A stretch of DNA of 64,000 nt, from IMG/VR virus record IMGVR_UViG_3300028920_000035, positions 83,623 through 147,622 of that record. One strand, 5' to 3'. A model generated the notes under the pieces. The model saw only the letters and a program-made list of their open reading frames with translations, ran no database searches and had not been told where the DNA came from. Position 1 is the first letter of the stretch, and each line of letters starts with the position of its first letter. Below are positions 1-64,000 of this stretch, in pieces. Both the position numbers and the translations under genes were made by a program. The stretch comes from a virus.

Positions 1-1
1 T

Positions 2-2827
2 TCCAAGACCGACCTCTACGACGTGCGGCATGTCGTCAACCCCAATGGGTTCGACTACGACACGCTCCTGCGCACCAACCTCGACCGGTTGCTCCGTGGC
101 ACCATGCGTTCGAACTGGAAGCGCACGGGCGCGGGACCCCGCGGCACCTTCGTCAACTACCAGGACAAAATTGGTTCGTCAGCGGCGCTTGGTGTAACCA
201 CCGTGGGTGCGGCCGATAACGTACGGCAGGTCTACTCCGATGCCTCAGTAGTCCAACCGTACACGGCCATCGTCCGCTCGACCACCAACGGCATCATTGC
301 GGCCGAGCCAATCTCATTGACTTGGGACCTTTCGGTCGAGGCCAACCTTCAACGTCCCGCCAACACCCAGTACATCGGGTCCGCAGGGGACACGGTTACC
401 ATCGGAATTGCCCAGTTCAAGAACTCGGGCATCGACTCTGACCAGGTTCGATTCGCGACGACCCAGGACTTCGCGGGCGCCGTTGAGATCCGTCAAGAGA
501 CTTCAGGTTCCCCCTTGGTTGAAGGACCCGACTACACCCTCACCACGCCCACGACCTCCGATGACGATCTTGTCATCACGTTCACGGGTTCGTTCGGGAC
601 CTACGATCGAGAGTTCCACATCAAGTTCCACCTGATCTACGGCCCAGGTGTGGGGTTGAGTCGACGACCTGATTCGGTGTCGAGTGTCGTTTTGCTGAAC
701 CCGGACAGCTCAATTCTGAGCCAGCAGGAGAACATCCCGACCAACAACGTCCCCATGCGGGCGGCGTGGCTCCCCTTGTGGAGCAAGCACCGAGCCGACA
801 GCGCCAACCCAACGCTTCTGAACAGCCTGCCAGTGACGGCCGAGGCTTATGTAGACCCCGGCAGCAAGACGGTAGCGTTCACGCCTTTCCGAAAAATCGA
901 GTTTTCCAACTACCAGCCCTTGATTTCGAGCACAGGACCTCACGAAAACGACCCCCTGGCCTTGTTCTTGCCAGCCCCCAGCACATTCCACTTCCTTCAG
1001 GTTGATGATGACCTGATGCCCAAGTGGGGCGCCGTCCGCGTACCTATCCGCCATACTGCGGACGCTACCTTCAAGGGAGGGATCAACTTCGGGGTGTGTG
1101 ATGACCCCACGGGGGCGTTCAACTCGGACTTCCTCGCCGATGCCAAGTTCACGACTTGGAACTTCGTCAGCTCGTCTTCGGCGGCCTACAACACCCTGAT
1201 CGCTACTCCTGGCCAGGATTATGCGGGAATCCGCCATTTCACGGATACCCGCGGGCTGGGGCGAAAGGGTCTGGAGCTACCTCCCCAGTACGGCATTGCT
1301 CGACTCTATGCGGTCTATGAAGCGCTCGACTTCGACAACCCCGTGACCCCCGGTCAACCCGTCAACCTGCTGAAGCAGACTTTCGACGGAGACACCTTCT
1401 GGATCGAGACCAACAGCGGGGAGGAGACCTTCATCCTCAACGCCGAGTGCATCGACATCTCGCGGTCCCCGAACCCCATCGTGGACTTTGCGTCGGGGCA
1501 GTATGTCATTGAGGCAGTGATCTTTGGCTTCACCGCAGGATCGTGGGACCGTGGAGGCAGCCCCTTCGGACTGTTGCTGCGGACCGGGCACGCGGACCCC
1601 GTTGACATGCCCACCTTGGTCATCCCAGCGCCTCTCCCCGACAACGACGAGGCCGCCATCAACTACTCGCGGACTCCTTACATGGGCGACGCTTGGGCGA
1701 GTCAGACCACCCAGACAGACTTGCCCTATCTGCCGGGCCCCATCGCCAGTTCGGTGGCATATCAGCTGGCGACCACGGAGCTGGACGAGACCGCGCTGTC
1801 CCGTCCCAACGAGAAGGTGCTGGAGGTCCTGTCGAGCGTGAGTTTTTACACCACCTTGGGCACAGGTCGCCTCTCCGGTGACTTCGAGGGTACCAACGTT
1901 CTGACCAACGTGTGCTTCGAGGATGCCGCCAACTACCCTCCAGGCAGTCCCACCGACGACCGCCCGACGCTCCTAGTGGGCGCGCTCCACGACGAGACCT
2001 TCTCTCTCGGCACCGAGTACTTGGGGTGCACCACTCGCCTTCCCATGGGCGCGCTCTTCCGGGACAAGGACTTCCGCGGCAACCTGCCAGGTGGAGGCTC
2101 AGTCCAGCGTCCATTGGTCATCGTGGATGACCACTCCCCAGGTACGTTCGCGGCGGGCATCCAAGCCGGCAAGACCTACGAGCAGAACGAACTACCCGTC
2201 AGCACGTCCAGCGTGGCCGCCGGGCATGGTGGTGAGGTCGTGGTCCACGTGGACGGCGAGACCGGCAATTACGGCCTACTAACCAACTACCGTACGACCC
2301 GCGGGGGCTCGGCCTTCGTGGCAAGCGGGCCTCATCCCGGCGGCGAACTGGGAAATGCCTTCGCCGTGGCGGGCCCCAGCCCCAGTTGGGCTGGTGTACT
2401 TACGGGCACAGCGTACCTCGTGCGCAATACCCCGACCAACATCGGCGCCACCGAGGTCAGCGCGGGCAGCGAGCTGATGATGCTGGTTGTCACCACGGCC
2501 CAACGACGGGGCCCGTCGGGCGCTGAGATGCGGACCATCATCGGCACCAGTGGATCCTGGGAAGGCTACTCCGCGGCGGACCTCTACCGTCTGGATGGGC
2601 ACCCCCTGGTTAACGACCATGTGCGCCTCGACCTTGATCCGGGAGAGGTCGCGCTCTCTCGAAAGATCCCCTGGCAAGCCTTTGCTGGCGGGCCCCTATC
2701 GGTTTCGGCCCTGGCCGTCGCACCTTCCCCAGAGCCTCCAACCCCCGCCCAAGGGCACGTCATCTGGTCCGATGGAACCTCACTATACGTGAAGGATTCC
2801 AACGGCTCCATCAGCACTCTTCCCTGA
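2..2827 (+). CDS. Large virion structural protein (tail/baseplate-like), 5' end outside the window
   Basis: Frame is open from position 2 to the TGA at 2827. More than 930 aa, rich in G/T/S/P/D with beta-strand character and no enzyme motifs. Function inferred from composition and context. Confidence 0.55.
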   Translation, partial: SKTDLYDVRHVVNPNGFDYDTLLRTNLDRLLRGTMRSNWKRTGAGPRGTFVNYQDKIGSSAALGVTTVGAADNVRQVYSDASVVQPYTAIVRSTTNGIIAAEPISLTWDLSVEANLQRPANTQYIGSAGDTVTIGIAQFKNSGIDSDQVRFATTQDFAGAVEIRQETSGSPLVEGPDYTLTTPTTSDDDLVITFTGSFGTYDREFHIKFHLIYGPGVGLSRRPDSVSSVVLLNPDSSILSQQENIPTNNVPMRAAWLPLWSKHRADSANPTLLNSLPVTAEAYVDPGSKTVAFTPFRKIEFSNYQPLISSTGPHENDPLALFLPAPSTFHFLQVDDDLMPKWGAVRVPIRHTADATFKGGINFGVCDDPTGAFNSDFLADAKFTTWNFVSSSSAAYNTLIATPGQDYAGIRHFTDTRGLGRKGLELPPQYGIARLYAVYEALDFDNPVTPGQPVNLLKQTFDGDTFWIETNSGEETFILNAECIDISRSPNPIVDFASGQYVIEAVIFGFTAGSWDRGGSPFGLLLRTGHADPVDMPTLVIPAPLPDNDEAAINYSRTPYMGDAWASQTTQTDLPYLPGPIASSVAYQLATTELDETALSRPNEKVLEVLSSVSFYTTLGTGRLSGDFEGTNVLTNVCFEDAANYPPGSPTDDRPTLLVGALHDETFSLGTEYLGCTTRLPMGALFRDKDFRGNLPGGGSVQRPLVIVDDHSPGTFAAGIQAGKTYEQNELPVSTSSVAAGHGGEVVVHVDGETGNYGLLTNYRTTRGGSAFVASGPHPGGELGNAFAVAGPSPSWAGVLTGTAYLVRNTPTNIGATEVSAGSELMMLVVTTAQRRGPSGAEMRTIIGTSGSWEGYSAADLYRLDGHPLVNDHVRLDLDPGEVALSRKIPWQAFAGGPLSVSALAVAPSPEPPTPAQGHVIWSDGTSLYVKDSNGSISTLP

Positions 2828-2850
2828 GGACACTATCCCGGTGCTCTGAG

Positions 2851-3063
2851 ATGACCAAGAGACACGCCACCCGCAAGCCCTCCCCTCTGATGCTCATGCG
2901 TAGGCAGGCCAGAGCGACTCGCCAGGCGCTCCAGGAAGCGGCCCTAGTAGTGAGTACCCTCCCGTCAGAGCCGCCGTCAGAGCCGCCGTCAGAGCCGAAG
3001 AAAGGCAACCACCACCAAGTCATCGTCACTGAGACGCTGGCCTCAAATGAATCTGCGGGATAG
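2851..3063 (+). CDS. Small hypothetical protein with PSEP repeats
   Basis: 70-aa ORF filling the intergenic gap; 12-bp repeat (ccgtcagagccg)x3 at about 2962-2997; YTRT motif upstream. Confidence 0.45.
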   Translation: MTKRHATRKPSPLMLMRRQARATRQALQEAALVVSTLPSEPPSEPPSEPKKGNHHQVIVTETLASNESAG

Positions 3064-3094
3064 AGCCCCGCGGTAGATACGGAAGGAATGTAAA

Positions 3095-3502
3095 ATGGAC
3101 CCCATTCAAGCACTTTGGAACCCAGGCACCCTCATCGTCGCGATGGTGGCCGTTATCGGCACGTTTTTCATTCGGCAGATCGTCGAAACCATCGTGCCAG
3201 ACCTCAAGAAAACCAGTGACGAGAACGACCTGACTCAAGCCACCTACAAGACCCAGTTCGCACGGTGGTGGAACAAGGTCATCCTTCATGCACTGCCCGT
3301 CTTCATCGGCGGCCTGTGTGGGTTGGGGCACAGCGTCTGGCTCTTCCCTGGGGTCGACACTACCGGCGCCCGCGTGATGGTCGGCATCGTCCTTGGCTGG
3401 TTCAGCACTTTCCTTTACAAGATCATCCGCAAGGTCGTCAAACAGAAGACCGGTGTCGAGATCCATGAAGGTCCTCCACCCGTGGGCACACCCCAGGATT
3501 GA
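3095..3502 (+). CDS. Holin-like membrane protein
   Basis: 135 aa, about 3 hydrophobic segments, basic cytoplasmic tail (KIIRKVVKQK); GAAGGA SD. Confidence 0.5.
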   Translation: MDPIQALWNPGTLIVAMVAVIGTFFIRQIVETIVPDLKKTSDENDLTQATYKTQFARWWNKVILHALPVFIGGLCGLGHSVWLFPGVDTTGARVMVGIVLGWFSTFLYKIIRKVVKQKTGVEIHEGPPPVGTPQD

Positions 3503-3511
3503 GAGGTCCCC

Positions 3512-4042
3512 GTGGCGTTCTGGAAGTCTTTTGGCCAGACGCTCAAGAAGGGATGGGACTGGTTCTCGGTTTGGATTCTGGGCCCCGGTGCGGCCCTGTT
3601 CGTAGTCCTGGGAGCCCTCGTTCTACTCTTCTTCGGCGCCAAAAACGTTCAGGTTGGTGGGATCCTCGACAAGCTGTTCAATCGCGACCGCAAGGACGGG
3701 GGCGGAGGCAAGGCCGTAGACGTTGCCAACACCGTCCCCAAGGGTCGTGTCGACAAGGACGGCAAGATCATCAAGCCAGGCGAACCCGACAGCAAGGGCA
3801 CGACCCAGGCGGTGGTGGTCCCCATCAAAAAACCCGGGCTGTTCAAGCGGCCCGACAAGGTAGAGATTGTGCCACCGGGCAAGAAAGAGCCCGTCGAGAT
3901 TGATCTCCCCGACGGTGTGAAGGCAAAGGACGTGGATGCCGTTATCATCGTCAAGCCCAACGTGAAAGTCGTCGCCGTCAAGCAGCACAGCCAGGTCAAG
4001 GGCAAAGACCTTGACGACTTGCTCGACAGGTACGGAGGATGA
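3512..4042 (+). CDS. Single-pass membrane protein (i-spanin-like position)
   Basis: One N-proximal TM helix (ILGPGAALFVVLGALVLLFFG) followed by a K/D/P/V-rich soluble domain; GAGG SD. Confidence 0.5.
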   Translation: MAFWKSFGQTLKKGWDWFSVWILGPGAALFVVLGALVLLFFGAKNVQVGGILDKLFNRDRKDGGGGKAVDVANTVPKGRVDKDGKIIKPGEPDSKGTTQAVVVPIKKPGLFKRPDKVEIVPPGKKEPVEIDLPDGVKAKDVDAVIIVKPNVKVVAVKQHSQVKGKDLDDLLDRYGG

Positions 4043-4049
4043 GGTAGCG

Positions 4050-4652
4050 ATGATTCCCTTCATCATCTTTGGAGCTGACACCGTCACCACGACGGCCGCG
4101 CCCGTGCAGGAATGCCAGGGGACCTGCGTCCCTGATGAAGACCTCCAGACGCTGCTGGCGGCGGCTCGCGAGCTACGGTGCTACAAGCCGGACAGCGACC
4201 ACTACCAGGCGCCCACGCTTGAAGCTGACCCCATCACCATCATCGTGGACGAAGACAACCGTGTCTTCTTCAGCGGCGCCGAGCCCCATCCCTACAAGCT
4301 CCACCTCAAGTGGTGCGAGACCGAGGTGGAGTTCGAGGGTAAGCTCAACGTCGTTGCTGCCGTCCAGGAGGACCCCTGGTGGGGGTTCCGCTTCCGACCC
4401 AAGGCGTACCTTGGGTACCTGCCCCTCGTCGCTCTGGAGAGCAAGGAGGGGCTCGACGGGATGGATGCGGGGCTGCTCCTCGATTTCTTCTATGTCAGCT
4501 GGTTCAACGTCAATGCCGCGGTCGGATTCCGCAGTGTGGGCGCGGGATTTGGCATCGATATCACGAAGAACTTCGGGGGCTACGTCGGCTATGGGCTGAG
4601 CTATCAAGAGCCCTACCACGGGGTCAATGGTGCTCTTTGGTTCGCGTTCTGA
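4050..4652 (+). CDS. Exported protein with a beta-barrel-like C-terminus
   Basis: ATG 4050 after GAGG; C-terminal amphipathic strands ending ...GVNGALWFAF. Confidence 0.5.
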   Translation: MIPFIIFGADTVTTTAAPVQECQGTCVPDEDLQTLLAAARELRCYKPDSDHYQAPTLEADPITIIVDEDNRVFFSGAEPHPYKLHLKWCETEVEFEGKLNVVAAVQEDPWWGFRFRPKAYLGYLPLVALESKEGLDGMDAGLLLDFFYVSWFNVNAAVGFRSVGAGFGIDITKNFGGYVGYGLSYQEPYHGVNGALWFAF

Positions 4653-4677
4653 TTCCTCTTGTGGGTCGGGTCTGGTG

Positions 4678-5253
4678 ATGGCCTATCGCTATGACCGTCG
4701 GACGGCGGCCGGGCCCATTCCCCTTGACAAGGGTGATATCAAGGAGCTGGCGGACCGCATCCTGAAGAAGCTGCCTCTATACCTCAAGTTCCGTGACGAC
4801 TACATGGACACTCCCATGCAGAGGGCGCGGGGGTACAATCCCAACCGTTGGCAGTACGAGGTTGAGGAAGGTTTCTCGACGACCAACGTGCGCAACCACC
4901 CGATTCAGGTCGAGGTACATGTTGGCTTCAAAAAGCCTGAAGTTGCGTGGGGTGGGCGTGACTATGTCACCGGGGGAGCGGTTTCGTCACGATGGTATGG
5001 GGCGGATCGACGCGGCCGGGGGCGCGGCTTTGGTCTGCACACCAAGCTGACCGTCAACTCCACGCAATTTGTCGAACAGGCGTTGAAAGCATCAGCAACC
5101 TGGAAGCGCATTCAAGGCGCATTGAATCCCCACAACGAGCGCAAGATTCGAGAAGCCGTGTCACGGGCCCTGGTGCGTGAATGGCCACGTCTACAAGAGC
5201 TGTACCCTCAGGACCCTGACGACGAGTGGGACGAGACGCTCAACCTACCCTAG
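4678..5253 (+). CDS. Hypothetical protein with N-terminal YDRRTAA leader (candidate virion cargo)
   Basis: Start reassigned to ATG 4678, downstream of the TTGTGG motif; begins MAYRYDRRTAA. Confidence 0.55.
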   Translation: MAYRYDRRTAAGPIPLDKGDIKELADRILKKLPLYLKFRDDYMDTPMQRARGYNPNRWQYEVEEGFSTTNVRNHPIQVEVHVGFKKPEVAWGGRDYVTGGAVSSRWYGADRRGRGRGFGLHTKLTVNSTQFVEQALKASATWKRIQGALNPHNERKIREAVSRALVREWPRLQELYPQDPDDEWDETLNLP

Positions 5254-5707
5254 CGACTAGCTGCCGTTGTTTGATTTCGCCGAGCAGCTCGCGAGTGGCA
5301 CGCATCAAGGCCATCCCTGCGACCTCAGGGGCGGACTTCTTGACGACCTCTACTCGCTTGTCAAGCTGGGGGCGCCGGTCGAAGTCGAAGGGTACATAGG
5401 AAACCAGAACCTGGGCAGCGCGGGGTACTGAAAGGGCAATAGAAAAGGCGTCCAGGTGGTGACGTCCGGTAAAGAAGTAGTAGACCACACCACGGGACTC
5501 GCTCGCTCCCAGCTGGTAGCGCTCCCCGGTAGCCTTCGAGATCATGAACATAAAGCGCTCAAGCATAGCGTTGAGGCTCAGCTTGGCTTCGACGAACCCC
5601 TCGCCTGGGTCAAAGGCAACACGCGTACGAACCCAGTTGGGTACCTCCAGCGTCGGACGAAGTCGGTGAAGGTAGTAGCGGGCGGCGACTCTCTTTGCGA
5701 TGCTCAT
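5240..5707 (-). CDS. Hypothetical protein with N-terminal RVAARY tag
   Basis: In-frame ATG at 5707 gives MSIAKRVAARYY; the longer tracked ORF overlaps the helicase gene. Confidence 0.6.
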   Translation of the reverse strand: MSIAKRVAARYYLHRLRPTLEVPNWVRTRVAFDPGEGFVEAKLSLNAMLERFMFMISKATGERYQLGASESRGVVYYFFTGRHHLDAFSIALSVPRAAQVLVSYVPFDFDRRPQLDKRVEVVKKSAPEVAGMALMRATRELLGEIKQRQLVARVG

Positions 5708-5801
5708 CACCGTAGCGAGCGGAACAAAAGATTGTGGTGTCGTTGAGGGTACACCACTACCGGTTGTGAGTGGCTGAAAAGACGTGGTTCTGCTTAAGGG
5801 C

Positions 5802-5812
5802 CGGTGTAGCCT
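5802..5812 (+). promoter_or_regulatory. CGGTGTA promoter-like motif (leaderless spacing) for the replication operon
   Basis: CGGTG-TAGCCT-6 nt-ATG(5819); the motif recurs before at least 13 genes. Confidence 0.65.
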
Positions 5813-5818
5813 GAGGAA

Positions 5819-8707
5819 ATGCCAGATCCGATCAAGCTGTCGACCAAGCAGCGGGAGAAGTACGATCATCTTCTGAAGGTTCGAGCCAGCAAGACCTGCA
5901 CGCTCAAGGGTACGCCACGGATGGCGAAGGAGATCACGGGTCTCGATGGGCAGCGAGTCCCTTTCAAGTTGCGGTACTACCAGGTCCAGGGTGCATACCA
6001 TTTGCTGGCGATGCGGCGCATGGTCTTGGGGGATGCGACGGGTCTAGGTAAGACCGTTGAGGCACTGGTGGCCATGGCGCACATCTGGGGCATTGAGCCA
6101 TCGACGCGCTTCGTGATCGTCGCTCCCAAGAGTGCCCTGTACCAGTGGGCTAGCGAGATCGAACGCTTTCTCGTGGGCGTTGAGCCCATCGTGGTCGAAA
6201 CCCCTAAAGCGGCCAAGGGACGGGCTCGCATCCAAGCTCGCGGAGATGCCTACCGTCGTTGGCTCGAAGCCATGAACGAGCGTCGGCATGCCGTGCTGAT
6301 CATGAACTACGCAACCCTGATCCGGGACTGGAATCACGGCGCGTTTCAACCCGCGTTGCCCAACGGCAAACCCGACCCTAAGGCGCCCGTCAAGCCAGGA
6401 CTCCTCGACCGAGTGATGGCGGCTGCGACCCGACGTAACCTAGGTGTCTTCTTTGACGAATGTTTCGACTACCACACACCAATCACCTTGGCGGATGGGT
6501 CCACTGAATTGATCGGCAAGATTGTCTGCACCAAGACTCCGGTTGAGGTGCAATCGTGGAATTTTGAGAAGGGTTGTGCAGAGACGAGAAGGGTCGTGTC
6601 CTGGTTTCGCAACCCGTTGCGTGACCATCACCTGTTGAAGATATCGTTTCGATATGCCAACTCTTGCCGGGTCACCAAGAGCCATAAATTCTACAAGACC
6701 AACGGCAAGTCTGTTCGTGCCGGCAGCCTGAGGCCCGGCGCTGAGACGGCTTTCTTGAGTCTGAAGGTCCCCTCCTTTGACCAAGAGCAAGTTGTCTTGG
6801 GAAGCCTGCTTGGCGACGCTTGCATCCGCAACCCAGAAGGGGCTTGGGGGGTCACGTTTACCCAAGGTGAGGACCAGCTAGACTATCTGACTTTCAAGCG
6901 AGAGGTCCTGTTGTCGCTAGGAGTGTCTGAGTTCAACTCCGGGCCCAGTGGCTACAACCCTGCTAAAACCGTACACCACTTCAGGTTGGGGGCGAACCCT
7001 TTCATCAACTCGCGGCACCACCTGCACAATGGGGCCCGTAAGACGGTCACAGTCGATTGGTTGGACGCCATTCAACCTCTCGGCTTGGCGGTCTGGTACG
7101 GAGACGACGGCTCTCTTGGAGAGTATCGCTCCAAGAAAGGTGCAATTCGGCGCCACATCATTCTCAACACACAAGGTTTCACCAAAGCCGAAAACGACCT
7201 TCTAGCAGGTTGGTTAAGGTGGCGGTGGGGTGTCAAAGCCAAGGTGCGCCTGTCGAGCAAAGGTTTCTACCTGTACCTTCCCCACGATGCAGCCGAACGC
7301 TTTTTGGGGTTGCTACCAGGGGCTTTGCCTGGGATCGAGTACAAATTTCCCGACAAGAAGCCTCTCCCGCTTCTCGACAGAGAACCTCACACGGGATTAG
7401 TTCGAGATGAGGTTGTGGAGGTGGTACCCTGGTCACGGGCGCCCAAGAAGCGCGACTGCCAACAATATGTCTATGATATCGAGGTGGAGGGTAACCATAA
7501 CTACTTCGCGGCTGGAACGCTCGTCTCTAATTGCCAGGCATTCAAGAACATGCGCACGAAAACCTGGGAGATCTGTCGCTACTTGTCAGACAGATCAGAC
7601 CGGGCCTATGGGCTTAGTGCGACCATCATCCAGAATCGCCTGGAGGAAGCGTTTGCCATTTTCAAGTGCCTTGTTCCCAAGCTATTCACCACGAAGACAG
7701 CATTCCTGGAGGACTACTGCCACACGCAGCTTCAGCCGGTCAAAGGAGGGCGCAAGGTACCGATCGTCGTAGGGTACAAGAACCTCAAGCACTTTCGGAA
7801 TCGCATTGACCCCTTCTACTTGGGACGGCTCAAGCACGAGGTCAGTGATGAGCTACCGGTCCTGACGACACGTGAGGTCCGGGTCACTCTCAGCAAGGCC
7901 GAAGAGGTCAAATACAGGGAAGCCCTGACCGGTGTGCTGGAACTGGGCGATGGTGATGTGCGCGACTATGAAGAGCACAAGGCATTGGTCGCCCTGACCT
8001 ACTGCCAGCAAGTCGTCAACTCGCTCGCCCTGCTCAAGTTCGAGGAAGGAGATGAGGTAGGTCACGACCAATTCGACCTTGAAGCAGGAGACTACAAATC
8101 ACACAAGGTCGGATCCCTCAGCAGCAAGGAACAGGCGTTGGTCGATCTGCTCACCGAAGAGTTGGATGGTCAGAACGTCATTATCTACACGCGGTTCGAG
8201 TCATGGGTCGGCCGCCTCCAGACCATTCTGAAAAGGCACAAGATCGAGGCGGTTCGCATCACGGGCAGGGAGACCAATGCTAAATTGAGGCGAGAGGCCC
8301 AGGAAGCCTTCCAGGACCCTCAGAACCCGGTGCGAGTTGTGGTCATCACCGACGCCGGTAGCGAGTCTATTAACCTCCAGACGGCCATCGCCGAGGTCTT
8401 CCTCGATAGTCCCTACAATTGGGGCAAGTACGTGCAGATCATTGGTCGCATGATCCGCATTGGGTCCCCTCACCGCGGTGTGCTCGCCTACCATTTCATT
8501 GCCGAGCGGCCCCTCAAGAAGGACGCACGGACTATTGACGATCATGTGCTCAAGCTGTTGGCGAAGAAGAAGAACCTCGTTGACAAGGTGCTGGGAGAGG
8601 CAGCTGTGGGCGCCTTGGAGTTCGACTCTGACGACACCAACTCCATCCGGGCGCTTATCAACGCGATGGCCGGCAAAGAGGGAGACGCGAAGAAGGGGAA
8701 GAAGTGA
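5819..8707 (+). CDS. SNF2-family (SF2) helicase/ATPase with intein
   Basis: LRYYQ Q-motif, GDATGLGKT Walker A, FFDE|CQ Walker B interrupted by an intein, SAT motif III, QIIGRMIRIG motif VI. Confidence 0.92.
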   Translation: MPDPIKLSTKQREKYDHLLKVRASKTCTLKGTPRMAKEITGLDGQRVPFKLRYYQVQGAYHLLAMRRMVLGDATGLGKTVEALVAMAHIWGIEPSTRFVIVAPKSALYQWASEIERFLVGVEPIVVETPKAAKGRARIQARGDAYRRWLEAMNERRHAVLIMNYATLIRDWNHGAFQPALPNGKPDPKAPVKPGLLDRVMAAATRRNLGVFFDECFDYHTPITLADGSTELIGKIVCTKTPVEVQSWNFEKGCAETRRVVSWFRNPLRDHHLLKISFRYANSCRVTKSHKFYKTNGKSVRAGSLRPGAETAFLSLKVPSFDQEQVVLGSLLGDACIRNPEGAWGVTFTQGEDQLDYLTFKREVLLSLGVSEFNSGPSGYNPAKTVHHFRLGANPFINSRHHLHNGARKTVTVDWLDAIQPLGLAVWYGDDGSLGEYRSKKGAIRRHIILNTQGFTKAENDLLAGWLRWRWGVKAKVRLSSKGFYLYLPHDAAERFLGLLPGALPGIEYKFPDKKPLPLLDREPHTGLVRDEVVEVVPWSRAPKKRDCQQYVYDIEVEGNHNYFAAGTLVSNCQAFKNMRTKTWEICRYLSDRSDRAYGLSATIIQNRLEEAFAIFKCLVPKLFTTKTAFLEDYCHTQLQPVKGGRKVPIVVGYKNLKHFRNRIDPFYLGRLKHEVSDELPVLTTREVRVTLSKAEEVKYREALTGVLELGDGDVRDYEEHKALVALTYCQQVVNSLALLKFEEGDEVGHDQFDLEAGDYKSHKVGSLSSKEQALVDLLTEELDGQNVIIYTRFESWVGRLQTILKRHKIEAVRITGRETNAKLRREAQEAFQDPQNPVRVVVITDAGSESINLQTAIAEVFLDSPYNWGKYVQIIGRMIRIGSPHRGVLAYHFIAERPLKKDARTIDDHVLKLLAKKKNLVDKVLGEAAVGALEFDSDDTNSIRALINAMAGKEGDAKKGKK
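6461..7531 (+). mobile_element. Intein with LAGLIDADG homing endonuclease (357 aa) in SNF2 Walker B
   Basis: Starts CFDYHTPITLADG, ends YDIEVEGNHNYFAAGTLVSN|C; LGSLLGDA and AVWYGDDG blocks. Confidence 0.93.
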
Positions 8708-9663
8708 CCGACGAGCTGTGCCCCCGTTGTGGAAAGGCGCCCATTGAAGGGTGTCGGGGGAAGGGGTTCATCCTGAAGGAGTCCGCCACTGGAGAGACCT
8801 CGCGGACTTGCCCGAACATCTTGATCGGACGCTTCTACGCAAAGTGGCAGCGAACCTTGGGGCAGGATGCTCAGCCTATGATCGACATTCCGCCCGACAA
8901 GCGGTATCGGGAGTCCCCCCTCTACGTGAAGGGGGAGATCGACCTGACTCGGAACAACCTGCTCATCACTGGGTGTGCGTGGATTCGCTTCTTGAACCAC
9001 CTGCGCTGGGTTCTGCTTGTGAAAGGTCTTGACTTTCATGCGCGGACCACAACGGATGCCCGCATCCAAAACGTGTTTGTCGGAGCTGAGGCCACGAAGG
9101 GCAGTCCCGACAACAAACACGAGTTCCTCACCACAAACCGGTCCCTTTACGACCACGCGGCTCCGCCGGATCTGCTGATTATTCGACTAGGGGTGTTGAG
9201 CTACCGGTACAAATCAGCTCCTGGTGCTTTACTGGATACATTGCGTATCAGGGAGTCGCTGCACCGCCCCGTTTGGCTAGTGGAAATCCCAGGCCGCCCC
9301 TTCGAGGATTGTGCTTCTCATGACGGGGACGTTGAGGTGGAAATCAGCCGATTCCCTCGACTGGAGCTTGGAGCCGATGACCACGACCCGAGCGCCCTTG
9401 ACATGACCGAGGGGGAAGACCTGTTGGGAGAATTGGGTGAACCCGAACCCATAGACGAACCCGTAGACGAGCCGATGGGAAGGGTCGAGGAAGGAGTCGA
9501 AGAAGACGAAGAAGACGAAGACGAAGACGACAAAGAAGAAGATGAAGAGGACCTTTGTGGCGAAGATAGTCCGATCGGCGGTCCTTCTAACCCCTGGGCC
9601 CGCGGTCGGGGTTATCCAAAGAAGCGAGGGGGAGGGGGAGGGGGAGGGGGAGGTCCAATATGA
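8704..9663 (+). CDS. Putative helicase-loader-like (DnaC/IstB-like, degenerate) protein with Zn finger and acidic tail
   Basis: CxxC...C...C at the N-terminus, PDLLIIRLG resembling a Walker-B strand, position directly upstream of the DnaB gene; no Walker A. Confidence 0.4.
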   Translation: MTDELCPRCGKAPIEGCRGKGFILKESATGETSRTCPNILIGRFYAKWQRTLGQDAQPMIDIPPDKRYRESPLYVKGEIDLTRNNLLITGCAWIRFLNHLRWVLLVKGLDFHARTTTDARIQNVFVGAEATKGSPDNKHEFLTTNRSLYDHAAPPDLLIIRLGVLSYRYKSAPGALLDTLRIRESLHRPVWLVEIPGRPFEDCASHDGDVEVEISRFPRLELGADDHDPSALDMTEGEDLLGELGEPEPIDEPVDEPMGRVEEGVEEDEEDEDEDDKEEDEEDLCGEDSPIGGPSNPWARGRGYPKKRGGGGGGGGGPI

Positions 9664-12395
9664 AGCGACTACTCCGTGGTATCATTGCCTTCGACGACAA
9701 GACCCCTATGCACTTGTTGGTGGCCAATTTCCGCCGCCTTCGCACGAGCGGGTATCAGTGGCAGCCCACCGACAAGCAGATCTTCGACTTCTGTGCGGAC
9801 CACCTGCACCGCTACATGGAGATGCCATCCGTTCGTAGTCTGGTCGACTACTACGAGGTAGCCCACGACACCGAGGCGTTGGAGCGACTCAAGGACATCT
9901 CCAGCGCACAGCTCTACACGGACAGTGGGTATGCCCGTCTACTCGACGACGAGCTGGAGAAGCAGGTCCGCGTCAAGATGCGGGCCCTCGTCAAAGAAAC
10001 CAATGAGATCCTCGAAAGGGGGCTGACCTTTGGGGAGGGGCAGAAAAAGCGGCGCGTCCAAGGACCACGTGAGGCACTGGTGCATTTCACCGAGAAAGGG
10101 CATGACCTCCTACCCCCGGTCGGAAACGCCCTGACCCGTGGTGACCTACGCGATACTGTTGAGTGGGCTCGTGAACGCTACCACGAGGCCGAGATCAACA
10201 AAAGCAAGGTTTACGGCGCTTTCATGGGCCTCAACCACGTGGACACCCAATGCCATGGGTGCAAGCGCGGCGAGCTGTGGCTCCATGCAGCTTTCCCAGG
10301 CGAGTTGAAGACCGCCACAGCCCTGAACTGGGCCTACCACCTCGTCACGCGGTATAGGCACAATGTCTTCTATGTCAACTTGGAGATGAAGTACGAGCAG
10401 GTCATGACACAGGTCTATGTCCTGCACTCATCACACGCCAAGTGGGGGCGCCCCCCGCTCGACTATCGCAAGGCCCGTGATGGGGAACTGAGTCCCAAAG
10501 ACAAGGATTTTTACTTCGAAGTTCTCAACGACTTCGAGAGCAATCCCGAGTACTGTCGGTTCGAGCTTTGGTGCCCGGACCACAACGTGACGATTCAGTC
10601 GACTCGGACCGAAGCTGAGACACTCCATCGTAAGATGGACGTGGGAATGACGTTCATCGACCACGGAGGCATCGTGACGCCGCCTCCGGATCAGAAGGGG
10701 AAGGGTACTACCGAAGCTCTGAACGCGGTGATTCGAGAAACCAAGAAGTTTGCCCTGCATTTCAACAATGGCGAGGGGATGGCGATCTGCATGCTGTTCC
10801 AGATCAACCGCTTGGGGAAGGATGACGCCGACAAAAACGAGGGTCGCTACAAGATGAAAGCGTTGTCATACGCCAATGAGTGCCTAGTTGAAGGGACGTT
10901 GGTGCGAACGGCCAACGGCCTTGTCCCCATTGAGTGCGTCCCGAAAGGTATGCGCGTTTGGAGCAGTACGGGCTGGAAGACGGTTCAGGCTCGCTTGGAC
11001 AATGGCATTCGCGAAACTGTTGAAGTGCGTACCTCTGGAGGTCAAGCAATTCGAGTAACCCCAGACCATTTGTTTCGGACGTTGACACCAGAGGGCAAGG
11101 TTGGGTGGACCGCTGCCGCGGAGTTGAGGGGGCGGTGCGTGCTATCTGACCTGGTGACGTCCTGGGTGTCTGGAAAGGCAGTCACATTACCACCTCTAGT
11201 TATCCAGAAGTATGAGAAGCCCTCAGGAGAGCAGAGCACACCTTTGCAGACCCCTAAGGTCATGACTCCAGAGCTTGCGTACCTGCTGGGCGCTCACGAC
11301 GGCGACGGCCTAGCATTGGACGCCTATCGTGTAGGCTGGACGGGCAACCTCGAAGAGAGGGCCGTGTGCTGCCAGATTCAAACCGCATTTAAGGCTACGT
11401 TTGGGCACGAGATCAAGGAGACTAACTGTCCCTCACGGCCTGGTTCGTTTGAACTGACTAAATGGTCAAAGCCCTTGAAACGTTGGTGCCTTGAGGTTGG
11501 CATGGACCGTCAGCCCTGTATTAGCCCCTACGTGCTGCAAGCAGGGTCGGAAGTCCAGTGCTCGTATCTACGAGGCCTTTGGGATACGGACGGTAGCATC
11601 AACAATCAAGGTGTCTTGTCGATCAACATGGCCGCTGTCAAGGAGCCTCTTCTACGACAGGCCCAACTGCTGCTTGCGGGGTTGGGCATCGCCTCAACGT
11701 TGCGCCCTGGAAAGGACCGTTGCCTATTGTGGATCACGTCACAAGATGCGCGTGACCGGTTTGCTGCTGTCATTGGGCTCTCTGAGTCTTGGAAGCATCG
11801 TCGTCTACAGCTACAGGCCCGTAAACGACCCTTGGAAAAGGGAACCTGGCCCCTAGGCGAGGTCTACCTGAAGCTGTACGAACGCTATGCACGCAAGCGT
11901 GGATGCCTCGACGGCATGGTCTTCCACCGCACTTGCTCGGTGGCAGCAACACAGGTGCGAAAAGGCCGACGGGACGTCCCTCAAGGGGCGTTGGTCAAGC
12001 TCTTGAGTGCCCTTGGGGGTGTTTGTGACGATCAGGTCGATTTCTTGAAGGCATTGGTTCTCAACTGCCGCCCCCAAATAGTGGAGAGTGTCACACCTGC
12101 CGGTAAGGCCCCAGTGTATGACCTGGATGTGGGAGGAGACCACGAATTCTCTGCCGGAGGGCTTCTCGTTCACAATTGCGAACGGTCGGCGGACTACATC
12201 ACCACGACGTACCTGAACGACGAGCTGCGAGAGAGCGGGGAGACCATCATGTGCAATCTGAAGAACCGGGACAATCCGATCTTCAACCCCATCATCTTGA
12301 ACATCGACTGGGGTTCGCGGCGCCTCTACGACCGGTCTGTGCCCGGGGAAGACGACGCTGTCGAGGATGCTGATCTGATGACAGCCATGGCCTAG
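9660..12395 (+). CDS. DnaB-like replicative helicase with intein
   Basis: GELWLHAAFPGELKT (atypical P-loop), NLEM, FIDH, FQINR, and ANE|CERSAD after splicing. Confidence 0.88.
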   Translation: MKRLLRGIIAFDDKTPMHLLVANFRRLRTSGYQWQPTDKQIFDFCADHLHRYMEMPSVRSLVDYYEVAHDTEALERLKDISSAQLYTDSGYARLLDDELEKQVRVKMRALVKETNEILERGLTFGEGQKKRRVQGPREALVHFTEKGHDLLPPVGNALTRGDLRDTVEWARERYHEAEINKSKVYGAFMGLNHVDTQCHGCKRGELWLHAAFPGELKTATALNWAYHLVTRYRHNVFYVNLEMKYEQVMTQVYVLHSSHAKWGRPPLDYRKARDGELSPKDKDFYFEVLNDFESNPEYCRFELWCPDHNVTIQSTRTEAETLHRKMDVGMTFIDHGGIVTPPPDQKGKGTTEALNAVIRETKKFALHFNNGEGMAICMLFQINRLGKDDADKNEGRYKMKALSYANECLVEGTLVRTANGLVPIECVPKGMRVWSSTGWKTVQARLDNGIRETVEVRTSGGQAIRVTPDHLFRTLTPEGKVGWTAAAELRGRCVLSDLVTSWVSGKAVTLPPLVIQKYEKPSGEQSTPLQTPKVMTPELAYLLGAHDGDGLALDAYRVGWTGNLEERAVCCQIQTAFKATFGHEIKETNCPSRPGSFELTKWSKPLKRWCLEVGMDRQPCISPYVLQAGSEVQCSYLRGLWDTDGSINNQGVLSINMAAVKEPLLRQAQLLLAGLGIASTLRPGKDRCLLWITSQDARDRFAAVIGLSESWKHRRLQLQARKRPLEKGTWPLGEVYLKLYERYARKRGCLDGMVFHRTCSVAATQVRKGRRDVPQGALVKLLSALGGVCDDQVDFLKALVLNCRPQIVESVTPAGKAPVYDLDVGGDHEFSAGGLLVHNCERSADYITTTYLNDELRESGETIMCNLKNRDNPIFNPIILNIDWGSRRLYDRSVPGEDDAVEDADLMTAMA
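10881..12176 (+). mobile_element. Intein with LAGLIDADG endonuclease (432 aa) in DnaB
   Basis: CLVEGTLVRT ... TPDH ... YLLGAHDGDG, YLRGLWDTDG ... VYDLDV...GLLVHN|C. Confidence 0.95.
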
Positions 12396-12466
12396 AAAGG
12401 AATGCAGGATGGACTACAGAGATCGACAAGAGCGTGCGGAAGCGATAGGGCAACGAGAGGTATTCC

Positions 12467-12700
12467 ATGGCTGACCTGAAGAAGGAGCCGACGAAGGAGA
12501 GAATCAAGCTTGGCTGTCAATTCGGCCCGCACACGCTGACCGAGCTGGGCCCTTATCAGGGTTCGGGGTACCACATCACGATGCGCAGTTCGATGGACCC
12601 CCCGACGTGGGGAATCCAAACCCGCCACTTCAGTGTGGAGTTCACCGCGGCGGGCGACGTCGACATCGGGTGTTCCGACGGGAAGGAGCGGAGTGGCTAG
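12467..12700 (+). CDS. Small hypothetical protein
   Basis: 77-aa ORF with GAGG SD inside the replication operon. Confidence 0.5.
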   Translation: MADLKKEPTKERIKLGCQFGPHTLTELGPYQGSGYHITMRSSMDPPTWGIQTRHFSVEFTAAGDVDIGCSDGKERSG

Positions 12701-13361
12701 GGACTACGAACGTCAAGCCGCCGCTGAGGATGCGGTACACCAAGCCTGGCTAGATTGGCTGAAGCAGCGGGTCGATAACATCCACAATCATGTCACGGCC
12801 CACTCCATCCTTCAGCGGTTTGGCGTCGAGCTGGTAGCTTCGGACGACGACGAGGAGCAGTTCCGGTGCCCCTTCCACGGACTGGATCGGAAGCCTAGCG
12901 CCCGGGTGTACCCTTCGAGCCCGTTGGGACCGAGCCACGCCTGGTGCTTCGTCTGCCGTGAACGGTGGGATGCCATTGCCTTGTGGCGGAAATTCGGTGA
13001 CTCCAGCGCGAAGTTTTCGCAGTCCGTGCGCGAGATTGAAGACGCCTACGGATTGACGAGGCCCCCACGTCCGAATGGGTCCCAGCTGCCTGTGCCGCTG
13101 GACCCCAGCATCGAGGCAGCCAAGCTAGCCAAGGGGGAATTCGACCGCCTGCTGCTTGCGGTAGACCGCCGCCTGAAGTCGACCCGGAGCGTCTTCAGAG
13201 CGCTGGATGATCTCCAAGGATTCCTGGCCTTGGGGCAGGTAGCTGACAAGCTTGCGGGCGCGGTCGAGCGGGGCAAGGCTGACCCGGCCAAATCGATGCC
13301 AACGTTACGGCGTCTGCTGGACAAGATCGCGGAGAAGGTGCGGTCCGTACCGGAGGGGTGA
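12693..13361 (+). CDS. Stand-alone CHC2 zinc-finger (primase Zn-binding) protein
   Basis: CPFHGLDRKPSARVY...HAWCFVC...DAIALW; no TOPRIM domain; GTG 12693 after AAGGAG. Confidence 0.8.
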   Translation: MARDYERQAAAEDAVHQAWLDWLKQRVDNIHNHVTAHSILQRFGVELVASDDDEEQFRCPFHGLDRKPSARVYPSSPLGPSHAWCFVCRERWDAIALWRKFGDSSAKFSQSVREIEDAYGLTRPPRPNGSQLPVPLDPSIEAAKLAKGEFDRLLLAVDRRLKSTRSVFRALDDLQGFLALGQVADKLAGAVERGKADPAKSMPTLRRLLDKIAEKVRSVPEG

Positions 13362-13798
13362 TGCGGCAAGTCCAAATCAACTTGAGGGAACGTGGTGGCG
13401 ATGTGCAGGTTTTGCTCATTTCCTCACATCGAGGGTGCTGGGAAGAGCCTTGGGACTTGTTGCGTGGCACGGCCCCTGGGGCCCTGCTGAGCGTCGTTTT
13501 GCGAGAAGATGTGGAGCACGCTCTCCACGGTCTGTCTCAGCCTTTGAGTGCCGCCCTGGGCCTACCCCCAGAGGGGTGCCTGCTCAAGCTCCCGAAGACG
13601 GCTCGGCGCTGTCATCGAGAGCAAAAGTGCCCTCTTTACGACCCACGGGTCTGCCATCTCCAGAGTGGCAAGCTGCCGTTGAGTTTCGAGCCCGCCGGCT
13701 TCGACGACGACCGGCTCCGGCTCCAAATCGCGGAACTGGTCCGGTACTGGCGGGAAGAGGTGTATGTAGTAGTCGTCGAGGAGCCAGAGCCCGCATGA
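13361..13798 (+). CDS. Hypothetical Cys-containing protein
   Basis: Stop/start overlaps on both sides (TGATG, ATGA). Confidence 0.65.
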   Translation: MRQVQINLRERGGDVQVLLISSHRGCWEEPWDLLRGTAPGALLSVVLREDVEHALHGLSQPLSAALGLPPEGCLLKLPKTARRCHREQKCPLYDPRVCHLQSGKLPLSFEPAGFDDDRLRLQIAELVRYWREEVYVVVVEEPEPA

Positions 13799-16700
13799 GT
13801 GACGATGACGACGACCTGATGGCTGACGTGATGGCCGAGATCCTGCCCACTGCTGCCAAGGAGGAGCAGAAGGCACCTGATCTGGATTCTGACGAAGCGG
13901 CTGATCTGGACGATTTCATGGCCGGTATGAACCTCCAGCAGGAGGACACCATCGACCCTGAGCTGCTCAAGCCGTGGATGAAGTACCACAAGATGGAGCT
14001 GGTCCAGGACATCGGTCGGGTGAAGGAGGTCATCAACGGCGCCATCGAGTTCGGGACCTGCTCGCTCGATCTTGAATCCACGGGGCTTGACACCCGCATC
14101 GACTTCGACAGTGGGGGGAAGCCCCACACCAAGTCCAAGGTGGTGGGCTACTGCGTCGGCTACGACGGCAACGGTTACTACATCCCGGTGCGGCACAATT
14201 TCGACCCCATCATGGGCGAAGAGAATCCCAACGTCTCGCCCGCTCTGGTGGACCCCGAGATCACGCGCCTGTGTTACGCGGCTCAGCCGGTCCTGACGGA
14301 AGAAGGCAAGGCCAACGACCCTTTGGCGTCCAACGACATCGCCGAACCCGGTAAGGTCAAGCTCCTGTTCTGGCATGCCAAATTCGACCAGGAAATGCTG
14401 TACCCCGTCACAGGTATAGACTTCTGGCACCCGGAATCCTACGAGGACGGGATGCTCATGTTCTACTGCGTCTATAGCGACGACATGAGCTACGAATTGA
14501 AGCAAAAGGCCAAGCAGTTCCTGCGCATCAAAGACCCGGAAACAGGGGAAGAGTACCCCTACGAGATGATCAAGTACGACAAGCTGTTCCCGAAGGGTAC
14601 CCCCAAGGAGAACCGTCGTATCCACACGCGCTACCCCCGCCCCGACAACGAGGTCACGCGCTACGGTTGTTCAGACGCCATCTGCACGGAGCTGCTCTGC
14701 AAGCTCCCCTGGCTGGTCGAGAGGCTCGAAAAGACCAACCGAGGAATCTACCGTTTGGAGAAGATGACGACTCAGGCCGTGCGCATCATGGAACGGTCCC
14801 GAGTGCTCATCGACAAGGCGGCCATCGAGGCCGTGCGCCAAGAGGCCATCACAGCTCTTAAGGAAGTTGAGAAGCAGATCAAAGGCATCGCTGAGGGGGT
14901 CGGATTCCACGACTTTAATCCAGGCTCAACGGAACAGTTGGCATCCCTGCTCTTTGACAAGAAGTGGCTCAACCTTGAACCGAAGCCTGATAAGACCACC
15001 GAAGGGCAGTACAAGACCGACGCCAAGACCCTGGAAAAGTTGATGGAGCGCCCCGGCGCCCCGGCGATTCTCAAGCTGTCCCTGACCTACCGCCAGATCC
15101 AGAAGGTCCAGGGTACCTACCTCGACAAGATGGTCGAGAACGTTGACGAGTTTGATCAGCTACGGTTCGATTTCAAGCAGCATGGTGCTGCTACAGGCCG
15201 CTTCTCGGCGCCTCAGGAGCAGAAGGAGGAGCGTGCGTTTGGTCGGGAGGGCTACTCGGGCATCCCAATTCAAGGGATCCCCGCTCGCGACAACCCAAAG
15301 AAGCCAAAAGTGGCGGGCTCGCTCCGAAAGGGTTTCATCGCCCGGCCCGGCTACGTCATCGTGAAGGTGGACTACGCGGGGCAGGAACTGCGAATCGTCA
15401 CCAACCTGTCGGGCGAGCCCGTTTGGGAGAAGGAGTTCCTCGAAGGCACGGGCGACCTCCATACCATCACGGCGAAGGCGTTCTTCCCTGGTCTCCAGCG
15501 AACCGACCCCGACTTCAAGGTCAAGCGAACCTCGGGCAAGTGTGTCCACCCCGACACCCTCGTCTGCGGCGTCAAAGGCTATCGGCCTCTACGTAGCCTG
15601 ACGCTATTCCCAAAGGAAAGTGACCGATTTTTGGGGGCCTCGCCTCCCGACGTAGAGATCGACGGGAACCCCGTCGTCGATACCTACAACGGCGGAGTGA
15701 AGAAGCTCTACCATGTCGTGACGAGCAAGGGCATCGTCACTTGCACTGCCAACCATCGTTTCAGGCTTGCGAACGGTTCTCTGGTTCGAGCGGGGGACCT
15801 CCAAAAGGGACAAGAACTAGCTCCCGTTGAGCTTCCCTCGTTGAGGGGGAGGGTAGGGGCTTCACGTCGATTAGGTCTATGGAAGGGTGTGCCGAGGGGT
15901 GAGTATAGACTTGGACTTCCGGAATGCTACTTTGCAGGGCTGTACCTGGGAGATGGTACGGTCAGCAATTCGGGGGCACGGTTGACCCATGGTCGAATAG
16001 GGAAAACCTGCCCCCTGGGCGTACCCTACAAGGAGTGGCAGCAAATCTTGCTCAAGGCCTGCACTGACGTAGGGCTTGACCCCACTCCTGAGGCAACAAG
16101 CCTCTACCTAGGTAGCCGAGTAGTGGTACGCTATCTAGAAGCGTTGGAGTTGGTCGTACCTCGACCGGGTACAGCTCAAGGTCGCATGAAGAACCTGCGG
16201 GTGCCCTCGTGGGTGTTAGAGCAGGGGCAGAAAGGCTTCATGGCATTCCTGGCAGGGCTCTTAGATACTGACGGGTCGGTATCTCACCAAATGCATACTA
16301 TCGAGGTCACAACCAAGGATTTCATCTTCGCGGGACAGTTGGCAGCTCTGGCACAAGCCTGTGGGCTGCCCTTGAGCGTTGAACCAACTTTCAACAAGAC
16401 CTACCGCAAGCACTATGCCCGACTGCACCTGACGGTTGGGTCTGCGTGGTCCTTCCGTAAGCATTTGCGCCATCCAGGCAAGGTTCTTCGGCTAAAGGCC
16501 CCTCAAAAGCAGTCAAGTATAACCAACGAGAACATCGTCAAGAAGGTGTTTCCCGCTGGTAAGAGCGCTTGCCTCGACGTGACTATGGGCACAGTCGACC
16601 ACCTGTACCGTGCCAACGGGATGTTGACTCATAATTCGGCCAACTTCTCGCTCATTTATGGCGGCGGCGTTCAGGCGGTCATGCGTGCCACGGGTTGCGA

Positions 16701-19080
16701 TAAGACGGAGGCGGCTCGCAAACTCGGCAACTTCCACGACAGCGTGCCGAAGTTTGCCAAGTGGGTGAAGAAGCAGCACGCGGGGGTGAAGAGGCATCTG
16801 GGCGTGCGCACAGCATTCGGCCGTTTCATCGCCATTCCAAATGCAGCGGTGAAGGTTGGTGACGTCAAAAAGGACTATTGGGGTCGTCCCATCCTTAAGG
16901 AAGGGCAAGAGCAGCGGTTAACCGATAAGGACGTCCGCATCATGCGGTCCTCGTCCGAGCGAGTCAGCACGAATTACCCCATTCAAGGCTGTCTCGATTC
17001 AAGATCCTTGGTTAATACCCAAGATGGTTGGGTTTCTATCGGTAGTCTTGTTGAGGCTGGGCAACCTTTTGTAGTGTGGACCGGCTCTCGATGGGCCGAA
17101 GCAACAGCCCATGATATGGGCCCCTGCGAGCTGGCTGAGGTAAAGCTCAAGGACGGCACCATTGTTCGCTGTGACACTCGCCACAAGCTGCTGGTCGTCA
17201 GCGACGCTGGCTATCGGTGGGTCGAGTATCAAGACCTTGAGCCTGGCATGGCGGTAGCCACAGCGCTTTGCGAGCCTGTAGAGTATGAACCTTCACCTCT
17301 ACCGTCTATGAGCCAACGCGAACGGTCCCGCGCCCGACCCCAAATCAACGAACTAGAAGCGTTCTGGTATTGGATGGGGCGCTACGTGGGGGACGGTCGG
17401 ATCGACCATCGGGGAGGTATACAGTTCTTCTTTGGGGAGCATGAACGTGAGGCTGTCGACCGGTGCCTTCAATTTTGGGAGGTATTTGGCCTCAACTCAA
17501 CGTGGGGCCTCAAGATACACACGCCGCATAAAAAGGAGTCCTCTCGATACACGGTCAATGTGTGGAGCGTGGACCTTCTGGATTGGCTTAAAGAGTTGGG
17601 GTTTGAGCCCGCCACAGCTCACACCAAGCGATGCCCGCGCCGCATCTTCGGAGAGACTTTGGCTCACCGTCGAGCGTTTTTACGCGGCGTCATGGCGTCG
17701 GATGGCCGCAAGCCTCCGCTTGTTACGGCCAAAGGCAACCCCTACAACGTCCACCTCTGTCAGCGGCCGCTACTTGAGGACCTCAAGCTGTTGTTCCGCA
17801 GCGCTGGGGTCGAATCGGCCTTGCGAGGCCCTTACCGTAGTGGTGAAGACCAGAACGGCGACGATACGATCAGCTACCGTCTGGATCTGAACCGCCGGAT
17901 GTATGAGCGCCATGTCGTGGGCTGCACAGACGTTCGACATCCGAAGTTCTGCGACATGTTTGCGCCTCAGTTCTTGGTCGGTGAGCTTCTGAAAGCAGGC
18001 TCCTGGACACGTGCAGACTTCCCCGATGAGTCGAGCTATAATCTGTACTTACGCCTCAGAGTTGGAGGACGTGTCACGGTTTACACTTTGCAACGTCTCT
18101 GCCAACTGCTGGGCGTCAAGTTGCCGCTCCCTGTCTATGGGTTCAAGCGAATTGTCACAAAACAGGCACTAGGGTGTGTAGAGCACACCTACACGCTGAG
18201 TGTTCAGGACAAGCTGCATCGCTTCGAAGCTGATGGGGTCATCACCAAAAACTCGGGCGCCGACATCTGCAAGATCGCACTCGTCAAGTGCGTCAAGGCG
18301 TTCCACAAGCGTGGATGGTTGCGCAACGGCGGCGACGATTCCGTGCGGATGCTGATGACCGTCCACGACGAGATCGTGTTCGAGATTCGTGAGAGCCGGC
18401 TGATGGATGCCGTGCCAGTTATCAGCGAGGCCATGGAAAGCCCGGACAAGATGACGCGGCCCGCGTGGAAGGTGCCCCTGGTGGTGGAGCCCCTGGTGGG
18501 TCACAGCTGGGACGCTAATGTTGATTGGCTATCCATGATCAAGGGTGTGGACGAGGACGGTAAGCCCTATGAAGTGCCTGAATGGCTGCTCCCGATGATT
18601 GACCTGGAGCGAATTCGCAAGGACGAGGCCGCACGTTTGGAGCGCAAGGGTCAGCCTGCCCCAGTTGTCGCCAAGCCCCAGCCCACCAGTACGCCCGCGG
18701 GCGTACCCCCAGCAGCCGCCGCCACGACGGTGACCACAGCGTCTGCCCCAGCCAAGGTCAAGACGAATAGTTTCCCGAAAGAGACGAAGGAAGCCTACAA
18801 AACGGGCTCAATTGCCACGTTTGCTGTGACTCGGGAGCACCTGACACCAGATTCGGTGTGGATGATTGGCAATGCTCAACTGAACTGCCACCCTGTACGG
18901 GTGGCAGCCGAGCGGGGTTGTAGCAACCGCTGCAACCTGCGCCTGATCACTATCGAGGGGGACCTCCTGATCGACCCGGCGTTCAACAGCGACGGACGAT
19001 GGGACATTGACCCAGAGGCGTTCAGTCGCAAAATGAGGGAGCACAACTTCCCCTACGACTTCCGGATTGACGACAAGTGA
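13795..19080 (+). CDS. polA: Family A DNA polymerase (3'-5' exonuclease plus polymerase) with two inteins
   Basis: SLDLESTGLD ExoI, ATGRFS, VDYAGQELR motif A, RTSGK|SANFSLIYG motif B, NYPIQG|SGAD, MTVHDEIV motif C; ATG 13795 after GAGGAG. Confidence 0.93.
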   Translation: MSDDDDDLMADVMAEILPTAAKEEQKAPDLDSDEAADLDDFMAGMNLQQEDTIDPELLKPWMKYHKMELVQDIGRVKEVINGAIEFGTCSLDLESTGLDTRIDFDSGGKPHTKSKVVGYCVGYDGNGYYIPVRHNFDPIMGEENPNVSPALVDPEITRLCYAAQPVLTEEGKANDPLASNDIAEPGKVKLLFWHAKFDQEMLYPVTGIDFWHPESYEDGMLMFYCVYSDDMSYELKQKAKQFLRIKDPETGEEYPYEMIKYDKLFPKGTPKENRRIHTRYPRPDNEVTRYGCSDAICTELLCKLPWLVERLEKTNRGIYRLEKMTTQAVRIMERSRVLIDKAAIEAVRQEAITALKEVEKQIKGIAEGVGFHDFNPGSTEQLASLLFDKKWLNLEPKPDKTTEGQYKTDAKTLEKLMERPGAPAILKLSLTYRQIQKVQGTYLDKMVENVDEFDQLRFDFKQHGAATGRFSAPQEQKEERAFGREGYSGIPIQGIPARDNPKKPKVAGSLRKGFIARPGYVIVKVDYAGQELRIVTNLSGEPVWEKEFLEGTGDLHTITAKAFFPGLQRTDPDFKVKRTSGKCVHPDTLVCGVKGYRPLRSLTLFPKESDRFLGASPPDVEIDGNPVVDTYNGGVKKLYHVVTSKGIVTCTANHRFRLANGSLVRAGDLQKGQELAPVELPSLRGRVGASRRLGLWKGVPRGEYRLGLPECYFAGLYLGDGTVSNSGARLTHGRIGKTCPLGVPYKEWQQILLKACTDVGLDPTPEATSLYLGSRVVVRYLEALELVVPRPGTAQGRMKNLRVPSWVLEQGQKGFMAFLAGLLDTDGSVSHQMHTIEVTTKDFIFAGQLAALAQACGLPLSVEPTFNKTYRKHYARLHLTVGSAWSFRKHLRHPGKVLRLKAPQKQSSITNENIVKKVFPAGKSACLDVTMGTVDHLYRANGMLTHNSANFSLIYGGGVQAVMRATGCDKTEAARKLGNFHDSVPKFAKWVKKQHAGVKRHLGVRTAFGRFIAIPNAAVKVGDVKKDYWGRPILKEGQEQRLTDKDVRIMRSSSERVSTNYPIQGCLDSRSLVNTQDGWVSIGSLVEAGQPFVVWTGSRWAEATAHDMGPCELAEVKLKDGTIVRCDTRHKLLVVSDAGYRWVEYQDLEPGMAVATALCEPVEYEPSPLPSMSQRERSRARPQINELEAFWYWMGRYVGDGRIDHRGGIQFFFGEHEREAVDRCLQFWEVFGLNSTWGLKIHTPHKKESSRYTVNVWSVDLLDWLKELGFEPATAHTKRCPRRIFGETLAHRRAFLRGVMASDGRKPPLVTAKGNPYNVHLCQRPLLEDLKLLFRSAGVESALRGPYRSGEDQNGDDTISYRLDLNRRMYERHVVGCTDVRHPKFCDMFAPQFLVGELLKAGSWTRADFPDESSYNLYLRLRVGGRVTVYTLQRLCQLLGVKLPLPVYGFKRIVTKQALGCVEHTYTLSVQDKLHRFEADGVITKNSGADICKIALVKCVKAFHKRGWLRNGGDDSVRMLMTVHDEIVFEIRESRLMDAVPVISEAMESPDKMTRPAWKVPLVVEPLVGHSWDANVDWLSMIKGVDEDGKPYEVPEWLLPMIDLERIRKDEAARLERKGQPAPVVAKPQPTSTPAGVPPAAAATTVTTASAPAKVKTNSFPKETKEAYKTGSIATFAVTREHLTPDSVWMIGNAQLNCHPVRVAAERGCSNRCNLRLITIEGDLLIDPAFNSDGRWDIDPEAFSRKMREHNFPYDFRIDDK
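15541..16635 (+). mobile_element. Intein 1 of DNA polymerase (365 aa, LAGLIDADG) in motif B
   Basis: CVHPDTLV ... TANH ... FAGLYLGDG, FLAGLLDTDG ... NGMLTHN|S. Confidence 0.95.
16990..18252 (+). mobile_element. Intein 2 of DNA polymerase (421 aa, LAGLIDADG)
   Basis: CLDSRSLV ... WMGRYVGDG, FLRGVMASDG ... TYTLSV..HRFEADGVITKN|S. Confidence 0.93.
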
Positions 19081-19685
19081 TTCGCAAGAACGACTATATC
19101 CAGCTCTGCAACGAGCAGCGAGCACCAGACTTCGAGGCCAATGTCTGCATCCGGTGTGCTCAATTGGAGTGCTCACGGAGCATCGCGAGCCGGGTCAGCA
19201 AGTTCGATGACCGTACCCAGAACTGGCACGAGAGGCTGTTCACTGACGTGCCGCGCATGGCGGAAACCGACCCAAGATTTAGCCAGATCTCAGGCCAGAA
19301 GTTCATCGACATCCCCGGCAGGATTCCCGAGGTCGGGCTGGCACCACCGTCGGACTGGGTCGACCTCAACACCACTGAGCCTGGGGTGAGGGCGCCCCCA
19401 CGCAAGGTTGGACCTCCCTCACCCCAGCCGGCGCCCCCTGAGCCCAGTCTGGAACCCGAGCCCCCGGCATCTTCAAAGCTTCCGCTCGTGCGAATGATAA
19501 ACTCGCCATTGCAGACGAGCATCATGTTGGACGGTGCAAATGCAGCCGTCGCACCAGCGACGACTGACCCTTGGGCAGTGCCCATTCCGCCGGGCCACGC
19601 CCCCGCTCCAGAAACGGGCGGCGTGCAGAAAGTAAAGCCAGGGGCTACAATCCGCTTCGGGGGAGGGGGCGAGTCTAAAAAATGA
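19077..19685 (+). CDS. Hypothetical protein (Cys-rich N-terminus, Pro-rich C-terminus)
   Basis: GTGA overlap with the polymerase stop; CIRCAQLEC. Confidence 0.65.
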   Translation: MIRKNDYIQLCNEQRAPDFEANVCIRCAQLECSRSIASRVSKFDDRTQNWHERLFTDVPRMAETDPRFSQISGQKFIDIPGRIPEVGLAPPSDWVDLNTTEPGVRAPPRKVGPPSPQPAPPEPSLEPEPPASSKLPLVRMINSPLQTSIMLDGANAAVAPATTDPWAVPIPPGHAPAPETGGVQKVKPGATIRFGGGGESKK

Positions 19686-19721
19686 GCCCCCTCCAATTAC
19701 CGACGAATTGGGTAAGGGGCC

Positions 19722-19732
19722 CGGTGTATAGT
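19722..19732 (+). promoter_or_regulatory. CGGTGTA promoter-like motif (leadered, AGGAG SD downstream)
   Basis: CGGTG-TATAGT, 47 nt upstream of ATG 19780. Confidence 0.65.
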
Positions 19733-19779
19733 CCAGTACAACCCGATCAACCCAACCAACTCAGGAGTGAAACACACCC

Positions 19780-19950
19780 ATGATTGTCAAATTCACCGTC
19801 GCGAGAAACGGAGAGACCAAGACCGAGGTCGTCGACAGGGAAGGCCAGAACTGTAAAAACGTCTTGAAGGTCACGCAGGCACTCGGCAAGGAAAAATCTC
19901 ACGAAATAACCGGCCCCGATTGTGATAAGGTCGATGAGGCACAGCTTTGA
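19780..19950 (+). CDS. DUF2997-like small protein (absent from the ORF track)
   Basis: 56 aa MIVKFTVARNGETKTEVVDREGQNCKNVLKVTQALG...; AGGAG SD; pattern and neighbourhood fit DUF2997. Confidence 0.75.
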   Translation: MIVKFTVARNGETKTEVVDREGQNCKNVLKVTQALGKEKSHEITGPDCDKVDEAQL

Positions 19951-19981
19951 AGTAAGACGCCACAGCTTGAAGGGAGACAAC

Positions 19982-20320
19982 ATGTCACATCGAGTAGTTA
20001 CCACAACGAACATTACAGATAAGAAGATCGCCACCATGGCGCTCAACAAGAAGGGATGGGCCTTCGTCGACGAAGGTACTTCCCTCCGCATCACCAGCGG
20101 CCCGATGGATCGCGCGACGATCAACCTCAAGACGGGGGAGGTCGTTGGGGACAGCGACTTCCACGGATACAGCCGCGGGACGGGAAACAGCTCGCTCGAA
20201 GCCCTGAACCAGGAGTACGCGGTTCAGAAGATTCGCGCCACTGTCCGGAAGCAGGGTGGTACCATCCAGAGCCAGAAGACGGTCGGCGAGCAGGTCATCT
20301 TGATGGCTCACATGGCCTGA
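19982..20320 (+). CDS. DUF1257/Ycf35-like protein
   Basis: MSHRVVTTTNITDK..ALNKKGW...GDSDF...LNQEYA...KQG; GGGAG SD. Confidence 0.7.
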   Translation: MSHRVVTTTNITDKKIATMALNKKGWAFVDEGTSLRITSGPMDRATINLKTGEVVGDSDFHGYSRGTGNSSLEALNQEYAVQKIRATVRKQGGTIQSQKTVGEQVILMAHMA

Positions 20321-20440
20321 ACCCCAGCTGGTCGTCCAAGCCCGCGAGAACCCCGCTCTGGAAACAGTGTGGGGTTCGTTGTGTCTGGACCCCCAAAAAA
20401 GAGTACTGGACTTTCAACTTCTACCTTTCGATGAACCAAA

Positions 20441-20451
20441 CGGTGTAAAGG
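20441..20451 (+). promoter_or_regulatory. CGGTGTA promoter-like motif (leaderless spacing)
   Basis: CGGTG-TAAAGG-6 nt-ATG(20458). Confidence 0.65.
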
Positions 20452-20457
20452 GTCGAC

Positions 20458-22041
20458 ATGAGCATCCCCGAGGCATTGAATCTGCACCTGCACGCTCTCA
20501 CTCGCTGCATCTACTACGTCACCGAGGAAGAAGACCAATTTCTCCTCAAGTTTCGTGACAAGCTCGATGCCGGCAAGGTTAAGAAGTCACAAAAGGCTTT
20601 TGTCTTCTCCGCCACTCACGGTTTAATTGGCTTGGAGCAGATGATCAAGGATTGGAGCACCCGCGCCCACCACGAGAGCGAAGAAGTGGGTGACATCCAC
20701 GAAGCTCTCGTCCGCGCTTACCGTGACAACCCTGAGGATAAGATCAACTTCTATATCATCACAGACCCGGACCGGTGGTTGCAGGATCCCCACGTCGTCC
20801 GCCGTATACTGAACATCATCCATCAGCTCCACAACGATCTGCGCACCATCAAGGTGCTCATTTTCGTGGGGCCTCGGCTCTACATTCCCGAGAAACTTCA
20901 GAGGTATATTGAAGTCATCACCGACTCAGGCTTGACTGACGAGGAGATTCAGGCGCAGATTGACGACATCTGCGGCCAACTCCGCATCGAATCCCCCGCA
21001 GGATCGGCCAAGCATTTCCGTGGCCTGACCTCCTATGAGGTCAACAGCGCCATCGCGCAGTCGATCGTCAGGACGCGCAGAGATCCACCCAAGCGCATCG
21101 AGCCGCGCATCGTTGGTGAGTTCAAGCGGGCCCAGCTGAACAAGACCGACCTGGTGAGCTACGTGGATGTGGCAGACTACACGTTCGATGCGGTAGGTGG
21201 TCTCCAACGCTTCAAGAAGTGGGCCACAAAGAACCATGCCTGTTGGACCACTGAGGGTCAGAAGTACGGTCTCACACCACCCAAAGGGGTGCTCGCCGTG
21301 GGGGTATGGGGGTGTGGTAAGAGCATCAGCATGAAGGCACTGGCCAATGCTTGGCGGCTCCCTCTCATCCAGCTCGAAATGGGCAAGCTTCGTAGCTCGG
21401 GCGTCGGTGAGACAGAGGCCAACACCTACCGTGCCATTCGGCTGATCGAGGCTGTAGCCCCTTGCTTGCTTTGGATCGATGAGGCCGAGAAGTCCCTGAG
21501 CGGATCCCATTCATCGAGCTACTCGGACTCTGGCACCACCTCGCGCGTCGTCGGAATCTGGTCGAACTGGCTCCAGGAGACGAACGCCCAAGTGTGCATG
21601 GCAATGACGGCCAACTCGCTGGCCACCCTTCCCGTGGAGTTCGTCAACCGCATGGACGAGCGGTTCTTCTTCGACTTGCCCGTCGAGGAAGAGCGGGTCG
21701 ACATCCTGAAGATCCACATCGCTGCCAAGGGACAGGACCCGTCCACATACAAGCTCGCCAAGCTGGCCGAGGCCGCCAGCCAGATGGTTGGACGTGAGAT
21801 CATGCAGGCGGTCAATGCGGCCATGACCGAGAGCTTCGACCAGGACAAGCCGAATCTCGACGGCGAGATCTTGGAGGCCGAGTTGCGGAACAAGCCGCGT
21901 ATCTTCAAGACGATGATCGACGAGGTTCGGGAAATTTTAGATTGGGTCGGCTACGACGAGGAACGTGGGGACGGTATCCGGGCCCGCATGGCGTCCGAGT
22001 TCCGGGGTGATAGCTTCAAGTTCGTGAGCGGCGGCGGCTGA
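20458..22041 (+). CDS. Ycf46-like AAA+ ATPase
   Basis: YVTEEE in a degenerate N-terminal domain; VGGLQRFKKW, PKGVLAVGVWGCGKS, LLWIDEAEK, TAN, RMDERFFFDLP. Confidence 0.85.
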   Translation: MSIPEALNLHLHALTRCIYYVTEEEDQFLLKFRDKLDAGKVKKSQKAFVFSATHGLIGLEQMIKDWSTRAHHESEEVGDIHEALVRAYRDNPEDKINFYIITDPDRWLQDPHVVRRILNIIHQLHNDLRTIKVLIFVGPRLYIPEKLQRYIEVITDSGLTDEEIQAQIDDICGQLRIESPAGSAKHFRGLTSYEVNSAIAQSIVRTRRDPPKRIEPRIVGEFKRAQLNKTDLVSYVDVADYTFDAVGGLQRFKKWATKNHACWTTEGQKYGLTPPKGVLAVGVWGCGKSISMKALANAWRLPLIQLEMGKLRSSGVGETEANTYRAIRLIEAVAPCLLWIDEAEKSLSGSHSSSYSDSGTTSRVVGIWSNWLQETNAQVCMAMTANSLATLPVEFVNRMDERFFFDLPVEEERVDILKIHIAAKGQDPSTYKLAKLAEAASQMVGREIMQAVNAAMTESFDQDKPNLDGEILEAELRNKPRIFKTMIDEVREILDWVGYDEERGDGIRARMASEFRGDSFKFVSGGG

Positions 22042-23219
22042 TGCCCGGAGACGACGACCTACTAGAGCGGTACAAGCCACAGGACATCCAGTCCACGGCA
22101 GACCCTGACCCCGAGCTGCTGCTCGACGGTCGGGCTGCCATCATGGGCGATCAAGAGACCCGCCGCTCTTTGTGCGAGGGGCGGGAGACTGGACAGGCCC
22201 GCACCGATTTACGGGACAACCTGGCCCTCCAGCTCGCCTCCCATTGGCATGGTGAGGTCGGCCTAGACTCGTGCATCGAGGTCGCGACATACCTCGTGGA
22301 TGAGTACCTGACGCTCGGGGAGGGCATTTTCCTGATCAACCGCGCCACGGGCAAGGTCGAGGCTCAACTCAGCGAAGACGACCTTTACAAGCCGAACCCC
22401 GTCCCGCGCGAAGATGGCACGCTCGCCCAGCCTCTGGCCCGCATTCGGCCCAACATCCTGTCCAACCTCGCCGTTTGGGTGGGGGACCGCGAGCGCGAGT
22501 CCCGCATCTTGGCAGAACTCTCCCGTCGGGCCAACCTCACGCCCCTGTTGGAGCAGGAGGGCGACCAACGGCTCCAGGTCGCCTCCAGACGCGGCCGGGC
22601 CCAGATAGTGGCCGAGGTAGCCCAGAACTCTCCCGCACGGCTTTTGGGCTCGTTGAGTGGCCCCCTGGGGGCCTTCACGCGCCGCTTTCCGGTAATCAAC
22701 ACTTTGCCGGACCACACAGAGTATCTGGTGGAGGTCACGGGAGAGACTCTGGCTCGTACGCGTCAGGGCGTCCAAGACCCACTCACGACCAACTTGGCCT
22801 ACTCGCCCTCCACTCAACTGCGATCCTCTCTACCGGCCAACTGGCTGAGACAAGTGCTCAAACTGTTCGCCGAAACAGCTCACCGGCAATCTCCGCCGGG
22901 TGCTATCCCCTTGAGCCAGCTGACTCGCCAAGATCTGGCTGATGCGGATCTCTGGATTGTGGACCCCAACCTGATGCAGGCGTTCCGGGAACTCGACCCC
23001 AAGCTCATCCTCATCCCCATTCCGGGGGCGCCTCCGCTTGGCATCGAGCCAGGGGAGACCGGGTGGCTTCAGGTGCCGAACGCTTTCACGGCCGCGAGTC
23101 GCGAGATGTTTGATCGGTGGCAGGTTGAAGCTGGGCTTCAGGTAACCCTTTGGTACAATCCAGACTTTATCAACCTGCTGGAGATCTCCGACATCCCCCA
23201 GCAGGCACAGGTGATCTGA
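22041..23219 (+). CDS. Hypothetical protein
   Basis: 392-aa ORF coupled by TGATG on both sides. Confidence 0.7.
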   Translation: MPGDDDLLERYKPQDIQSTADPDPELLLDGRAAIMGDQETRRSLCEGRETGQARTDLRDNLALQLASHWHGEVGLDSCIEVATYLVDEYLTLGEGIFLINRATGKVEAQLSEDDLYKPNPVPREDGTLAQPLARIRPNILSNLAVWVGDRERESRILAELSRRANLTPLLEQEGDQRLQVASRRGRAQIVAEVAQNSPARLLGSLSGPLGAFTRRFPVINTLPDHTEYLVEVTGETLARTRQGVQDPLTTNLAYSPSTQLRSSLPANWLRQVLKLFAETAHRQSPPGAIPLSQLTRQDLADADLWIVDPNLMQAFRELDPKLILIPIPGAPPLGIEPGETGWLQVPNAFTAASREMFDRWQVEAGLQVTLWYNPDFINLLEISDIPQQAQVI

Positions 23220-23509
23220 TGCAAGGAACCCAAGAAGCTGTTGATTTCCTCCAGAATTTCGCCAAGGCGATGCAAGTGCCCTACATCGAGGGTCACCTTA
23301 CGTCCAAGAAGTCTGAAGCCACCTGTACCCGCAACTACTCGACCCTGGAACGGACCTTGGCGGCCGTGAAAGCTGAGCGCCTGAAGCAGCTCTGGTACCA
23401 CGAACCAACTCGGTCCGTGGTCATGGGGACCATGAGCAACAACCGGTACAGCATCCTGTACACTGAATTTCGAGCCAAGATCAGCCTGATTCGGAAGGTT
23501 TTTAGCTAA
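23219..23509 (+). CDS. Hypothetical protein
   Basis: ATG overlaps the upstream TGA; MQGTQEAVDF... Confidence 0.6.
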   Translation: MQGTQEAVDFLQNFAKAMQVPYIEGHLTSKKSEATCTRNYSTLERTLAAVKAERLKQLWYHEPTRSVVMGTMSNNRYSILYTEFRAKISLIRKVFS

Positions 23510-23901
23510 TGGCCGACCTCTTCATCCGCCTAGCTCGCACGCTGTCTAACGAGGCCCAGGTGGGGTATGCTGAAGACAACGAGTACGCTGATGATGACGA
23601 GGGCGCGGCGACGGTGGGGTCCAGCTTCGAGCGGAGTCTCGCTGTCGTCCAGCACGGTGGGGTCCGAGGCATGTGGTTTCACGTCCCAACCCAGCGGCTT
23701 GTCGTCAGCATGGTCAACTTCATTGGGGAAGGACCTGAGTTACGTGTCCTCTCCCGCGTGGCGTTTACTCCCCAGGAGATGGTGGACAACTACTACAAGA
23801 TCAGGGACGCCTTAGGTGTTCGCTTGGAAATGCCTTGGGGCAATGAGGTCCGGGCGGAGTTGCTCACCGAAGCAAAAGGAGTGCTCAGTGCCAAGTCATG
23901 A
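23509..23901 (+). CDS. Hypothetical protein, possibly paralogous to the preceding gene
   Basis: TAATG coupling; ERSLAVV..GMWFHVPTQRLVV resembles ERTLAAV..QLWYHEPTRSVV of the upstream ORF. Confidence 0.6.
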   Translation: MADLFIRLARTLSNEAQVGYAEDNEYADDDEGAATVGSSFERSLAVVQHGGVRGMWFHVPTQRLVVSMVNFIGEGPELRVLSRVAFTPQEMVDNYYKIRDALGVRLEMPWGNEVRAELLTEAKGVLSAKS

Positions 23902-24286
23902 AGAGGCACAAGCTATCGTCGAGACCCAAAACCACATCATCCTGGTGCGCAATCTGCTCAACTTCGCGGCCATGGAGCTGTTGCGGCGGGGGGAGGTCCA
24001 CGACCAGAGCAAGCTGGTCGAACCCGAGCTTTCGACGTTCATCGAGTACACACCACGCCTGAAGGGGATGACCTACCAGAGCGCCGAGTATCAGCAGTGC
24101 CTGGCCGAGATGACACCCGCGCTCGAACACCATTACGCTAACAACCGACACCACCCTCAACATTTTGAGGATGGTGTGGACGGGATGAATGTCCTCGACC
24201 TTCTGGAGATGTTCCTCGATTGGTACGCCTCGACCAAGCGACACGATGACGGCCGCCCGTTCGACGAGGGACTGGTGAAGAGGTAA
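23888..24286 (+). CDS. DUF5662-family HD-like protein, possibly C-terminally shortened
   Basis: HDQSKL, EHHYANNRHHPQHF, DLLEMFLDW. Confidence 0.7.
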   Translation: MPSHEEAQAIVETQNHIILVRNLLNFAAMELLRRGEVHDQSKLVEPELSTFIEYTPRLKGMTYQSAEYQQCLAEMTPALEHHYANNRHHPQHFEDGVDGMNVLDLLEMFLDWYASTKRHDDGRPFDEGLVKR

Positions 24287-24293
24287 GTCTGGT

Positions 24294-24491
24294 ATGGCAG
24301 GTTGCTACTCGTTCGTCGTTTGCTCCAAGACGCCCGTGGGCATCGAGAAGCCCATGGTGCTCCTGGACGAGGGCGTGCAGGTGTTCACGGCCTTCGTTGA
24401 TGACCTTGAAGAGTTCAAAAAGCGGCTGGAATCGGAAGGGGTCGAGATCCGCAATGTGAACTGTCTCGACGGTTTGGGGTCCCGAACTTAG
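24294..24491 (+). CDS. Small hypothetical protein
   Basis: 65-aa ORF in a co-oriented run. Confidence 0.5.
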   Translation: MAGCYSFVVCSKTPVGIEKPMVLLDEGVQVFTAFVDDLEEFKKRLESEGVEIRNVNCLDGLGSRT

Positions 24492-24500
24492 GGAAACATC

Positions 24501-24761
24501 ATGTCCAAGCTCGCCAAGCTCGCATCCTTCATGCAGGTGCCCAAGAGCATCCCGGTAGCCGTCTGTGCCAAAGGTGTTGTCTTACCTGTCGGTAGGTACT
24601 TGATTTTTGACGACAGCGTCATGCCGGTTACTCGTGAAGTAGCAACCGTTGATAACGGGAAGGTCATGGTGGATAAGGTTGTTTCTGATGGATTTCATAA
24701 GTGGCGAGTTCGAACCATACGGTATGGGGAGCTTGAGGTGTCGTTTAGAGATCAGGATTGA
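24501..24761 (+). CDS. Small hypothetical protein
   Basis: 86-aa ORF, AGGGA SD. Confidence 0.45.
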   Translation: MSKLAKLASFMQVPKSIPVAVCAKGVVLPVGRYLIFDDSVMPVTREVATVDNGKVMVDKVVSDGFHKWRVRTIRYGELEVSFRDQD

Positions 24762-26574
24762 AGTCCGCGGGGGCGATGAGCATCTGAAGGTGCTCGGGCA
24801 TCGCTCCGCTGGCGACCATGTTCTGCATGAGGCGCTCGGTCTGAGCCATCCCGCCCTGGTCAGGGGGTACGGCTTTCACGGGGGCGGGGAGGATGTGGGC
24901 CAGATAGAATGCCTCTTCGAGAGTGAGGAAGCTAGGGGACTTGTCGAACCTCCGCTTCGAGCCCGCGGCGATGCCGTAAGTCTCGGGCCCGAACTCGATG
25001 ACGTTCAGGTACAACTCCAGGATTTCACGCTTGGAAAGGCACCCCTCCAGCATCCAGGCTAGGAGGACCTCCCGCGCCTTGCGCTGGATGGTCTGATGGC
25101 GGGTCAGCCACAGGTTTCGCACGAGCTGCATGGTGATAGTCGAGCCCCCACGAACGATGGAGTCAGCCTCGACGTTCTGCTTAAGCGAGTTGTTGATGGC
25201 CAAGAGATGAACCCCTTTGTGGTGAAGGAAGCCGGGGTCTTCGAGTGCAATGAACACGTCGGGGACATGGGGAGGGAGAAGCCCTAGCGGAGTCCACCCC
25301 TTCGTGCCAGGGCCCGTCTCCCGAAGGTAGCGATCCGCCCCATTGGCCTTGTAGACGCTTTGCTTGAAGGAGCGCTTGAGGTTAGCAATGAGAGCGTGAT
25401 CACACCGCAGCTTGCAATCCTGTTCGATCTTGAGCTGGGGCGACATCGTCACTGTCGCGGTGAGGTGGCCTGAGACCGCGTTGCCCAAGGAGTAGTCCGC
25501 CAAGTCCCCCGATACCGGTCCTGGGAGGTTTCGGAGCCAGCCCGCACAAGGGGCAGTGGCACTGAGCTGCCCATCCTGAACTTGTACGTGGATGGCCTCA
25601 TCATCGCCAATCTGAATGCTGATGCCGGCTTGCCGCCACCGATTGGGGTCCGCTAGTACCTTGACGTGGTTGATGTCGGCCGCCAGTACCTTGACGTGGT
25701 TGATGTCGGCCGCCGTCAAGACCGTACCCGCTCGGTTGACCCTCCGCGTTTTGAAAAGAGGGTGGTTGGTCCGAACAGTGCGGGCCCAAATTTGGTATCC
25801 GCTGGTGTCAGGGTTGCCATTGTCGATGACGCTGAGACGAAGGTCATCGAATGCCCACAGGGGTCCTTGTTTCATGGGTTCAGGTAGGGAACTCTCCACC
25901 TGAACCGACTCAGCTCGTAGCATGAGGCGCTCGGTTTGAGAGCTCAGCGCTTCGTCAATGTCGAGAACGGGCACCGAGATGTGTTCGAGCACGACCCGGC
26001 TGGGTTCGAAATACAGGAGCTTGCTCCAGCGCTCAGGAAGCTTGAGCCGATTAGGGTCAATTCGCGTGACAGCACGTTCGACCTTGATGGCCCGCTCCTT
26101 TTGGTCATAGCTCCCCCGCCTCAAGGTGACCTCACCCTTCGGGTGGGTGACTCGGGCCGCATTGAAAGTCACCGCGTCGGCGGTCACATCGAGGTCGGAG
26201 CTGTGGAAGGTGAGACTTCCCCGACGCACCGTTGCGTCGAGGTCATATGCCTCAATACTCAGCCCGCGTTGTGCCCCGCCCGGTGTAGAGCTGGGTTTGG
26301 TAAGCGTCAGATCGATCTTACCACCTTGGATTGTAACCTTCTTGTCGGCACTGACGTGCACGTACTTCAGGGTCGCGGTCAACCCAGGTCGTTCGACGAC
26401 AACACCTTCACACTCGACGGAGCGGTCCCAGGAGACGTTGAGCTGCTCGATGCTCTTCACTTCTGGGTACTCTTGCAGCACGTAGTGACGTGCCAACGGA
26501 TTGACCGCAGCTATTGCAACAACCGTAAAGGCCACCAGGATGGTGGCCACCAAGATCAGCTTGAGTCTACTCAT
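24745..26574 (-). CDS. Monofunctional peptidoglycan transglycosylase (GT51) with N-terminal anchor
   Basis: MSRLKLILVATILVAF signal/TM; EDPGFLHHKGV, GGSTITMQLVRNL, RKARE, KREILELYLN, YGIAAGS. Confidence 0.88.
   Translation of the reverse strand: MSRLKLILVATILVAFTVVAIAAVNPLARHYVLQEYPEVKSIEQLNVSWDRSVECEGVVVERPGLTATLKYVHVSADKKVTIQGGKIDLTLTKPSSTPGGAQRGLSIEAYDLDATVRRGSLTFHSSDLDVTADAVTFNAARVTHPKGEVTLRRGSYDQKERAIKVERAVTRIDPNRLKLPERWSKLLYFEPSRVVLEHISVPVLDIDEALSSQTERLMLRAESVQVESSLPEPMKQGPLWAFDDLRLSVIDNGNPDTSGYQIWARTVRTNHPLFKTRRVNRAGTVLTAADINHVKVLAADINHVKVLADPNRWRQAGISIQIGDDEAIHVQVQDGQLSATAPCAGWLRNLPGPVSGDLADYSLGNAVSGHLTATVTMSPQLKIEQDCKLRCDHALIANLKRSFKQSVYKANGADRYLRETGPGTKGWTPLGLLPPHVPDVFIALEDPGFLHHKGVHLLAINNSLKQNVEADSIVRGGSTITMQLVRNLWLTRHQTIQRKAREVLLAWMLEGCLSKREILELYLNVIEFGPETYGIAAGSKRRFDKSPSFLTLEEAFYLAHILPAPVKAVPPDQGGMAQTERLMQNMVASGAMPEHLQMLIAPADFNPDL
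25655..25714. repeat. Exact 30-bp tandem duplication (AADINHVKVL x2)
   Basis: agtaccttgacgtggttgatgtcggccgcc twice. Confidence 0.9.
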
Positions 26575-26601
26575 GCTTACATCCCTATACTGGAAAGACC
26601 A

Positions 26602-27021
26602 ATGCCCAACTTCATAGCAGTAGAACTGAAGGATGGCGAACACCCCTTACCCATTGTGGGGGAGTTCACCCACCTGGCCCACCGAAAAGGGGTCATCTTC
26701 AGAGAGACCGAAACCCTTGGGGTCATGACCCTTGGGTCGAGGCGATTCCTGCGTTGTCGGACGGATTGCTACCGCCTCGAAGAGCTGGCCGCCGAAATGG
26801 TGACCACTGGAGGAAGAGCCATGGTCATACCCAAAGGTTCAGGAGGTTACACGATTCTCTTGCCCGGTGGTAGAACTGGGTCCGTCCCAGGGACTACCAT
26901 GCAGGCCGTACCCCTTCCCGCTCAGCGGGTACAGTACCGAGGGCCAAAACTCAAGTTCTGGGAGCGGCAGTTCCCAAGCCCCCGTGAGCCTCTCAATCGT
27001 GGGCCGCAAGAAGAAAAATAA
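26602..27021 (+). CDS. Hypothetical protein
   Basis: ATG 26602 divergent from the transglycosylase, TATACT upstream; the longer tracked ORF is antisense overlap. Confidence 0.5.
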   Translation: MPNFIAVELKDGEHPLPIVGEFTHLAHRKGVIFRETETLGVMTLGSRRFLRCRTDCYRLEELAAEMVTTGGRAMVIPKGSGGYTILLPGGRTGSVPGTTMQAVPLPAQRVQYRGPKLKFWERQFPSPREPLNRGPQEEK

Positions 27022-27039
27022 CATGACCGGTCACAAGGC

Positions 27040-27050
27040 CGGTGTAAAGT
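27040..27050 (+). promoter_or_regulatory. CGGTGTA promoter-like motif (leaderless spacing)
   Basis: CGGTG-TAAAGT-5 nt-ATG(27056). Confidence 0.65.
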
Positions 27051-27055
27051 GAATC

Positions 27056-28318
27056 ATGCCTGATAAACGTTGCAGTTTCTGCGGGCGACCCGCAAACGAG
27101 GTCAAAAGTTTGATCGCAGCGGCTGACGACGGCCCCTTCATCTGCGACCGGTGTATTGGCCGGGCCGGCCAGAGGATCGCTCAGTCCAGCAAGACTGAGG
27201 GTGACGGTGAGGGGCGCAAGCCGCTGCCCTCACCTCGGGAGCTGAAAGCCCATCTCGACGACTACGTGATTTCCCAGGAGACAGCCAAGATCGTGCTGTC
27301 GTCGGCCTTCTACAAACACTATCTGCGGCGCGAGGCCACACGAAGGGGGGCCCTACCGGGGGCCAGCGAGGCCGAGCCTGAGAAGTCCAACGTCGTCTTG
27401 GCGGGGCCGAGCGGCTGTGGCAAGACCCAGTGTGCACGGGCCATTGCTAAGAAGCTGGGAGTCCCATTCTACGTGGGCGACGCAACTACCTTGACCCAGG
27501 CGGGGTATGTCGGGGCGGATGTTGAGTCACTTCTTCAGGGGCTGATCGCAGAGGCCGGTAACGACGTTGAGAAAGCCCAGTGGGGCATCATCTTCCTCGA
27601 CGAGGGTGACAAACTCGCCCGTAAGTCGGGGCGGGGGTCCACGGGCTACCGAGACGTGACAGGGGAGGGCGTCCAGCAGGCGCTACTTAAGCTCGTCGAG
27701 GGGTCGAAGGTGAACGTCCCTCGCGGCATGGCTCGGATGATCTCGACCAACCAGGAGTCGGACATGATCGACACAACCAACATCCTGTTCGTCTTCGCGG
27801 GTTCATTTGCAGGCATCGAGGAAATTGTTGGCCAGCGGCTCAACAAGAATACCGGAGTGGGGTTCGGCAAGGACAGTAAGCGCGACTTCACGTCGCGCGA
27901 GGTCTACGAGAACATCACGGACGAGGACATTTTGGAGTTCGGGATCATCCCCGAGCTGGCGGGTCGCCTGCCCGTAGTGACCAGTGTGTTGCCGCTCACA
28001 CAGGACGAGATGTACCGGATCCTGACCGAGACCAAGGACGCCTTGGTCAAGCAATTCCGTTTCCAGTTCCGTCTGGATCGAATCGACCTCCAGTTTGAAG
28101 AAGCCGCGCTGCGGGAGATTGCCAAGCAGGCGTGTGATAGTCCCAAGGGCGCCCGCGCGTTGCGGGGTATCGTCGAAAAAGCCCTGGCCCCCTACGTTTT
28201 CGCGTTTGCGGGCCCTAACTCGGAAGCAAGCCGCATTGTCGTGACCGAAGCTCTCATCAAGGGCGAGGGTGAGGCCCTCGTCACACGACGCGCGCATGCT
28301 GTGGCTGCACAGGCGTAG
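27056..28318 (+). CDS. clpX: ATP-dependent Clp protease ATPase subunit ClpX
   Basis: CSFCG...ICDRC Zn domain, [57 protein letters not shown] loop, GARALRGI. Confidence 0.96.
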
Positions 28319-28323
28319 ACCCA

Positions 28324-28509
28324 ATGATCGGAGCGAGTGCGGGTCCTTACTACGCCCGACTCAGACTTGGCCGTCTGAGGATTCATTGGATTTTCCCGTG
28401 GGGCTGGGTGTATAACTGGCGATCCTATCTTTGGGAGTATACCCCTGACGACGGAACGTGGTTCGTACGCGTCGTGGGCGTGGAGATCAGCTGGGTTCGT
28501 CGCGAGTAG
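28324..28509 (+). CDS. Small Trp-rich hypothetical protein
   Basis: 61-aa ORF filling the gap after clpX. Confidence 0.4.
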   Translation: MIGASAGPYYARLRLGRLRIHWIFPWGWVYNWRSYLWEYTPDDGTWFVRVVGVEISWVRRE

Positions 28510-28534
28510 TCTTTTTGTGGGACGTGCCCCAGTG

Positions 28535-29299
28535 ATGACCGTCGCAAGCCGTGTAGCCACCCGCTGGAAAGCCGCCAACGTTGTCCCCTTTAGGGGCCGT
28601 CCCAGAGGTCCTCAGGTGGCCATTGGAAGCCGCAAGTACGTTTTGAGCGACTACTGGCCCATGGGAACGGCTGGTGACGGTGAGGCTCCCGCAGCAGGAG
28701 CCCGGGTCATCGACGTGGGGGGCGACAAGTTCCGCTGGTTGTGGGCCTATGACACTGACAAGCAGGTTCTCGCCATGTGGCGCTACACAGACGGGGATGA
28801 GAAGCACTACGAGAACGCCCACCGTGCGGCTCAGCACATTCACAAGCTGGAGAAGCGAGGGCAGCTCAATCGTGTCACCAATGCCGAGTTTCGGATAATC
28901 GAGCGCGAGATGAGCCGTCGCTATGAGGATGTCATCAAAACGCTTCGGGAACACGCCCGGTCTCTCGGCGGCGATTGGCAGGAGCAGGTCAACGCCATCG
29001 CCCGTGATTTCTTCGACCACAAGGTCCGCCCCCTCATCGAGCGAGCCCTGAGTGACGCCGCCCGTGGTGCCGTCCCGATGGGGTTCAGGTTCAATGAGCG
29101 TATACCCCAGAGCCGTGATCAGCAGATTCGGGCTCACATCGTCAGTCAGATGGTCCACCAGCGGTTCAACGAGCGCTTGATCGAGGACACGATGCGCACC
29201 CAAGGGCTCGATCCCGAGATGAGAGGGGTGGATAACCAAGCTGCCTACTGGGCAGTGAGCGAGCTCAGACAAGATGTGTACGAAGAGTACCTACGGTGA
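28535..29299 (+). CDS. Hypothetical protein with N-terminal RVAARY-like tag
   Basis: MTVASRVATRWKAA; TTTTTGTGG motif upstream. Confidence 0.7.
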   Translation: MTVASRVATRWKAANVVPFRGRPRGPQVAIGSRKYVLSDYWPMGTAGDGEAPAAGARVIDVGGDKFRWLWAYDTDKQVLAMWRYTDGDEKHYENAHRAAQHIHKLEKRGQLNRVTNAEFRIIEREMSRRYEDVIKTLREHARSLGGDWQEQVNAIARDFFDHKVRPLIERALSDAARGAVPMGFRFNERIPQSRDQQIRAHIVSQMVHQRFNERLIEDTMRTQGLDPEMRGVDNQAAYWAVSELRQDVYEEYLR

Positions 29300-29865
29300 A
29301 CACCACCTGGCCGATGCGGGATGTGGACATCAGGGAGCACCTCCACACGTTTCTCGCCCACTACTTCCAAGGTGATTCAACAGTTATAGACGAGTTGGGT
29401 ATCTGCCAGGGCCAGGTCAGGGTGGACGTAGCTGTCGTGAACGAAAGTCTGCACGGCTTCGAGATCAAGGCCGCTGCCGATACGTTGACGAGGTTAGATC
29501 GACAGATCGCCTACTATAGTCGCGTGCTGGACTACGCCTATCTTGTAGCCACTCCGAACCATTTGGCGGTAGCGCGGGACAAGACCCCCCTTTGGTGGGG
29601 TATCTACGAGGCTCGCATTCGGGGAGGCCAGCTGGAGCTACTCAGGCGTTGGGAGGCACACCCCAACCCTCACTTGGATGTCCGAGCCCTGGCCGAATTG
29701 CTCTGGCATCACGACGTGCTGGGGATGCTGCAACAGCGGGGGGCCTGTCGAGGGGTCAGGGGTAAGCCTCGAAGATTTGCCTGGGATCGTCTATGCGAGG
29801 TCTACGAGGTAAACGAGATCAGGAACGCCGTCAGAGCAAGACTTAAGGAAAGGGCATCCGCTTGA
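29296..29865 (+). CDS. sce7726-family PD-(D/E)xK-like protein
   Basis: IDELG..RVDVAVVNESLHGFEIKAAADTLTRL..Q..YYSRVLDY, WWGI, LAELLW. Confidence 0.8.
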   Translation: MNTTWPMRDVDIREHLHTFLAHYFQGDSTVIDELGICQGQVRVDVAVVNESLHGFEIKAAADTLTRLDRQIAYYSRVLDYAYLVATPNHLAVARDKTPLWWGIYEARIRGGQLELLRRWEAHPNPHLDVRALAELLWHHDVLGMLQQRGACRGVRGKPRRFAWDRLCEVYEVNEIRNAVRARLKERASA

Positions 29866-29892
29866 CCCTTGGGATCGGTGTATAACCATAAC

Positions 29893-30738
29893 ATGACCAT
29901 CATCAACAGCGGTACCCAGGAAAACATGCTCTACAGTGTATCCCGCTGGACAGACGCCCCTGGCACACCTGGTAAGTGGCGCTGGTTCAAGAACCAATTC
30001 CAGCAGGGGCACATGATGGCCGTAGACCCTCGAACAGCAGTACCCAGTCGCTGGAGCCTGGCTCCAGCGGACGTCCTAGGGTTCGTCTTCTGGACGCGGA
30101 AACCCGCGGCCTTGATTGAAGACCGGGCCCTCCTGGACCCCTACAGGTTCCATGTGCATTATACTTTGACGGGTTGGTCCGAAGTTGAGCACGGGGCCCC
30201 CGACATCCATGAAGGGTTGGAAGCTCTGGACCAGCTGGTCCAGGCATTTGGCCCTGAACGGGTGACATGGCGCTTCAGCCCGATCCCCACGGTACCGGAC
30301 GTGGTTGACCGTTTTGAGGTCATCGCCACGATCGCGGCTCTCCTGAAGCTGCCCGAGGTCTACGTTGCGTTTTTGCAGGAAAACGATTTGATGCAGGAAC
30401 CGAGGGAGCGGCACGAACGCGAGCAATTGCTCCGATCCATGGCCGCGCGGTCCCATGGGTTGAAGGTCAGGCTGTGTCAGGAAGACACTACTTTAACCAC
30501 TCACACGCTTGAACCGAGACTGCCTCTTCCTCGTAACCTTGACACAGGGGTGTGCGAGGATGGGAAGCGGTACTTGGTTCGGTCGTCAGTAGGCTCTACT
30601 TGTAAATTGCCAAAGGAATCATGTGGTTGTGCCTTGGCGGTCGACCCTTTCACCATCAACGAGTCATGCGGCATGGGGTGTGCCTACTGCTACGCTGCTG
30701 ATCGGAGCCTTGCTCCCCGCAAACGAAATACAACATAG
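29893..30738 (+). CDS. DUF1848-family (radical-SAM-like) protein
   Basis: SVSRWTD, FVFWTRKP, WRFSPI, CGC..., CGMGCAYCYA; CGGTG-TATAAC-6 nt-ATG upstream (29876). Confidence 0.8.
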   Translation: MTIINSGTQENMLYSVSRWTDAPGTPGKWRWFKNQFQQGHMMAVDPRTAVPSRWSLAPADVLGFVFWTRKPAALIEDRALLDPYRFHVHYTLTGWSEVEHGAPDIHEGLEALDQLVQAFGPERVTWRFSPIPTVPDVVDRFEVIATIAALLKLPEVYVAFLQENDLMQEPRERHEREQLLRSMAARSHGLKVRLCQEDTTLTTHTLEPRLPLPRNLDTGVCEDGKRYLVRSSVGSTCKLPKESCGCALAVDPFTINESCGMGCAYCYAADRSLAPRKRNTT

Positions 30739-30808
30739 GGTTCTACTTTTCTCGTGAATCGTCGTAAGATTGATCTAGAACACCCGAGAAACCGAGAGGG
30801 GGTACCTC

Positions 30809-31129
30809 ATGCAATCCACGATCGAAAGAGTAGGAGGCGGGAGAAGACCGTTGTCTCTGGAACCGCCACCGCCTGGAGACTCCGAGGACCTGTCGGACGT
30901 CGAGATCAAGAACGCCGTCGACACTCGTGACCGTCAAGACCTAGCCCAACGCATCGCCACTGCCCTACGCATCATCGGACCCGAGGGGTCCGAGTGCGCC
31001 TTTACGCTGAAGGGCCATGAACTACGGCGACGCAACCACCATCTCTATTGGCGTGTCCGCCTAGTCTCCCCAGAAGAGCCAGAGAGGGTGCTGGTCTTCC
31101 GGGCAGATTGGCTGAACGAACAGCAGTGA
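30809..31129 (+). CDS. Hypothetical protein
   Basis: 106 aa, GAGGGG SD. Confidence 0.55.
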   Translation: MQSTIERVGGGRRPLSLEPPPPGDSEDLSDVEIKNAVDTRDRQDLAQRIATALRIIGPEGSECAFTLKGHELRRRNHHLYWRVRLVSPEEPERVLVFRADWLNEQQ

Positions 31130-31168
31130 CCTTGATGGCCTGGCCAGTCAGGACTATACTTCCAGGAC

Positions 31169-31588
31169 ATGGCCGACAACAACTGCACTCAAGAACCAGG
31201 TACCTGTAGTGGCGATGCCAGCCTTGGTGACAGCTTGAACACTGTCCCGGAGTGCAGCACTGAGGGTGAGGTCTGCACCTTCTGCGATGGGGACCGCATC
31301 CACAACGTGTGGATCGAGGGAGGTGACCCAGAGACGGGGGAGGGTGGAGCCTGCCTGCTCGACACGATGGACCGCGACGAGATCATCTACGTCCTTCAGC
31401 GTGACGAGAGATCCCGCGCAGACCTGAGGCGGGTCACGACCAATCCCGAGCTGCTCGCGATGGCAGACGAGATCCCGCGCCTCCCAACGGCGGAGTGTGG
31501 GGACCAGCTACAGTCGAGCACCAACCAGAACAGCAATTCCATTCCTTTCTACTCCATCTTCCGTGGCCAGCCGCCTTTTGCTCAGTAG
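31169..31588 (+). CDS. Hypothetical Cys/acidic protein
   Basis: 139 aa; TATACT 8 nt upstream. Confidence 0.6.
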   Translation: MADNNCTQEPGTCSGDASLGDSLNTVPECSTEGEVCTFCDGDRIHNVWIEGGDPETGEGGACLLDTMDRDEIIYVLQRDERSRADLRRVTTNPELLAMADEIPRLPTAECGDQLQSSTNQNSNSIPFYSIFRGQPPFAQ

Positions 31589-31595
31589 GGGGCAT

Positions 31596-31913
31596 ATGAG
31601 CTCGGCAGCACGAAAGCTTAGGCGCAAGAAAGACTCGACCTCTCGGGATCCGGTACGAGCGCTGAATCAAGCCATATCTCAGCTCCAGACCATGGGAGGG
31701 CTGGATGACCTGGCCCAGGTGCCCCGGCACCTCGATGAGCTGCGACGCCTTCTGGAAACGCTGATTGATGACTACGAGGGTCTCAATCAGCGGCAGGAGC
31801 TTATCAGCCACCTACTGTACCACCTGTCCGGAACCTCTGGTGACAAGAAGGTGCATCAGTTACGAGGTCAGCTTCGGACGATGATGGGATCAGAATCGGA
31901 TGAAGGATCGTGA
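31596..31913 (+). CDS. Hypothetical coiled-coil protein
   Basis: ATG 31596 after AGGGGG; MSSAARKLRRKK. Confidence 0.55.
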   Translation: MSSAARKLRRKKDSTSRDPVRALNQAISQLQTMGGLDDLAQVPRHLDELRRLLETLIDDYEGLNQRQELISHLLYHLSGTSGDKKVHQLRGQLRTMMGSESDEGS

Positions 31914-32156
31914 ATGGCAAGGGAACTGGGGTCGGTCAAATCGAGGGTGAAACCCATAGCAAAACATCCCACGGGTCCAGCGGCGTGGAATGGGCTGTTG
32001 AAGAAAGTGATCCGGCACGTCGAGGTCACCGACCCGACGCGGGCGGCGTCCCTCAAAACGGCGCTAACCCAGGGGCGAGCGGAGAGGGCCCTCCGGCAGC
32101 TGGGCATCATCAGCGAGAAAGACATCGTACGAGAGTTCCCCTCCCGTACGAAATAG
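31914..32156 (+). CDS. Small basic hypothetical protein
   Basis: 80 aa, AAGGA SD, abuts the upstream stop. Confidence 0.5.
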   Translation: MARELGSVKSRVKPIAKHPTGPAAWNGLLKKVIRHVEVTDPTRAASLKTALTQGRAERALRQLGIISEKDIVREFPSRTK

Positions 32157-32504
32157 ACTTGCTCGAAACCGAGCTTCGACAGGCGTTTGAGACTGGAAAC
32201 CCTCAATTAGCTTGGGGATTGGTGCTCCAACTCGTGGAGTTGGCCCGCCAAGCCATGGACGAAGCCGGCAAAGCGCGCTTCAAGTCCAATCTAGGGACTG
32301 ACATCTGCCGTCACTGTACGGGATTGCAGGCTGGGCCCGGGGTGGAAGCTACCTGCTACCAGCTACAACGGTGTCATTTCACAAACTTGAGGAGCGATAA
32401 ATTAGACTCCCATCAGGCTATAGTTGCCCGACTCTTGGAGAGCGACCATTGGGCAGATAGACGGGGTTGACACTAACCCCCAACAGTGTTCTTTTTCGAC
32501 CCAC

Positions 32505-32538
32505 CTAACCCTTGTGTACAGCTAACCCTTGTGTACAG
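32505..32538. repeat. 17-bp tandem repeat (ctaacccttgtgtacag x2) directly upstream of a CGGTGTA motif
   Basis: Exact repeat, each unit containing palindromic TGTACA; CGGTGTA at 32547. Confidence 0.85.
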
Positions 32539-32607
32539 CCAAGGGTCGGTGTAAAGATCGATGAACCGACTGAGACCGCGCCGAATCACGTCAAGGAGCA
32601 GACGAAG

Positions 32608-33924
<1,317 letters not shown>

Positions 33925-33945
33925 TCCGGTGTAAGATCAGAAGAC

Positions 33946-34281
33946 GTGGGCAACCTACAAGCTGCATGCAGAGCGTACCTCAATAGCGAACTGAGGTACA
34001 CAACCCTCCACCACCGTCTGAGCGACTTGCTTGGCGAGAATGCTCACTTGCTCCTGGTGTTCCAGGTCGAGGAAGCCGCTCGTGACAAGGCCAGGGATGA
34101 TTTGCAGTGCCTAGCCTCCCAAGAGGGGGCTTCTCAAGAGGCGGTGGAGCGGCTGAGCCAGGCAATCTTACCAGCGGCACGGGAACGAGCAATCGAGACG
34201 CTAGGTAGAGACCACGGTCAAGAGTTTGTCCAGGAAGCTCTCGACGGTTGGGAACCCGACCTACAAGGAATTGGTAAGTGA
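33946..34281 (+). CDS. Hypothetical protein
   Basis: CGGTG-TAAGAT-8 nt-GTG (motif at 33927). Confidence 0.6.
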   Translation: MGNLQAACRAYLNSELRYTTLHHRLSDLLGENAHLLLVFQVEEAARDKARDDLQCLASQEGASQEAVERLSQAILPAARERAIETLGRDHGQEFVQEALDGWEPDLQGIGK

Positions 34282-34763
34282 AGGTCGGGGACGTCGTTGA
34301 GTACCAAAAGGTCTTGTACCGCGTTTTGCGGGCCAACCGCCTGGTGCACGCGATGGTCCTTGCTCCGTGGGGCTCCGACAACATCGAGGTCGCCGACAAC
34401 GACCCCGAAGTGAAGGAACTGCACAATCCTGCCGACAAGTGGCCCGTGGCCATCGTGATGCTTAAGCATCGCGCGGGCCCCATGCGTGAGGTGATGCGCC
34501 GGGGGAAGGCTTTGACGCCGCTGCTAGAGTGGATGCCGGGGGACCCCTTCCGTCCAGGAGGCGCCATCTTCCTGAATCCCGATCTACACCTGAAACGAGG
34601 CGAGGTCCTCACCGTTCGCCACCAGGACGGGACGACAAGCAGGGTCTCCATCAGCGCGGGGTTCGGGACCGTCGCGCAAAAGCGCAAAGGCATACTCAAG
34701 AAGCCCAAGCTCAAGCCCAACGCCTTCGATCGCATCTGGGCAGGTGAGGACGACGATGACTAG
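34278..34763 (+). CDS. Hypothetical protein with C-terminal PNAFDRI-acidic motif
   Basis: GTGA coupling; ends KPNAFDRIWAGEDDDD. Confidence 0.7.
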   Translation: MKVGDVVEYQKVLYRVLRANRLVHAMVLAPWGSDNIEVADNDPEVKELHNPADKWPVAIVMLKHRAGPMREVMRRGKALTPLLEWMPGDPFRPGGAIFLNPDLHLKRGEVLTVRHQDGTTSRVSISAGFGTVAQKRKGILKKPKLKPNAFDRIWAGEDDDD

Positions 34764-35388
34764 GCGTCTTCCCTTGGCAACTGAGCATGCCTTCTCTCAC
34801 GCCCGTCAGAGCCGCATAAGCGAGGTCTCGAGGTTCGAGGCCCAACTGCACCAGCAGCGCGCTGAAAAGACCTTGAGGACTACGTGCACACGCGGATGCC
34901 ACCATTGTTGCTACTACCCTATGACATGCTCCCTCCTGGAAGGGATCGAGCTGCACCATCACTTGAAGGGGAAAGGGTTGTGGTCAGCGCCGTTGCAGAA
35001 GGCGTGTGTGATGCATGTGGGCAAGACTTGGGCCCTCCCGCATCCGGTCTGGCTTCTGAGCATGATCCCCTGCCCATTGTTGCAAGAAGGGGAGTGCCTT
35101 GCCTACGACGCGCGGCCCGTCGATTGCCGCACCATTTGGGCCAAAGGGGACCCCCACTACTGCCACCCCCACCGGTTTTCGGTGGAGACCCCCTTCGTGG
35201 ACCGCAAGCAGGTGCAGGCAGAGGTGGCCCGGATCGATGATGCAGCCCTTCAGCGATATCGACTTGTATACATACCGCTCCCAATCAGCAAAGCACTACT
35301 GCTGGCCGAGGCTCTCGACCGCGGAGAGCTCGAACTGGAAGAGCTGGGGGCGAAGCTTTATGCTGACTACCAGAAGGCCCACCAATGA
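34756..35388 (+). CDS. YkgJ/CxxCxxCC-family cysteine-cluster protein
   Basis: CTRGCHHCC ... CPLL..GECLAYDARPVDCR. Confidence 0.85.
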   Translation: MTRRLPLATEHAFSHARQSRISEVSRFEAQLHQQRAEKTLRTTCTRGCHHCCYYPMTCSLLEGIELHHHLKGKGLWSAPLQKACVMHVGKTWALPHPVWLLSMIPCPLLQEGECLAYDARPVDCRTIWAKGDPHYCHPHRFSVETPFVDRKQVQAEVARIDDAALQRYRLVYIPLPISKALLLAEALDRGELELEELGAKLYADYQKAHQ

Positions 35389-35684
35389 AGCCCACCTGTG
35401 TCGTCTGCAACCAGCCCGTGGATATCGATCATTGTCAGCGCCTGCCGCTCAACAATGAGGAGCGATCAGTCATCCAAGCTGTCGAGGGAGTGGCTCCCCA
35501 GGAGCTATACTGCTGTCATCCGTGCTGGCGGGTGTTGCAGGACCCCAACGCCGCTAGCCAACTTATGAAGGGCATTTACCAGCAGTCAGCACAGCTAGCT
35601 GGCGTGCCCTCGCATGAAGCTGAACGGCAGGCGGACGTCTACCACGCCCGCCTGCTCGAACGCACCAAAGCAAGGAACACATGA
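35385..35684 (+). CDS. Small Zn-finger protein
   Basis: CVVC...CHPC; ATGA coupling. Confidence 0.6.
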   Translation: MKPTCVVCNQPVDIDHCQRLPLNNEERSVIQAVEGVAPQELYCCHPCWRVLQDPNAASQLMKGIYQQSAQLAGVPSHEAERQADVYHARLLERTKARNT

Positions 35685-36370
35685 AGCTCAATGTTGACCA
35701 AATACATCAGCACCTCGACCGCATTCGCCATAAGCAGGGGGAGGAAGCCTTCAAAAAGGCCAGGTGCAACTTCGCGCGGTCCCTGATCCTCGCTGAGGGT
35801 GGGAGTCAGTTCCTGTCGGATTCTCTCGGCTTCAAGCCAGACGAGCTGGCCAAGCTGGAGGCCGAAGCTCGGGAGATGATGGCGGCGAAGAGCCCCGAGG
35901 CTGCAATGTCGATGATGCTGAAGCAGCAGCTCCCTCACTGCAAGACACAGGCGCAGTTCAATCTCTTCATGGCAGCCTTCGAGGCTCTTCGGGCAGTCAT
36001 GGATGCCACCTTCGCAGGCAACGAGGTCACGGCGTCCAAAGCTCGTGAGCTGCTGAACCGTATCATCGACCAAGCTGCTGGGGTGACTCGGGCCGTTAGT
36101 CAGCTTGAAGACGAGCCTGAGGCCGCGCAGGGGGCGCTCGCCGAAGAGCTGAAGAAAGAGCCCATCGAGTTCCATGAGCATGACGAGCAGCGACAATTGC
36201 TTGCCGAGCTATCAGTGATCCAAGATCGGTGTGGGCTCGACCAATGGTATGCGGAGACTCAGTCTCGGAGGGAGGGGATTCGGGACCAGGCCCTGCGCAA
36301 TGAGCTGTACGACGAGATTCGGCGTAAAAGGGGCACCCTGACAGCAGTTTTTGGCAATCAGTCGAACTGA
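35681..36370 (+). CDS. Hypothetical helical protein
   Basis: 229 aa, AAGGA SD, ATGA coupling. Confidence 0.7.
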   Translation: MKLNVDQIHQHLDRIRHKQGEEAFKKARCNFARSLILAEGGSQFLSDSLGFKPDELAKLEAEAREMMAAKSPEAAMSMMLKQQLPHCKTQAQFNLFMAAFEALRAVMDATFAGNEVTASKARELLNRIIDQAAGVTRAVSQLEDEPEAAQGALAEELKKEPIEFHEHDEQRQLLAELSVIQDRCGLDQWYAETQSRREGIRDQALRNELYDEIRRKRGTLTAVFGNQSN

Positions 36371-36388
36371 CCGGTGTATTGGTCGGTT

Positions 36389-37174
36389 ATGGAAAAGGAC
36401 CGACTACTTTACACCATCTGCTACATTGATGTCGAGACCACGGGCCTCGATGAGGATGTGCATGAGATCACCGAGATAGGCGCCATTCGCGTGAACTACC
36501 CGCGAGACTTCTTCGACGGGGGCGAGCCCGAAGAGGTCAGCCGCTTGTCAGTCAAGGTCAAGATCAAGGGCGTCGTCGACCCCAGCGCAGGCTATCTGAA
36601 CCATTTCGACTCTGAGGTGTGGGCTACGGAAGGGGTCGAGCTGCACGAGGCCATGTACAAACTCTTCCCGCTCATCAAGGAGGCCAACCTTGGTGGTTGG
36701 AACGTGGACTTCGACCGACGACGCATCTGGAATGCTTTCCGTCGGTTCAACTGGCAGTGGCCCTCCGGAACCGGCCACCGTTTGCTGGACGTGCAGTCAC
36801 TCGCTCGACCTTTCATTGCGGCCTACTTCCGAGAGGAGAGGCACTTGCGCAAGATCCGGTTGGAGGAAGTAGCCAGAGCGATGAAACTCGTCGACCGCGA
36901 GAATGAAGACCAGCTGCACTCGGCTCTGTTCGACTGTGAGCTGGCTTGGAAGATCAACGACCTGCTGGCGCATGCCTACTACCGAGGAACTCTTGAAACA
37001 GGGTTGATCACTTTACCGTCACAATCGGCGACCCCTCTCCCAGTAGAAAATGTACCTGACCCTTCAGCCCCGCCCCCAGTAGAAAATGTACCTGACCCTT
37101 CAGCCCCTCCTGATCGGGACACCCTTGCATCCGGTCTTACACCAGTTGTAGGTAAGCCTGCGACACTGCCGTGA
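36389..37174 (+). CDS. DEDDh 3'-5' exonuclease (DnaQ-like)
   Basis: IDVETTG, EIGA, GWNVDFD, LDVQ, HSALFD; CGGTG-TATTGG-6 nt-ATG (motif at 36372). Confidence 0.9.
   Translation: MEKDRLLYTICYIDVETTGLDEDVHEITEIGAIRVNYPRDFFDGGEPEEVSRLSVKVKIKGVVDPSAGYLNHFDSEVWATEGVELHEAMYKLFPLIKEANLGGWNVDFDRRRIWNAFRRFNWQWPSGTGHRLLDVQSLARPFIAAYFREERHLRKIRLEEVARAMKLVDRENEDQLHSALFDCELAWKINDLLAHAYYRGTLETGLITLPSQSATPLPVENVPDPSAPPPVENVPDPSAPPDRDTLASGLTPVVGKPATLP
37039..37107. repeat. 36-bp-period tandem duplication (PVENVPDPSAPP x2)
   Basis: cccagtagaaaatgtacctgacccttcagcccc twice. Confidence 0.9.
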
Positions 37175-37310
37175 GGCCGCTCCCTTCCATTCAGAGGACT
37201 AGGCGTCCAGGAGCCACCTGGGTGGGGGCCTGTCCAAGGCCGTCTGCATCGGGTGTGGTTGTCAAGGTATTTGGTCAGCCACACAGCACCCAAAATCGGA
37301 CACAAGCGAA

Positions 37311-37324
37311 TGATTTTCTTGTGG
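37311..37324 (+). promoter_or_regulatory. T-rich YTRT motif (putative late promoter)
   Basis: TGATTTTCTTGTGG-13 nt-ATG; similar sites at 4659, 28515, 50251, 40581, 2833 and on the minus strand at 5727, 48197, 51987. Confidence 0.5.
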
Positions 37325-37337
37325 CCTCGCTTCATGC

Positions 37338-40300
37338 ATGGGTATCGCCGCGCGGGTTGCCGCTCGCTACAAGAGCAAGAAGACGACCGACAAGGGCAAC
37401 GTCATCTACGAGTATAGCACTGCTCAGGTCCAGCATCGCAACCGCGAAAAAGCTAAACGCCTGGAAAAGCTGGAGTCCAACGTCACCAAACTGCGGACTC
37501 AAGTTGAGAAGGACCTCAGCGCCAAGGACGTCAAGAAGCGGCAGACCGCACTCGCGGTGGGCCTCATTGATCATACGTTTGAACGAGTGGGGAACGATGA
37601 AAGCGCTGACGAAGGTCACTTTGGCGTCACCGGCTGGCAGAAGAAGCACGTCACGTTCTCGGGCGGCAAAGCGACCCTTCAATACATCGGCAAGTCGGGG
37701 ATCGAGCAGGAGAAGACCGTCACCGACCAGAAGCTAGTCACCGAGCTGAAACGGGCCGCAGACGCCTGTGGGGACGATTCAGACTGCCTGCTGGCGGATG
37801 TGAGCGCAGAGGACGTCAACGCCTATCTCAAGCCCTACGATGTGACAGCCAAGGACCTGCGGGGCTTCCATGCCAACCGGGTCATGCGAGAGAAGCTCCA
37901 GACCGCGCGCAAGGGTCAGCTTCCCAACGACAAGAAGAAGCGAGAGGAGAAGCTCAAGGCTGAATGGAAGAAGGCGCTTGAGGCCACGGCCAAAGCGGTG
38001 GGGCACGAGCCTTCAACGCTGGGTAACCAGTATCTCGTGCCGGGACTCCAGGACGACTTCATGAGGGACGGCGTGGTCAGCGAGCCCGGCAGCAAGACCG
38101 CAGGCGTCGTCAAGCTCGACCTCGCGTGGGTCGAGAAGATGCGCAAGGACTTCTTGACCCTGCTCAAGAACATCCCCCACATCAAGACCTTCAAGGAGGC
38201 CCATCGAGTCCGCGAGGGCCTTCGGGTCTACCGCGAACAGTTCGACAAGCTATTCCACGAGCGGTTCCTCCGGCACACCCTCAAGTACGACTACGAGGAC
38301 TACGGGATCAGCGAGGACTACGCCAAATACTACACCAAGCAGTTGGGTACTCCGTCGTGGGACTTCTACATCGCGCTGGCAGAGATGCCGATCGGCTTCG
38401 TGGACGACTACTGGGACGAAGACCGCCTGATGGCCCGCTTCACGCAGGAAGCCCCCAAGTGGGAGACTCGCCTCAAGCGCAAGGCCCAGAAGTTCTGGAA
38501 GGTACTCCGAGACGTGCTCCAGGACTTCAAGAACCGGGAGCGGGAGATCCAGGTCAAGACCCTGGACGTGGAACAGGTGACGCTCGAAGGGTTCCGCGTC
38601 CAGGTGCGGGGGTTCGACCCGAGCGACGACATTGACGTCGAGTCACTGGAGGTCTTCAAGAAGGGGCTGAGGATCTACCGACGCAACGCGGCGGCTCGCT
38701 ACCCCCGCTTGCTCAAGGACCAGGTGCCGATCGTCTACGACTGTGAAGTGAATCTGGACAAGGGCGGGACCTACAGTCACAGCGGCCTGATCACGTTCTA
38801 TGCCTCGGCGGTCATCAAGGAGCCCCCCGCTCGTGCCGCCCACATCCTTGCTCACGAGATGGGGCACCACGAGTGGCGTCTGCTCGATGGGAAGGCACGG
38901 GAGTTCTGGGAGACGGCCATCGCAGGCGACTACGGCGACATCGACCTAGCCGAAGTTGTAGCCAAGTGGCCCAGGGGGGCGTGGGCCTTCGACTTCACCA
39001 GGTACATGGCCGACACCGACCCTGTACTAGCCCTTCAGATGGAGGGCCTCGTCCACAGCCAGAACCACGAAGAGCTGAACACCAAGGAGGACTTCCAGGC
39101 CCTGTTGAGCAGCGGCCAGCGGACGCTGCGGGTGCCCAAGACGCCCATCACGGGGTACGCCAACAAGAACCCCCAGGAGGCGTTCTGCGAGGCTGTGGGT
39201 CTGCTGGTGGCCTACGGACCCCGGGCCCTCCACGAACGCGTACGCGGCTGGCTGGGCATCATCCTGGGCAACGAGGTCAAGGTCGCGGCCCGCGTGGCCG
39301 CCCGCTACCGCGCGGCCTTTGACGGCTCGACGCCGTTCGGACCGATGGACCCCGACAGCGTGATCAAGCGGGCCACCCTGGCCCATCGCGTGGCGCGCCG
39401 CTTCATCGCCGACAGCTACGGCGACCCGAAGACCTACCTCGACGCGATGACCGAGGCGCTCCGACGCTACCAGATGTACCGTGACCTCTTGCCGACGATG
39501 CGCAAGGCAGAGCGGTGGGTCGACCAGAACCCGGGCGTGCCCCCGGGCACCGCCCTGACGGGGGACGGCGAGCTGGACAAGGTGCTGCACAACTTCCGGA
39601 TGTTCCTCGTGAAGTATGCCTACGCCGTCCAGGCCATGTATCCGACGATGTGGCGCGCAGGCGGGTCCAAGGTCTTCCTTGCGCTGCTCCAGCAGTACAG
39701 CTTCTCCGACCGGCGCCTACGGTCAAGGGTCGAGCAGGGGGCCAAGTTCTATGGCAAGACACGCTCCAGGAAGCCTCGGCCCGCCCAGTCTGTAGCCGTC
39801 TTCGACAAGGCGTTCACCCAGTATCTGGAGCACCTCGAAACCATCCGCGATGCACTGAAGAAGGGCGTCCCTCATGGTGCTGAAGGTGCAGCCCAGGCGA
39901 AGATCCCCGCGGGCCCCTTCACCCTGGTCAACACGGGCGGCTTCGACGACAAGACGATGGATCTCGTCGCCAAGCTCGCCGTCAAGGCCGCGGGCCTGCT
40001 CAAGCAGCACGGGTACGGCCGTGCCGTCTACGGCGACATCCACATCAGCAACACGGTGGGGCGGTCGTCAAAGGTGTTGGCATTCTACTCGGTCAACACC
40101 GACGAGATGTTCGTTCGGGCCAACCTCAAGGGGAAGTTCGACAGCGCGCTTCACACCATCCTGCACGAGCTGGGGCACCGGTACGAGAAGTTCGTCGCTG
40201 CGAACGACATCCGCGCCATCTACCGCCGCCTGAGCAACCAAACGTCGGACCAGCGCCGGTCCTCCGACCTGAAGTACCCCAAGGAGGGGGAGACCGCCGT

Positions 40301-40571
40301 CGAGCGCGGCAAGACCTTCGTCGTGTCAGGCACCGAGTACACGGGACGTGGCGTCCGCGTGAATCTCAGGCTTCAGGACGACGCGACCAAGCAGTTCCAC
40401 ACGACAATCGACGGCTGGTACGCGATGACCGGCCAGGTCAGCCCCGCAGGCGCCTTCATCAGCAAGTACGCCCGCACGGACCCGAGCGAAAACTTTGCGG
40501 AGATGGTCGCCCACCACTGTCTTGGCACGCTGCCCCAGGAGCAAGTCGAGCTGCTCGAAGCGATCATCTGA
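37338..40571 (+). CDS. Polyvalent protein: type IB DNA topoisomerase plus two HExxH zincin-like metallopeptidase domains
   Basis: Topo IB: ERVGN, FGVT, YIGKSG, VNAYL, TAKDLR, VGH...NQYL. Then HEMGH...ITGYA..NPQEAFCE and HELGH...ISKYA..DPSENFAE. RVAARY motifs at the N-terminus and between domains. Confidence 0.85.
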   Translation: MGIAARVAARYKSKKTTDKGNVIYEYSTAQVQHRNREKAKRLEKLESNVTKLRTQVEKDLSAKDVKKRQTALAVGLIDHTFERVGNDESADEGHFGVTGWQKKHVTFSGGKATLQYIGKSGIEQEKTVTDQKLVTELKRAADACGDDSDCLLADVSAEDVNAYLKPYDVTAKDLRGFHANRVMREKLQTARKGQLPNDKKKREEKLKAEWKKALEATAKAVGHEPSTLGNQYLVPGLQDDFMRDGVVSEPGSKTAGVVKLDLAWVEKMRKDFLTLLKNIPHIKTFKEAHRVREGLRVYREQFDKLFHERFLRHTLKYDYEDYGISEDYAKYYTKQLGTPSWDFYIALAEMPIGFVDDYWDEDRLMARFTQEAPKWETRLKRKAQKFWKVLRDVLQDFKNREREIQVKTLDVEQVTLEGFRVQVRGFDPSDDIDVESLEVFKKGLRIYRRNAAARYPRLLKDQVPIVYDCEVNLDKGGTYSHSGLITFYASAVIKEPPARAAHILAHEMGHHEWRLLDGKAREFWETAIAGDYGDIDLAEVVAKWPRGAWAFDFTRYMADTDPVLALQMEGLVHSQNHEELNTKEDFQALLSSGQRTLRVPKTPITGYANKNPQEAFCEAVGLLVAYGPRALHERVRGWLGIILGNEVKVAARVAARYRAAFDGSTPFGPMDPDSVIKRATLAHRVARRFIADSYGDPKTYLDAMTEALRRYQMYRDLLPTMRKAERWVDQNPGVPPGTALTGDGELDKVLHNFRMFLVKYAYAVQAMYPTMWRAGGSKVFLALLQQYSFSDRRLRSRVEQGAKFYGKTRSRKPRPAQSVAVFDKAFTQYLEHLETIRDALKKGVPHGAEGAAQAKIPAGPFTLVNTGGFDDKTMDLVAKLAVKAAGLLKQHGYGRAVYGDIHISNTVGRSSKVLAFYSVNTDEMFVRANLKGKFDSALHTILHELGHRYEKFVAANDIRAIYRRLSNQTSDQRRSSDLKYPKEGETAVERGKTFVVSGTEYTGRGVRVNLRLQDDATKQFHTTIDGWYAMTGQVSPAGAFISKYARTDPSENFAEMVAHHCLGTLPQEQVELLEAII

Positions 40572-40599
40572 CGGTTCCATCTATGCCCCGCCCTTGTGC

Positions 40600-40989
40600 G
40601 TGGCATCCCTCGACGAGCTGGAACTCTTGGACCGCAGCATCGCTGACCTCGACGCCCGTTGGGAGCGCAACTTCAAAGCCTGGACTCGTCGACGAAACCT
40701 CCAAGAAACGGCGGTTGCCTACCTCGGCAACAAGTGTCAAATCTGCGGTTACGGCACGTGCATCGAGGCCCTCGACTTCCACCATGTCGACCCCCAAGAG
40801 AAAGATTTCAACATCAGCGACCGTATCACGAGCTTCGAGGCCATCAAGCCCGAGCTGGACAAGTGTGAGCTACTGTGTTGCCGTTGCCATCGCGAAGTCC
40901 ACGCGGGGATGCATCCGACGCATCTCGTCATGGAAGACGAGGACCGATCATATGATCCAGGAAACTTTCCCATGGCTGCTATGGGCTGA
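40600..40989 (+). CDS. HNH endonuclease-like protein
   Basis: CQICGY..C..ALDFHHVDP..K.F.IS...ELDKCELLCCRCHREVH. Confidence 0.85.
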   Translation: MASLDELELLDRSIADLDARWERNFKAWTRRRNLQETAVAYLGNKCQICGYGTCIEALDFHHVDPQEKDFNISDRITSFEAIKPELDKCELLCCRCHREVHAGMHPTHLVMEDEDRSYDPGNFPMAAMG

Positions 40990-41015
40990 TTTCTTGAACG
41001 TTTCAGGATAGAATC

Positions 41016-42560
41016 ATGACGTACGATTACCGCATTGCCGCCGTTACGCTAGAAGAAAAAGGTACTGGGTCGTATAAGGTTTTTGGACCCTATGCCGAGA
41101 TGCAGAGGATCATCCCGCTGCTGAAAAAGCAGAAAAAGTGGCGGTACAACGGTCTTGACAAGTCGTGGGAGAGTCGTGACTTGGGACCTCGCCAGCTGGC
41201 CAAGGTGAAGGAGGCCCTAGGGCTTGCCCCCGCTGCCCCCGCTGCCAAAGCCTCCCCTCGAGTGTTCAACAACTTCGTCGAGAAAGCCCTTAAAGTACAG
41301 GGCCCCAAGGGCAGTTTCGATTTCGATCGGAAGGGTGAAGTCCTCACCCTCAAGCTGGTGGGAAACCCCACACAGGAAAAGGGCCTGATGGAGGTCTTGG
41401 CTACGGCACGGAAAGCGGGCGCCGAGGGTAACTACCCCTACCTCGAGATGACTTCCGCGGCATTCAACGCTAAAGCTGGGAAGGCTCTTCTTGAGCAACT
41501 TTCCAATTTGAACGCGGCCGTTGAGGAGGCCCTTAAAGAGCGTGCAGTGGCGAAGGCGCTCTTGGGAAACATGCTGCCTTTCCAGGCATTAGGTATTCGA
41601 GGCAAGTTTACAGACACAGTTACCTGGGAAGGGGCTACTCGCCCCTACGCCGAATTGTTCAAGAGCAACAAGTTCCGGTGGACCGGATCTCATTGGGACG
41701 CAGCCCTAGTCAAGGGCCTACCCTCTCGTGTCGAAGCCATCATTGACCGGTTAAAGAGTGACGCCCAGGAAGCGGATCAGGCTGCCACCAAGCTGGGTCT
41801 CCCTCAGCTGTACCCGAACCTGGAGATCAGGGTATTCACTGTCGACGGGTACATTCGATTCTTGGGGGACCTCCGAAAGTACAAGGATGGCCTCTATTCA
41901 GCTGGGCTGTTGTGGGACGGCTCCTATTGGGAGGGGAACCTAGCCAAAGTTGATGTTGATGACCTTCAGAACGTTCTGAAGGCCATTGAAGCGGACGACA
42001 CTGCCGAAACCACTGACAAGGGTCCGGCTAAGGTGCGTAGGGGTCGCCCCAACCAACGCGGCGACCACTGCCAAGACTGCGGCGGGTGGGTTGAACCTGG
42101 AGACGGCATCATTGAACGGGTCCTTGACGAGGACGACGACAGGATGATCTGGGTCGTCTACCACCGGGATATTGAGGTTTGTCAGCAGACCAAGACCCGA
42201 CGGCGGCAACAGCGTGAGGAAGAGGCCAAGCGGCAACAAACTAAGCGCCAAGCTGAGCGCGCACTACGGGATTATGCCATCAAACAAGGCAAGTCCCCCG
42301 ACCCCAACAACAAGCGGGTCACGCTCAAAGGTCGTCGAATCTACCTCGACGAGACAGCGCTCGCCTATGGCGGGGGCTACTGGGTTGTCATCGAGCCCGG
42401 CAACCAGTACTTCTGGTACGTCATCAACAACGGCGCCGATGGCGACGACTGGTCTCGCAACAACGTTTCCACCGGAGGCGCGGGCGCTATCGGGTATCGC
42501 GTTCCCCTGACTGAAGAGGCCAAGCAGCAGATCGAGATCATCTCGGGTGAGAAGATTTAG
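41016..42560 (+). CDS. Multidomain hypothetical protein with YDYRIAA leader, repeated [RL]-[WY]-x-G-x(2-4)-W modules and a CxxC domain
   Basis: WRYNGLDKSW, FRWTGSHW, LLWDGSYW; RPNQRGDHCQDCGGWV. Confidence 0.7.
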   Translation: MTYDYRIAAVTLEEKGTGSYKVFGPYAEMQRIIPLLKKQKKWRYNGLDKSWESRDLGPRQLAKVKEALGLAPAAPAAKASPRVFNNFVEKALKVQGPKGSFDFDRKGEVLTLKLVGNPTQEKGLMEVLATARKAGAEGNYPYLEMTSAAFNAKAGKALLEQLSNLNAAVEEALKERAVAKALLGNMLPFQALGIRGKFTDTVTWEGATRPYAELFKSNKFRWTGSHWDAALVKGLPSRVEAIIDRLKSDAQEADQAATKLGLPQLYPNLEIRVFTVDGYIRFLGDLRKYKDGLYSAGLLWDGSYWEGNLAKVDVDDLQNVLKAIEADDTAETTDKGPAKVRRGRPNQRGDHCQDCGGWVEPGDGIIERVLDEDDDRMIWVVYHRDIEVCQQTKTRRRQQREEEAKRQQTKRQAERALRDYAIKQGKSPDPNNKRVTLKGRRIYLDETALAYGGGYWVVIEPGNQYFWYVINNGADGDDWSRNNVSTGGAGAIGYRVPLTEEAKQQIEIISGEKI

Positions 42561-42597
42561 TCCACACTTTGAGGCTGGTCTAAAGCCCCGTGAACAC

Positions 42598-42855
42598 TCA
42601 TTTGCAGCCGATGTGCTCCTTGCAACGCCACCGGTAGCTCCCGGTGTTGGACATTCCGGAGTCGCGGTGAACCGCGTATTTGGTGCAGCCCCTGACCCCA
42701 CACTTGTATGGGTGGATACGTGGGCTGAGCCTACCCCCAGCTTGCCGGCGACGATGTCCTAGCACGCCCGACCGATGACGGTACACGGGGATCGCAGACC
42801 CAGGCGGACTCTCGACCTGCTCCCATTCGGTTTCAGAAGGGACAGGGGCTCTCAT
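42598..42855 (-). CDS. Small Cys/His-rich hypothetical protein
   Basis: 85 aa, GAGG SD, CGVRGC...CKEH. Confidence 0.4.
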   Translation of the reverse strand: MRAPVPSETEWEQVESPPGSAIPVYRHRSGVLGHRRRQAGGRLSPRIHPYKCGVRGCTKYAVHRDSGMSNTGSYRWRCKEHIGCK

Positions 42856-42922
42856 CCGCCGCCCTCACTCAAGCAGTAAGGGCCGCTCTTGCGGGGGTTC
42901 CTGTAGAAAACATAGTACTTAG

Positions 42923-43786
42923 TCATTCTGGTCTCCCAACGATCACCAGTTCGCCCACGGGACCACGGCGGTCCCCCTTCGAGTTGATCGCTCGTCGCGC
43001 CTGGATTTCGTGCAGCTCAAAGCCAGCGTAGAGCCGGCGGACGAGTTCGCAGTCAGAGTTTGAGGCTACGACGGTCACTCCTCGTTCCACGAGTCGCCGG
43101 CACGCTGCGACGAGCCTCGACTGGTCGTCAAGCGTGAACCCACCCTGGGTGTACCCGTCGCTGAAGTTGCTGGTTGGCGAGAGGGGCACGTAGGGTGGGT
43201 CGAAGTACACGAGATCGCCCGGGCGCGGCCACTCGCAGATTTCCCAGAAGTCCCCAAGGTGAATCTGGGCCCAGCGGTTCAGCTCGCGAGAACAGGCGTG
43301 AATGGTCTCTTCCTTGTAGACCAGCGGTGGCTTCTGGACCCACCTCTCCCCCTTGGGGTCGCCGTAGGGAACGTTGAACTTCCCCTGCTTGTTGACCCGC
43401 CACAAGCCGTTGAAGCAGGTCTTGTTGAGGTAGATGAACCGGATGGCGCGAGCCACGGGGTCGAGGTCCTCGGGGTCGTAGCCCCGAAGCATCATGTAGG
43501 TGTCCTTGTCGACGGTGAGGCCCTGGAGGCCGCGCACCAGCTCGTCAGGGAAGTCGCGCACGATCTTGTACGTCGTGATCAGGTCGGGGTTGACGTCGTT
43601 CAGGACCGCGTGCTCGAACCGCTGCTCGGTCGCGAGGTGAAAGAAGAGGGCACCCCCGCCGAAGAACGGCTCGTAGTAGGTCCGAATCGTCTCGGGGAAG
43701 AACGGCAGGATCTTGTCCAGCAGACCGCGCTTGCCGCCGGCCCATTTGAGGAAGGGGCGGGCACCCTTGGCTTTCGTGCTAGCCAT
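42923..43786 (-). CDS. dam: Dam-family (D12) DNA adenine methyltransferase
   Basis: PFLKWAGGK, YYEPFFGGG, YLNKTCFNGLWRVN..G.FNVPYG, YFDPPY. Confidence 0.93.
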   Translation of the reverse strand: MASTKAKGARPFLKWAGGKRGLLDKILPFFPETIRTYYEPFFGGGALFFHLATEQRFEHAVLNDVNPDLITTYKIVRDFPDELVRGLQGLTVDKDTYMMLRGYDPEDLDPVARAIRFIYLNKTCFNGLWRVNKQGKFNVPYGDPKGERWVQKPPLVYKEETIHACSRELNRWAQIHLGDFWEICEWPRPGDLVYFDPPYVPLSPTSNFSDGYTQGGFTLDDQSRLVAACRRLVERGVTVVASNSDCELVRRLYAGFELHEIQARRAINSKGDRRGPVGELVIVGRPE

Positions 43787-44453
43787 CTTCGTCCATCATC
43801 TCCCACAGGCGCTGGGGTTGGTCGTCCTCCAGCTCCTTCACGATGTCGGCCACAGGCTTGTAGCTGCGACGGTGCTGCGGCGTCGGCCCCAGCTCCCGGA
43901 GCTTGGCCTTGTGTTCGGGGGTGACGTAGCCCTTGTTCTCGGCCCAACCGTAGCCCGGAAACTCCTTGCCCAGCTTGACCAGCTCTCGGTCGCGCCAGAC
44001 TTTCGCCATCACGGACGCCAGGGCACACTCAGGGACGTCCATGTCGGCCTTGGGTAGGCTGATGACGGGGTGGTCCAAACCCAGCTCCAGAAGTCCGTCG
44101 ACGACCACCAAGGCGGGCACCTCGTCGGGGACGGCTGCGATGGCTGCGGCAAGGGCGTTGCAGAAGGCCATGCGTCTCGCCGTCGCGGGGCCCATCTTGT
44201 CGACCTCCCACGCCTCATAGCGGCAGACGGTGGTGAAAACCTCGGGATGCTCAGAGTAGGCGCTCCACACAGCCTCGCGCTCGGCCTCCGTCATCTGCTT
44301 GGAGTCCCGTACACGTTCGTCGTCCCAACCTGTGGGCGCGGCCACGGCTCCTACGGCCAGGGGCCCCGCCATGCAGCCCCAGCCGACCTCATCCGCGCCA
44401 ACGACCCACCCTGGGTGGCCGTCCACTCGGGCGTGGCCTGTCTTTCGTCTCAT
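43779..44453 (-). CDS. rnhB: Ribonuclease HII
   Basis: VGADEVGWGCMAGP, RDSK, VVDG, KAD, ALASVMAKVWRD, NKGY, HRRSY; CGGTG-TAACGT-7 nt-ATG (44471-44461). Confidence 0.92.
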   Translation of the reverse strand: MRRKTGHARVDGHPGWVVGADEVGWGCMAGPLAVGAVAAPTGWDDERVRDSKQMTEAEREAVWSAYSEHPEVFTTVCRYEAWEVDKMGPATARRMAFCNALAAAIAAVPDEVPALVVVDGLLELGLDHPVISLPKADMDVPECALASVMAKVWRDRELVKLGKEFPGYGWAENKGYVTPEHKAKLRELGPTPQHRRSYKPVADIVKELEDDQPQRLWEMMDEDG

Positions 44454-44472
44454 GCTGGTCACGTTACACCGT

Positions 44473-44691
44473 TCAGTCGGGAGCCCGAATCCAGTACCAG
44501 TCCCGAGGCCAGTCGTCCCCCTCGCCGATCACCTTGTAGTCGTCGAAGTCGGTCACGATGCTGTAGCCCTGGTGGGTCTCGACATGGCCGTATCCGGTGC
44601 GGGTCAGCTGACCCTTGTCGCTGTGGCGCAGGATGATGATGCCGGCCCGCTTGTAGACGGTGAAGCGGGGGTCCTCGCTGCTCCAGGTCAT
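44473..44691 (-). CDS. Small hypothetical protein
   Basis: MTWSSEDPRF...WPRDWYWIRAPD; ATGA coupling. Confidence 0.55.
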   Translation of the reverse strand: MTWSSEDPRFTVYKRAGIIILRHSDKGQLTRTGYGHVETHQGYSIVTDFDDYKVIGEGDDWPRDWYWIRAPD

Positions 44692-44849
44692 GGCTTCTTC
44701 TTCTGATGGCGGACTTCCCAAAGCAGAAGGGCATTCGAGGTGACCACGATGCCCCCCAGAAGGTTGTTCGAGATTTCGAGCCCAAGGACCATCTTGAGCA
44801 TCATGACCGAGGTCATGACGATGAGCGGGATGCCCAGAGCAACTTTCAC
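44688..44849 (-). CDS. Small membrane protein (53 aa, absent from the ORF track)
   Basis: VKVALGIPLIVMTSVMMLKMVLG...; GTGA and ATGA overlaps with both neighbours. Confidence 0.55.
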   Translation of the reverse strand: MKVALGIPLIVMTSVMMLKMVLGLEISNNLLGGIVVTSNALLLWEVRHQKKKP

Positions 44850-45727
44850 TCTCCCAGCTCCATCGCGAGGTCGAAGTTCTCGCGCTCGCTGTTGTGGGCT
44901 TGGGCCGGGCGTAGGCGCTCCTCGATGGTCGAGAGGTAGTCGGGGTTCAACTCGATGCCCTGGACCTTTCGACCCATAGCAGCGGCTACGGCAAGAGTCG
45001 TCCCGCTGCCAGCAAAGGGATCAAGAATGAGGTCACCAGGGCGCGACGTGGCCATGATGCAGAGTTTGGCCAGCTCTTCGGGCATGACGGCAAAGTGTGC
45101 GCCGGGGTAAGGCGCCCCATGGATGGTCCAAACGGACCGCTTGTTGCGCATTGTGTGCTCGCCCGAGCGTATTCGAGCGGCGAGTCCGTCGAGCCCCGTA
45201 TTGCCCCCGTTGCCCGCACCATACCGCTCGCTGGTGTCGTAGTGCGCCGTGGTGCGCTGAGCGTTGGTTTCGGCCAGGGGCTCAGCGATGGCCTCCCAGT
45301 CGTAGTAGTACCGCTCACCCTTGCTGAAGAGGAACAGGTGCTCGTGACTGCGGGTGGGGCGGTCCTTGACTGACTCGGGCAGCCCCGCGGGCTTGCTCCA
45401 GATGACCTCGGCCCTGAGCAGAGCGTGTTTCTTGAAGGCCAGCGCCACCTGCCAGGGAATGCCTTGCAGCTCGCGATCGTGGTAGGTATCGCCCAGGTTC
45501 AGCCACAAGACCCCATCAGGCTTGAGTGTCTTCATGGCCGTGGCAAGGACCCGCACGAGCCGTTTGATGTAGACGTCCGGCTTGGGCTCTTGGCCTAGTT
45601 GAGCTTCGTGCCCATAGTCCCGCTGCCCCCAGTACGGTGGCGACGTGATGATCGCTTGAACCGACTGATTGGGAACCTTTTTGAGGAGACGGGCGGCGTC
45701 GCCGACGAGGATGGGTGGGTTAGGCAT
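44846..45727 (-). CDS. Beta-class N4-cytosine/N6-adenine DNA methyltransferase
   Basis: ITSPPYW, WLNLGD, HFAVMP, LDPFAGSGTT, GIELNPDY; CGGTGTA at 45780-45774. Confidence 0.92.
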   Translation of the reverse strand: MPNPPILVGDAARLLKKVPNQSVQAIITSPPYWGQRDYGHEAQLGQEPKPDVYIKRLVRVLATAMKTLKPDGVLWLNLGDTYHDRELQGIPWQVALAFKKHALLRAEVIWSKPAGLPESVKDRPTRSHEHLFLFSKGERYYYDWEAIAEPLAETNAQRTTAHYDTSERYGAGNGGNTGLDGLAARIRSGEHTMRNKRSVWTIHGAPYPGAHFAVMPEELAKLCIMATSRPGDLILDPFAGSGTTLAVAAAMGRKVQGIELNPDYLSTIEERLRPAQAHNSERENFDLAMELGE

Positions 45728-45946
45728 TCCTTGTCCCAGGAGTGTCCCGGCAGAATGGTAGCTGATGTGAACTTACACCGCCAGCCGGCACTTACACATA
45801 ACTGCTTGACTTTTTTGGCAAAGGCAATGGCCTCGTTGACGTTGGTGTCGGCGGGGAGGTACAACTCGATGTCATAGGTGATCTTCATGGGCCGCACGGT
45901 AAGCAGGGCTACCGAAGTGGGCCAAGAAACGGGCTACAGTCGGATC

Positions 45947-46348
45947 TCAGATTGGTGGATCTTCATAAACAGGGCGACGGTCCACGATGCGGAAGTCGGG
46001 CCAGAAGACCAGTTGATGCCCGCTCTTGACTCGAACCGTCTTGCGTTCCACCGAAGTGGGGTCGTCAGGCTCGGCAAGGTGGGCCCAAAAGGTTGGATGA
46101 TGAGGCTCAACGGTCACGTCCCAGAAGGGTGGCTCGGTCTCGGCGCAGTAGCACCCCATGCAGATGTAGCGTCCGTCCTTCATGTAGACGAACCCCTCGT
46201 GGTTGCCCGCTCCTGGGCACTTGCCCGGTTGCAGTTCGTCCTGGTCGTAGGGCTCATCCAACTCATCGAGGTACCGAGTGGTGGCGCAGGTCTCACACAC
46301 GAGCATGTAGCCGGTGTCGTCACGCATCAAGATAGCGCCGTGCATCAT
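45947..46348 (-). CDS. Hypothetical Cys-rich protein
   Basis: 133 aa, CETC, C..., CMGC. Confidence 0.55.
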   Translation of the reverse strand: MMHGAILMRDDTGYMLVCETCATTRYLDELDEPYDQDELQPGKCPGAGNHEGFVYMKDGRYICMGCYCAETEPPFWDVTVEPHHPTFWAHLAEPDDPTSVERKTVRVKSGHQLVFWPDFRIVDRRPVYEDPPI

Positions 46349-46430
46349 GGGCGCGTCCCCAGACGCTTGATGGTAAGGTACTCACCCGCGCCCGCACAGA
46401 TGTCGAGGGTGACCTTTGCACCCATCTCCC

Positions 46431-46937
46431 TCATGAATCCTCGACCAAATTGAGGGCCATGCGACGGATGTTAAGGCAGGTGCGGTCGCCAGCCTTGACG
46501 GCCTCGCGACACACCTTGGGGCGCTGGTCGTAGACAGAACACGAGCAACGGCCTCCGCCCTTGACCTTCGCCAGGATCCACACGCGCTGACCACCCTTGA
46601 GCGACCCGGCCGTCTCCAATGTCACGTGACCCTCGTCGATCACGGGCTGGAAGAACTGGAACGCCGCCGCGTTCTGAAGGGGCTCATAGGTGGGGCCCAC
46701 GACGCCCAGGACCTTGCGATCCGTGCTGCGAACGACCGCGCGGTTGGGCAGCTTGACGTCGTTGCCGTCGACCTTGCAGTAGGTCGGCTGCATTGAGACT
46801 GTCCAGTCGAGCCCCGCGAGCTTGATCGCCTCCTCGATGGTGGGCGGGTTATCCAGGATGGTGCCGAGCCCATGCCACGGAACCTCGCGGACGCTGAAAG
46901 TGCTGGCCTGGTTGTTGACCGTCTCGATTTCGTGCAT
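46431..46937 (-). pseudogene. Chimeric ORF: N-terminal part of a DUF932/DUF945 protein fused to a YkgJ-type C-terminus
   Basis: VPWHGLG...AGLDW.V...LGVVG..Y.PLQN...ETAGSLKGGQRVWILAK, then CSVYDQRPKVCR. Confidence 0.65.
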
Positions 46938-46968
46938 TTTCTCAATTCCGGGTGGGGGGTTGGAACCT

Positions 46969-47009
46969 ATTTGTAGCTACACCGTTGAGCTGAATTTGGA
47001 GCTACAAAT
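46969..47009. promoter_or_regulatory. 10-bp inverted repeat overlapping a minus-strand CGGTGTA motif (operator-like)
   Basis: ATTTGTAGCT-21 nt-AGCTACAAAT; TACACCG at 46978-46984. Confidence 0.55.
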
Positions 47010-47047
47010 TCGCCTGGCACCATAAGTGTGCAGAATCGCTGGTGCCG

Positions 47048-47111
47048 GGTGCCGGATGATGGTTGTGGCATGTATGTACCCCCATACGTGCCACAACCAT
47101 CATCCGGCATC
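47048..47111. repeat. Long near-perfect inverted repeat (27-29 bp arms, 6-nt loop)
   Basis: tgccggatgatggttgtggcatgtatg-tacccc-catacgtgccacaaccatcatccggca. Confidence 0.92.
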
Positions 47112-47306
47112 ACCATCACCGCTTTCAACAAGCTCGCCCTAGAGTATGCCCAGCGCTGCTCGAAGATCTGCAAGGGCGTCATCAGCGGGGGTTCCCCTAG
47201 GCAACACTCAGATTGCCTTAGGGTACTTCAAGAAGCTGACCGAGATCCTGAAGATCGCGGTGCGCTTCAATCGGACCCACGGGGGCAAGGTGGTCAGGCT
47301 TTAACC

Positions 47307-47642
47307 ATGGCCGACTTACTGAAGAAGAGCAGTTTCAACGCCATCGCCTGTCAGTACGCCGAACGCTGCCAGGCTATCTGCGAAGGAGTTACCTGCCCTG
47401 ATCCTGACGGGTATGGCTGCCGGTTCTATGTTTCCCTGGAGGGACATTCAGCCGCCATCGTCTACTTCGAGCTGGGTATTCTCACTGGTGGGCTATTCAC
47501 CCCTGAGGGTTCCATCGGTCTAATGACCGCCCCCACTGTGGATTCGGAGACGGCCCAGTCGTTCTTCCGGAAGATGGTCGAGCTGGCCGAAGTGGTGGCT
47601 CAGTTCAATCGGGACTACGGTTCCCAAACGTTCGAGGCATAG
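47307..47642 (+). CDS. Hypothetical protein
   Basis: MADLLKKSSFNAIACQYAERC...; a paralogous remnant lies upstream at about 47121-47180. Confidence 0.55.
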   Translation: MADLLKKSSFNAIACQYAERCQAICEGVTCPDPDGYGCRFYVSLEGHSAAIVYFELGILTGGLFTPEGSIGLMTAPTVDSETAQSFFRKMVELAEVVAQFNRDYGSQTFEA

Positions 47643-47651
47643 GGCCTCCGT

Positions 47652-48179
47652 TCAAAGGAACGTGTGGACCCCGAGGTAGGGGACGTTCTGGGCGCCCACC
47701 TTGGGCGCCTGGGCCACGTACCCTACCTCTTGCAGGTTGGGAGCCCGAGGGTCACTGCTGGCGGCCCACTCGTCTTCTTTGGTAAACAGGCCCCGTAGGG
47801 ACCACTTGAGCTTGTCGCCCGCCTGGTAGTCGACCTCGACAAGAGGGCCCGCTTGTCGGGACGCATACGTGTACCGCTCATAGGTCCGAGTCGACATGAT
47901 CCAGGAGCCCGAGCACAGGACGATATACTCATATTTCGGCTGCTGGCCGGTCATGGCCGTCAGCACATCAGAATCTTCGGTGGACCCCACGAGCGCGAAC
48001 CCCGCGCCACGGCCGCCGTCAACAAAGCCACAGTGGAAGCCGTCGAGGGGATGGTTTACCCACCGGAAGCCCTGTCCTCCGGCCCAGCCCGCGGCGATGG
48101 CCGCTGGCTCAACGCTCACGGGGTACGCAATCCCCTTGACAAACACCACAACGTCGCGAGTGCGGAAGACCTCAGGCAC
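47652..48179 (-). CDS. Hypothetical protein, possibly virion-associated
   Basis: 175 aa, Gly/aromatic beta-rich; TTATCA-12 nt-GTG motif upstream. Confidence 0.6.
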   Translation of the reverse strand: MPEVFRTRDVVVFVKGIAYPVSVEPAAIAAGWAGGQGFRWVNHPLDGFHCGFVDGGRGAGFALVGSTEDSDVLTAMTGQQPKYEYIVLCSGSWIMSTRTYERYTYASRQAGPLVEVDYQAGDKLKWSLRGLFTKEDEWAASSDPRAPNLQEVGYVAQAPKVGAQNVPYLGVHTFL

Positions 48180-48202
48180 ACCTCAACCGGCTGATAAACT
48201 CT

Positions 48203-48442
48203 TTACTTCTTCTGTTTTCCGAGCTTGAAGTATTCGCAAGCTTGACAAAACCCTTTGAGAAAGCCGTAAGCCTCCTCAACGGTGTGGCAGAATCCTAGCT
48301 TCGCCCCCACCGCGTACCCGGGGTAGTGGATCACGTCGGGTACAAATACCATAGCAGAATCGACGAATGACACCTCTAGGTGAAGCTCCTCAGCGAGCTG
48401 CGTCACCCTTCGGCATATGTGAAATTTATCAACTGTTGTCAT
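48203..48442 (-). CDS. Small hypothetical protein
   Basis: 79-aa ORF in a co-oriented run. Confidence 0.45.
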   Translation of the reverse strand: MTTVDKFHICRRVTQLAEELHLEVSFVDSAMVFVPDVIHYPGYAVGAKLGFCHTVEEAYGFLKGFCQACEYFKLGKQKK

Positions 48443-48486
48443 GTCAGTACTCAGTAGCGCTGTGCTTGGGCACAGTTAGTGATTAT

Positions 48487-49209
48487 TTAACCGTCTTGGC
48501 TTTTGAACAGGAGCACGAGCCCCACACAAGAGCCAAAGTCTCGCCACCGCCGCACCTTATGTAGTAACAGATCCAGCTCGCTGGTGAGGCGGACCTCCGA
48601 CACCCTAGTCATGTGTTCCAACCCGTCGAAGACAATCAGGGTGGGCTCCAGGATGCCGCTCGAATAGGCCATAGCCAGCAAGCAGAGCACGGTATCAAGC
48701 TGATCCGCGGGGCCCGCCAACACATCCTCAACGTGAGCCCACTCTAACAGCTGGCGGTCCACACCATCAAGGTCATGGTTGTGCAACCACCGAAACAAGG
48801 CCGCGTGGGTCTGCTTGGGAAGCTGGGGCTCACTCAACCGGAAACGCAGATCCCAAATCCCACTCAGAAGGTGGGCCAGGTTCGCCGAACGATCGACCAG
48901 CTCCTGTAACTCAGAGCTGATCACGAGGTGGGGGGCCCTTGCCAGGGACCATAGCAGCTCCCCTGTGTCCCCTGTGGCTAGCTTAACAAACGTTTTGATG
49001 AACCCCTGGTTGAGCCATTCGTCGGACATGACAACCGACCACTCGATCCCTTGGAGGGCCCGAGTCAGACCGGGCGAGTCGCTGTCCAATAGAGTGAGAA
49101 CCGATTGCTGAGCTGAATGGAAATAGTCGAGCCATGTGCAGACTTGAGTCTCACACGACGTGAGCCTCAGATCCGACCAGTCTAGCTCTTCCTCCACCAT
49201 CATGCCCAT
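48487..49209 (-). CDS. Hypothetical protein
   Basis: 240 aa, Leu-rich; LIVFDGLE resembles an isolated Walker B. Confidence 0.55.
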   Translation of the reverse strand: MGMMVEEELDWSDLRLTSCETQVCTWLDYFHSAQQSVLTLLDSDSPGLTRALQGIEWSVVMSDEWLNQGFIKTFVKLATGDTGELLWSLARAPHLVISSELQELVDRSANLAHLLSGIWDLRFRLSEPQLPKQTHAALFRWLHNHDLDGVDRQLLEWAHVEDVLAGPADQLDTVLCLLAMAYSSGILEPTLIVFDGLEHMTRVSEVRLTSELDLLLHKVRRWRDFGSCVGLVLLFKSQDG

Positions 49210-49234
49210 TGAACCTTGTCCCGACTCATTGAAG

Positions 49235-49780
49235 CTAATCTACCTTGAAATGCTCGTCCAAGCGGACTTCAACCATGCGGTCATCGTCTTGGAAAGAGAC
49301 GATCAAAACACCATCGATATCCTTCTTGAGCTTGTACTCCCGAAGCCTTCCTAGCCGCCGGACTACCTCGATTCCCATCAAGGCGTGAACCCCTGTAGCA
49401 TATGCACCTACACTAGACGCGCAGATCCGTTCTAGCAAGGAAATGGGGATCGCTTCGACGAATTCCTTCAGCTCGTCGGGCGTCATATCCTGACCTTCCA
49501 GAATGATAGATAGGAGACCCGCGAGATCGTGCCCTTTCAGCTCCTCTAACCAACATTCTAGGAAGGTTTTGACGGTTGCGACTATTAGCTCGGCTAGTAT
49601 CTCGATGGTTGTGTGCTTTCCGTCAAGTTCCTGGATCCTGGGTTGCATTTTGAAGGTCGTCTTGGCGCTGGCGACTTTCAACGCTTCATGAATGTTGAGA
49701 GGGTGGTTCCTAACGACCTTGATGGCCTTTGACGGTCGAACCTCGTTCCAGACGTCCTCCAGTTCCTCATCTGTCGCCAT
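49235..49780 (-). CDS. Hypothetical protein
   Basis: 181 aa, GAGGA SD. Confidence 0.65.
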   Translation of the reverse strand: MATDEELEDVWNEVRPSKAIKVVRNHPLNIHEALKVASAKTTFKMQPRIQELDGKHTTIEILAELIVATVKTFLECWLEELKGHDLAGLLSIILEGQDMTPDELKEFVEAIPISLLERICASSVGAYATGVHALMGIEVVRRLGRLREYKLKKDIDGVLIVSFQDDDRMVEVRLDEHFKVD

Positions 49781-50213
49781 TGAAGTCCTCGGTTAAGAGT
49801 CTGCGGTTCAGCCACTCAGGGACGGGAGTGTCAGAGCCGAAGCCATATGCGAGCCACCGTTCAGGCTCGTTTCGAAGTTGCAGGATACGACCCCCCAATA
49901 GCAAACGTTGAACGGCTTCCTGAATGGCCTGAACTGTCTGAGTATTCTTCCTGTGTTTGCGGACGAAGGCTCGGACAGAACCTCTCATGTGGGCAACGAC
50001 CCACGCCCGAGCAACCGGGGGGCAAAGGAAGTAAACCCTTTGCTTGTCTCGACCAGCTAGCCATAAAGCAGTCACGAAGACCGCCATGAACCGTTTGGGA
50101 TCCAGTGCCACATAGGAGTAACCCCTAACCCCAGACTCATACTGACGGTAGAAATAGGCCTGTATCTTGTTGGGGGGGCTCCCAACCAAGGCTTCATGGA
50201 ATCGCTCAAGCAC
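49767..50213 (-). CDS. Hypothetical protein
   Basis: CGGTG-TACAGA-6 nt-GTG(50213). Confidence 0.55.
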   Translation of the reverse strand: MLERFHEALVGSPPNKIQAYFYRQYESGVRGYSYVALDPKRFMAVFVTALWLAGRDKQRVYFLCPPVARAWVVAHMRGSVRAFVRKHRKNTQTVQAIQEAVQRLLLGGRILQLRNEPERWLAYGFGSDTPVPEWLNRRLLTEDFNGDR

Positions 50214-50268
50214 ACTTCTTCTGTACACCGGAACAGGCAGCAAGATTTATTTATGGGCCGACACAAGC

Positions 50269-50859
50269 ATGAAGCAGTTATCGAACGCCGAGCTGGTCAG
50301 TCTCAAAAACCGTTGCCAGGTAGCGGTACGTCGGGGATATACTGTGGGGCAGGCGTCTTCATATGCCCGGCGTCTTGCTGGAGAGATCCAGGGCCAAGTT
50401 CCAGCAAGAGTGAAGCAGGAGTCTCCCGAACACGTCCTCTGGCTCCTCTGGCTTTGCAAGAAAGTTGAAGAAGCCCGGGCAGGTAAGCCCATGCCGCCCA
50501 TGCCGCCCATGCTGCCCAAGCCTGGCGTTTCTTTACCTCTACCTCTACCTCTACCTCTACCTCTGCCACCTCCACCTCCGGCTCTTGAACCGGAGTTTAA
50601 GAATGAGGAGAATGTGGTCGAGGTTACAGAAGCCGTCGTCGTCGAAGAGACGGTCGGCGACGAAACCGGCGACGACGACGATGGCGATGTTGCTGCGGAC
50701 CTCATCCCTGAGGATGAGGACTTGGATGGGATGACCAAGACCGAGCTATACGACGTTGCCCAGACGATCGAACTGTCGGGTCGCAGCGGCTTGGACAAAG
50801 AAGACCTACTTGCCGCTCTGAAGGTCCGACGCAACCGTAGCCGGACCCGACGCCAGTAG
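50269..50859 (+). CDS. Protein with Pro-rich linker and C-terminal Rho-N-like domain
   Basis: LDGMTKTELYDVAQTIELSGRSGLDKEDLLAAL; (LP)n repeat. Confidence 0.7.
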   Translation: MKQLSNAELVSLKNRCQVAVRRGYTVGQASSYARRLAGEIQGQVPARVKQESPEHVLWLLWLCKKVEEARAGKPMPPMPPMLPKPGVSLPLPLPLPLPLPPPPPALEPEFKNEENVVEVTEAVVVEETVGDETGDDDDGDVAADLIPEDEDLDGMTKTELYDVAQTIELSGRSGLDKEDLLAALKVRRNRSRTRRQ

Positions 50860-50861
50860 CC

Positions 50862-51968
50862 TCAAGCACACACTTTGTCGCGCCACGCCTGAAGCAGCGC
50901 CTTGCGCGTCTCGGGCCCCACGCCATCCTCGTTGATGCCCGCGAGCATCTGGAAGATCTCGACCGCTTGCCCTGTCTTGCGGCCCCAGATGCCGTCAACA
51001 CCATCGTCCTTGGGGCCCGAGCGTCCGAGGTCATAGCCCATGTCAACCAGGACCTGCTGAACCTCATCGGTCTCATAGAAGTCGGGCTCACTATCATCCG
51101 TCGGGGGGGCAACGTTCGCCCACTCCTTCAGCTCGGAGGCGAAGTCGGGAAGGTCGACCTCGAAGAGGCGCTCGATGACCGGGCGGATCTTGTCGTACCG
51201 ATGAGGGTAGATGCTGATGCGAGGGCCAAAGGTCAGCTCCTTCAGGATGGCGATGCACCAGTCGGGACTCCACTTGGCCGCTCCTGTGCTTTTGACGGCC
51301 TTCTGGAGGCCCTTCGAGGCGTGGCTGGGATTGTTGGCCGCGAACGACAGAAACGCCGCCCTGAGGGCTCCCACCCACTTCTCGTCGGGGTAGCCGTCGA
51401 ACAGCACCCGTTGAGCATCCTTCGTCGCGAAGGACCGCACTCGTTGCGCCGTGTAACTCACCTGAATGCGGTCGGCCTCTGGCTGGGCCAGACACTCGGC
51501 CATGCACTTGCACCAAAGGCGGGCGTGGGCCTTGGACACCTCGTCCCACGAGCCCCGCTTGCCGTTCGAGTTGAGCAGGAAGGTATGCTGCTGCTCAAGC
51601 AGCTCATCAACCTCGTTGCTACCCCGGAAGAAGCGCCACTTGGTGCCGCTTTTGCGCCGGAACCCAACCTTACTAGACACCATGGCCGGGCGTAGGGCGT
51701 CGAGCAGACCCTCGTCTTGGGTGGCAATGGCACCTAGGAGCTTCGAGGTCAGGAAAAAGCTTGCCTCACACCACTGAAAGTAGCCGACCGAGATGATGCA
51801 TCGGTCGTACATGTTGACGGCGTTCCCTGACCCACCCTCAGTTTGGGTAATGACCGCCATGATGCGGTCCTCTGCCGTTGGGTTGGCAGGTAGGCTGTAC
51901 TTGACAGTCCCGGGGGTCCACGGACCTTCATAGTTGGAATACTTGCCCCATTTGAGAATGATGCTCAT
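50862..51968 (-). CDS. Endolysin-like protein: lysozyme-type N-domain plus PG_binding_1 domain
   Basis: TEGG..NAVNMYD..ISVGYFQW; VQQVL..MGYDLG..GVDGIWGRKT..AV..FQ....DGVGPET. Confidence 0.75.
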   Translation of the reverse strand: MSIILKWGKYSNYEGPWTPGTVKYSLPANPTAEDRIMAVITQTEGGSGNAVNMYDRCIISVGYFQWCEASFFLTSKLLGAIATQDEGLLDALRPAMVSSKVGFRRKSGTKWRFFRGSNEVDELLEQQHTFLLNSNGKRGSWDEVSKAHARLWCKCMAECLAQPEADRIQVSYTAQRVRSFATKDAQRVLFDGYPDEKWVGALRAAFLSFAANNPSHASKGLQKAVKSTGAAKWSPDWCIAILKELTFGPRISIYPHRYDKIRPVIERLFEVDLPDFASELKEWANVAPPTDDSEPDFYETDEVQQVLVDMGYDLGRSGPKDDGVDGIWGRKTGQAVEIFQMLAGINEDGVGPETRKALLQAWRDKVCA

Positions 51969-52021
51969 TTCACGGCCCCTTTCATAGGTATGTTTGGCCT
52001 TCACCAAGATCACCCGTAGGG

Positions 52022-52375
52022 TTAATCAAGGTCCCCCAGGCGCTCGAACGCCGTGGGTAGCTCTTTAGACTCTTTGCGGATGGCGTTGCACACGACATTT
52101 GTCAGCATGCCAAGCCGTTGAGGGGGCTCCTGGAACCGCACAAGGCCGTCGACGATCCGCTCTTGTTGCGACAGGGATTGAGCCAAAATCTGGTTTGCCC
52201 TGTCAAGAGACTCAAAGCGCTCTTGTTGCGCGGCAATTTGTTCTTTGAGAGCGTTGACCTGTTCTTGGAGTTCGACCGCGCACCGGAAAGCTCGGTGCTT
52301 GAACCAAACCGACACCATAATCGCAAGCAGGGCTACGGTGCAGGAAATGACCGACCATGACAGGCTTTCTAACAT
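52022..52375 (-). CDS. Membrane-anchored coiled-coil protein with C-terminal PTAFERL motif
   Basis: N-terminal TM, heptads, ends LPTAFERLGDLD; CGGTG-TATGTA-7 nt-ATG. Confidence 0.65.
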   Translation of the reverse strand: MLESLSWSVISCTVALLAIMVSVWFKHRAFRCAVELQEQVNALKEQIAAQQERFESLDRANQILAQSLSQQERIVDGLVRFQEPPQRLGMLTNVVCNAIRKESKELPTAFERLGDLD

Positions 52376-52430
52376 TGCCCCCTACATACACCGAGCCGGC
52401 CTGATAAAGCACTCATTGGCCGGGCCAGTC

Positions 52431-53795
52431 ATGAACCACCGATTCCCGCCCTGCACCGCCACCTCGAAGAGGGAGTTGGCCAAGGAGCTGGAGGAGCGCG
52501 AGAGCATCATCATCGCGGCCGTACAGGCCGGTGAATACCAAGTCGATTGGAAGACCCTCACCATCGAAGAGGGCAGCCATGCTGTCGAGCTACACGTCTT
52601 CGCCGATGCTCTGAAGATCGATGGGGTTCGGGTCAATGCCAGTGCCCAGACCTGCCAGCACATTGCCGACCTCATCGGTGCTTGCTTGCTGACACCCAAA
52701 ATCGCGGATCAGGTGTGGCTCCAGCGGGAGACCACGCTCTCCCCCCGCACCCAAAGCATCAACGCCACGACACCCGGCATGATCAAGCACTCGGAGGCCG
52801 TTGAGGAGCAACTCGAAGGGCAGACGGGGCTCCTCGATACCATCGGCAAGCTGTGGGTCCTCGACGAGGACATCTTGCGCAACCAGCGGCTCCCCCAGCA
52901 AGCCATGAACTATGGGTGGCACTTCGCCCCTGGGCGGAAGTGGGGTGGTATCAATGGCAACCCCACGGCGAGCCTCATCAAGGACCCCGAGACCCGTCAG
53001 TACGTCCACATGATCCAGTCCCGTGGATGGCACCATGACATCCACCATGTCGACTACTGTTTGGCCCCCTCAACTCGCGTTTTGACGGCTGATTTGTGTT
53101 GGGTCGACATCGCTTCCCTTGTAGAGGGGGATCAACTCATCGGATTCGATGAGAAGCTGTCAAGGCCGCACCTACGGCGAGCGACCGTTCAAAAAGTCAC
53201 CCTCCTGGAGCAACCTTGCTTCGAGGTCGAAACGTCACGGGCTACGGTTGTCGCTTCTGCGGCACATAGATGGCCTGTGAAGGGAGCCGCCAGGGCTACT
53301 AACCGAGGGGTGGCCAACGGAAAGGCTTGGTCCAATACTCGCAGGTGTATGGGCTGGGTCGCGACTGAGGACCTCAAACCAGGGCAGCAGATCCCTTATC
53401 TCTGTGACCCTTGGGAGCAAGACACTTCCTGGGACGGGGCCTGGATGGCCGGCATCATCGACGGGGAAGGGTGGCTGAGTGGAACTACTTTTGGGGTAGC
53501 CCAGGAGGAGATTCATGCAGAGGTCCTGAACATCCGAAATGCTGGAGTTCGCCCGGTGGTGGGCATTCAGACCAGCACTGGTACTTTCATCGCGGAGGGG
53601 CTACTATCGCACAACTCACAAATCGTCCGATTGGTGGCCCGCGACTGCACTCTAGACGGCAAGCACGCAGACCTTGCCGACGTACTCAAGGGTGATCTAG
53701 CTTACCTGGTCAGCCACAACGGACCCCTGAGCTTTTCCCGACACCCGTTCGTCGAGCACGAGCACGTCGGCATGACCATCTTTGGAGACGCCTGA
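52431..53795 (+). CDS. Uncharacterised NYGWH/HxxxHVDYSQ-family protein (putative cell-wall enzyme) with mini-intein
   Basis: DALKIDGVRV, LLTPKIAD, GKLWVL, NYGWH, IQ..G..HDIHHVDY|SQIVRLV. Confidence 0.7.
   Translation: MNHRFPPCTATSKRELAKELEERESIIIAAVQAGEYQVDWKTLTIEEGSHAVELHVFADALKIDGVRVNASAQTCQHIADLIGACLLTPKIADQVWLQRETTLSPRTQSINATTPGMIKHSEAVEEQLEGQTGLLDTIGKLWVLDEDILRNQRLPQQAMNYGWHFAPGRKWGGINGNPTASLIKDPETRQYVHMIQSRGWHHDIHHVDYCLAPSTRVLTADLCWVDIASLVEGDQLIGFDEKLSRPHLRRATVQKVTLLEQPCFEVETSRATVVASAAHRWPVKGAARATNRGVANGKAWSNTRRCMGWVATEDLKPGQQIPYLCDPWEQDTSWDGAWMAGIIDGEGWLSGTTFGVAQEEIHAEVLNIRNAGVRPVVGIQTSTGTFIAEGLLSHNSQIVRLVARDCTLDGKHADLADVLKGDLAYLVSHNGPLSFSRHPFVEHEHVGMTIFGDA
53058..53615 (+). mobile_element. 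Mini-intein (186 aa) with remnant LAGLIDADG block
   Basis: CLAPSTRVLTADL ... SAAHRW ... WMAGIIDGEG ... IQTSTGTFIAEGLLSHN|S. Confidence 0.92.
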
Positions 53796-53800
53796 TCATC

Positions 53801-56242
53801 ATGGGACTCGGCGCTGAACTGATCCAAAGGATCGAGAGAGCGCTCGCTGCCAAGGATGGGCGGGCCCTCGAAGAGATTGCCAAGTGGGCCCGCACGAACT
53901 TCCGCTTCGAGTCAAGCAAGACGCCACGAGGTCAGAAGGACCTCAAGGCAGCCGCCCAGCGGTTCTTTGGCTCTTTGACGCTTGCCACGGGTTTGACCGA
54001 AGATGGGTGGAAGCACACGGCCGAGTGGTGGAAAAGTTTCAAGCGTGACGTGCCTTCCCTCGTACTCCACTTCAGCGCCGAGGGCGATCAGGCGCGTGGC
54101 AAGAAAGAGCAGGTGGTCGAGCTGAAGTTGAGCCATGCTACCTACTTCAACCGATCGGGCATGGCCGAGGCCACGTTCCGCAAGTACGCCAAAGCCGTTG
54201 AAGAGACGCTGGCCTCACTGAAGGGGTGGCGCACGAAAGCCCTGAATGGCAACCTGAAGGTTGTCTTCGTGGGTTCCCAGATGAGGGTGCAAGGCAAGTA
54301 CCGCGAGGCCCTGGACGAGATGTGGGTCAAGGCCACTCCCAAGGTCCTCAAACGCTCGGGCGGCACCTACGGGAGCCCCGAGTACATCCTCGTGCATGAG
54401 CTGGGTCACCGCTACGAGCGTTTCAACTCGCTACCCACCGTGGGCTTCGGTCGGGATGCCGTGTGGCGCACGACACGCTACAGCTGGAACGACGGTGAGG
54501 ACTTTGCCGAGCTGTTTGCTCTGGGGCACTTCAACATCCGAGGCCAGTGGGGGGAGAAACTCGACCTCTTTGAGAAGACGATGGCGGGTAAGACGGCCAA
54601 CATCATCGAGGTGGGTAGGTGCAACCACCAAGCACTCACTCAGTGGTGGGAGCAAAAGGCCACAGACTTGACGTTTATCGACGCGGGGATTGCAGCTCGG
54701 GTTGCTGCCGAGTACACGAAAGGTAAGCCGAGCTACCCCCATCGCACGGACCGCGCTCAACCGACCAATGCGAACCTGTGGGACGACGTGCTGAACGTCG
54801 CGAGTGGTCGTCGCAACGAGCTGAGCATCGGGGACCGCACCATTCACGCACCCAACGAAGGACGTGGCTTCAGCAACATGCCCCAGAACCCACAGGGGAT
54901 CAGCTGGGCCGTCAAACAATACAAAGGATTTGGCGGAGGCTGGAAGGAAGCCAGGAGGGTCACGGTAGAATTCCAAAATCGAGCTGGCCGCATCCTCGAC
55001 GCAGGGGGCATCATGGCGGTCCCTCTGGGCAATGAGCAAGAGCGTCTGTGGATGGCCCGTCTGGCCCACACGGGGTACGCCGAGAAGATTGGCGAGAATG
55101 AGCGAGAGACCCTGTGGGTACGCACCGGAACCAAAAAGATCTCTGACCAGGGCATCCTGTTTCTGTCCAAGCTCAGCAATGGCATCAAGGGCAAGTTCGA
55201 CCTTGACGCCGCCAAGGGTGCTTTGGAGCCGCTCGGGTTCAAGTTCGAGGACGCGGTGGCGGCCCTTCCCCTCGACTACTTCGGTATCAAGAAGGTGGTC
55301 AACCAGAAGCACCCTGAGCTCCCCTGGGACGTAACCGACAGCTCCCTCATCTCGCCTCGACGGGGAGCGGCCGCATTCGAGACCGAAACTGAGGCCCTAA
55401 AAGCGTTGAAGCGGGTCCAAGGGCTCTTCACGGCCAGCCCACCCAAGGGGCCCGCCCGCCCCAAAAAGGGCGAGCTGTACGCCTACTGGAAAAGTACCCG
55501 GGTCCGCCCCGGGTTCGACAAGAGCACCTTCGAGCTGGAGTGGGTCGTCAAGGTCTGGGTGGGCGTACCCAGTCTGCGCATCACGTCGCCCAAGGGAGTG
55601 GTTCTGGACATCCCCACGTTGGATCGGGACCTGCGCAAGAACACCAGCTCGGCCAGCTTTTGGACGTTCATTTACAAGAAGTGCGAAGGCCAAGCCTTGG
55701 CCCAGGCCAAGCTTCAAGAGCTGGGAGAGGGGGCCATCGAAGCGGCCAAACCCCAGCCCAAGAATCCTCGAGGTCTAGCCAACACAGGCACGTGTGGTGT
55801 TTGCGAGCAGAACGTCAAGCTCAGCAAGGGCCGCATCATGCGCCATGGGTGGAAGGTCCAGGGCAGTCGCTGGAAGGGCTCCTATGGTAACTCGTGGCAC
55901 TCTGGACCGTGCTTTGGGGTAAATTACGAGCCATGGGAGGTCAGCTCCAGATCAGCCAAGGACTTCCTCAAGCACCTCCAGAAGGCCGTTCTACCGGTCG
56001 CCGAGGCACGACTGGGACAGGCCAAGCTCAAGCCCGATGTCCTGGTGGTCCGGGACTTCCGTAGTCAACCGCAAGAGTTTCCCCGCGGCGAGGAGAAGAC
56101 CGCCACGCGATTCAAGTACGACGAGGCTTGGGGGAAACGGTTAGCGAGCGCTGAGGAAGAGCTGAAGGCCGTTAAGGACGCCATCCAATTCTTCGAGACA
56201 CGGATTCAAGGCTGGAAAGCCCAACCCCTCCCTGGAAAGTGA
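53801..56242 (+). CDS. Polyvalent protein: HExxH metallopeptidase-like domain, internal KTA/RVAAEY linkers, C-terminal Zn-binding domain
   Basis: LVHELGHRY...TRYS...EDFAELFA; GKTAN; GIAARVAAEY; GTCGVC...RHG...C.G. Confidence 0.75.
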   Translation: MGLGAELIQRIERALAAKDGRALEEIAKWARTNFRFESSKTPRGQKDLKAAAQRFFGSLTLATGLTEDGWKHTAEWWKSFKRDVPSLVLHFSAEGDQARGKKEQVVELKLSHATYFNRSGMAEATFRKYAKAVEETLASLKGWRTKALNGNLKVVFVGSQMRVQGKYREALDEMWVKATPKVLKRSGGTYGSPEYILVHELGHRYERFNSLPTVGFGRDAVWRTTRYSWNDGEDFAELFALGHFNIRGQWGEKLDLFEKTMAGKTANIIEVGRCNHQALTQWWEQKATDLTFIDAGIAARVAAEYTKGKPSYPHRTDRAQPTNANLWDDVLNVASGRRNELSIGDRTIHAPNEGRGFSNMPQNPQGISWAVKQYKGFGGGWKEARRVTVEFQNRAGRILDAGGIMAVPLGNEQERLWMARLAHTGYAEKIGENERETLWVRTGTKKISDQGILFLSKLSNGIKGKFDLDAAKGALEPLGFKFEDAVAALPLDYFGIKKVVNQKHPELPWDVTDSSLISPRRGAAAFETETEALKALKRVQGLFTASPPKGPARPKKGELYAYWKSTRVRPGFDKSTFELEWVVKVWVGVPSLRITSPKGVVLDIPTLDRDLRKNTSSASFWTFIYKKCEGQALAQAKLQELGEGAIEAAKPQPKNPRGLANTGTCGVCEQNVKLSKGRIMRHGWKVQGSRWKGSYGNSWHSGPCFGVNYEPWEVSSRSAKDFLKHLQKAVLPVAEARLGQAKLKPDVLVVRDFRSQPQEFPRGEEKTATRFKYDEAWGKRLASAEEELKAVKDAIQFFETRIQGWKAQPLPGK

Positions 56243-56245
56243 TTC

Positions 56246-56893
56246 ATGGCATTCATCGGCATTAAGCTACCTGAGGGCGCAGCCCGAGTGCTGCACAGGA
56301 TCGATGGCATCCCTGGCGACCGGGTTCCCCGAGACCACGCGCACGTGACCATGGTTTTCTTGGGGGATGAAGTCCCGTTTACAGTCCTGAATCGTGTCAT
56401 CGAGGTGATTGCCAAGCTTGGTGAGACGACACAGCCCTTCCCCTGCTACACGAGCTTGGTCTCAACGTTCCCCTCCGATTCCGATTCCGACTCCGACACG
56501 GTGCCCATCATCTGTCGCGTCAACTCAAACGAGCTGCACGACCTGCAAGCTCGTCTGTGCAAGGAACTCGACAAGGCGCGGGTGCCCTACTCAAAGAAGT
56601 ACCCCGAGTACAAGCCACACACGACACTGGCCTTTGCACCGTCCAAGAATGCCGAGGTCTGGCACGATCGAACCATTCCTACGGTGAGTTGGGGCGTCAA
56701 CGAGATCACGCTGTGGGGTGGGGATGAGGGGGATGAGCGATTGGTCGTCACCGTGCCCTTCGCTCTCAAGCTTGAACTTCCCAAGCGGGTGGCCGCACGC
56801 TACCGGTTCAAGCATCTTCATCATCTTCATCCTTGCCACCATCTTCCTGGTCGTCGCTGCTGGATACCTCTTCATCGTCCCCGAGCGCATTGA
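56246..56893 (+). CDS. 2H phosphoesterase (2'-5' RNA ligase/Acb1-like fold) followed by an RVAARY motif
   Basis: Two HxT motifs (HVTM, PHTTL); AFIGI N-terminus; LPKRVAARY. Confidence 0.85.
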   Translation: MAFIGIKLPEGAARVLHRIDGIPGDRVPRDHAHVTMVFLGDEVPFTVLNRVIEVIAKLGETTQPFPCYTSLVSTFPSDSDSDSDTVPIICRVNSNELHDLQARLCKELDKARVPYSKKYPEYKPHTTLAFAPSKNAEVWHDRTIPTVSWGVNEITLWGGDEGDERLVVTVPFALKLELPKRVAARYRFKHLHHLHPCHHLPGRRCWIPLHRPRAH

Positions 56894-57316
56894 CCACCGA
56901 TTCTCCGGCATCATACCCCTCACCATCGCTGCCATGTTCGCCTACTTCTTCGTCTGGCGTGATGCCCAGCGCTTGCTCCTCAAGCGCTAACGGGATGGTC
57001 GAAACCCAGTAGACGTCGCACTCACCGCCGCGAGTCGCTGCGGTCTCGCTCTCCAACACATAAGTCTTACCCTTCAGGCTACGAATCTTCCCGGCGCCTT
57101 CGAGCCACGCGATCCCCTGGCGCAACGTGTTGTCACCATACCCGTGTTGCTCACCCCAACGGTCAAGATCGTTCCAGGTTCGAAGAGTGTTGTCGAGGAA
57201 GACCCGGATCGGGCGAGTAGCCTTGACCCACCCCGGATGGTTCGAGGGGCTGGAAAAGTTGAAGCCACCGCGACAAGGCGGTTGTCGTTTCGTACTGGCC
57301 ATTACATCATCACTGG

Positions 57317-57508
57317 GTGGGCCCTTTAGATTACACTGAACTAGCGGAAAGGGTTGCTATGATCAGCACCCAATGTAAGGACCCCGCAGTCAGGCGACAC
57401 GCAAAGAGAGTTGAGTTGCTCATGTACGAGTTGGCGGCCGATGCCCGGGAGTCCTACCCGACGGCCTGGGAAAGACTTGCCAACGACTCGTCGACGATGG
57501 ACACTTAG
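57317..57508 (+). CDS. Small protein with C-terminal PTAWERL motif
   Basis: ...SYPTAWERLANDSSTMDT; start uncertain. Confidence 0.5.
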   Translation: MGPLDYTELAERVAMISTQCKDPAVRRHAKRVELLMYELAADARESYPTAWERLANDSSTMDT

Positions 57509-57511
57509 GCC

Positions 57512-58147
57512 ATGCCCCGTGAAGACGACCTCCCGCTACTAAACCCAAGCATGCTAATGAGCGTGGCAGGGGCGCGGGAATTGGAGGCCGCTGAGGCTTT
57601 CGCAGGACGGCCCCAGGGGGTCCAACTCTACGCGGACAGCCATGACCGTCTGCGAGCCATCGACGACCAAGGTGCTGAAATCTCCCTGGACGACCTAGAC
57701 GCGGGTAGTGTCGGAGAAGCTGACCCCGCCTTGGAGCAGATGTTCATGAACGGGGTACCAGAACAGTTCCGCGAGGCACATGCCAGGACCTCGGTCGATG
57801 CGATGCCGATTCAGTTTGACGCGGAGTTCAGTGAACCTGTGGGTGGTGCATCCACGCCCAACGAACGGGTGCGGTTCCAAGTTGGGCGAGAGAGCCCACC
57901 GGCCCGCCCCTTCTCTGGGGGCGTGCAATCCCAAGACGGGCTCGTAGTCTCTCGTATCAGGCCCAATGGCCAAGTCGAGCATGTCCCCCGCCCCCGAATC
58001 TCCGACGGCGCTGGGCGGCCCCTGGCGCCCGCTGTGCCTCGTATAGGCGGCTCTCAACCTCTCCCGACTCGAACGGCCGCCCAAAGCGCCCCGACACCCG
58101 CCGCCGTAGTAGGACCGTCGCTGTGGGAGCGCCTGGCGGACGACTAG
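57512..58147 (+). CDS. Largely disordered protein with C-terminal PSLWERL motif
   Basis: 211 aa, ends GPSLWERLADD. Confidence 0.65.
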   Translation: MPREDDLPLLNPSMLMSVAGARELEAAEAFAGRPQGVQLYADSHDRLRAIDDQGAEISLDDLDAGSVGEADPALEQMFMNGVPEQFREAHARTSVDAMPIQFDAEFSEPVGGASTPNERVRFQVGRESPPARPFSGGVQSQDGLVVSRIRPNGQVEHVPRPRISDGAGRPLAPAVPRIGGSQPLPTRTAAQSAPTPAAVVGPSLWERLADD

Positions 58148-58455
58148 TTCGGGGGGTCACTCTCTTTGCTAGGAGCCACGATCACTGAAATCTTCGCGCC
58201 GTTTTGGCGACTCATCTCGGCGTGGATGGCTCTCCCCAAACGAAGACTCACGTGCTGGAAGGCCAGTTTGGCGGTTTCGAAGTCCTCAACCAACTTGTGC
58301 AGATCGGGGTGGACCTCAGAATCACTGTCGTCGTGAACACGTTGATAGACGCTCGCCAACGCGATGATCAACTCCCGCCGGTTTACGTAGTCAGTAGCAT
58401 TCTCGATCCTCTCGAAGACCTCGAGGAGCTGTGGGGGGTATTGAGGGTCTGGCAT
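58144..58455 (-). CDS. Hypothetical helical protein
   Basis: About 103 aa, follows the CHAP gene. Confidence 0.55.
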   Translation of the reverse strand: MPDPQYPPQLLEVFERIENATDYVNRRELIIALASVYQRVHDDSDSEVHPDLHKLVEDFETAKLAFQHVSLRLGRAIHAEMSRQNGAKISVIVAPSKESDPPN

Positions 58456-58457
58456 GG

Positions 58458-59144
58458 TCAAGCGTTGGCGGTTCGAGCCTTCCAGTCGGCTTCGAAGTCG
58501 GCCTCAGCTCGAACCTCGTCCAGCATCTGCTGGGTAGTGAGAGCCACGAGGCCTTTGAGGTAGTCGATCTGCCAGGATTTGAGCAGATGTTTCGGGGACT
58601 GGCTGTTCTCGCGTGGGTAGGCAATGAAGCCCAGGAGTCTGGAGTGGTTGAAGGGGGTCCACTCGATACGGGTAGCATTGATGCCAGTAGGGTTGGGAGC
58701 CTCGTTGGCGCCGATGTTCTGGTAGTGGCTCCCGTCCACCGACATCACACGGTCCACATGCCCCCACCAGGCGGTTTCGGGGCGTCCGGGGATGCTCCGG
58801 TCATAGATGGCGAGATCGCCTTTTTCGGGCAGCCAGACACCTGCCAGGACCTCGCTCTTTTCGTGCCACGTGGCCGACGCAATCGAATCGCACATCAGCT
58901 CTTTGGCCCCGGCTCGGTACTGGTGGGGAAGGTTAGGGGGGCTATCCACGCCCATCTCCAGGAGTGTTTGCGCGGCACACCAGCTGGCGAAGGCCGCACA
59001 ATGATTACCCTTCTTGATTCCGAGGATCTTCCCACCCCGCACACAGTTTTGGAAGTACACGGCCACGTCCACGGCCGTGGGTGGGTTGACTCGGGCCATT
59101 TCTCGCTCAGCCACTTTCACGCACATCTCGCCAAACGTCATCAT
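58458..59144 (-). CDS. CHAP-domain amidase/peptidase
   Basis: NHCAAFASWC (catalytic Cys), PEKGDLAIY, WGHV (catalytic His), NIGAN; GGAG SD before ATG 59144. Confidence 0.8.
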   Translation of the reverse strand: MMTFGEMCVKVAEREMARVNPPTAVDVAVYFQNCVRGGKILGIKKGNHCAAFASWCAAQTLLEMGVDSPPNLPHQYRAGAKELMCDSIASATWHEKSEVLAGVWLPEKGDLAIYDRSIPGRPETAWWGHVDRVMSVDGSHYQNIGANEAPNPTGINATRIEWTPFNHSRLLGFIAYPRENSQSPKHLLKSWQIDYLKGLVALTTQQMLDEVRAEADFEADWKARTANA

Positions 59145-59200
59145 CTCCGATCCTTTCCGCTGGGTCCCTGAAGCTACTCTACTCCTCCGAACCCAGACAC

Positions 59201-59551
59201 TCAAACGCCGTCGTGACCATCGTCGAGAAGTTGAAAGGCATTGGGCCGGTCCAGGATACGACTCAGGGCCCGCCCGAGCGCTACAGGCAAAGTCACACAC
59301 TCGCGGCACCCTGTACCCTTGCAAGCGGGGTCTTCCCAGTTGCAACCGTAGGGGTCCTCCCCTTCCCCGTGGTAATGCCACCCCAACCTGAGCAGCCAGT
59401 GACCGGGGTGTTGGGGATCCGTGCGCGGGTCCCCAACACCGCCTCGTAACTGGGTCTGAAGGGTCTGAAGGGTCTGAAGGGCTTCTTGCAATCTGGTGGT
59501 CACAATATCGAGCCTTGCATCGAGGTTAGCACTTCGCTCACCATACCCCAA
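59201..59551 (-). CDS. Hypothetical protein ending PNAFQLLDD (start uncertain)
   Basis: C-terminal part of the tracked 59201..59890 ORF; 9-bp x3 repeat (LQT). Confidence 0.4.
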   Translation of the reverse strand: MGYGERSANLDARLDIVTTRLQEALQTLQTLQTQLRGGVGDPRTDPQHPGHWLLRLGWHYHGEGEDPYGCNWEDPACKGTGCRECVTLPVALGRALSRILDRPNAFQLLDDGHDGV

Positions 59552-59594
59552 TCGAGGATCTTTCGATGAGCCTACCCTCCGGTAGAGGAGAATC

Positions 59595-59759
59595 GTGCAG
59601 CTAGACCTTAGCCAACTGGGATCAAAAGAACTGAAGGACCTCTCACTGAAGGTAAAAACCGAGCGGGAACGACGGGGCAGGAAGAACCCCTTGAACCACC
59701 CCCCGCCCCAGTGGTCCATCCCCAAGAAAGCGGTCATAGGTGATCGACAGCAGCCATGA
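59595..59759 (+). CDS. Small protein (54 aa, absent from the ORF track)
   Basis: GAGGAG SD, GTG start, ATGA overlap with the next gene; VQLDLSQLGSKELKDL...ERERR. Confidence 0.55.
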   Translation: MQLDLSQLGSKELKDLSLKVKTERERRGRKNPLNHPPPQWSIPKKAVIGDRQQP

Positions 59760-60187
59760 TACTCGCCGCCAAGGCCGAAAGCGTTACTGACGCCTTCTCC
59801 TACCTCATTGGGCAGGGGGTCTTGGGTGTCATCTGTGTTTTGCTGATCATCGGCCTGGTCTATCTCTACAAGGACTGGAAAACGGCCCACGAGAAGCTGG
59901 CCAAGGCCGAGACTCAGGCCAAAGCTGACCGTGCAGAGGACCAGCGGCGGATGGCAGAGATCCTGAGCAACATCACGTTGTCATCGAGCGAGCTGGCACG
60001 TGAATCAACTCGTAGCAACGACTCGGTGAAGGCGGCACTGGACACACAGTCGTCGGCATTCGACCGTCAGGAGAGAGCGTTCGTTGAGCAAGCACGTACC
60101 CTTGACGGGATGAAGCGTTCGCTCGACGATCTGGAACGCGAGCAGGTACACCTGACGGCCATCGTCAAAGCGAACGGCAAGAACTGA
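59756..60187 (+). CDS. Holin-like TM plus coiled-coil protein
   Basis: QGVLGVICVLLIIGLVYLYK TM followed by heptads. Confidence 0.6.
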   Translation: MILAAKAESVTDAFSYLIGQGVLGVICVLLIIGLVYLYKDWKTAHEKLAKAETQAKADRAEDQRRMAEILSNITLSSSELARESTRSNDSVKAALDTQSSAFDRQERAFVEQARTLDGMKRSLDDLEREQVHLTAIVKANGKN

Positions 60188-60420
60188 TGCTGAGGGATTT
60201 ACTGAGGTGGATCATGGCAGTTTGGAACCGCATGTTCGGGAGGTCCATACCCATCGTTGAAGCGCCCTCCAAGACCGAGATGGACCATGCCAAACTCGCG
60301 TTCGAGCGCGAGATGAAGGCCGCTCTCGGGGCTGATCAAGAGCTAAAAGCGGCGGCCGACCGCTTGCGGGAGAATCGGGAACGGAGGCAGGAAGCCCTCC
60401 GCAAGTTGGAGGAGACATGA
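60187..60420 (+). CDS. Small amphipathic/coiled-coil protein
   Basis: TGATG coupling. Confidence 0.6.
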   Translation: MLRDLLRWIMAVWNRMFGRSIPIVEAPSKTEMDHAKLAFEREMKAALGADQELKAAADRLRENRERRQEALRKLEET

Positions 60421-61058
60421 GCAAGTTCAAGGAGCCCCAGTTGTCCACGAAGGAGATCGCAGCGGCCCGCGCTGAAGTCAAAGCTGCGGTGGGAGGCTTG
60501 AATAAGCCCCCCAAGCCGGAGCCTCAGGACCCCGTAAATTCCGCCGAGGCAATGAGGGAGGGAGCTGAAGCCTTTCTCCAGTCGCTCGACAGCATCGACA
60601 TGACACTCTTAGTGTTGATCAGCCGATTCCGCCGGTCGAGCCACATCCAGCTCGTGGTTGGCTCCCTGATGGCGGTCTCACTCCTCACGCTCGTCTATGT
60701 CACCTTTGTGCTGGTCGACATGGCACATGGGGTCAACACTCTAGTCAAGGATCAGAAGCAGGCCACGACCAAACTCGCTGAAACACGGACCAAGGTCGAG
60801 GAAACGCTATCCAAACTCGCCACCACCCAGAAAGAAGTCAAAGAAACCAAGGAGAGGGTCGAGCAGGTAGCTGAAGCGACTCCCAAGGTCGAAATCGACG
60901 AGGAAACGGGTAAGGCCAGCGTCGTTGTTCCCTTCAGCAAGAGCACTTCTGACCAGGGCCCGCCGCCGGTCCCCGCGCCAGCATCTGCACCCGCTCCGGC
61001 ACCACCGCCGCGTGGGGTTCGGGTCCCGTTGGGTATTGACGCGGCCGAAGCGCTCTGA
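60417..61058 (+). CDS. Single-pass membrane coiled-coil protein (spanin-like)
   Basis: Central TM, coiled coil, Pro-rich tail; GGAGG SD. Confidence 0.6.
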   Translation: MSKFKEPQLSTKEIAAARAEVKAAVGGLNKPPKPEPQDPVNSAEAMREGAEAFLQSLDSIDMTLLVLISRFRRSSHIQLVVGSLMAVSLLTLVYVTFVLVDMAHGVNTLVKDQKQATTKLAETRTKVEETLSKLATTQKEVKETKERVEQVAEATPKVEIDEETGKASVVVPFSKSTSDQGPPPVPAPASAPAPAPPPRGVRVPLGIDAAEAL

Positions 61059-61264
61059 AACCTGCGTGCTCACACGGCGTAGTCTTCCAAGGATGGGGTC
61101 CAGCGATTCGCGAGACCTCGATTGGCGTCCACCATGAACAGGTGCCCCGTTGCTGCCTCATACCAGAACTCCACATCGCTTGGGGCGCCCAACTTCACGA
61201 CGACCACATACTGGCCAGAGTAGAGACTCAGTTCGAGGTCAGTGATTCAGTCCCACCCCCGTCC

Positions 61265-61942
61265 TCAGGGGGTCGTCCTCAGCAGCTTGTCGAGGCGTTT
61301 GATCTCCTGCCGGATCGGCTCGACGTGCTTCAAAAGCTCGGGCTGGACCGAGCGGTTCAGAGCATCCCTCCAGTCAGGGTCCTTGTACGGCTTGCGCTTT
61401 TTCATGGCCGCCAGAGCTTTCTGCATGAGAGAGAAGTCGTCGACATCGTGAAGGTCCACGACCTTTTTGACGCCCCAGTGGTCCACCAGGCACCAGTCGA
61501 GCTGCTTACCCCGAAGGTGCCCCCACTCGCCGTTCTCGTCGCAGCGGTCGATGCGGTCAGAAAGGCGCGTGAGTACGGGCCACTCACCGTCGCTGTCGTA
61601 GGAGATGAACGACTTGGGCCTGACGAACCACAGCAACGTCGGCTTGGGCTCGGTGTACCGCTCATAGGTCAGCATCCGCTTGCGCTCGCCGATGCGCAAG
61701 GCGATCCACTTGCACGCGGTAAAGGCATAGAACCGTTCGGCCCCGCTGGCGTTGCCGTCGAATCCGACCTGGAGCTTCTGGTGCGCGTAGGTGGGGCCTG
61801 TCTTCGGGTTGCTGATGTAGCCGCTGCCGACCGTGCCCTTGGGGTACAGCTTGCCCACGGGGCGCCAGTGCTTCCTGAGCACCTTCATCAGGTGGCGGCG
61901 GTCTTGAGCAGACTTGCAAACGGTGGAGACTGAATACCCCAT
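61265..61942 (-). CDS. Hypothetical protein
   Basis: 225 aa, GGAG SD. Confidence 0.65.
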   Translation of the reverse strand: MGYSVSTVCKSAQDRRHLMKVLRKHWRPVGKLYPKGTVGSGYISNPKTGPTYAHQKLQVGFDGNASGAERFYAFTACKWIALRIGERKRMLTYERYTEPKPTLLWFVRPKSFISYDSDGEWPVLTRLSDRIDRCDENGEWGHLRGKQLDWCLVDHWGVKKVVDLHDVDDFSLMQKALAAMKKRKPYKDPDWRDALNRSVQPELLKHVEPIRQEIKRLDKLLRTTP

Positions 61943-61946
61943 GGCT

Positions 61947-62267
61947 CTACTCCAGCTCGTCTTCTTCGACTATCAGCTCGAAGGACGTTCGTGGTTGAGT
62001 TTCGCTCCGGCGTAGGAGCACGTTGACCAGAGCCTGCCGCGCCTGCTGGGGGGTGCAGTCACGGTCGGGAGACCACCGCTCAACGAGGATGAAGGTGGCC
62101 CCCCTCAGGTCTCCCCGGGCCACCCTGTCAAAGTTGCAGCGGGCGTACCCATGCTTCGAGCATAAGCCGTTCAAGCAGTTCCTACAGCCCTCTACGGGTG
62201 TACCTCCTTCAAAGCTATCGGGCGGGATGAGGCCCGTTGCCAGATGGGCAGAGAACTCCCTAGACAT
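61947..62267 (-). CDS. Small Cys-rich protein ending PRTSFELI-acidic
   Basis: CRNCLNGLCSKH; GAGG before ATG 62267. Confidence 0.55.
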   Translation of the reverse strand: MSREFSAHLATGLIPPDSFEGGTPVEGCRNCLNGLCSKHGYARCNFDRVARGDLRGATFILVERWSPDRDCTPQQARQALVNVLLRRSETQPRTSFELIVEEDELE

Positions 62268-62799
62268 CCTCGAACCCCGCGAAGAGGTCCTTGTCGGGGT
62301 CTGGGGCGTAGTCGTCGCCTTCGTCAAGACGGTTCCAGTACGTACGGAGGGGGTGGGCATTTTCTTCAGCTACGATCAGAGGGGGCATGACTAGGGTGCC
62401 TTCGCCAAGGACCAGGGCCGAAGCAAAATCATGGCGAATCGTTCGCAATTCCAGGCCACAGCCTTGGAGATTGGCAGTTTGCTCGGTCGCCAGCCAGGGC
62501 TTGTTGGCATTGGCTGATGGCACCTTGGAAATGAGCACTCGACGGGCGTGGGATCCATGGAGCGTGACGCGGGCCCCACGCTGAGCCCAGGGAGGCCACT
62601 GTCCGATCTTCTGAATCTCCCACCAGTTGACACACTCCTGCTGGAACGTGTGAAGGGGGACCGAATCGGTCTTGGTCTTTCCTGCATACCAGATGACCGC
62701 CTCGCCAGGGGTCAAGCTTATCAGCTCGAAACGCGAGAGTTTCTGATTTTCGCACTCAAAGCGGCCGAGATCGCCCTTGCGCCACTTGCCCTTCCTCAT
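62260..62799 (-). CDS. Hypothetical protein with RTYWNRL-acidic C-terminus
   Basis: GGAGG SD, ATGA coupling. Confidence 0.6.
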   Translation of the reverse strand: MRKGKWRKGDLGRFECENQKLSRFELISLTPGEAVIWYAGKTKTDSVPLHTFQQECVNWWEIQKIGQWPPWAQRGARVTLHGSHARRVLISKVPSANANKPWLATEQTANLQGCGLELRTIRHDFASALVLGEGTLVMPPLIVAEENAHPLRTYWNRLDEGDDYAPDPDKDLFAGFEDV

Positions 62800-63116
62800 G
62801 CCTCCCCCATGACCTGTCTGTTGCCGAAGATACTGTCCCAGCCCGTGCGGTAGGCATCGGACGTGATCTTAGCTGGGCCAGAACCCGATCGGCTGGAGTC
62901 CTCGTCGACGGTATACCGTCCATCGGAACGCTTTCGACACATGATCTCCCCCGGTTGAAGCGGACCGTCCACCGGTCGAATACCGCCGATCCCAGCCTCA
63001 ACTACATGGTCGGCCCGGTGCCTGCGATACAAGTGAAGTTTCCAGTTGCCATCGTTTCCCACGGAAGGACCCAGTTCCAGAAAGTCCCCTTCGTTGCACT
63101 TTTTCTGGTTTGCCAT
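62796..63116 (-). CDS. Hypothetical protein
   Basis: GPAKITSDAYRTGWDSIFG; CGGTGTA at 63139-63133. Confidence 0.65.
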   Translation of the reverse strand: MANQKKCNEGDFLELGPSVGNDGNWKLHLYRRHRADHVVEAGIGGIRPVDGPLQPGEIMCRKRSDGRYTVDEDSSRSGSGPAKITSDAYRTGWDSIFGNRQVMGEA

Positions 63117-63381
63117 GATCGTCGCACTACTCTACACCGCGAAGGTATGGACCACGACAACTACGTTCGCGTCGGAACCAATCCCCAGACGATGGAGCTT
63201 GTCTTCTTCAACAGCTGCGACATCCGCAGCGTTTCCCAACGAGTTCAGGATGCCTGCACGAAGGTCGGCAGCTTGGGTGCCACCCCTCACATCGCCATGT
63301 GGAAGCAGGTAGCGGGTCTGAACTACAGTATCATCGGCGAGACCAAGAATCAGCGGTGGTGATTGGTGTAAACTGGTCATC

Positions 63382-63747
63382 ATGGAGTCCACCATCCCCT
63401 TCCTACATCCACTGACCGCGATCTTGGCGTTGGTGGGCGTGGCTTTGGGGTACCTGGCGGGAGTTTTTCTTGGTGTTCGCTACGAACGGCAGCGGCTCGA
63501 CCCTACGCTTCCTACGGACGAGTTCGAGCGTCGCATGACCAGGCAGAAGACCATTCAGCTGCTGCTCGCTCACGGCCAGCTGTACATCAACCACGAGGCG
63601 GTCCACACTCTGGAGGGACTGGACGAGCTGGAGCAAGGAGAGATCTTCCGCTTTCTCCAAGATTCTTCCAACGAGCCCGACCCCAACCTCCAAGCATGGG
63701 CAAAGACCCTTCATCGTAAATTCAGCAACCAACGGATGCTTCATTGA
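63382..63747 (+). CDS. Membrane-anchored hypothetical protein
   Basis: N-terminal TM; TGGTG-TAAACT-7 nt-ATG. Confidence 0.6.
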   Translation: MESTIPFLHPLTAILALVGVALGYLAGVFLGVRYERQRLDPTLPTDEFERRMTRQKTIQLLLAHGQLYINHEAVHTLEGLDELEQGEIFRFLQDSSNEPDPNLQAWAKTLHRKFSNQRMLH

Positions 63748-63947
63748 TGGCCCCGAAGATTCCCGGGATTCAGGCCGAACTGCTGTCCACGAAGAACGCC
63801 ATCCTCATCGAGGATGCAGTGGCAGACCCCTACTGGGGGCAGGGGCCCAGCAAAGTAGGTGAGAACAAACTGGGTCGGCAGCTGATGTGCATCAGGGCGG
63901 CTCTTCAAACGGGTCGAGGTCGTCCCGTAGACGATCCCATGCCGTAA
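63747..63947 (+). pseudogene. C-terminal half of a NADAR (YbiA-like) domain
   Basis: ELLSTKNAILIED..DPYWGQG...GENKLGRQLMCIR; N-terminal half not found. Confidence 0.6.
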
Positions 63948-64000
63948 GGGTGATGGTCAGCGGGGGTGAGTGCTCTGAAGTCTGTGAACGTATACGATGT

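Follow-up and report, generated by a model that had tools for sequence, protein, structure and literature searches.

The 64,000-nt window, i.e. the whole stretch of viral DNA analysed here, contains five genes that carry copies of one short peptide as well as a gene encoding a ClpX protein (Table 1). An earlier note on this DNA had listed seven occurrences of the pattern [ILV]-[AP]-x-R-V-A-x-[RE]-[YWF], which we use as the strict motif, and all seven were found in frame at the positions it gave, within five real genes whose ORFs show coding-type composition; an eighth strict copy is not present in the 147.6-kb record containing the window. The minus-strand gene at 5240–5707 is real, the plus-strand ORFs across the same stretch translating to junk, and no relative of its product was found in the related genome G001. 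Identical residue pairs are encoded by different codons in 69 of 122 cases and the mean nucleotide identity between copies is 63%; the tag is therefore conserved at the protein level, as the note had proposed. Copy 6, in which Glu replaces Arg, is the weakest of the seven. The consensus can be written as phi-A-x-R-V-A-x-R-[YFW]-phi, a ten-residue peptide that is helical according to structure modelling.

Table 1. Genes, tag copies and upstream elements in the window.
Feature	Position	Strand	Remarks
Tagged gene, 155 aa	5240..5707	-	starts MSIAKRVAARY; no Pfam or PHROG match
Phage ClpX	27056..28318	+	Pfam zf-C4_ClpX, AAA_2, D2-small; candidate tag reader
Tagged 254-aa protein (MTVASRVATRW...)	28535..29299	+	second ORF downstream of ClpX; 61-aa ORF between
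1077-aa polyvalent protein	37338..40571	+	tag, TopoIB, zincin 1, tag, tag, zincin 2
813-aa protein	53801..56242	+	N-terminal zincin-2-like module (HELGHRYE), tag, ~500-aa module without known function
215-aa 2H phosphoesterase (LigT/Acb1-like)	56246..56893	+	tag after domain
Tag copy 1, IAKRVAARY	5675-5701	-	residues 3-11 of 155-aa protein
Tag copy 2, VASRVATRW	28541-28567	+	in 254-aa protein 28535..29299
Tag copy 3, IAARVAARY	37344-37370	+	N-terminal, directly before TopoIB domain
Tag copy 4, VAARVAARY	39282-39308	+	end of zincin 1
Tag copy 5, LAHRVARRF	39378-39404	+	head of zincin 2
Tag copy 6, IAARVAAEY	54689-54715	+	residues 297-305 of 813-aa protein
Tag copy 7, LPKRVAARY	56777-56803	+	C-terminal region of 2H protein
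Upstream element TCTTTTGTT	5723..5731	-	~14 nt before ATG of 5240-5707(-) gene
Upstream element TCTTTTTGTG	28510..28519	+	~14 nt before ATG of 28535..29299 gene
Upstream element TCTTGTG	37317..37323	+	~14 nt before ATG of polyprotein gene 37338..40571

The background-frequency test that the earlier note had suggested for GC-rich proteomes was run by shuffling and placed the motif far above chance: in 2000 shuffles of a set of 121 proteins the strict motif was expected 0.009 times compared with seven observed copies, and RVAARY 0.0045 times compared with four. Seven of the 15 RVA tripeptides in this set fall inside the motif. The claimed absence of the tag from replication and metabolic genes also held, with no convincing copy in any such gene of the record; the best match among them is a weak one (score 12.1, residue 953) in a DNA polymerase ORF, whose Pfam matches include intein and homing-endonuclease domains. 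A Tat signal, the PP1 RVxF motif, and clamp-binding and SSB-tail motifs were dropped as identities of the peptide on sequence grounds alone.

In the 1077-aa protein, the TopoIB domain spans residues 32–227, and the zincin modules carry the motifs HEMGH (zincin 1) and HELGH (zincin 2); the TopoIB/zincin 1 junction has no tag. Among distinct TopoIB relatives, 37 of 59 have the tag just upstream of the TopoIB domain. The G001 stretch aligned to copy 4 is degenerate (GSVLAVIH). Placement at domain boundaries, as described in the note, stands for the internal junction copies but not for the copy at 56777, which follows the 2H domain and marks no boundary. While the window fuses TopoIB and both zincins, G001 encodes a tagged TopoIB on its own and a tagged zincin in another gene, and in G009 and G004 the second zincin is a stand-alone gene with N-terminal tags that match copy 5. 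Modules fused in the window are thus separate tagged genes in relatives, which supports the view of the polyproteins as strings of tagged modules.

What is known of huge phages comes almost solely from metagenomes, and a role has been assigned to only a minority of their accessory proteins. The tag is widespread within a clade of uncultured phages of 200–540 kb. Comparison with GenBank phages gave no match at the level of DNA similarity, and the tag was not found in any cultured relative that has a virion proteome. In Tunturiibacter phage Tunturi_5, the one cultured distant relative checked, the three pattern matches examined, of 11, lie in no annotated gene in frame, and no tag system was found there. 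Scanning of related phages for terminal enrichment, which the note had proposed, yielded 57 strict copies, of which 22 are N-terminal, 8 C-terminal and 27 internal; the 30 terminal copies compare with 8.7 expected, and none of 20,000 simulations reached this number. Over half of the copies are located 5–12 residues from the start or 9–15 residues from the stop. The remaining ones are mostly found in long multi-module proteins of 1,200 to over 2,400 aa and, where mapped to Pfam domain coordinates, fall between modules; TopoIB, zincin, 2H, nucleotidyltransferase, HAD, RNA ligase, InPase and GNAT modules are brought together in these long proteins. The complete 512-kb genome G001 has ~20 tags, mostly 5–12 residues after the start, and 26 and 24 were counted in G011 and G018, including extreme C-terminal copies such as RVAARWLRRLG directly before the stop; tandem double tags also occur. 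Degenerate DNA patterns were also counted in 20 genomes, but such counts miss tag variants and carry too much noise when GC content is high. The core RVAxR[YFW] is identical between phages whose orthologous proteins share just 35–55% identity.

Besides the TopoIB, zincin and 2H modules of the window, tagged proteins of the relatives comprise a DRAT-like ADP-ribosyltransferase, a DnaJ-domain protein, nucleotidyltransferase, HAD_SAK_1, GNAT, C39-like peptidase, InPase, RNA ligase and PAP2 types, and zincins are frequent among them. In line with the note's description of a modular tag common to unrelated proteins, at termini and junctions, we are confident that the peptide is a genuine portable docking tag, and it looks like an undescribed address label. 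One conserved peptide on ~20–25 proteins per genome provides a sequence-only way to single out a functional class, which probably consists of takeover, repair and anti-defence effectors acting together, and makes the routing of polyvalent proteins and their split forms testable.

The position of the mapped internal copies between modules would also suit a recognition or cleavage site at which the embedded zincins or a prohead protease cut the polyproteins into modules. The frequency of zincins among tagged proteins points in the same direction, as does D-x-D-L-S-L-N-Y-K, which recurs right before the tag at one junction of many polyproteins, and zincin autoprocessing is proposed for polyvalent proteins (PMC5512222). 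Nevertheless, such a cutting function is improbable: more than half of the copies are near a start or stop, where cleavage gains little, certain junctions have no tag, and the flanks lack a fixed P1/P1' pattern.

In the AlphaFold model of the 254-aa protein, residues 3–13, which comprise the tag, form a helix (tag pLDDT ~59 in the protein alone), followed by a low-confidence linker at 13–19 and a confident body from residue 27. As modelled, the tag is a short amphipathic free helix on a flexible linker. It is kept in most of the 27 orthologs of this family but absent in four, and is therefore not part of the fold. Fold search and the protein atlas gave no match bearing on the function of the family; relatives in viral contigs were not recovered by a pattern search but were found by protein search. 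A GC-rich genome high in Ala and Arg might produce such a motif by chance or composition, or the motif might be a structural element of a shared domain. Both explanations are extremely improbable and were rejected based on the shuffle counts, the strong terminal bias in the simulations, the orthologs without tag and the AlphaFold model, in which the tag stands apart from the protein body; moreover, TopoIB, 2H, zincin and other known folds that are tagged in these phages occur without tag elsewhere.

All three N-terminally tagged genes of the window have T(C)TTTTGT or TCTTGTG 21–25 nt before the ATG, and the single further gene bearing this element sits in the structural block. The tagged genes of G001 have a similar upstream element in common, and in G011 and G018 a YCTATG[CG] element is found before some tagged genes and also precedes giant structural genes. 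The tagged genes look like one regulon.

We propose that the tag, which accessory enzymes carry at either terminus or where two modules meet, would be read by what we infer to be a single, highly conserved partner, and would direct separate modules to the destination of the fused ones. Our leading guess for the destination is the virion, with a head component as the guessed reader: the head would take up the cargo and deliver it alongside the DNA, the tag acting like the capsid-targeting sequence of T4 or the encapsulation peptides of microcompartments. We hold this tentatively, at less than even confidence. In T4, the capsid-targeting sequence of the internal proteins IPI–III and Alt is N-terminal only, ends at an LxE prohead-protease site and is removed. 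Like this sequence, the tag is a short, amphipathic, modular peptide on unrelated proteins, and its cargo includes an ADP-ribosyltransferase; in contrast to it, the tag is also C-terminal (8/57) and internal (27/57), its core is far more conserved, and no L/I-x-E motif follows. Downstream of the tag we found no conserved cleavage motif at all: L/I and A/K/R are weakly preferred there, but no Glu is conserved, and this lack of a protease site counts against head loading.

Microcompartment encapsulation peptides are amphipathic helices in which the pattern rather than the sequence is conserved, and encapsulin cargo-loading peptides are extended GSL-type motifs for shells with the phage capsid fold. 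Both resemble the tag in their terminal position (N or C), the poorly conserved linker and the routing of diverse enzymes, in their case to one shell, and the tag is, like the microcompartment peptides, modelled as an amphipathic helix. It differs in conserving sequence, and no shell partner was identified here.

The tagged proteins share with the polyvalent proteins of Iyer et al. 2017 and the Dar head proteins of phage P1 a giant multi-enzyme build with modules fused or separate, and with polyvalent proteins the zincin (MPTase), 2H, InPase, ART, GNAT and RNA-repair domains. They are large multidomain effectors that include 2H and InPase, both listed as specific to phage-type polyvalent proteins in PMC5512222. 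The 37338 protein has two putative zincin (MPTase) modules, marked by the HExxH motif, and the 53801 protein has one. Phage-type polyvalent proteins are inferred in the literature to be packaged and injected (PMC5512222 and PMC9503650), and the cargo classes found here would fit loading. The carriers of known polyvalent proteins are MuF, portal or vRNAP modules, whereas in these phages a short tag stands at module heads; a term search of Iyer et al. 2017 (PMC5512222) found no such repeated tag.

None of 12 genomes of the clade yielded a match to MuF, which usually serves as the head carrier, and this counts for head loading, as do the upstream elements common to tagged and some structural genes and the persistence of tags in complete genomes without ClpX. 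On the other hand, the tagged genes are located outside the structural gene blocks, and the RNA-repair enzymes, TopoIB and the J-domain protein could equally act in the cytoplasm. Furthermore, a core that stays unchanged at 35–55% ortholog identity is more readily explained by a conserved reader in the host than by a co-evolving protein of the capsid, and the clustering of tagged genes around ClpX points to a reader other than the head. Searches for the gp21-type prohead protease PF03420 gave no match in G000, G001, G011 and G018, with the control search silent in every genome, and therefore count neither for nor against its presence; the T4 gp23 family likewise gave no match, with an equally silent control. 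Head proteins could not be named because the proteins of the structural block have almost no PHROG or Pfam matches. If the reader is the head, the tag would represent a new cargo-loading signal that could be used to package foreign proteins.

Alternatively, the tag might dock the modules on another hub, i.e. a phage or host scaffold, to give one repair and takeover complex, or a compartment, equivalent to the fused polyprotein. The same modules fused in some genomes and split in others are a classic sign of association, and a free amphipathic helix as well as genes resembling one regulon would agree with a hub. However, no candidate hub was found and nothing distinguishes it from a virion component or ClpX as the reader, and we consider this explanation unlikely.

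The earlier note had overlooked the ClpX gene beside one of the tagged genes, from which a serious rival to head loading follows: the tag could be a ClpX-docking peptide, for tethering or as a degron, akin to the SspB XB tail on the zinc-finger domain. In that case the phage ClpX, or the host enzyme in phages that encode none, would take the tagged proteins as clients, for timed degradation together with host ClpP, for remodelling or for unfolding ahead of transport. This is possible, although we regard it as doubtful. The phage ClpX has a zinc-finger N-domain, Walker A and B motifs and a GYVG pore loop. In the alignment to PDB ClpX chains (top match E = 8.5e-98) GYVG is kept, VGF replaces IGF in the ClpP-docking loop, and ARMIS is found where GRKHP is expected; this altered RKH loop (RMI) suggests a changed substrate choice. 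In addition to the tagged gene downstream of ClpX in the window, tagged genes of several different families directly adjoin ClpX at 10 of 13 ClpX loci of relatives, and of the 13 G001 genes lying no more than 6 kb from ClpX, four have a tag, compared with 26 of 713 genome-wide (relaxed definition, Fisher p = 8e-4). Under the strict score this clustering is not significant (p = 0.21), because the tags near ClpX are variants. The XB peptide functions at any place in a polypeptide (PMC12373786), matching the N-terminal, C-terminal and internal tags, and the unchanged core across divergent phages suits a conserved reader. Like XB, the tag is also short, basic-hydrophobic and attached through a flexible linker; the phage of the window encodes ClpX, and tagged genes flank ClpX genes. 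The ClpX zinc-finger domain is dimeric, which would agree with the tandem double tags.

Several observations argue against ClpX docking. ClpX is encoded in 15 of 20 relatives, but ClpX, AAA_2 and the ClpX zinc finger were not found in G011 and G005 (both complete), G014 and G018, even though tags are most numerous in G011 and G018 and also occur in G005. Only one of the 20 phages encodes ClpP. Moreover, the ClpX gene of the window carries the upstream element GGTGTAA of the replication genes rather than that of the tagged genes. The SspB XB tail, which ends in ...LRVVK, reportedly binds ClpX as a strand, whereas the tag is predicted to be helical. The likeness to L-R-V-V-K is limited to R-V-[AV], with the preceding Leu common in the G001 lineage only, and XB lacks counterparts to the second Arg, which is invariant in the tag, and to its aromatic residue. 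An AlphaFold model of a read-through ClpX-linker-tagged-protein fusion gave no docking signal, the tag remaining a free helix with a pLDDT of ~35 compared with ~59 alone; this monomer model with a junk linker, a part-misaligned MSA (homologs' tags misplaced) and no contact output is a weak test. With ClpX as the reader, the tag would offer a naturally occurring, phage-encoded tether with which proteins could be targeted for unfolding or degradation.

Docking on ClpX and head loading might even be combined, with an unfoldase of the ClpX type, encoded by the phage or, where it has none, by the host, recognising the tag and feeding or preparing polyvalent effectors for head loading and injection, so that one peptide would be both ClpX handle and virion ticket. 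We give this only a small chance of being right; if true, it would replace MuF-type carrier fusions and explain ClpX without ClpP in huge phages.

By eye, six or seven consecutive genes near the ClpX gene of G001 carry tag variants. In the 2H protein of the window, 29 odd His-rich residues lie between tag copy 7 and the stop.

A six-frame scan of the window for [ILVM][AP]xRVAx[REK][YWF] returned exactly seven matches, each within a long ORF and each where the earlier note had placed a copy of a shared peptide tag (consensus phi-A-x-R-V-A-x-R-[YFW]-phi). No extra copy was found elsewhere in the whole 147,622-bp record, of which the window is the final 64 kb. The first copy lies in a real gene, since the minus-strand ORF 5240-5707 has a normal protein composition, whereas the overlapping plus-strand ORFs do not. 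When each of the 121 predicted proteins was shuffled 2000 times, the strict motif was expected 0.009 times and RVAARY 0.0045 times, compared to seven and four observed occurrences. The seven copies share 63% identity at the DNA level and 69 of the 122 identical residue pairs between them use different codons, in agreement with the earlier proposal of protein-level conservation. Thus, the excess over shuffled proteins together with the codon differences shows that the motif is real and under selection at the protein level.

The record is a fragment of a huge phage with an estimated completeness of 31% (CheckV), syntenic with the complete 512,571-bp viral contig G001. A search for TopoIB relatives gave 80 loci, including many on viral contigs of 200-536 kb, and three relatives (G001, G011 and G018) were examined over their full length. 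In G001, the tags mostly lie 5-12 residues past the start (e.g., MREDVLTLRVAARF..., MVTDIVITHRVAERF...) and a few are at the extreme C-terminus, the position of many of the 26 and 24 copies in G011 and G018, respectively (RIADRYLKE, RVAARWLRRLG and RVAARYLEKTRRV, each ending at the stop codon); one protein of these two genomes is tagged at both ends. With the four genomes pooled, 30 of 57 strict copies lie at a terminus; random placement within the same ORFs would give 8.7, and none of 20,000 simulations reached 30. A small residue, Ala in 30 of 63 copies, stands two positions ahead of the tag Arg and a hydrophobic residue follows the aromatic one, indicative of an amphipathic helix.

The 27-member family of the tagged protein encoded at 28535-29299 is 35-60% identical outside the tag. 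Most members carry [RK][VIL][AVL]xR[FYW] at the N-terminus, and four have no tag. AlphaFold2 run on the family alignment predicts the tag as a helix (residues 3-13, pLDDT ~59), followed by a low-confidence linker (residues 13-19) and a body that is confident from residue 27, so that in the model the tag is an appendage and not a component of the fold. We consider it very probable that the tag serves as a portable signal for docking or addressing, recognised by a single conserved partner. Full-text literature searches revealed no description of the motif. Separately, the window protein 41016-42560 and its G001 ortholog (59326-60663) are 38% identical; the latter carries a full N-terminal tag (THRVAERF), whereas the window protein begins with a decayed copy, MTYDYRIAAVTLEE, indicating that tags come and go while the rest of the protein is conserved.

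Locations of tagged genes and associated sequence features
Feature	Location	Description
TopoIB-zincin protein	window 37338-40571	tag, TopoIB, zincin (HEMGH), tag, tag, zincin (HELGH); tags at N-terminus, residues 649 and 681
Zincin-2-like protein	window 53801-56242	zincin-2-like module, tag at residue 297, then ~500 aa of unknown function
2H phosphoesterase (LigT/Acb1-like)	window 56246-56893	tag after domain, then 29-residue His-rich tail
Protein of unknown function	window 28535-29299	N-terminal tag
Protein of unknown function	window 5240-5707 (-)	N-terminal tag
Two modules preceding tags	G001 279499-281715, 274222-274701; P0004; L176 7485-7694	before RIARLF in G001 279499-281715; C-terminal extension in P0004
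YYCTATG[CG] sites	G000 16924, 58395, 60431; G011 328071, 343217, 361786; G018 62176	
GGTGTA[AG] element	window, 15-19 nt upstream of starts 5819, 20458, 27056, 33946, 63382	
Intein-interrupted genes	window 5819-8707, 9660-12395, 13252-19080; G001 277071-279446; L176 1-1800	
P-x-x-[WF]-[ED]-[RL]-[LI] peptide	window 34716-62352; also L178	e.g., C-termini of 57317-57508, 57512-58147, 34278-34763

Among 59 distinct TopoIB genes, 35 have the domain in an ORF of at least 600 aa, certain of these loci being open over their entire 6.7 kb, and in 37 a tag immediately precedes the TopoIB domain. The modules fused in the window occur as separate tagged genes in relatives: G001 encodes a stand-alone 348-aa tagged TopoIB (54% identical to the TopoIB part of the window protein) and a 738-aa zincin-zincin protein starting with the tag variant LVLTVAHRY, and the second zincin stands alone as a gene in genomes G009 and G004, where it bears one or two tags at its N-terminus. 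Other relatives have tags within multi-module ORFs of 1,200 to over 2,400 aa, which combine 2H, CCA/poly(A)-type nucleotidyltransferase, HAD_SAK_1, TopoIB, GNAT, C39-like peptidase, InPase, RNA ligase, M14-like peptidase and PAP2 modules. This occurrence of the same modules fused or split supports the earlier suggestion that tagged modules strung together give rise to polyproteins. Not all junctions are tagged, as no tag was found between TopoIB and zincin 1 of the window protein. A J-domain protein and a DRAT-like ADP-ribosyltransferase are also tagged in G001. The tagged modules have the domain types of polyvalent proteins as described by Iyer et al., in whose account 2H and InPase are particular to the phage type; zincin-mediated self-processing and delivery along with DNA have been proposed for such proteins (PMC5512222; PMC9503650).

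That the tag itself is a processing site is improbable: internal copies do sit at module junctions and a DxDLSLNYK stretch recurs directly ahead of a tag, but tags are biased to termini. In many polyproteins (including loci L046, L063, L089, L090, L095, L099, L101 and L107), this acidic stretch, ending in D-[LM]-S-L-N-Y-K, directly precedes an RVAxR[WF] tag at one of the junctions that follow TopoIB; it may be a cleavage site. In locus L077, a stand-alone TopoIB ends in a related acidic stretch (DKKDRSNNDKDASV) plus tag. Two small conserved modules also recur directly ahead of tags, G-x-Y-C-V-x-S-x(2)-N-P-D-W-x-G-G-C-Y...R-L-x-Q-V-E-x-F-K-H and MPSPVDKYHE..NPDYSxEQAWATAWS; in locus L176, the latter and a C-terminal tag make up an entire 69-aa protein. 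The tail behind the tag of the window 2H phosphoesterase (56804-56893; RFKHLHHLHPCHHLPGRRCWIPLHRPRAH) abounds in His, Pro, Arg and Cys; it may serve to bind metal or be an artefact of read-through.

Each of the three window genes with an N-terminal tag is preceded by TCTTTTGT or TCTTGTG, 21-25 nt ahead of the ATG. The element gives five matches versus 0.7 expected, and the sole other gene that has it is in the structural block. CTTATAG, CTTTTGAT and similar words near starts in G001 mostly precede tagged genes. Judged by these upstream words, the tagged genes seem to form a single regulon. A shared regulon, modules that are fused or split and the free helix of the model would fit another hub as the docking partner, which we regard as unlikely, no hub candidate having been identified.

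A few tagged genes of G011 and G018 carry YCTATG[CG], which precedes giant structural genes across the clade; this is a hint, from small numbers, of co-expression with virion genes. These promoter hints, the cargo classes, the tag format, the lack of MuF (0 of 12 genomes) and the persistence of tags without ClpX are in line with the earlier suggestion that the tag addresses proteins to the virion. This reading is plausible but tentative, as a cleavage motif was not found and the tagged genes lie outside the structural blocks. The longer form YYCTATG[CG], found in three divergent genomes ahead of structural genes of giant size (1400-2400 aa), is likely a conserved late-promoter element of the clade.

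The earlier note overlooked ClpX as a candidate reader of the tag. Gene 27056-28318 encodes ClpX, with a C4 zinc finger, an AAA+ module and a GYVG pore loop, but with VGF where IGF is expected and RMI as the RKH loop; the tagged gene at 28535 follows after a single 61-aa ORF. Of 20 large relatives, 15 encode a ClpX homolog and just one encodes ClpP. Genes of several families adjoining ClpX start with a tag or variant at 10 of 13 ClpX loci, and in G001 ClpX lies among six or seven consecutive tagged genes. When the tag is defined less strictly, 4 of 13 G001 genes within 6 kb of ClpX are tagged versus 26 of 713 genome-wide (p = 8e-4); the strict score gave no signal of clustering there. SspB has an XB tail that binds the zinc-finger domain of ClpX and functions at any chain position (PMC12373786), a property matching the N-terminal, C-terminal and internal distribution of the tag. 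Clustering, position independence and an unchanged tag core speak for docking on ClpX, yet ClpX, the AAA_2 domain and the ClpX zinc finger are absent from the complete genomes G011 and G005 as well as from G014 and G018, and G011 and G018 have the most tags. Moreover, the window ClpX is preceded by GGTGTAA, common to replication genes, and not by the element of the tagged genes. In an AlphaFold2 model of the natural read-through chain that joins ClpX to the tagged protein through the intergenic linker, the tag stays a low-confidence free helix (pLDDT ~35 versus ~59 alone), a weakly negative result from a monomer with a partly misplaced alignment and no contact map. Overall, docking on ClpX appears slightly less likely than virion loading.

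Several non-structural genes, among them ClpX, the SNF2 helicase and an AAA ATPase, are preceded at fixed spacing by GGTGTA[AG] (nine matches versus 0.8 expected), which differs from the tagged-gene element. In the window, the SNF2 helicase, DnaB helicase and family-A DNA polymerase are split by inteins with homing-endonuclease domains, as is ClpX in several relatives (ORFs of 750-800 aa). A second recurring peptide, P-x-x-[WF]-[ED]-[RL]-[LI] with an acidic tail (SYPTAWERLANDSS..., GPSLWERLADD, NAFDRIWAGEDDDD), is restricted to C-termini, including those of four genes at locus L178, and marks a different set of proteins from those with the RVA tag.

Follow-up and report, generated by a model that had tools for sequence, protein, structure and literature searches.

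The window, i.e. the whole stretch of 64,000 nucleotides analysed, comes from an uncultured megaphage of roughly 450 kb, of which it is put at about a third. About one in six of the proteins it encodes, mutually unrelated otherwise, finish in a common short helix-plus-acid ending (Table 1). These tails were located by a six-frame regex scan together with the translations, and the smaller genes were supported by gene calls on the parent ENA contig (188,558 bp). Between 34 and 63 kb the tag was found in 7 of 39 genes, or in 8 of 39 when a weak copy on RNase HII was counted; the window as a whole holds seven to nine copies. All seven tails listed in the earlier note were recovered, each at the position it had given, and six of them end their proteins, as had been proposed. 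The seventh, LRTYWNRLDEGDD, is not terminal: it is followed by a 16-aa acidic/aromatic extension that closes with DLFAGFEDV. An eighth tail, which that note had missed, ends a 152-aa gene that begins past the end of the window.

The carriers are of diverse kinds. The 161-aa protein had no match in Pfam or PHROG, while the 117-aa protein, with a hydrophobic N-terminal segment and a coiled-coil-like middle, gave weak coiled-coil-type matches in Pfam and nothing else. Among enzymes, RNase HII bears a tail and so does a radical SAM protein. Two weaker copies had been suggested, on RNase HII and on a methylase. The former exists and, as claimed, lies outside the catalytic domain (residues 2-173 of 197 are assigned to Pfam RNase_HII); it is partly conserved, the orthologue in the complete relative G025 (437 kb; 44% identity) ending in EEDPLSFLDDG, with the acidic-hydrophobic tail kept and the core lost. 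The methylase ending, RENFDLAMELGE, is present and does not fit the tag core.

Table 1. Coordinates of the tag copies and of the candidate reader genes in the window
Feature	Position	Strand	Remarks
p97/Cdc48-like AAA+ ATPase (candidate reader 2)	20458-22041	+	Pfam AAA at residues 278-406
392-aa partner gene	22041-23219	+	Its start codon and the stop codon of the p97-like ATPase gene overlap
Phage-encoded ClpX, full-length (candidate reader 1)	27056-28318	+	phmmer E=2.5e-92 to E. coli ClpX
Tag KPNAFDRIWAGEDDDD	34716-34763	+	C-terminus of 161-aa protein 34278-34763
Weak tag PQRLWEMMDEDG	43779-43817	-	C-terminus of RNase HII 43779-44372
Tag LPTAFERLGDLD	52022-52057	-	C-terminus of 117-aa protein 52022-52375
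Tag YPTAWERLANDSSTMDT	57458-57508	+	C-terminus of 49-aa protein 57359-57508; gene called on parent contig
Tag GPSLWERLADD	58115-58147	+	C-terminus of 211-aa disordered protein 57512-58147
Tag RPNAFQLLDDGHDGV	59201-59245	-	C-terminus of 178-aa protein 59201-59737; gene called on parent contig
Tag PRTSFELIVEEDELE	61947-61994	-	C-terminus of 106-aa Cys-rich protein 61947-62267; gene called on parent contig
Tag LRTYWNRLDEGDD	62349-62311	-	Within 179-aa protein 62260-62799
Eighth tag LTAWDRLRDDLDPFEEPP	63892-63945	-	152-aa gene, 63892-64350 on parent contig

Anatomy and enrichment of the tail

The consensus of the tag is P-[TSN]-x-[FWY]-[ED]-[RH/L]-[LI] followed by acidic residues, and it stands 3-21 aa ahead of the stop; in the numbering used here its hydrophobic positions are 0 and +3. 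The acid runs vary in length and sequence. In the window, tails close with DDDD, DLD, ADD, ELE or EDG, the last residue being D, T, V, E, G or P and never aromatic; those of the 57512 family mostly end in DD, and many relatives show an extra hydrophobic residue just ahead of the terminal Asp-Asp. The linker that precedes the tag is floppy, rich in Pro and basic residues, and not conserved. An AlphaFold2 model of the 211-aa protein placed a helix at residues 204-209 (block pLDDT 84) behind a linker of pLDDT 53-57. The confident helix coincides exactly with the tag. The tag can be read as a helix of one and a half to two turns, its start signalled by Pro, a Thr/Ser/Asn N-cap and a Glu/Asp three residues on, with one aromatic residue and a Leu/Ile exposed on one face.

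The earlier note had called for a comparison of C-termini with shuffled and internal controls, and this bore the pattern out. Among the 122 called proteins of the 147.6-kb source record, the core plus acid occurred 7 times in the last-25-residue zones versus 5 times in 43,467 internal positions (Fisher p=3e-6), and none of 1000 local shuffles matched the observed count. Since this pattern was picked post hoc from the same data, the relatives served as the independent test, tails being examined across 11 of them. When C-terminal patterns were enumerated without bias in G025, T.W.R, PT.W, W.RL and WER ranked first; T.W.R was observed in 20 tails versus 1.27 expected (p=1e-17, among about 34,000 patterns). 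The tag sits on 4-18% of genes. It was counted on about 13% of genes in the 42-130 kb region of G025, on 8 of 31 genes in L007, and in 6-7 tails within 7.3 kb in L005. The bodies of the carriers are mutually dissimilar (best E-value 0.08, in a tiny database), and only one pair among the 30 carriers of G025, two neighbouring genes with 43% identity, is paralogous, which agrees with the claim that the carriers are unrelated. The Arg, Leu and Pro codons vary among copies of the tag, as do the flanks; selection acts on the tail at the protein level.

Conservation and lineage-specific versions

Orthologues sharing 31-65% identity kept the tail while the linker ahead of it diverged, so that the conservation anticipated in the earlier note was indeed observed. 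The orthologue of 34278-34763 in P0003 (65% identity) ends in QPNAFDRIWEGDDED after a diverged basic linker, and that in G025 (34%) in NPTAFDRIMQDDSFDEGEE. L005 orthologues of 57359-57508 (43%) and 59201-59737 (54%) end in YPTAWERLAKEPGARDT and RPNAFQRLDDLDDDV, respectively. The L007 orthologue of 61947-62267 ends in PRTRYEKLVEDDLF, i.e. in the L007-lineage version of the tag, and those of 62260-62799 in L007 (31%) and L008 (34%) end in IRTRWDIILDDDEFDDYDDWL and in SRSRYAVVSGGDDPF plus a stretch closing with DLFGDGST. A 133-aa protein of L005, unrelated to 52022-52375, ends in IPTAFERLGED, the alignment between the two being limited to the tail. A profile search made 57512-58147 the founder of a family of disordered proteins with 94 cluster representatives, nearly all of them terminated by the tag.

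Positions -1, 0 and +2 are uniform inside each genome and differ among lineages. The version is [TN]-[AL]-[FW]-E-R-L in the window, T-R-[WY]-E-R-[LI] in L007, T-R-F-[ED]-R-[ILV] in G026 and G021, and [TN]-L-[FYW]-D-H-L in G017, G024, G014, G016 and G019. In permutations run without G025, identity in within-genome pairs was 0.69 versus 0.30 in shuffled pairs at position -1 (0/5000) and 0.75 versus 0.47 at position +2 (1/5000); at the universally conserved positions -2, +1 and +3 the genome effect was absent. The tag therefore changed in concert over unrelated carriers inside each phage lineage, which fits one co-evolving reader.

Candidate readers and rival explanations

None of the papers searched was found to describe this motif. 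The tail is probably a portable C-terminal docking peptide, a putative address label for one reader. Unrelated, mostly small, non-structural megaphage proteins would bind this common reader through it, and the reader would co-evolve with the tail. The earlier note had proposed a short docking motif for one hub; selection, conservation in orthologues, the AlphaFold2 helix and the concerted change all fit that idea, while that the tail binds, and which reader it binds, are inferred. Within the docking explanation our preference, a tentative one, goes to one of two core phage unfoldases, ClpX and the p97-like ATPase, both of them clade-core genes bordering the tagged region and both devoid of the tag themselves.

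The phage ClpX has a C4 zinc-binding N-domain (CSFCG...CDRC; the phmmer alignment to E. coli ClpX begins inside it) and, in the place where ClpP docks, a VGF loop; 19 of 21 related records and all six complete ones encode it. ClpX had been named in the earlier note as the possible reader of a degron, and it is retained here as a candidate. Acidic or glycine C-terminal ends (D/E/G) block direct ssrA-type recognition by ClpX; since the tails end in these residues, a direct degron of that type is unlikely. The zinc-binding N-domain might instead grip the tail, as it does the C-terminal tethering peptide of SspB.

The second candidate had been described as Ycf46-like. It is kept as a clade-core gene (orthologues of 41-61% identity in 20 of 21 records), and its two predicted tiers, a degenerate D1-like and an active D2-like one, make it p97/Cdc48-like and not specifically Ycf46. 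Its PDB sequence matches were NSF and the p97 D2, and its AlphaFold2 model (pLDDT 78) aligned over its full length in Foldseek to p97/Cdc48/Rix7. In this model the N-terminal 230 residues adopt an alpha/beta fold of the D1-like AAA tier, and no N-domain of a peptide-binding type, for instance MIT or a double-psi barrel, can be recognised. The adjoining 392-aa gene is translationally coupled to it; its product had no match in Pfam or PHROG, and an orthologue (38% identity) occupies the same position in G025. The ATPase together with this coupled partner might read the tail. In the ATPase tree the His-type version of the tag arose once, so co-variation is unable to single out the reader.

Tagged proteins might be delivered to either unfoldase for timed unfolding or degradation, or might themselves serve as adaptors and bring in targets of their own; for the tails on RNase HII and the radical SAM protein, recruitment fits at least as well as degradation. 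More speculatively, and with rather long odds, the tagged early proteins could be modular adaptors whose bodies bind different host or phage proteins while the tail plugs into ClpX plus host ClpP or into the p97-like unfoldase. If so, the megaphage would run a programmable system of targeted protein destruction or remodelling, with tag and reader co-evolving in each lineage.

The strongest rival, itself unlikely, is docking on a hub of the host and not on a phage protein (candidates are the beta sliding clamp, SSB, RNA polymerase, a chaperone or a host protease adaptor), which would concentrate early phage proteins at one host machine, with the lineage versions tracking host differences. A host reader accounts for those versions equally well: they accompany large differences in G+C (44-60%), suggesting different hosts, and the carriers are early-region proteins, the kind that usually acts on the host. 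RNase HII, with its weak copy, is a clamp client in archaea and eukaryotes, and a search of the complete relative G025 detected no phage clamp, SSB or TPR_12 domain. Against this, the core differs from the clamp motif of bacteria (QL[SD]LF), from the PIP box and from the SSB tip; of the clamp/SSB-type site proposed in the earlier note, the phage clamp or SSB went undetected in that relative. Moreover, switches from R to H or from A to R at fixed tail positions are not what a highly conserved host hub should require.

Rather improbable is a signal for localisation to a volactin-type actin-like filament or to a replication/assembly compartment, by analogy with ParR or arcadin-2, which insert their C-terminal helices into the hydrophobic groove of actin-like proteins. 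Grooves of the actin fold are known to be bound in this way, by a short amphipathic helix at the C-terminus behind a disordered linker. Among the phage genes is an actin with a strong match to the volactin family (Pfam E=1.7e-68); most of the 80 IMG/VR relatives share it at 47-63% identity, and the seven most distant ones at about 36%. This actin gene belongs, however, to the block of virion structural genes, whereas the carriers are found in the early, non-structural region; the one tag-like ending beside it (NNSFERIG) departs from the lineage versions and lacks an acidic end, and no compartment-shell gene was identified.

It is very unlikely that there is no specific reader and that a capped helix plus an acid run is a generic stabilising, solubilising or anti-degron ending, spread through its usefulness on small proteins because acidic C-termini escape proteases that read the C-terminus. 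The variable acidic ends and the known block of ssrA-type recognition agree with this, but a defined core of seven residues, kept over 94 clusters, is not to be expected of a generic ending, nor are the top rank among C-terminal patterns at p=1e-17 and the switching of the same positions in every carrier of one genome. Finally, that the likeness is historical, left by diverged paralogues or by a mobile 3′ DNA cassette copied among genes and now functionless, is scarcely credible, since the one paralogous pair in G025 and the invariant Thr codon of the tag in L007 (ACC in 8/8 copies) are set against dissimilar carrier bodies, differing Arg, Leu and Pro codons and flanks, and tails that persist in orthologues of 31-34% identity while linkers decay.

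Comparison with known systems

Several known classes of terminal motif were compared with the tail and did not match it. The bacterial beta-clamp motif (QL[SD]LF/QLxLxL) has Gln at position 1 and its hydrophobic residues at positions 2, 4 and 5 (or 6), whereas the tails, [TSN]-x-[FWY]-[ED]-[RH]-[LI], have them at 0 and +3 and do not conserve Gln. The paired aromatics of the PIP box, Qxx[LIM]xx[FY][FY], occur in no copy, that of RNase HII, a classic PIP-box client, reading QPQRLWEMMDEDG. The C-terminal tails of T4 gp43, gp33 and gp55 bind the gp45 clamp and, like the phage tag, put a short terminal motif on unrelated proteins that share one hub; unlike such clients, most phage carriers are small and have no detectable DNA-enzyme domain, and PF02916 (T4 gp45 family) and PF02767 (DnaN) found nothing in G025, a search that a divergent clamp might escape. 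T7 gp2.5 and gp4 and the SSB tip (D-D-D-I-P-F) likewise dock in replication through an acidic C-terminal tail with an aromatic residue. There the aromatic comes last, which it never does in the window, while in the phage tag it lies in the helix, 6-25 residues before the acidic end, and many clients would run to one reader; neither G000 nor G025 yielded an SSB domain. The ssrA-type ClpX degron (non-polar last residues, LAA-COOH, with no acidic end) was rejected for the acidic end of the tails. The MIM1 of ESCRT-III, read by the MIT domain of the AAA+ ATPase Vps4, is likewise an amphipathic helix at the C-terminus that has acidic residues and an R-L pair, and it addresses several proteins to this AAA+ remodeller; it is longer, with three Leu positions, and the phage ATPase is predicted to have a degenerate D1-like tier and not the three-helix bundle of MIT.

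The system to which the tag is likened is that of the SspB XB motif (LRVVK) and the UmuD peptide (LREI), peptides that bind ClpX at its zinc-binding N-domain and through which unrelated proteins reach one AAA+ machine. As in these, a short peptide was found at the end of a flexible linker, with two hydrophobic residues three apart and an Arg between them, and a ClpX with a zinc-binding N-domain was found to be encoded by the phage. The known N-domain tethering peptides are basic, not acidic, and few per genome, while the phage tag is acidic, is carried by 4-18% of genes and has the signature of a capping-box helix.

Tail copies in the window and their anatomy

The earlier note had described a C-terminal tail, P-[TSN]-x-[FW]-[ED]-R-L plus acidic residues, at the ends of unrelated proteins of this phage; the copies taken together read P-[TSN]-x-[FWY]-[ED]-[RH/L]-[LI] before the acidic residues. 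A six-frame scan and direct translation recovered all seven of the copies it listed in their places; the observation is confirmed and extends to a whole clade. The small carrier genes are backed by the gene calls of the parent contig, which also contain an eighth carrier (Table). Between 34 and 63 kb the tail is found on 7 of the 39 called genes, or on 8 of 39 when the weak copy on RNase HII is counted. That copy, one of two weaker ones previously claimed, exists and lies beyond the catalytic domain; the other, on the methylase (RENFDLAMELGE), was rejected since it is off-core, has Ala at position +3 (taking the aromatic residue as position 0) and is unsupported by any orthologue. Across the 122 proteins called on the record, the core plus acid turns up at 7 sites within 25 residues of the C-terminus and at 5 of 43,467 internal positions (p=3e-6), and none of 1000 shuffled controls was as high (0/1000).

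When the carrier bodies were compared with each other, no similarity was found, and the same tail residues are specified by different codons from copy to copy, as they also are in the related contig L007. The resemblance thus lies in the protein sequence, and a DNA cassette or paralogy was rejected as the source of the tails; in the complete relative G025, the carriers include one paralogous pair only.

The sequence P-[TSN]-x-x-[ED] is a classical helix start under helix-capping rules (Pro, an N-cap and an acidic residue three positions on), and the aromatic residue would share one helix face with the Leu/Ile at +3. AlphaFold2, run with a 59-sequence alignment of the family of the 57512 protein (carriers are named by their window start), modelled residues 204-209, which coincide exactly with the tag, as a helix (block pLDDT 84) behind a linker of pLDDT 53-57; the 57512 protein is disordered (Atlas pLDDT 0.44). 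One carrier has a hydrophobic N-terminal segment directly followed by K/H/R residues, so that, under the positive-inside rule, a cytoplasmic tail would be expected.

Coordinates of the features discussed in the text
Feature	Sequence	Position	Strand	Remarks
p97-like AAA+ ATPase	window	20458-22041	+	
Partner of the ATPase	window	22041-23219	+	392 aa
ClpX	window	27056-28318	+	
Protein with internal motif	window	29296-29865		189 aa; ..RRFAWDRLCEVYEV.. 23 residues upstream of the stop, without acidic end; possibly a degenerate or internal tag copy
PG_binding_1 protein	window	50862-51968		
Carrier with hydrophobic segment	window	52022-52375		
Small acidic helical protein	window	58144-58455		103 aa
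CHAP-domain protein	window	58458-59141		
Untagged neighbour	window	61265-61942		
Eighth carrier	parent contig gene calls	63892-64350	minus	152 aa; ends ..LTAWDRLRDDLDPFEEPP
Volactin-family actin	L011 (window's own record)	5265-6308		Pfam E=1.7e-68; within virion gene block
Protein beside actin gene	L011	7784-8977		~390-397 aa
Radical SAM enzyme	G025	77260-78243 (L106:17260-18243)		ends ..KTAFERLLEEDD
'IT..I' family, 12 members	G025	157-192 kb (L110-L112)	minus	
'IT..I' family, one outlier	G025	88 kb	plus	
Endolysin	L005 (related contig)	2967-4913		648 aa; PG_binding_1 + Peptidase_M15_4; faint intein and LAGLIDADG matches
ClpX	G021	C1:280076-282373		
ClpX	G026	C1:277131-279434		

The clade and its tails

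Of the 147,622-bp virus record, itself included in a 188,558-bp ENA contig, the window covers the final 64 kb; CheckV completeness of the record is 31%, about one third of a megaphage genome. Its structural genes, actin-like (volactin-family) gene, p97-like ATPase and ClpX have relatives ~50-60% identical to them on contigs in IMG/VR that measure 100-510 kb, six of which are complete genomes of 398-513 kb. This places the window in an uncultured megaphage clade. One of them, G025 (IMGVR_UViG_3300037297_000066; 437,331 bp, with terminal repeats), is syntenic with the window's record. The actin is 47-63% identical in most of 80 IMG/VR relatives and ~36% identical in the seven most distant. The phage collection has no cultured close relative (top ATPase matches just 26-29% identical), few of the window's proteins have Pfam or PHROG matches, and a search of GTDB genome contigs gave nothing. 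IMG/VR searches with the tail-bearing 34278 protein, an untagged neighbour and the 57512 family returned nothing useful, and an apparent relative, L001, was rejected as a spurious low-complexity match. The 57512 family profile was negative against the first IMG/VR records tried; a wider IMG/VR search with it yielded G025 and weaker members.

Of the other related contigs, L005 (7.3 kb, same sample) has 6-7 tails, the distant L007 (163 kb) bears them on 8 of 31 genes (20.8 kb examined), and three more have two or three apiece. Every three-residue pattern within 20 residues of the C-terminus of a G025 protein was enumerated against the protein bodies; T.W.R ranked top (20 tails versus 1.27 expected, p=1e-17), followed by PT.W, W.RL and WER. 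This unbiased count bears out the C-terminal enrichment that the earlier note had wanted checked. About 27-30 of the 607 genes of G025 carry the tail, among them 19 of the 141 genes in 42-130 kb, a radical SAM enzyme being one example. Conservation in orthologues, whose absence that note would have counted as a refutation, holds: the tail is retained at 31-54% identity, and the 34278 orthologue, 65% identical, keeps ..QPNAFDRIWEGDDED with the basic linker ahead of it completely changed.

Two other recurrent endings were rejected. The C-terminal enrichment of 'IT..I' in G025, at first taken for a second tag, appears to come from a 13-member paralogue family (174-210 aa, ending ..EIT.AI..). The protein beside the actin gene has the ending ..GRNNx[FY]ERIx at about 35 IMG/VR loci, which covers nearly all relatives; as a tag copy it was rejected, since it lacks an acidic end and still reads FERI in G017 and G024, whose tags read ..DHL. 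It is probably a conserved terminus belonging to a structural protein of sheath size, outside the tag set.

In the 57512 family, nearly all of the 94 cluster representatives end P-[ST]-x-hydrophobic-[ED]-[RH]-[LI], often with G-P-[DS]-x-[FL]-D-D after the core. Its members also have an invariant central motif, ..PNERVRFQVGRESPP.. The gene converges on that of a small acidic helical protein, with stop codons overlapping or abutting, in the window and in the related contigs L005, L007, L010 and, by a reading frame, L016; in G025 the two lie on the same strand. A LigT/Acb1-like 2H phosphoesterase flanks the locus upstream and an endolysin downstream; in the window, the place of the L005 endolysin is taken by a CHAP-domain protein, and a PG_binding_1 protein lies elsewhere (Table).

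Lineage versions and concerted change

The tail differs between lineages: [TN]-[AL]-[FW]-[ED]-R-L in that of the window, T-x-W-[ED]-R-[LI] in G025, T-R-[WY]-E-R-[LI] in L007, T-R-F-[ED]-R-[ILV] in G021 and G026, and [TN]-L-[FYW]-D-H-L in G017, G024, G014, G016 and G019. Orthologous carriers match the version of their own genome, as when TSFELI becomes TRYEKL in the 61947 family; across genomes the 62260 family passes from TYWNRL to TRWDII to SRYAVV. Positions -2, +1 and +3 are the same in all genomes. At positions -1, 0 and +2, uniformity within genomes is above chance as judged by shuffling tails among genomes: with G025 left out, pairs of tails within a genome agree at position -1 in 0.69 of cases versus 0.30 after shuffling (0/5000), and at position +2 in 0.75 versus 0.47 (1/5000). 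Such concerted change is what one would expect of many clients that follow a single reader. The earlier note had proposed a docking motif for one hub; the docking reading is well supported, if indirectly, with the hub itself putative.

Candidate readers and comparison with known systems

If the tail is a docking tag, the phage's own unfoldases, ClpX or the p97-like ATPase, are a tentative first guess for its reader. The phage ClpX is complete (E=2.5e-92 versus E. coli ClpX): its N-domain is of the C4 zinc-binding type, and a VGF loop occupies the position that docks ClpP. It was found in 19 of 21 related records, including all six complete ones (6/6). The other ATPase is p97/Cdc48-like and has two tiers, of which the first is degenerate; it was found at 41-61% identity in 20 of the 21 records and is translationally coupled to a protein without detectable domain. 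Both genes lie at the edge of the tagged region, and the tag is absent from the ends of both proteins. In the ATPase tree the His-type tag occupies a single clade, which means one switch only, so co-variation has no power to choose among readers. A jumbo phage review (PMC7824862) says nothing of a tail motif, and the only roles it raises for phage ClpX, those of translocase or assembly aid, are given as possibilities.

In two complete relatives, G021 and G026, ClpX gives a two-piece match within a single open frame of 777-795 aa, which suggests a ~360-aa insertion after residue ~120, possibly an intein. The p97/Cdc48-like orthologues have a common C-terminal [ST]-x-x-F-[KR]-x-[VI] (e.g. ..SFKFVSGGG and ..SFRVVNGS at the stop). 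This ending is unlike the tag and might serve the ATPase itself for docking.

Tethering to the ClpX N-domain, by analogy with SspB or UmuD, is possible, although those known tethering peptides are basic. The acidic C-terminal ends argue against a direct ssrA-type ClpX degron. As possible hubs, DnaN, gp45-type clamp, SSB and TPR_12 domains were sought in G025 and none was found.

If it is an address label, the tail would sort dozens of uncharacterised proteins into one functional set, provide a peptide bait for the machine at the centre of early infection by never-cultured megaphages, and perhaps account for the phage-borne ClpX and p97-like unfoldases. Shared terminal docking peptides are known from a handful of replication proteins and from protease adaptors. 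The literature searched does not describe this motif, nor a tag carried by 4-18% of the genes of a giant phage, conserved clade-wide and switching in concert between lineages. Without the sequence features that define clamp-binding tails, the acidic tails of SSB and T7, SspB tethering peptides or MIM1 tails, the tag would nevertheless resemble each of them in its mode of working.
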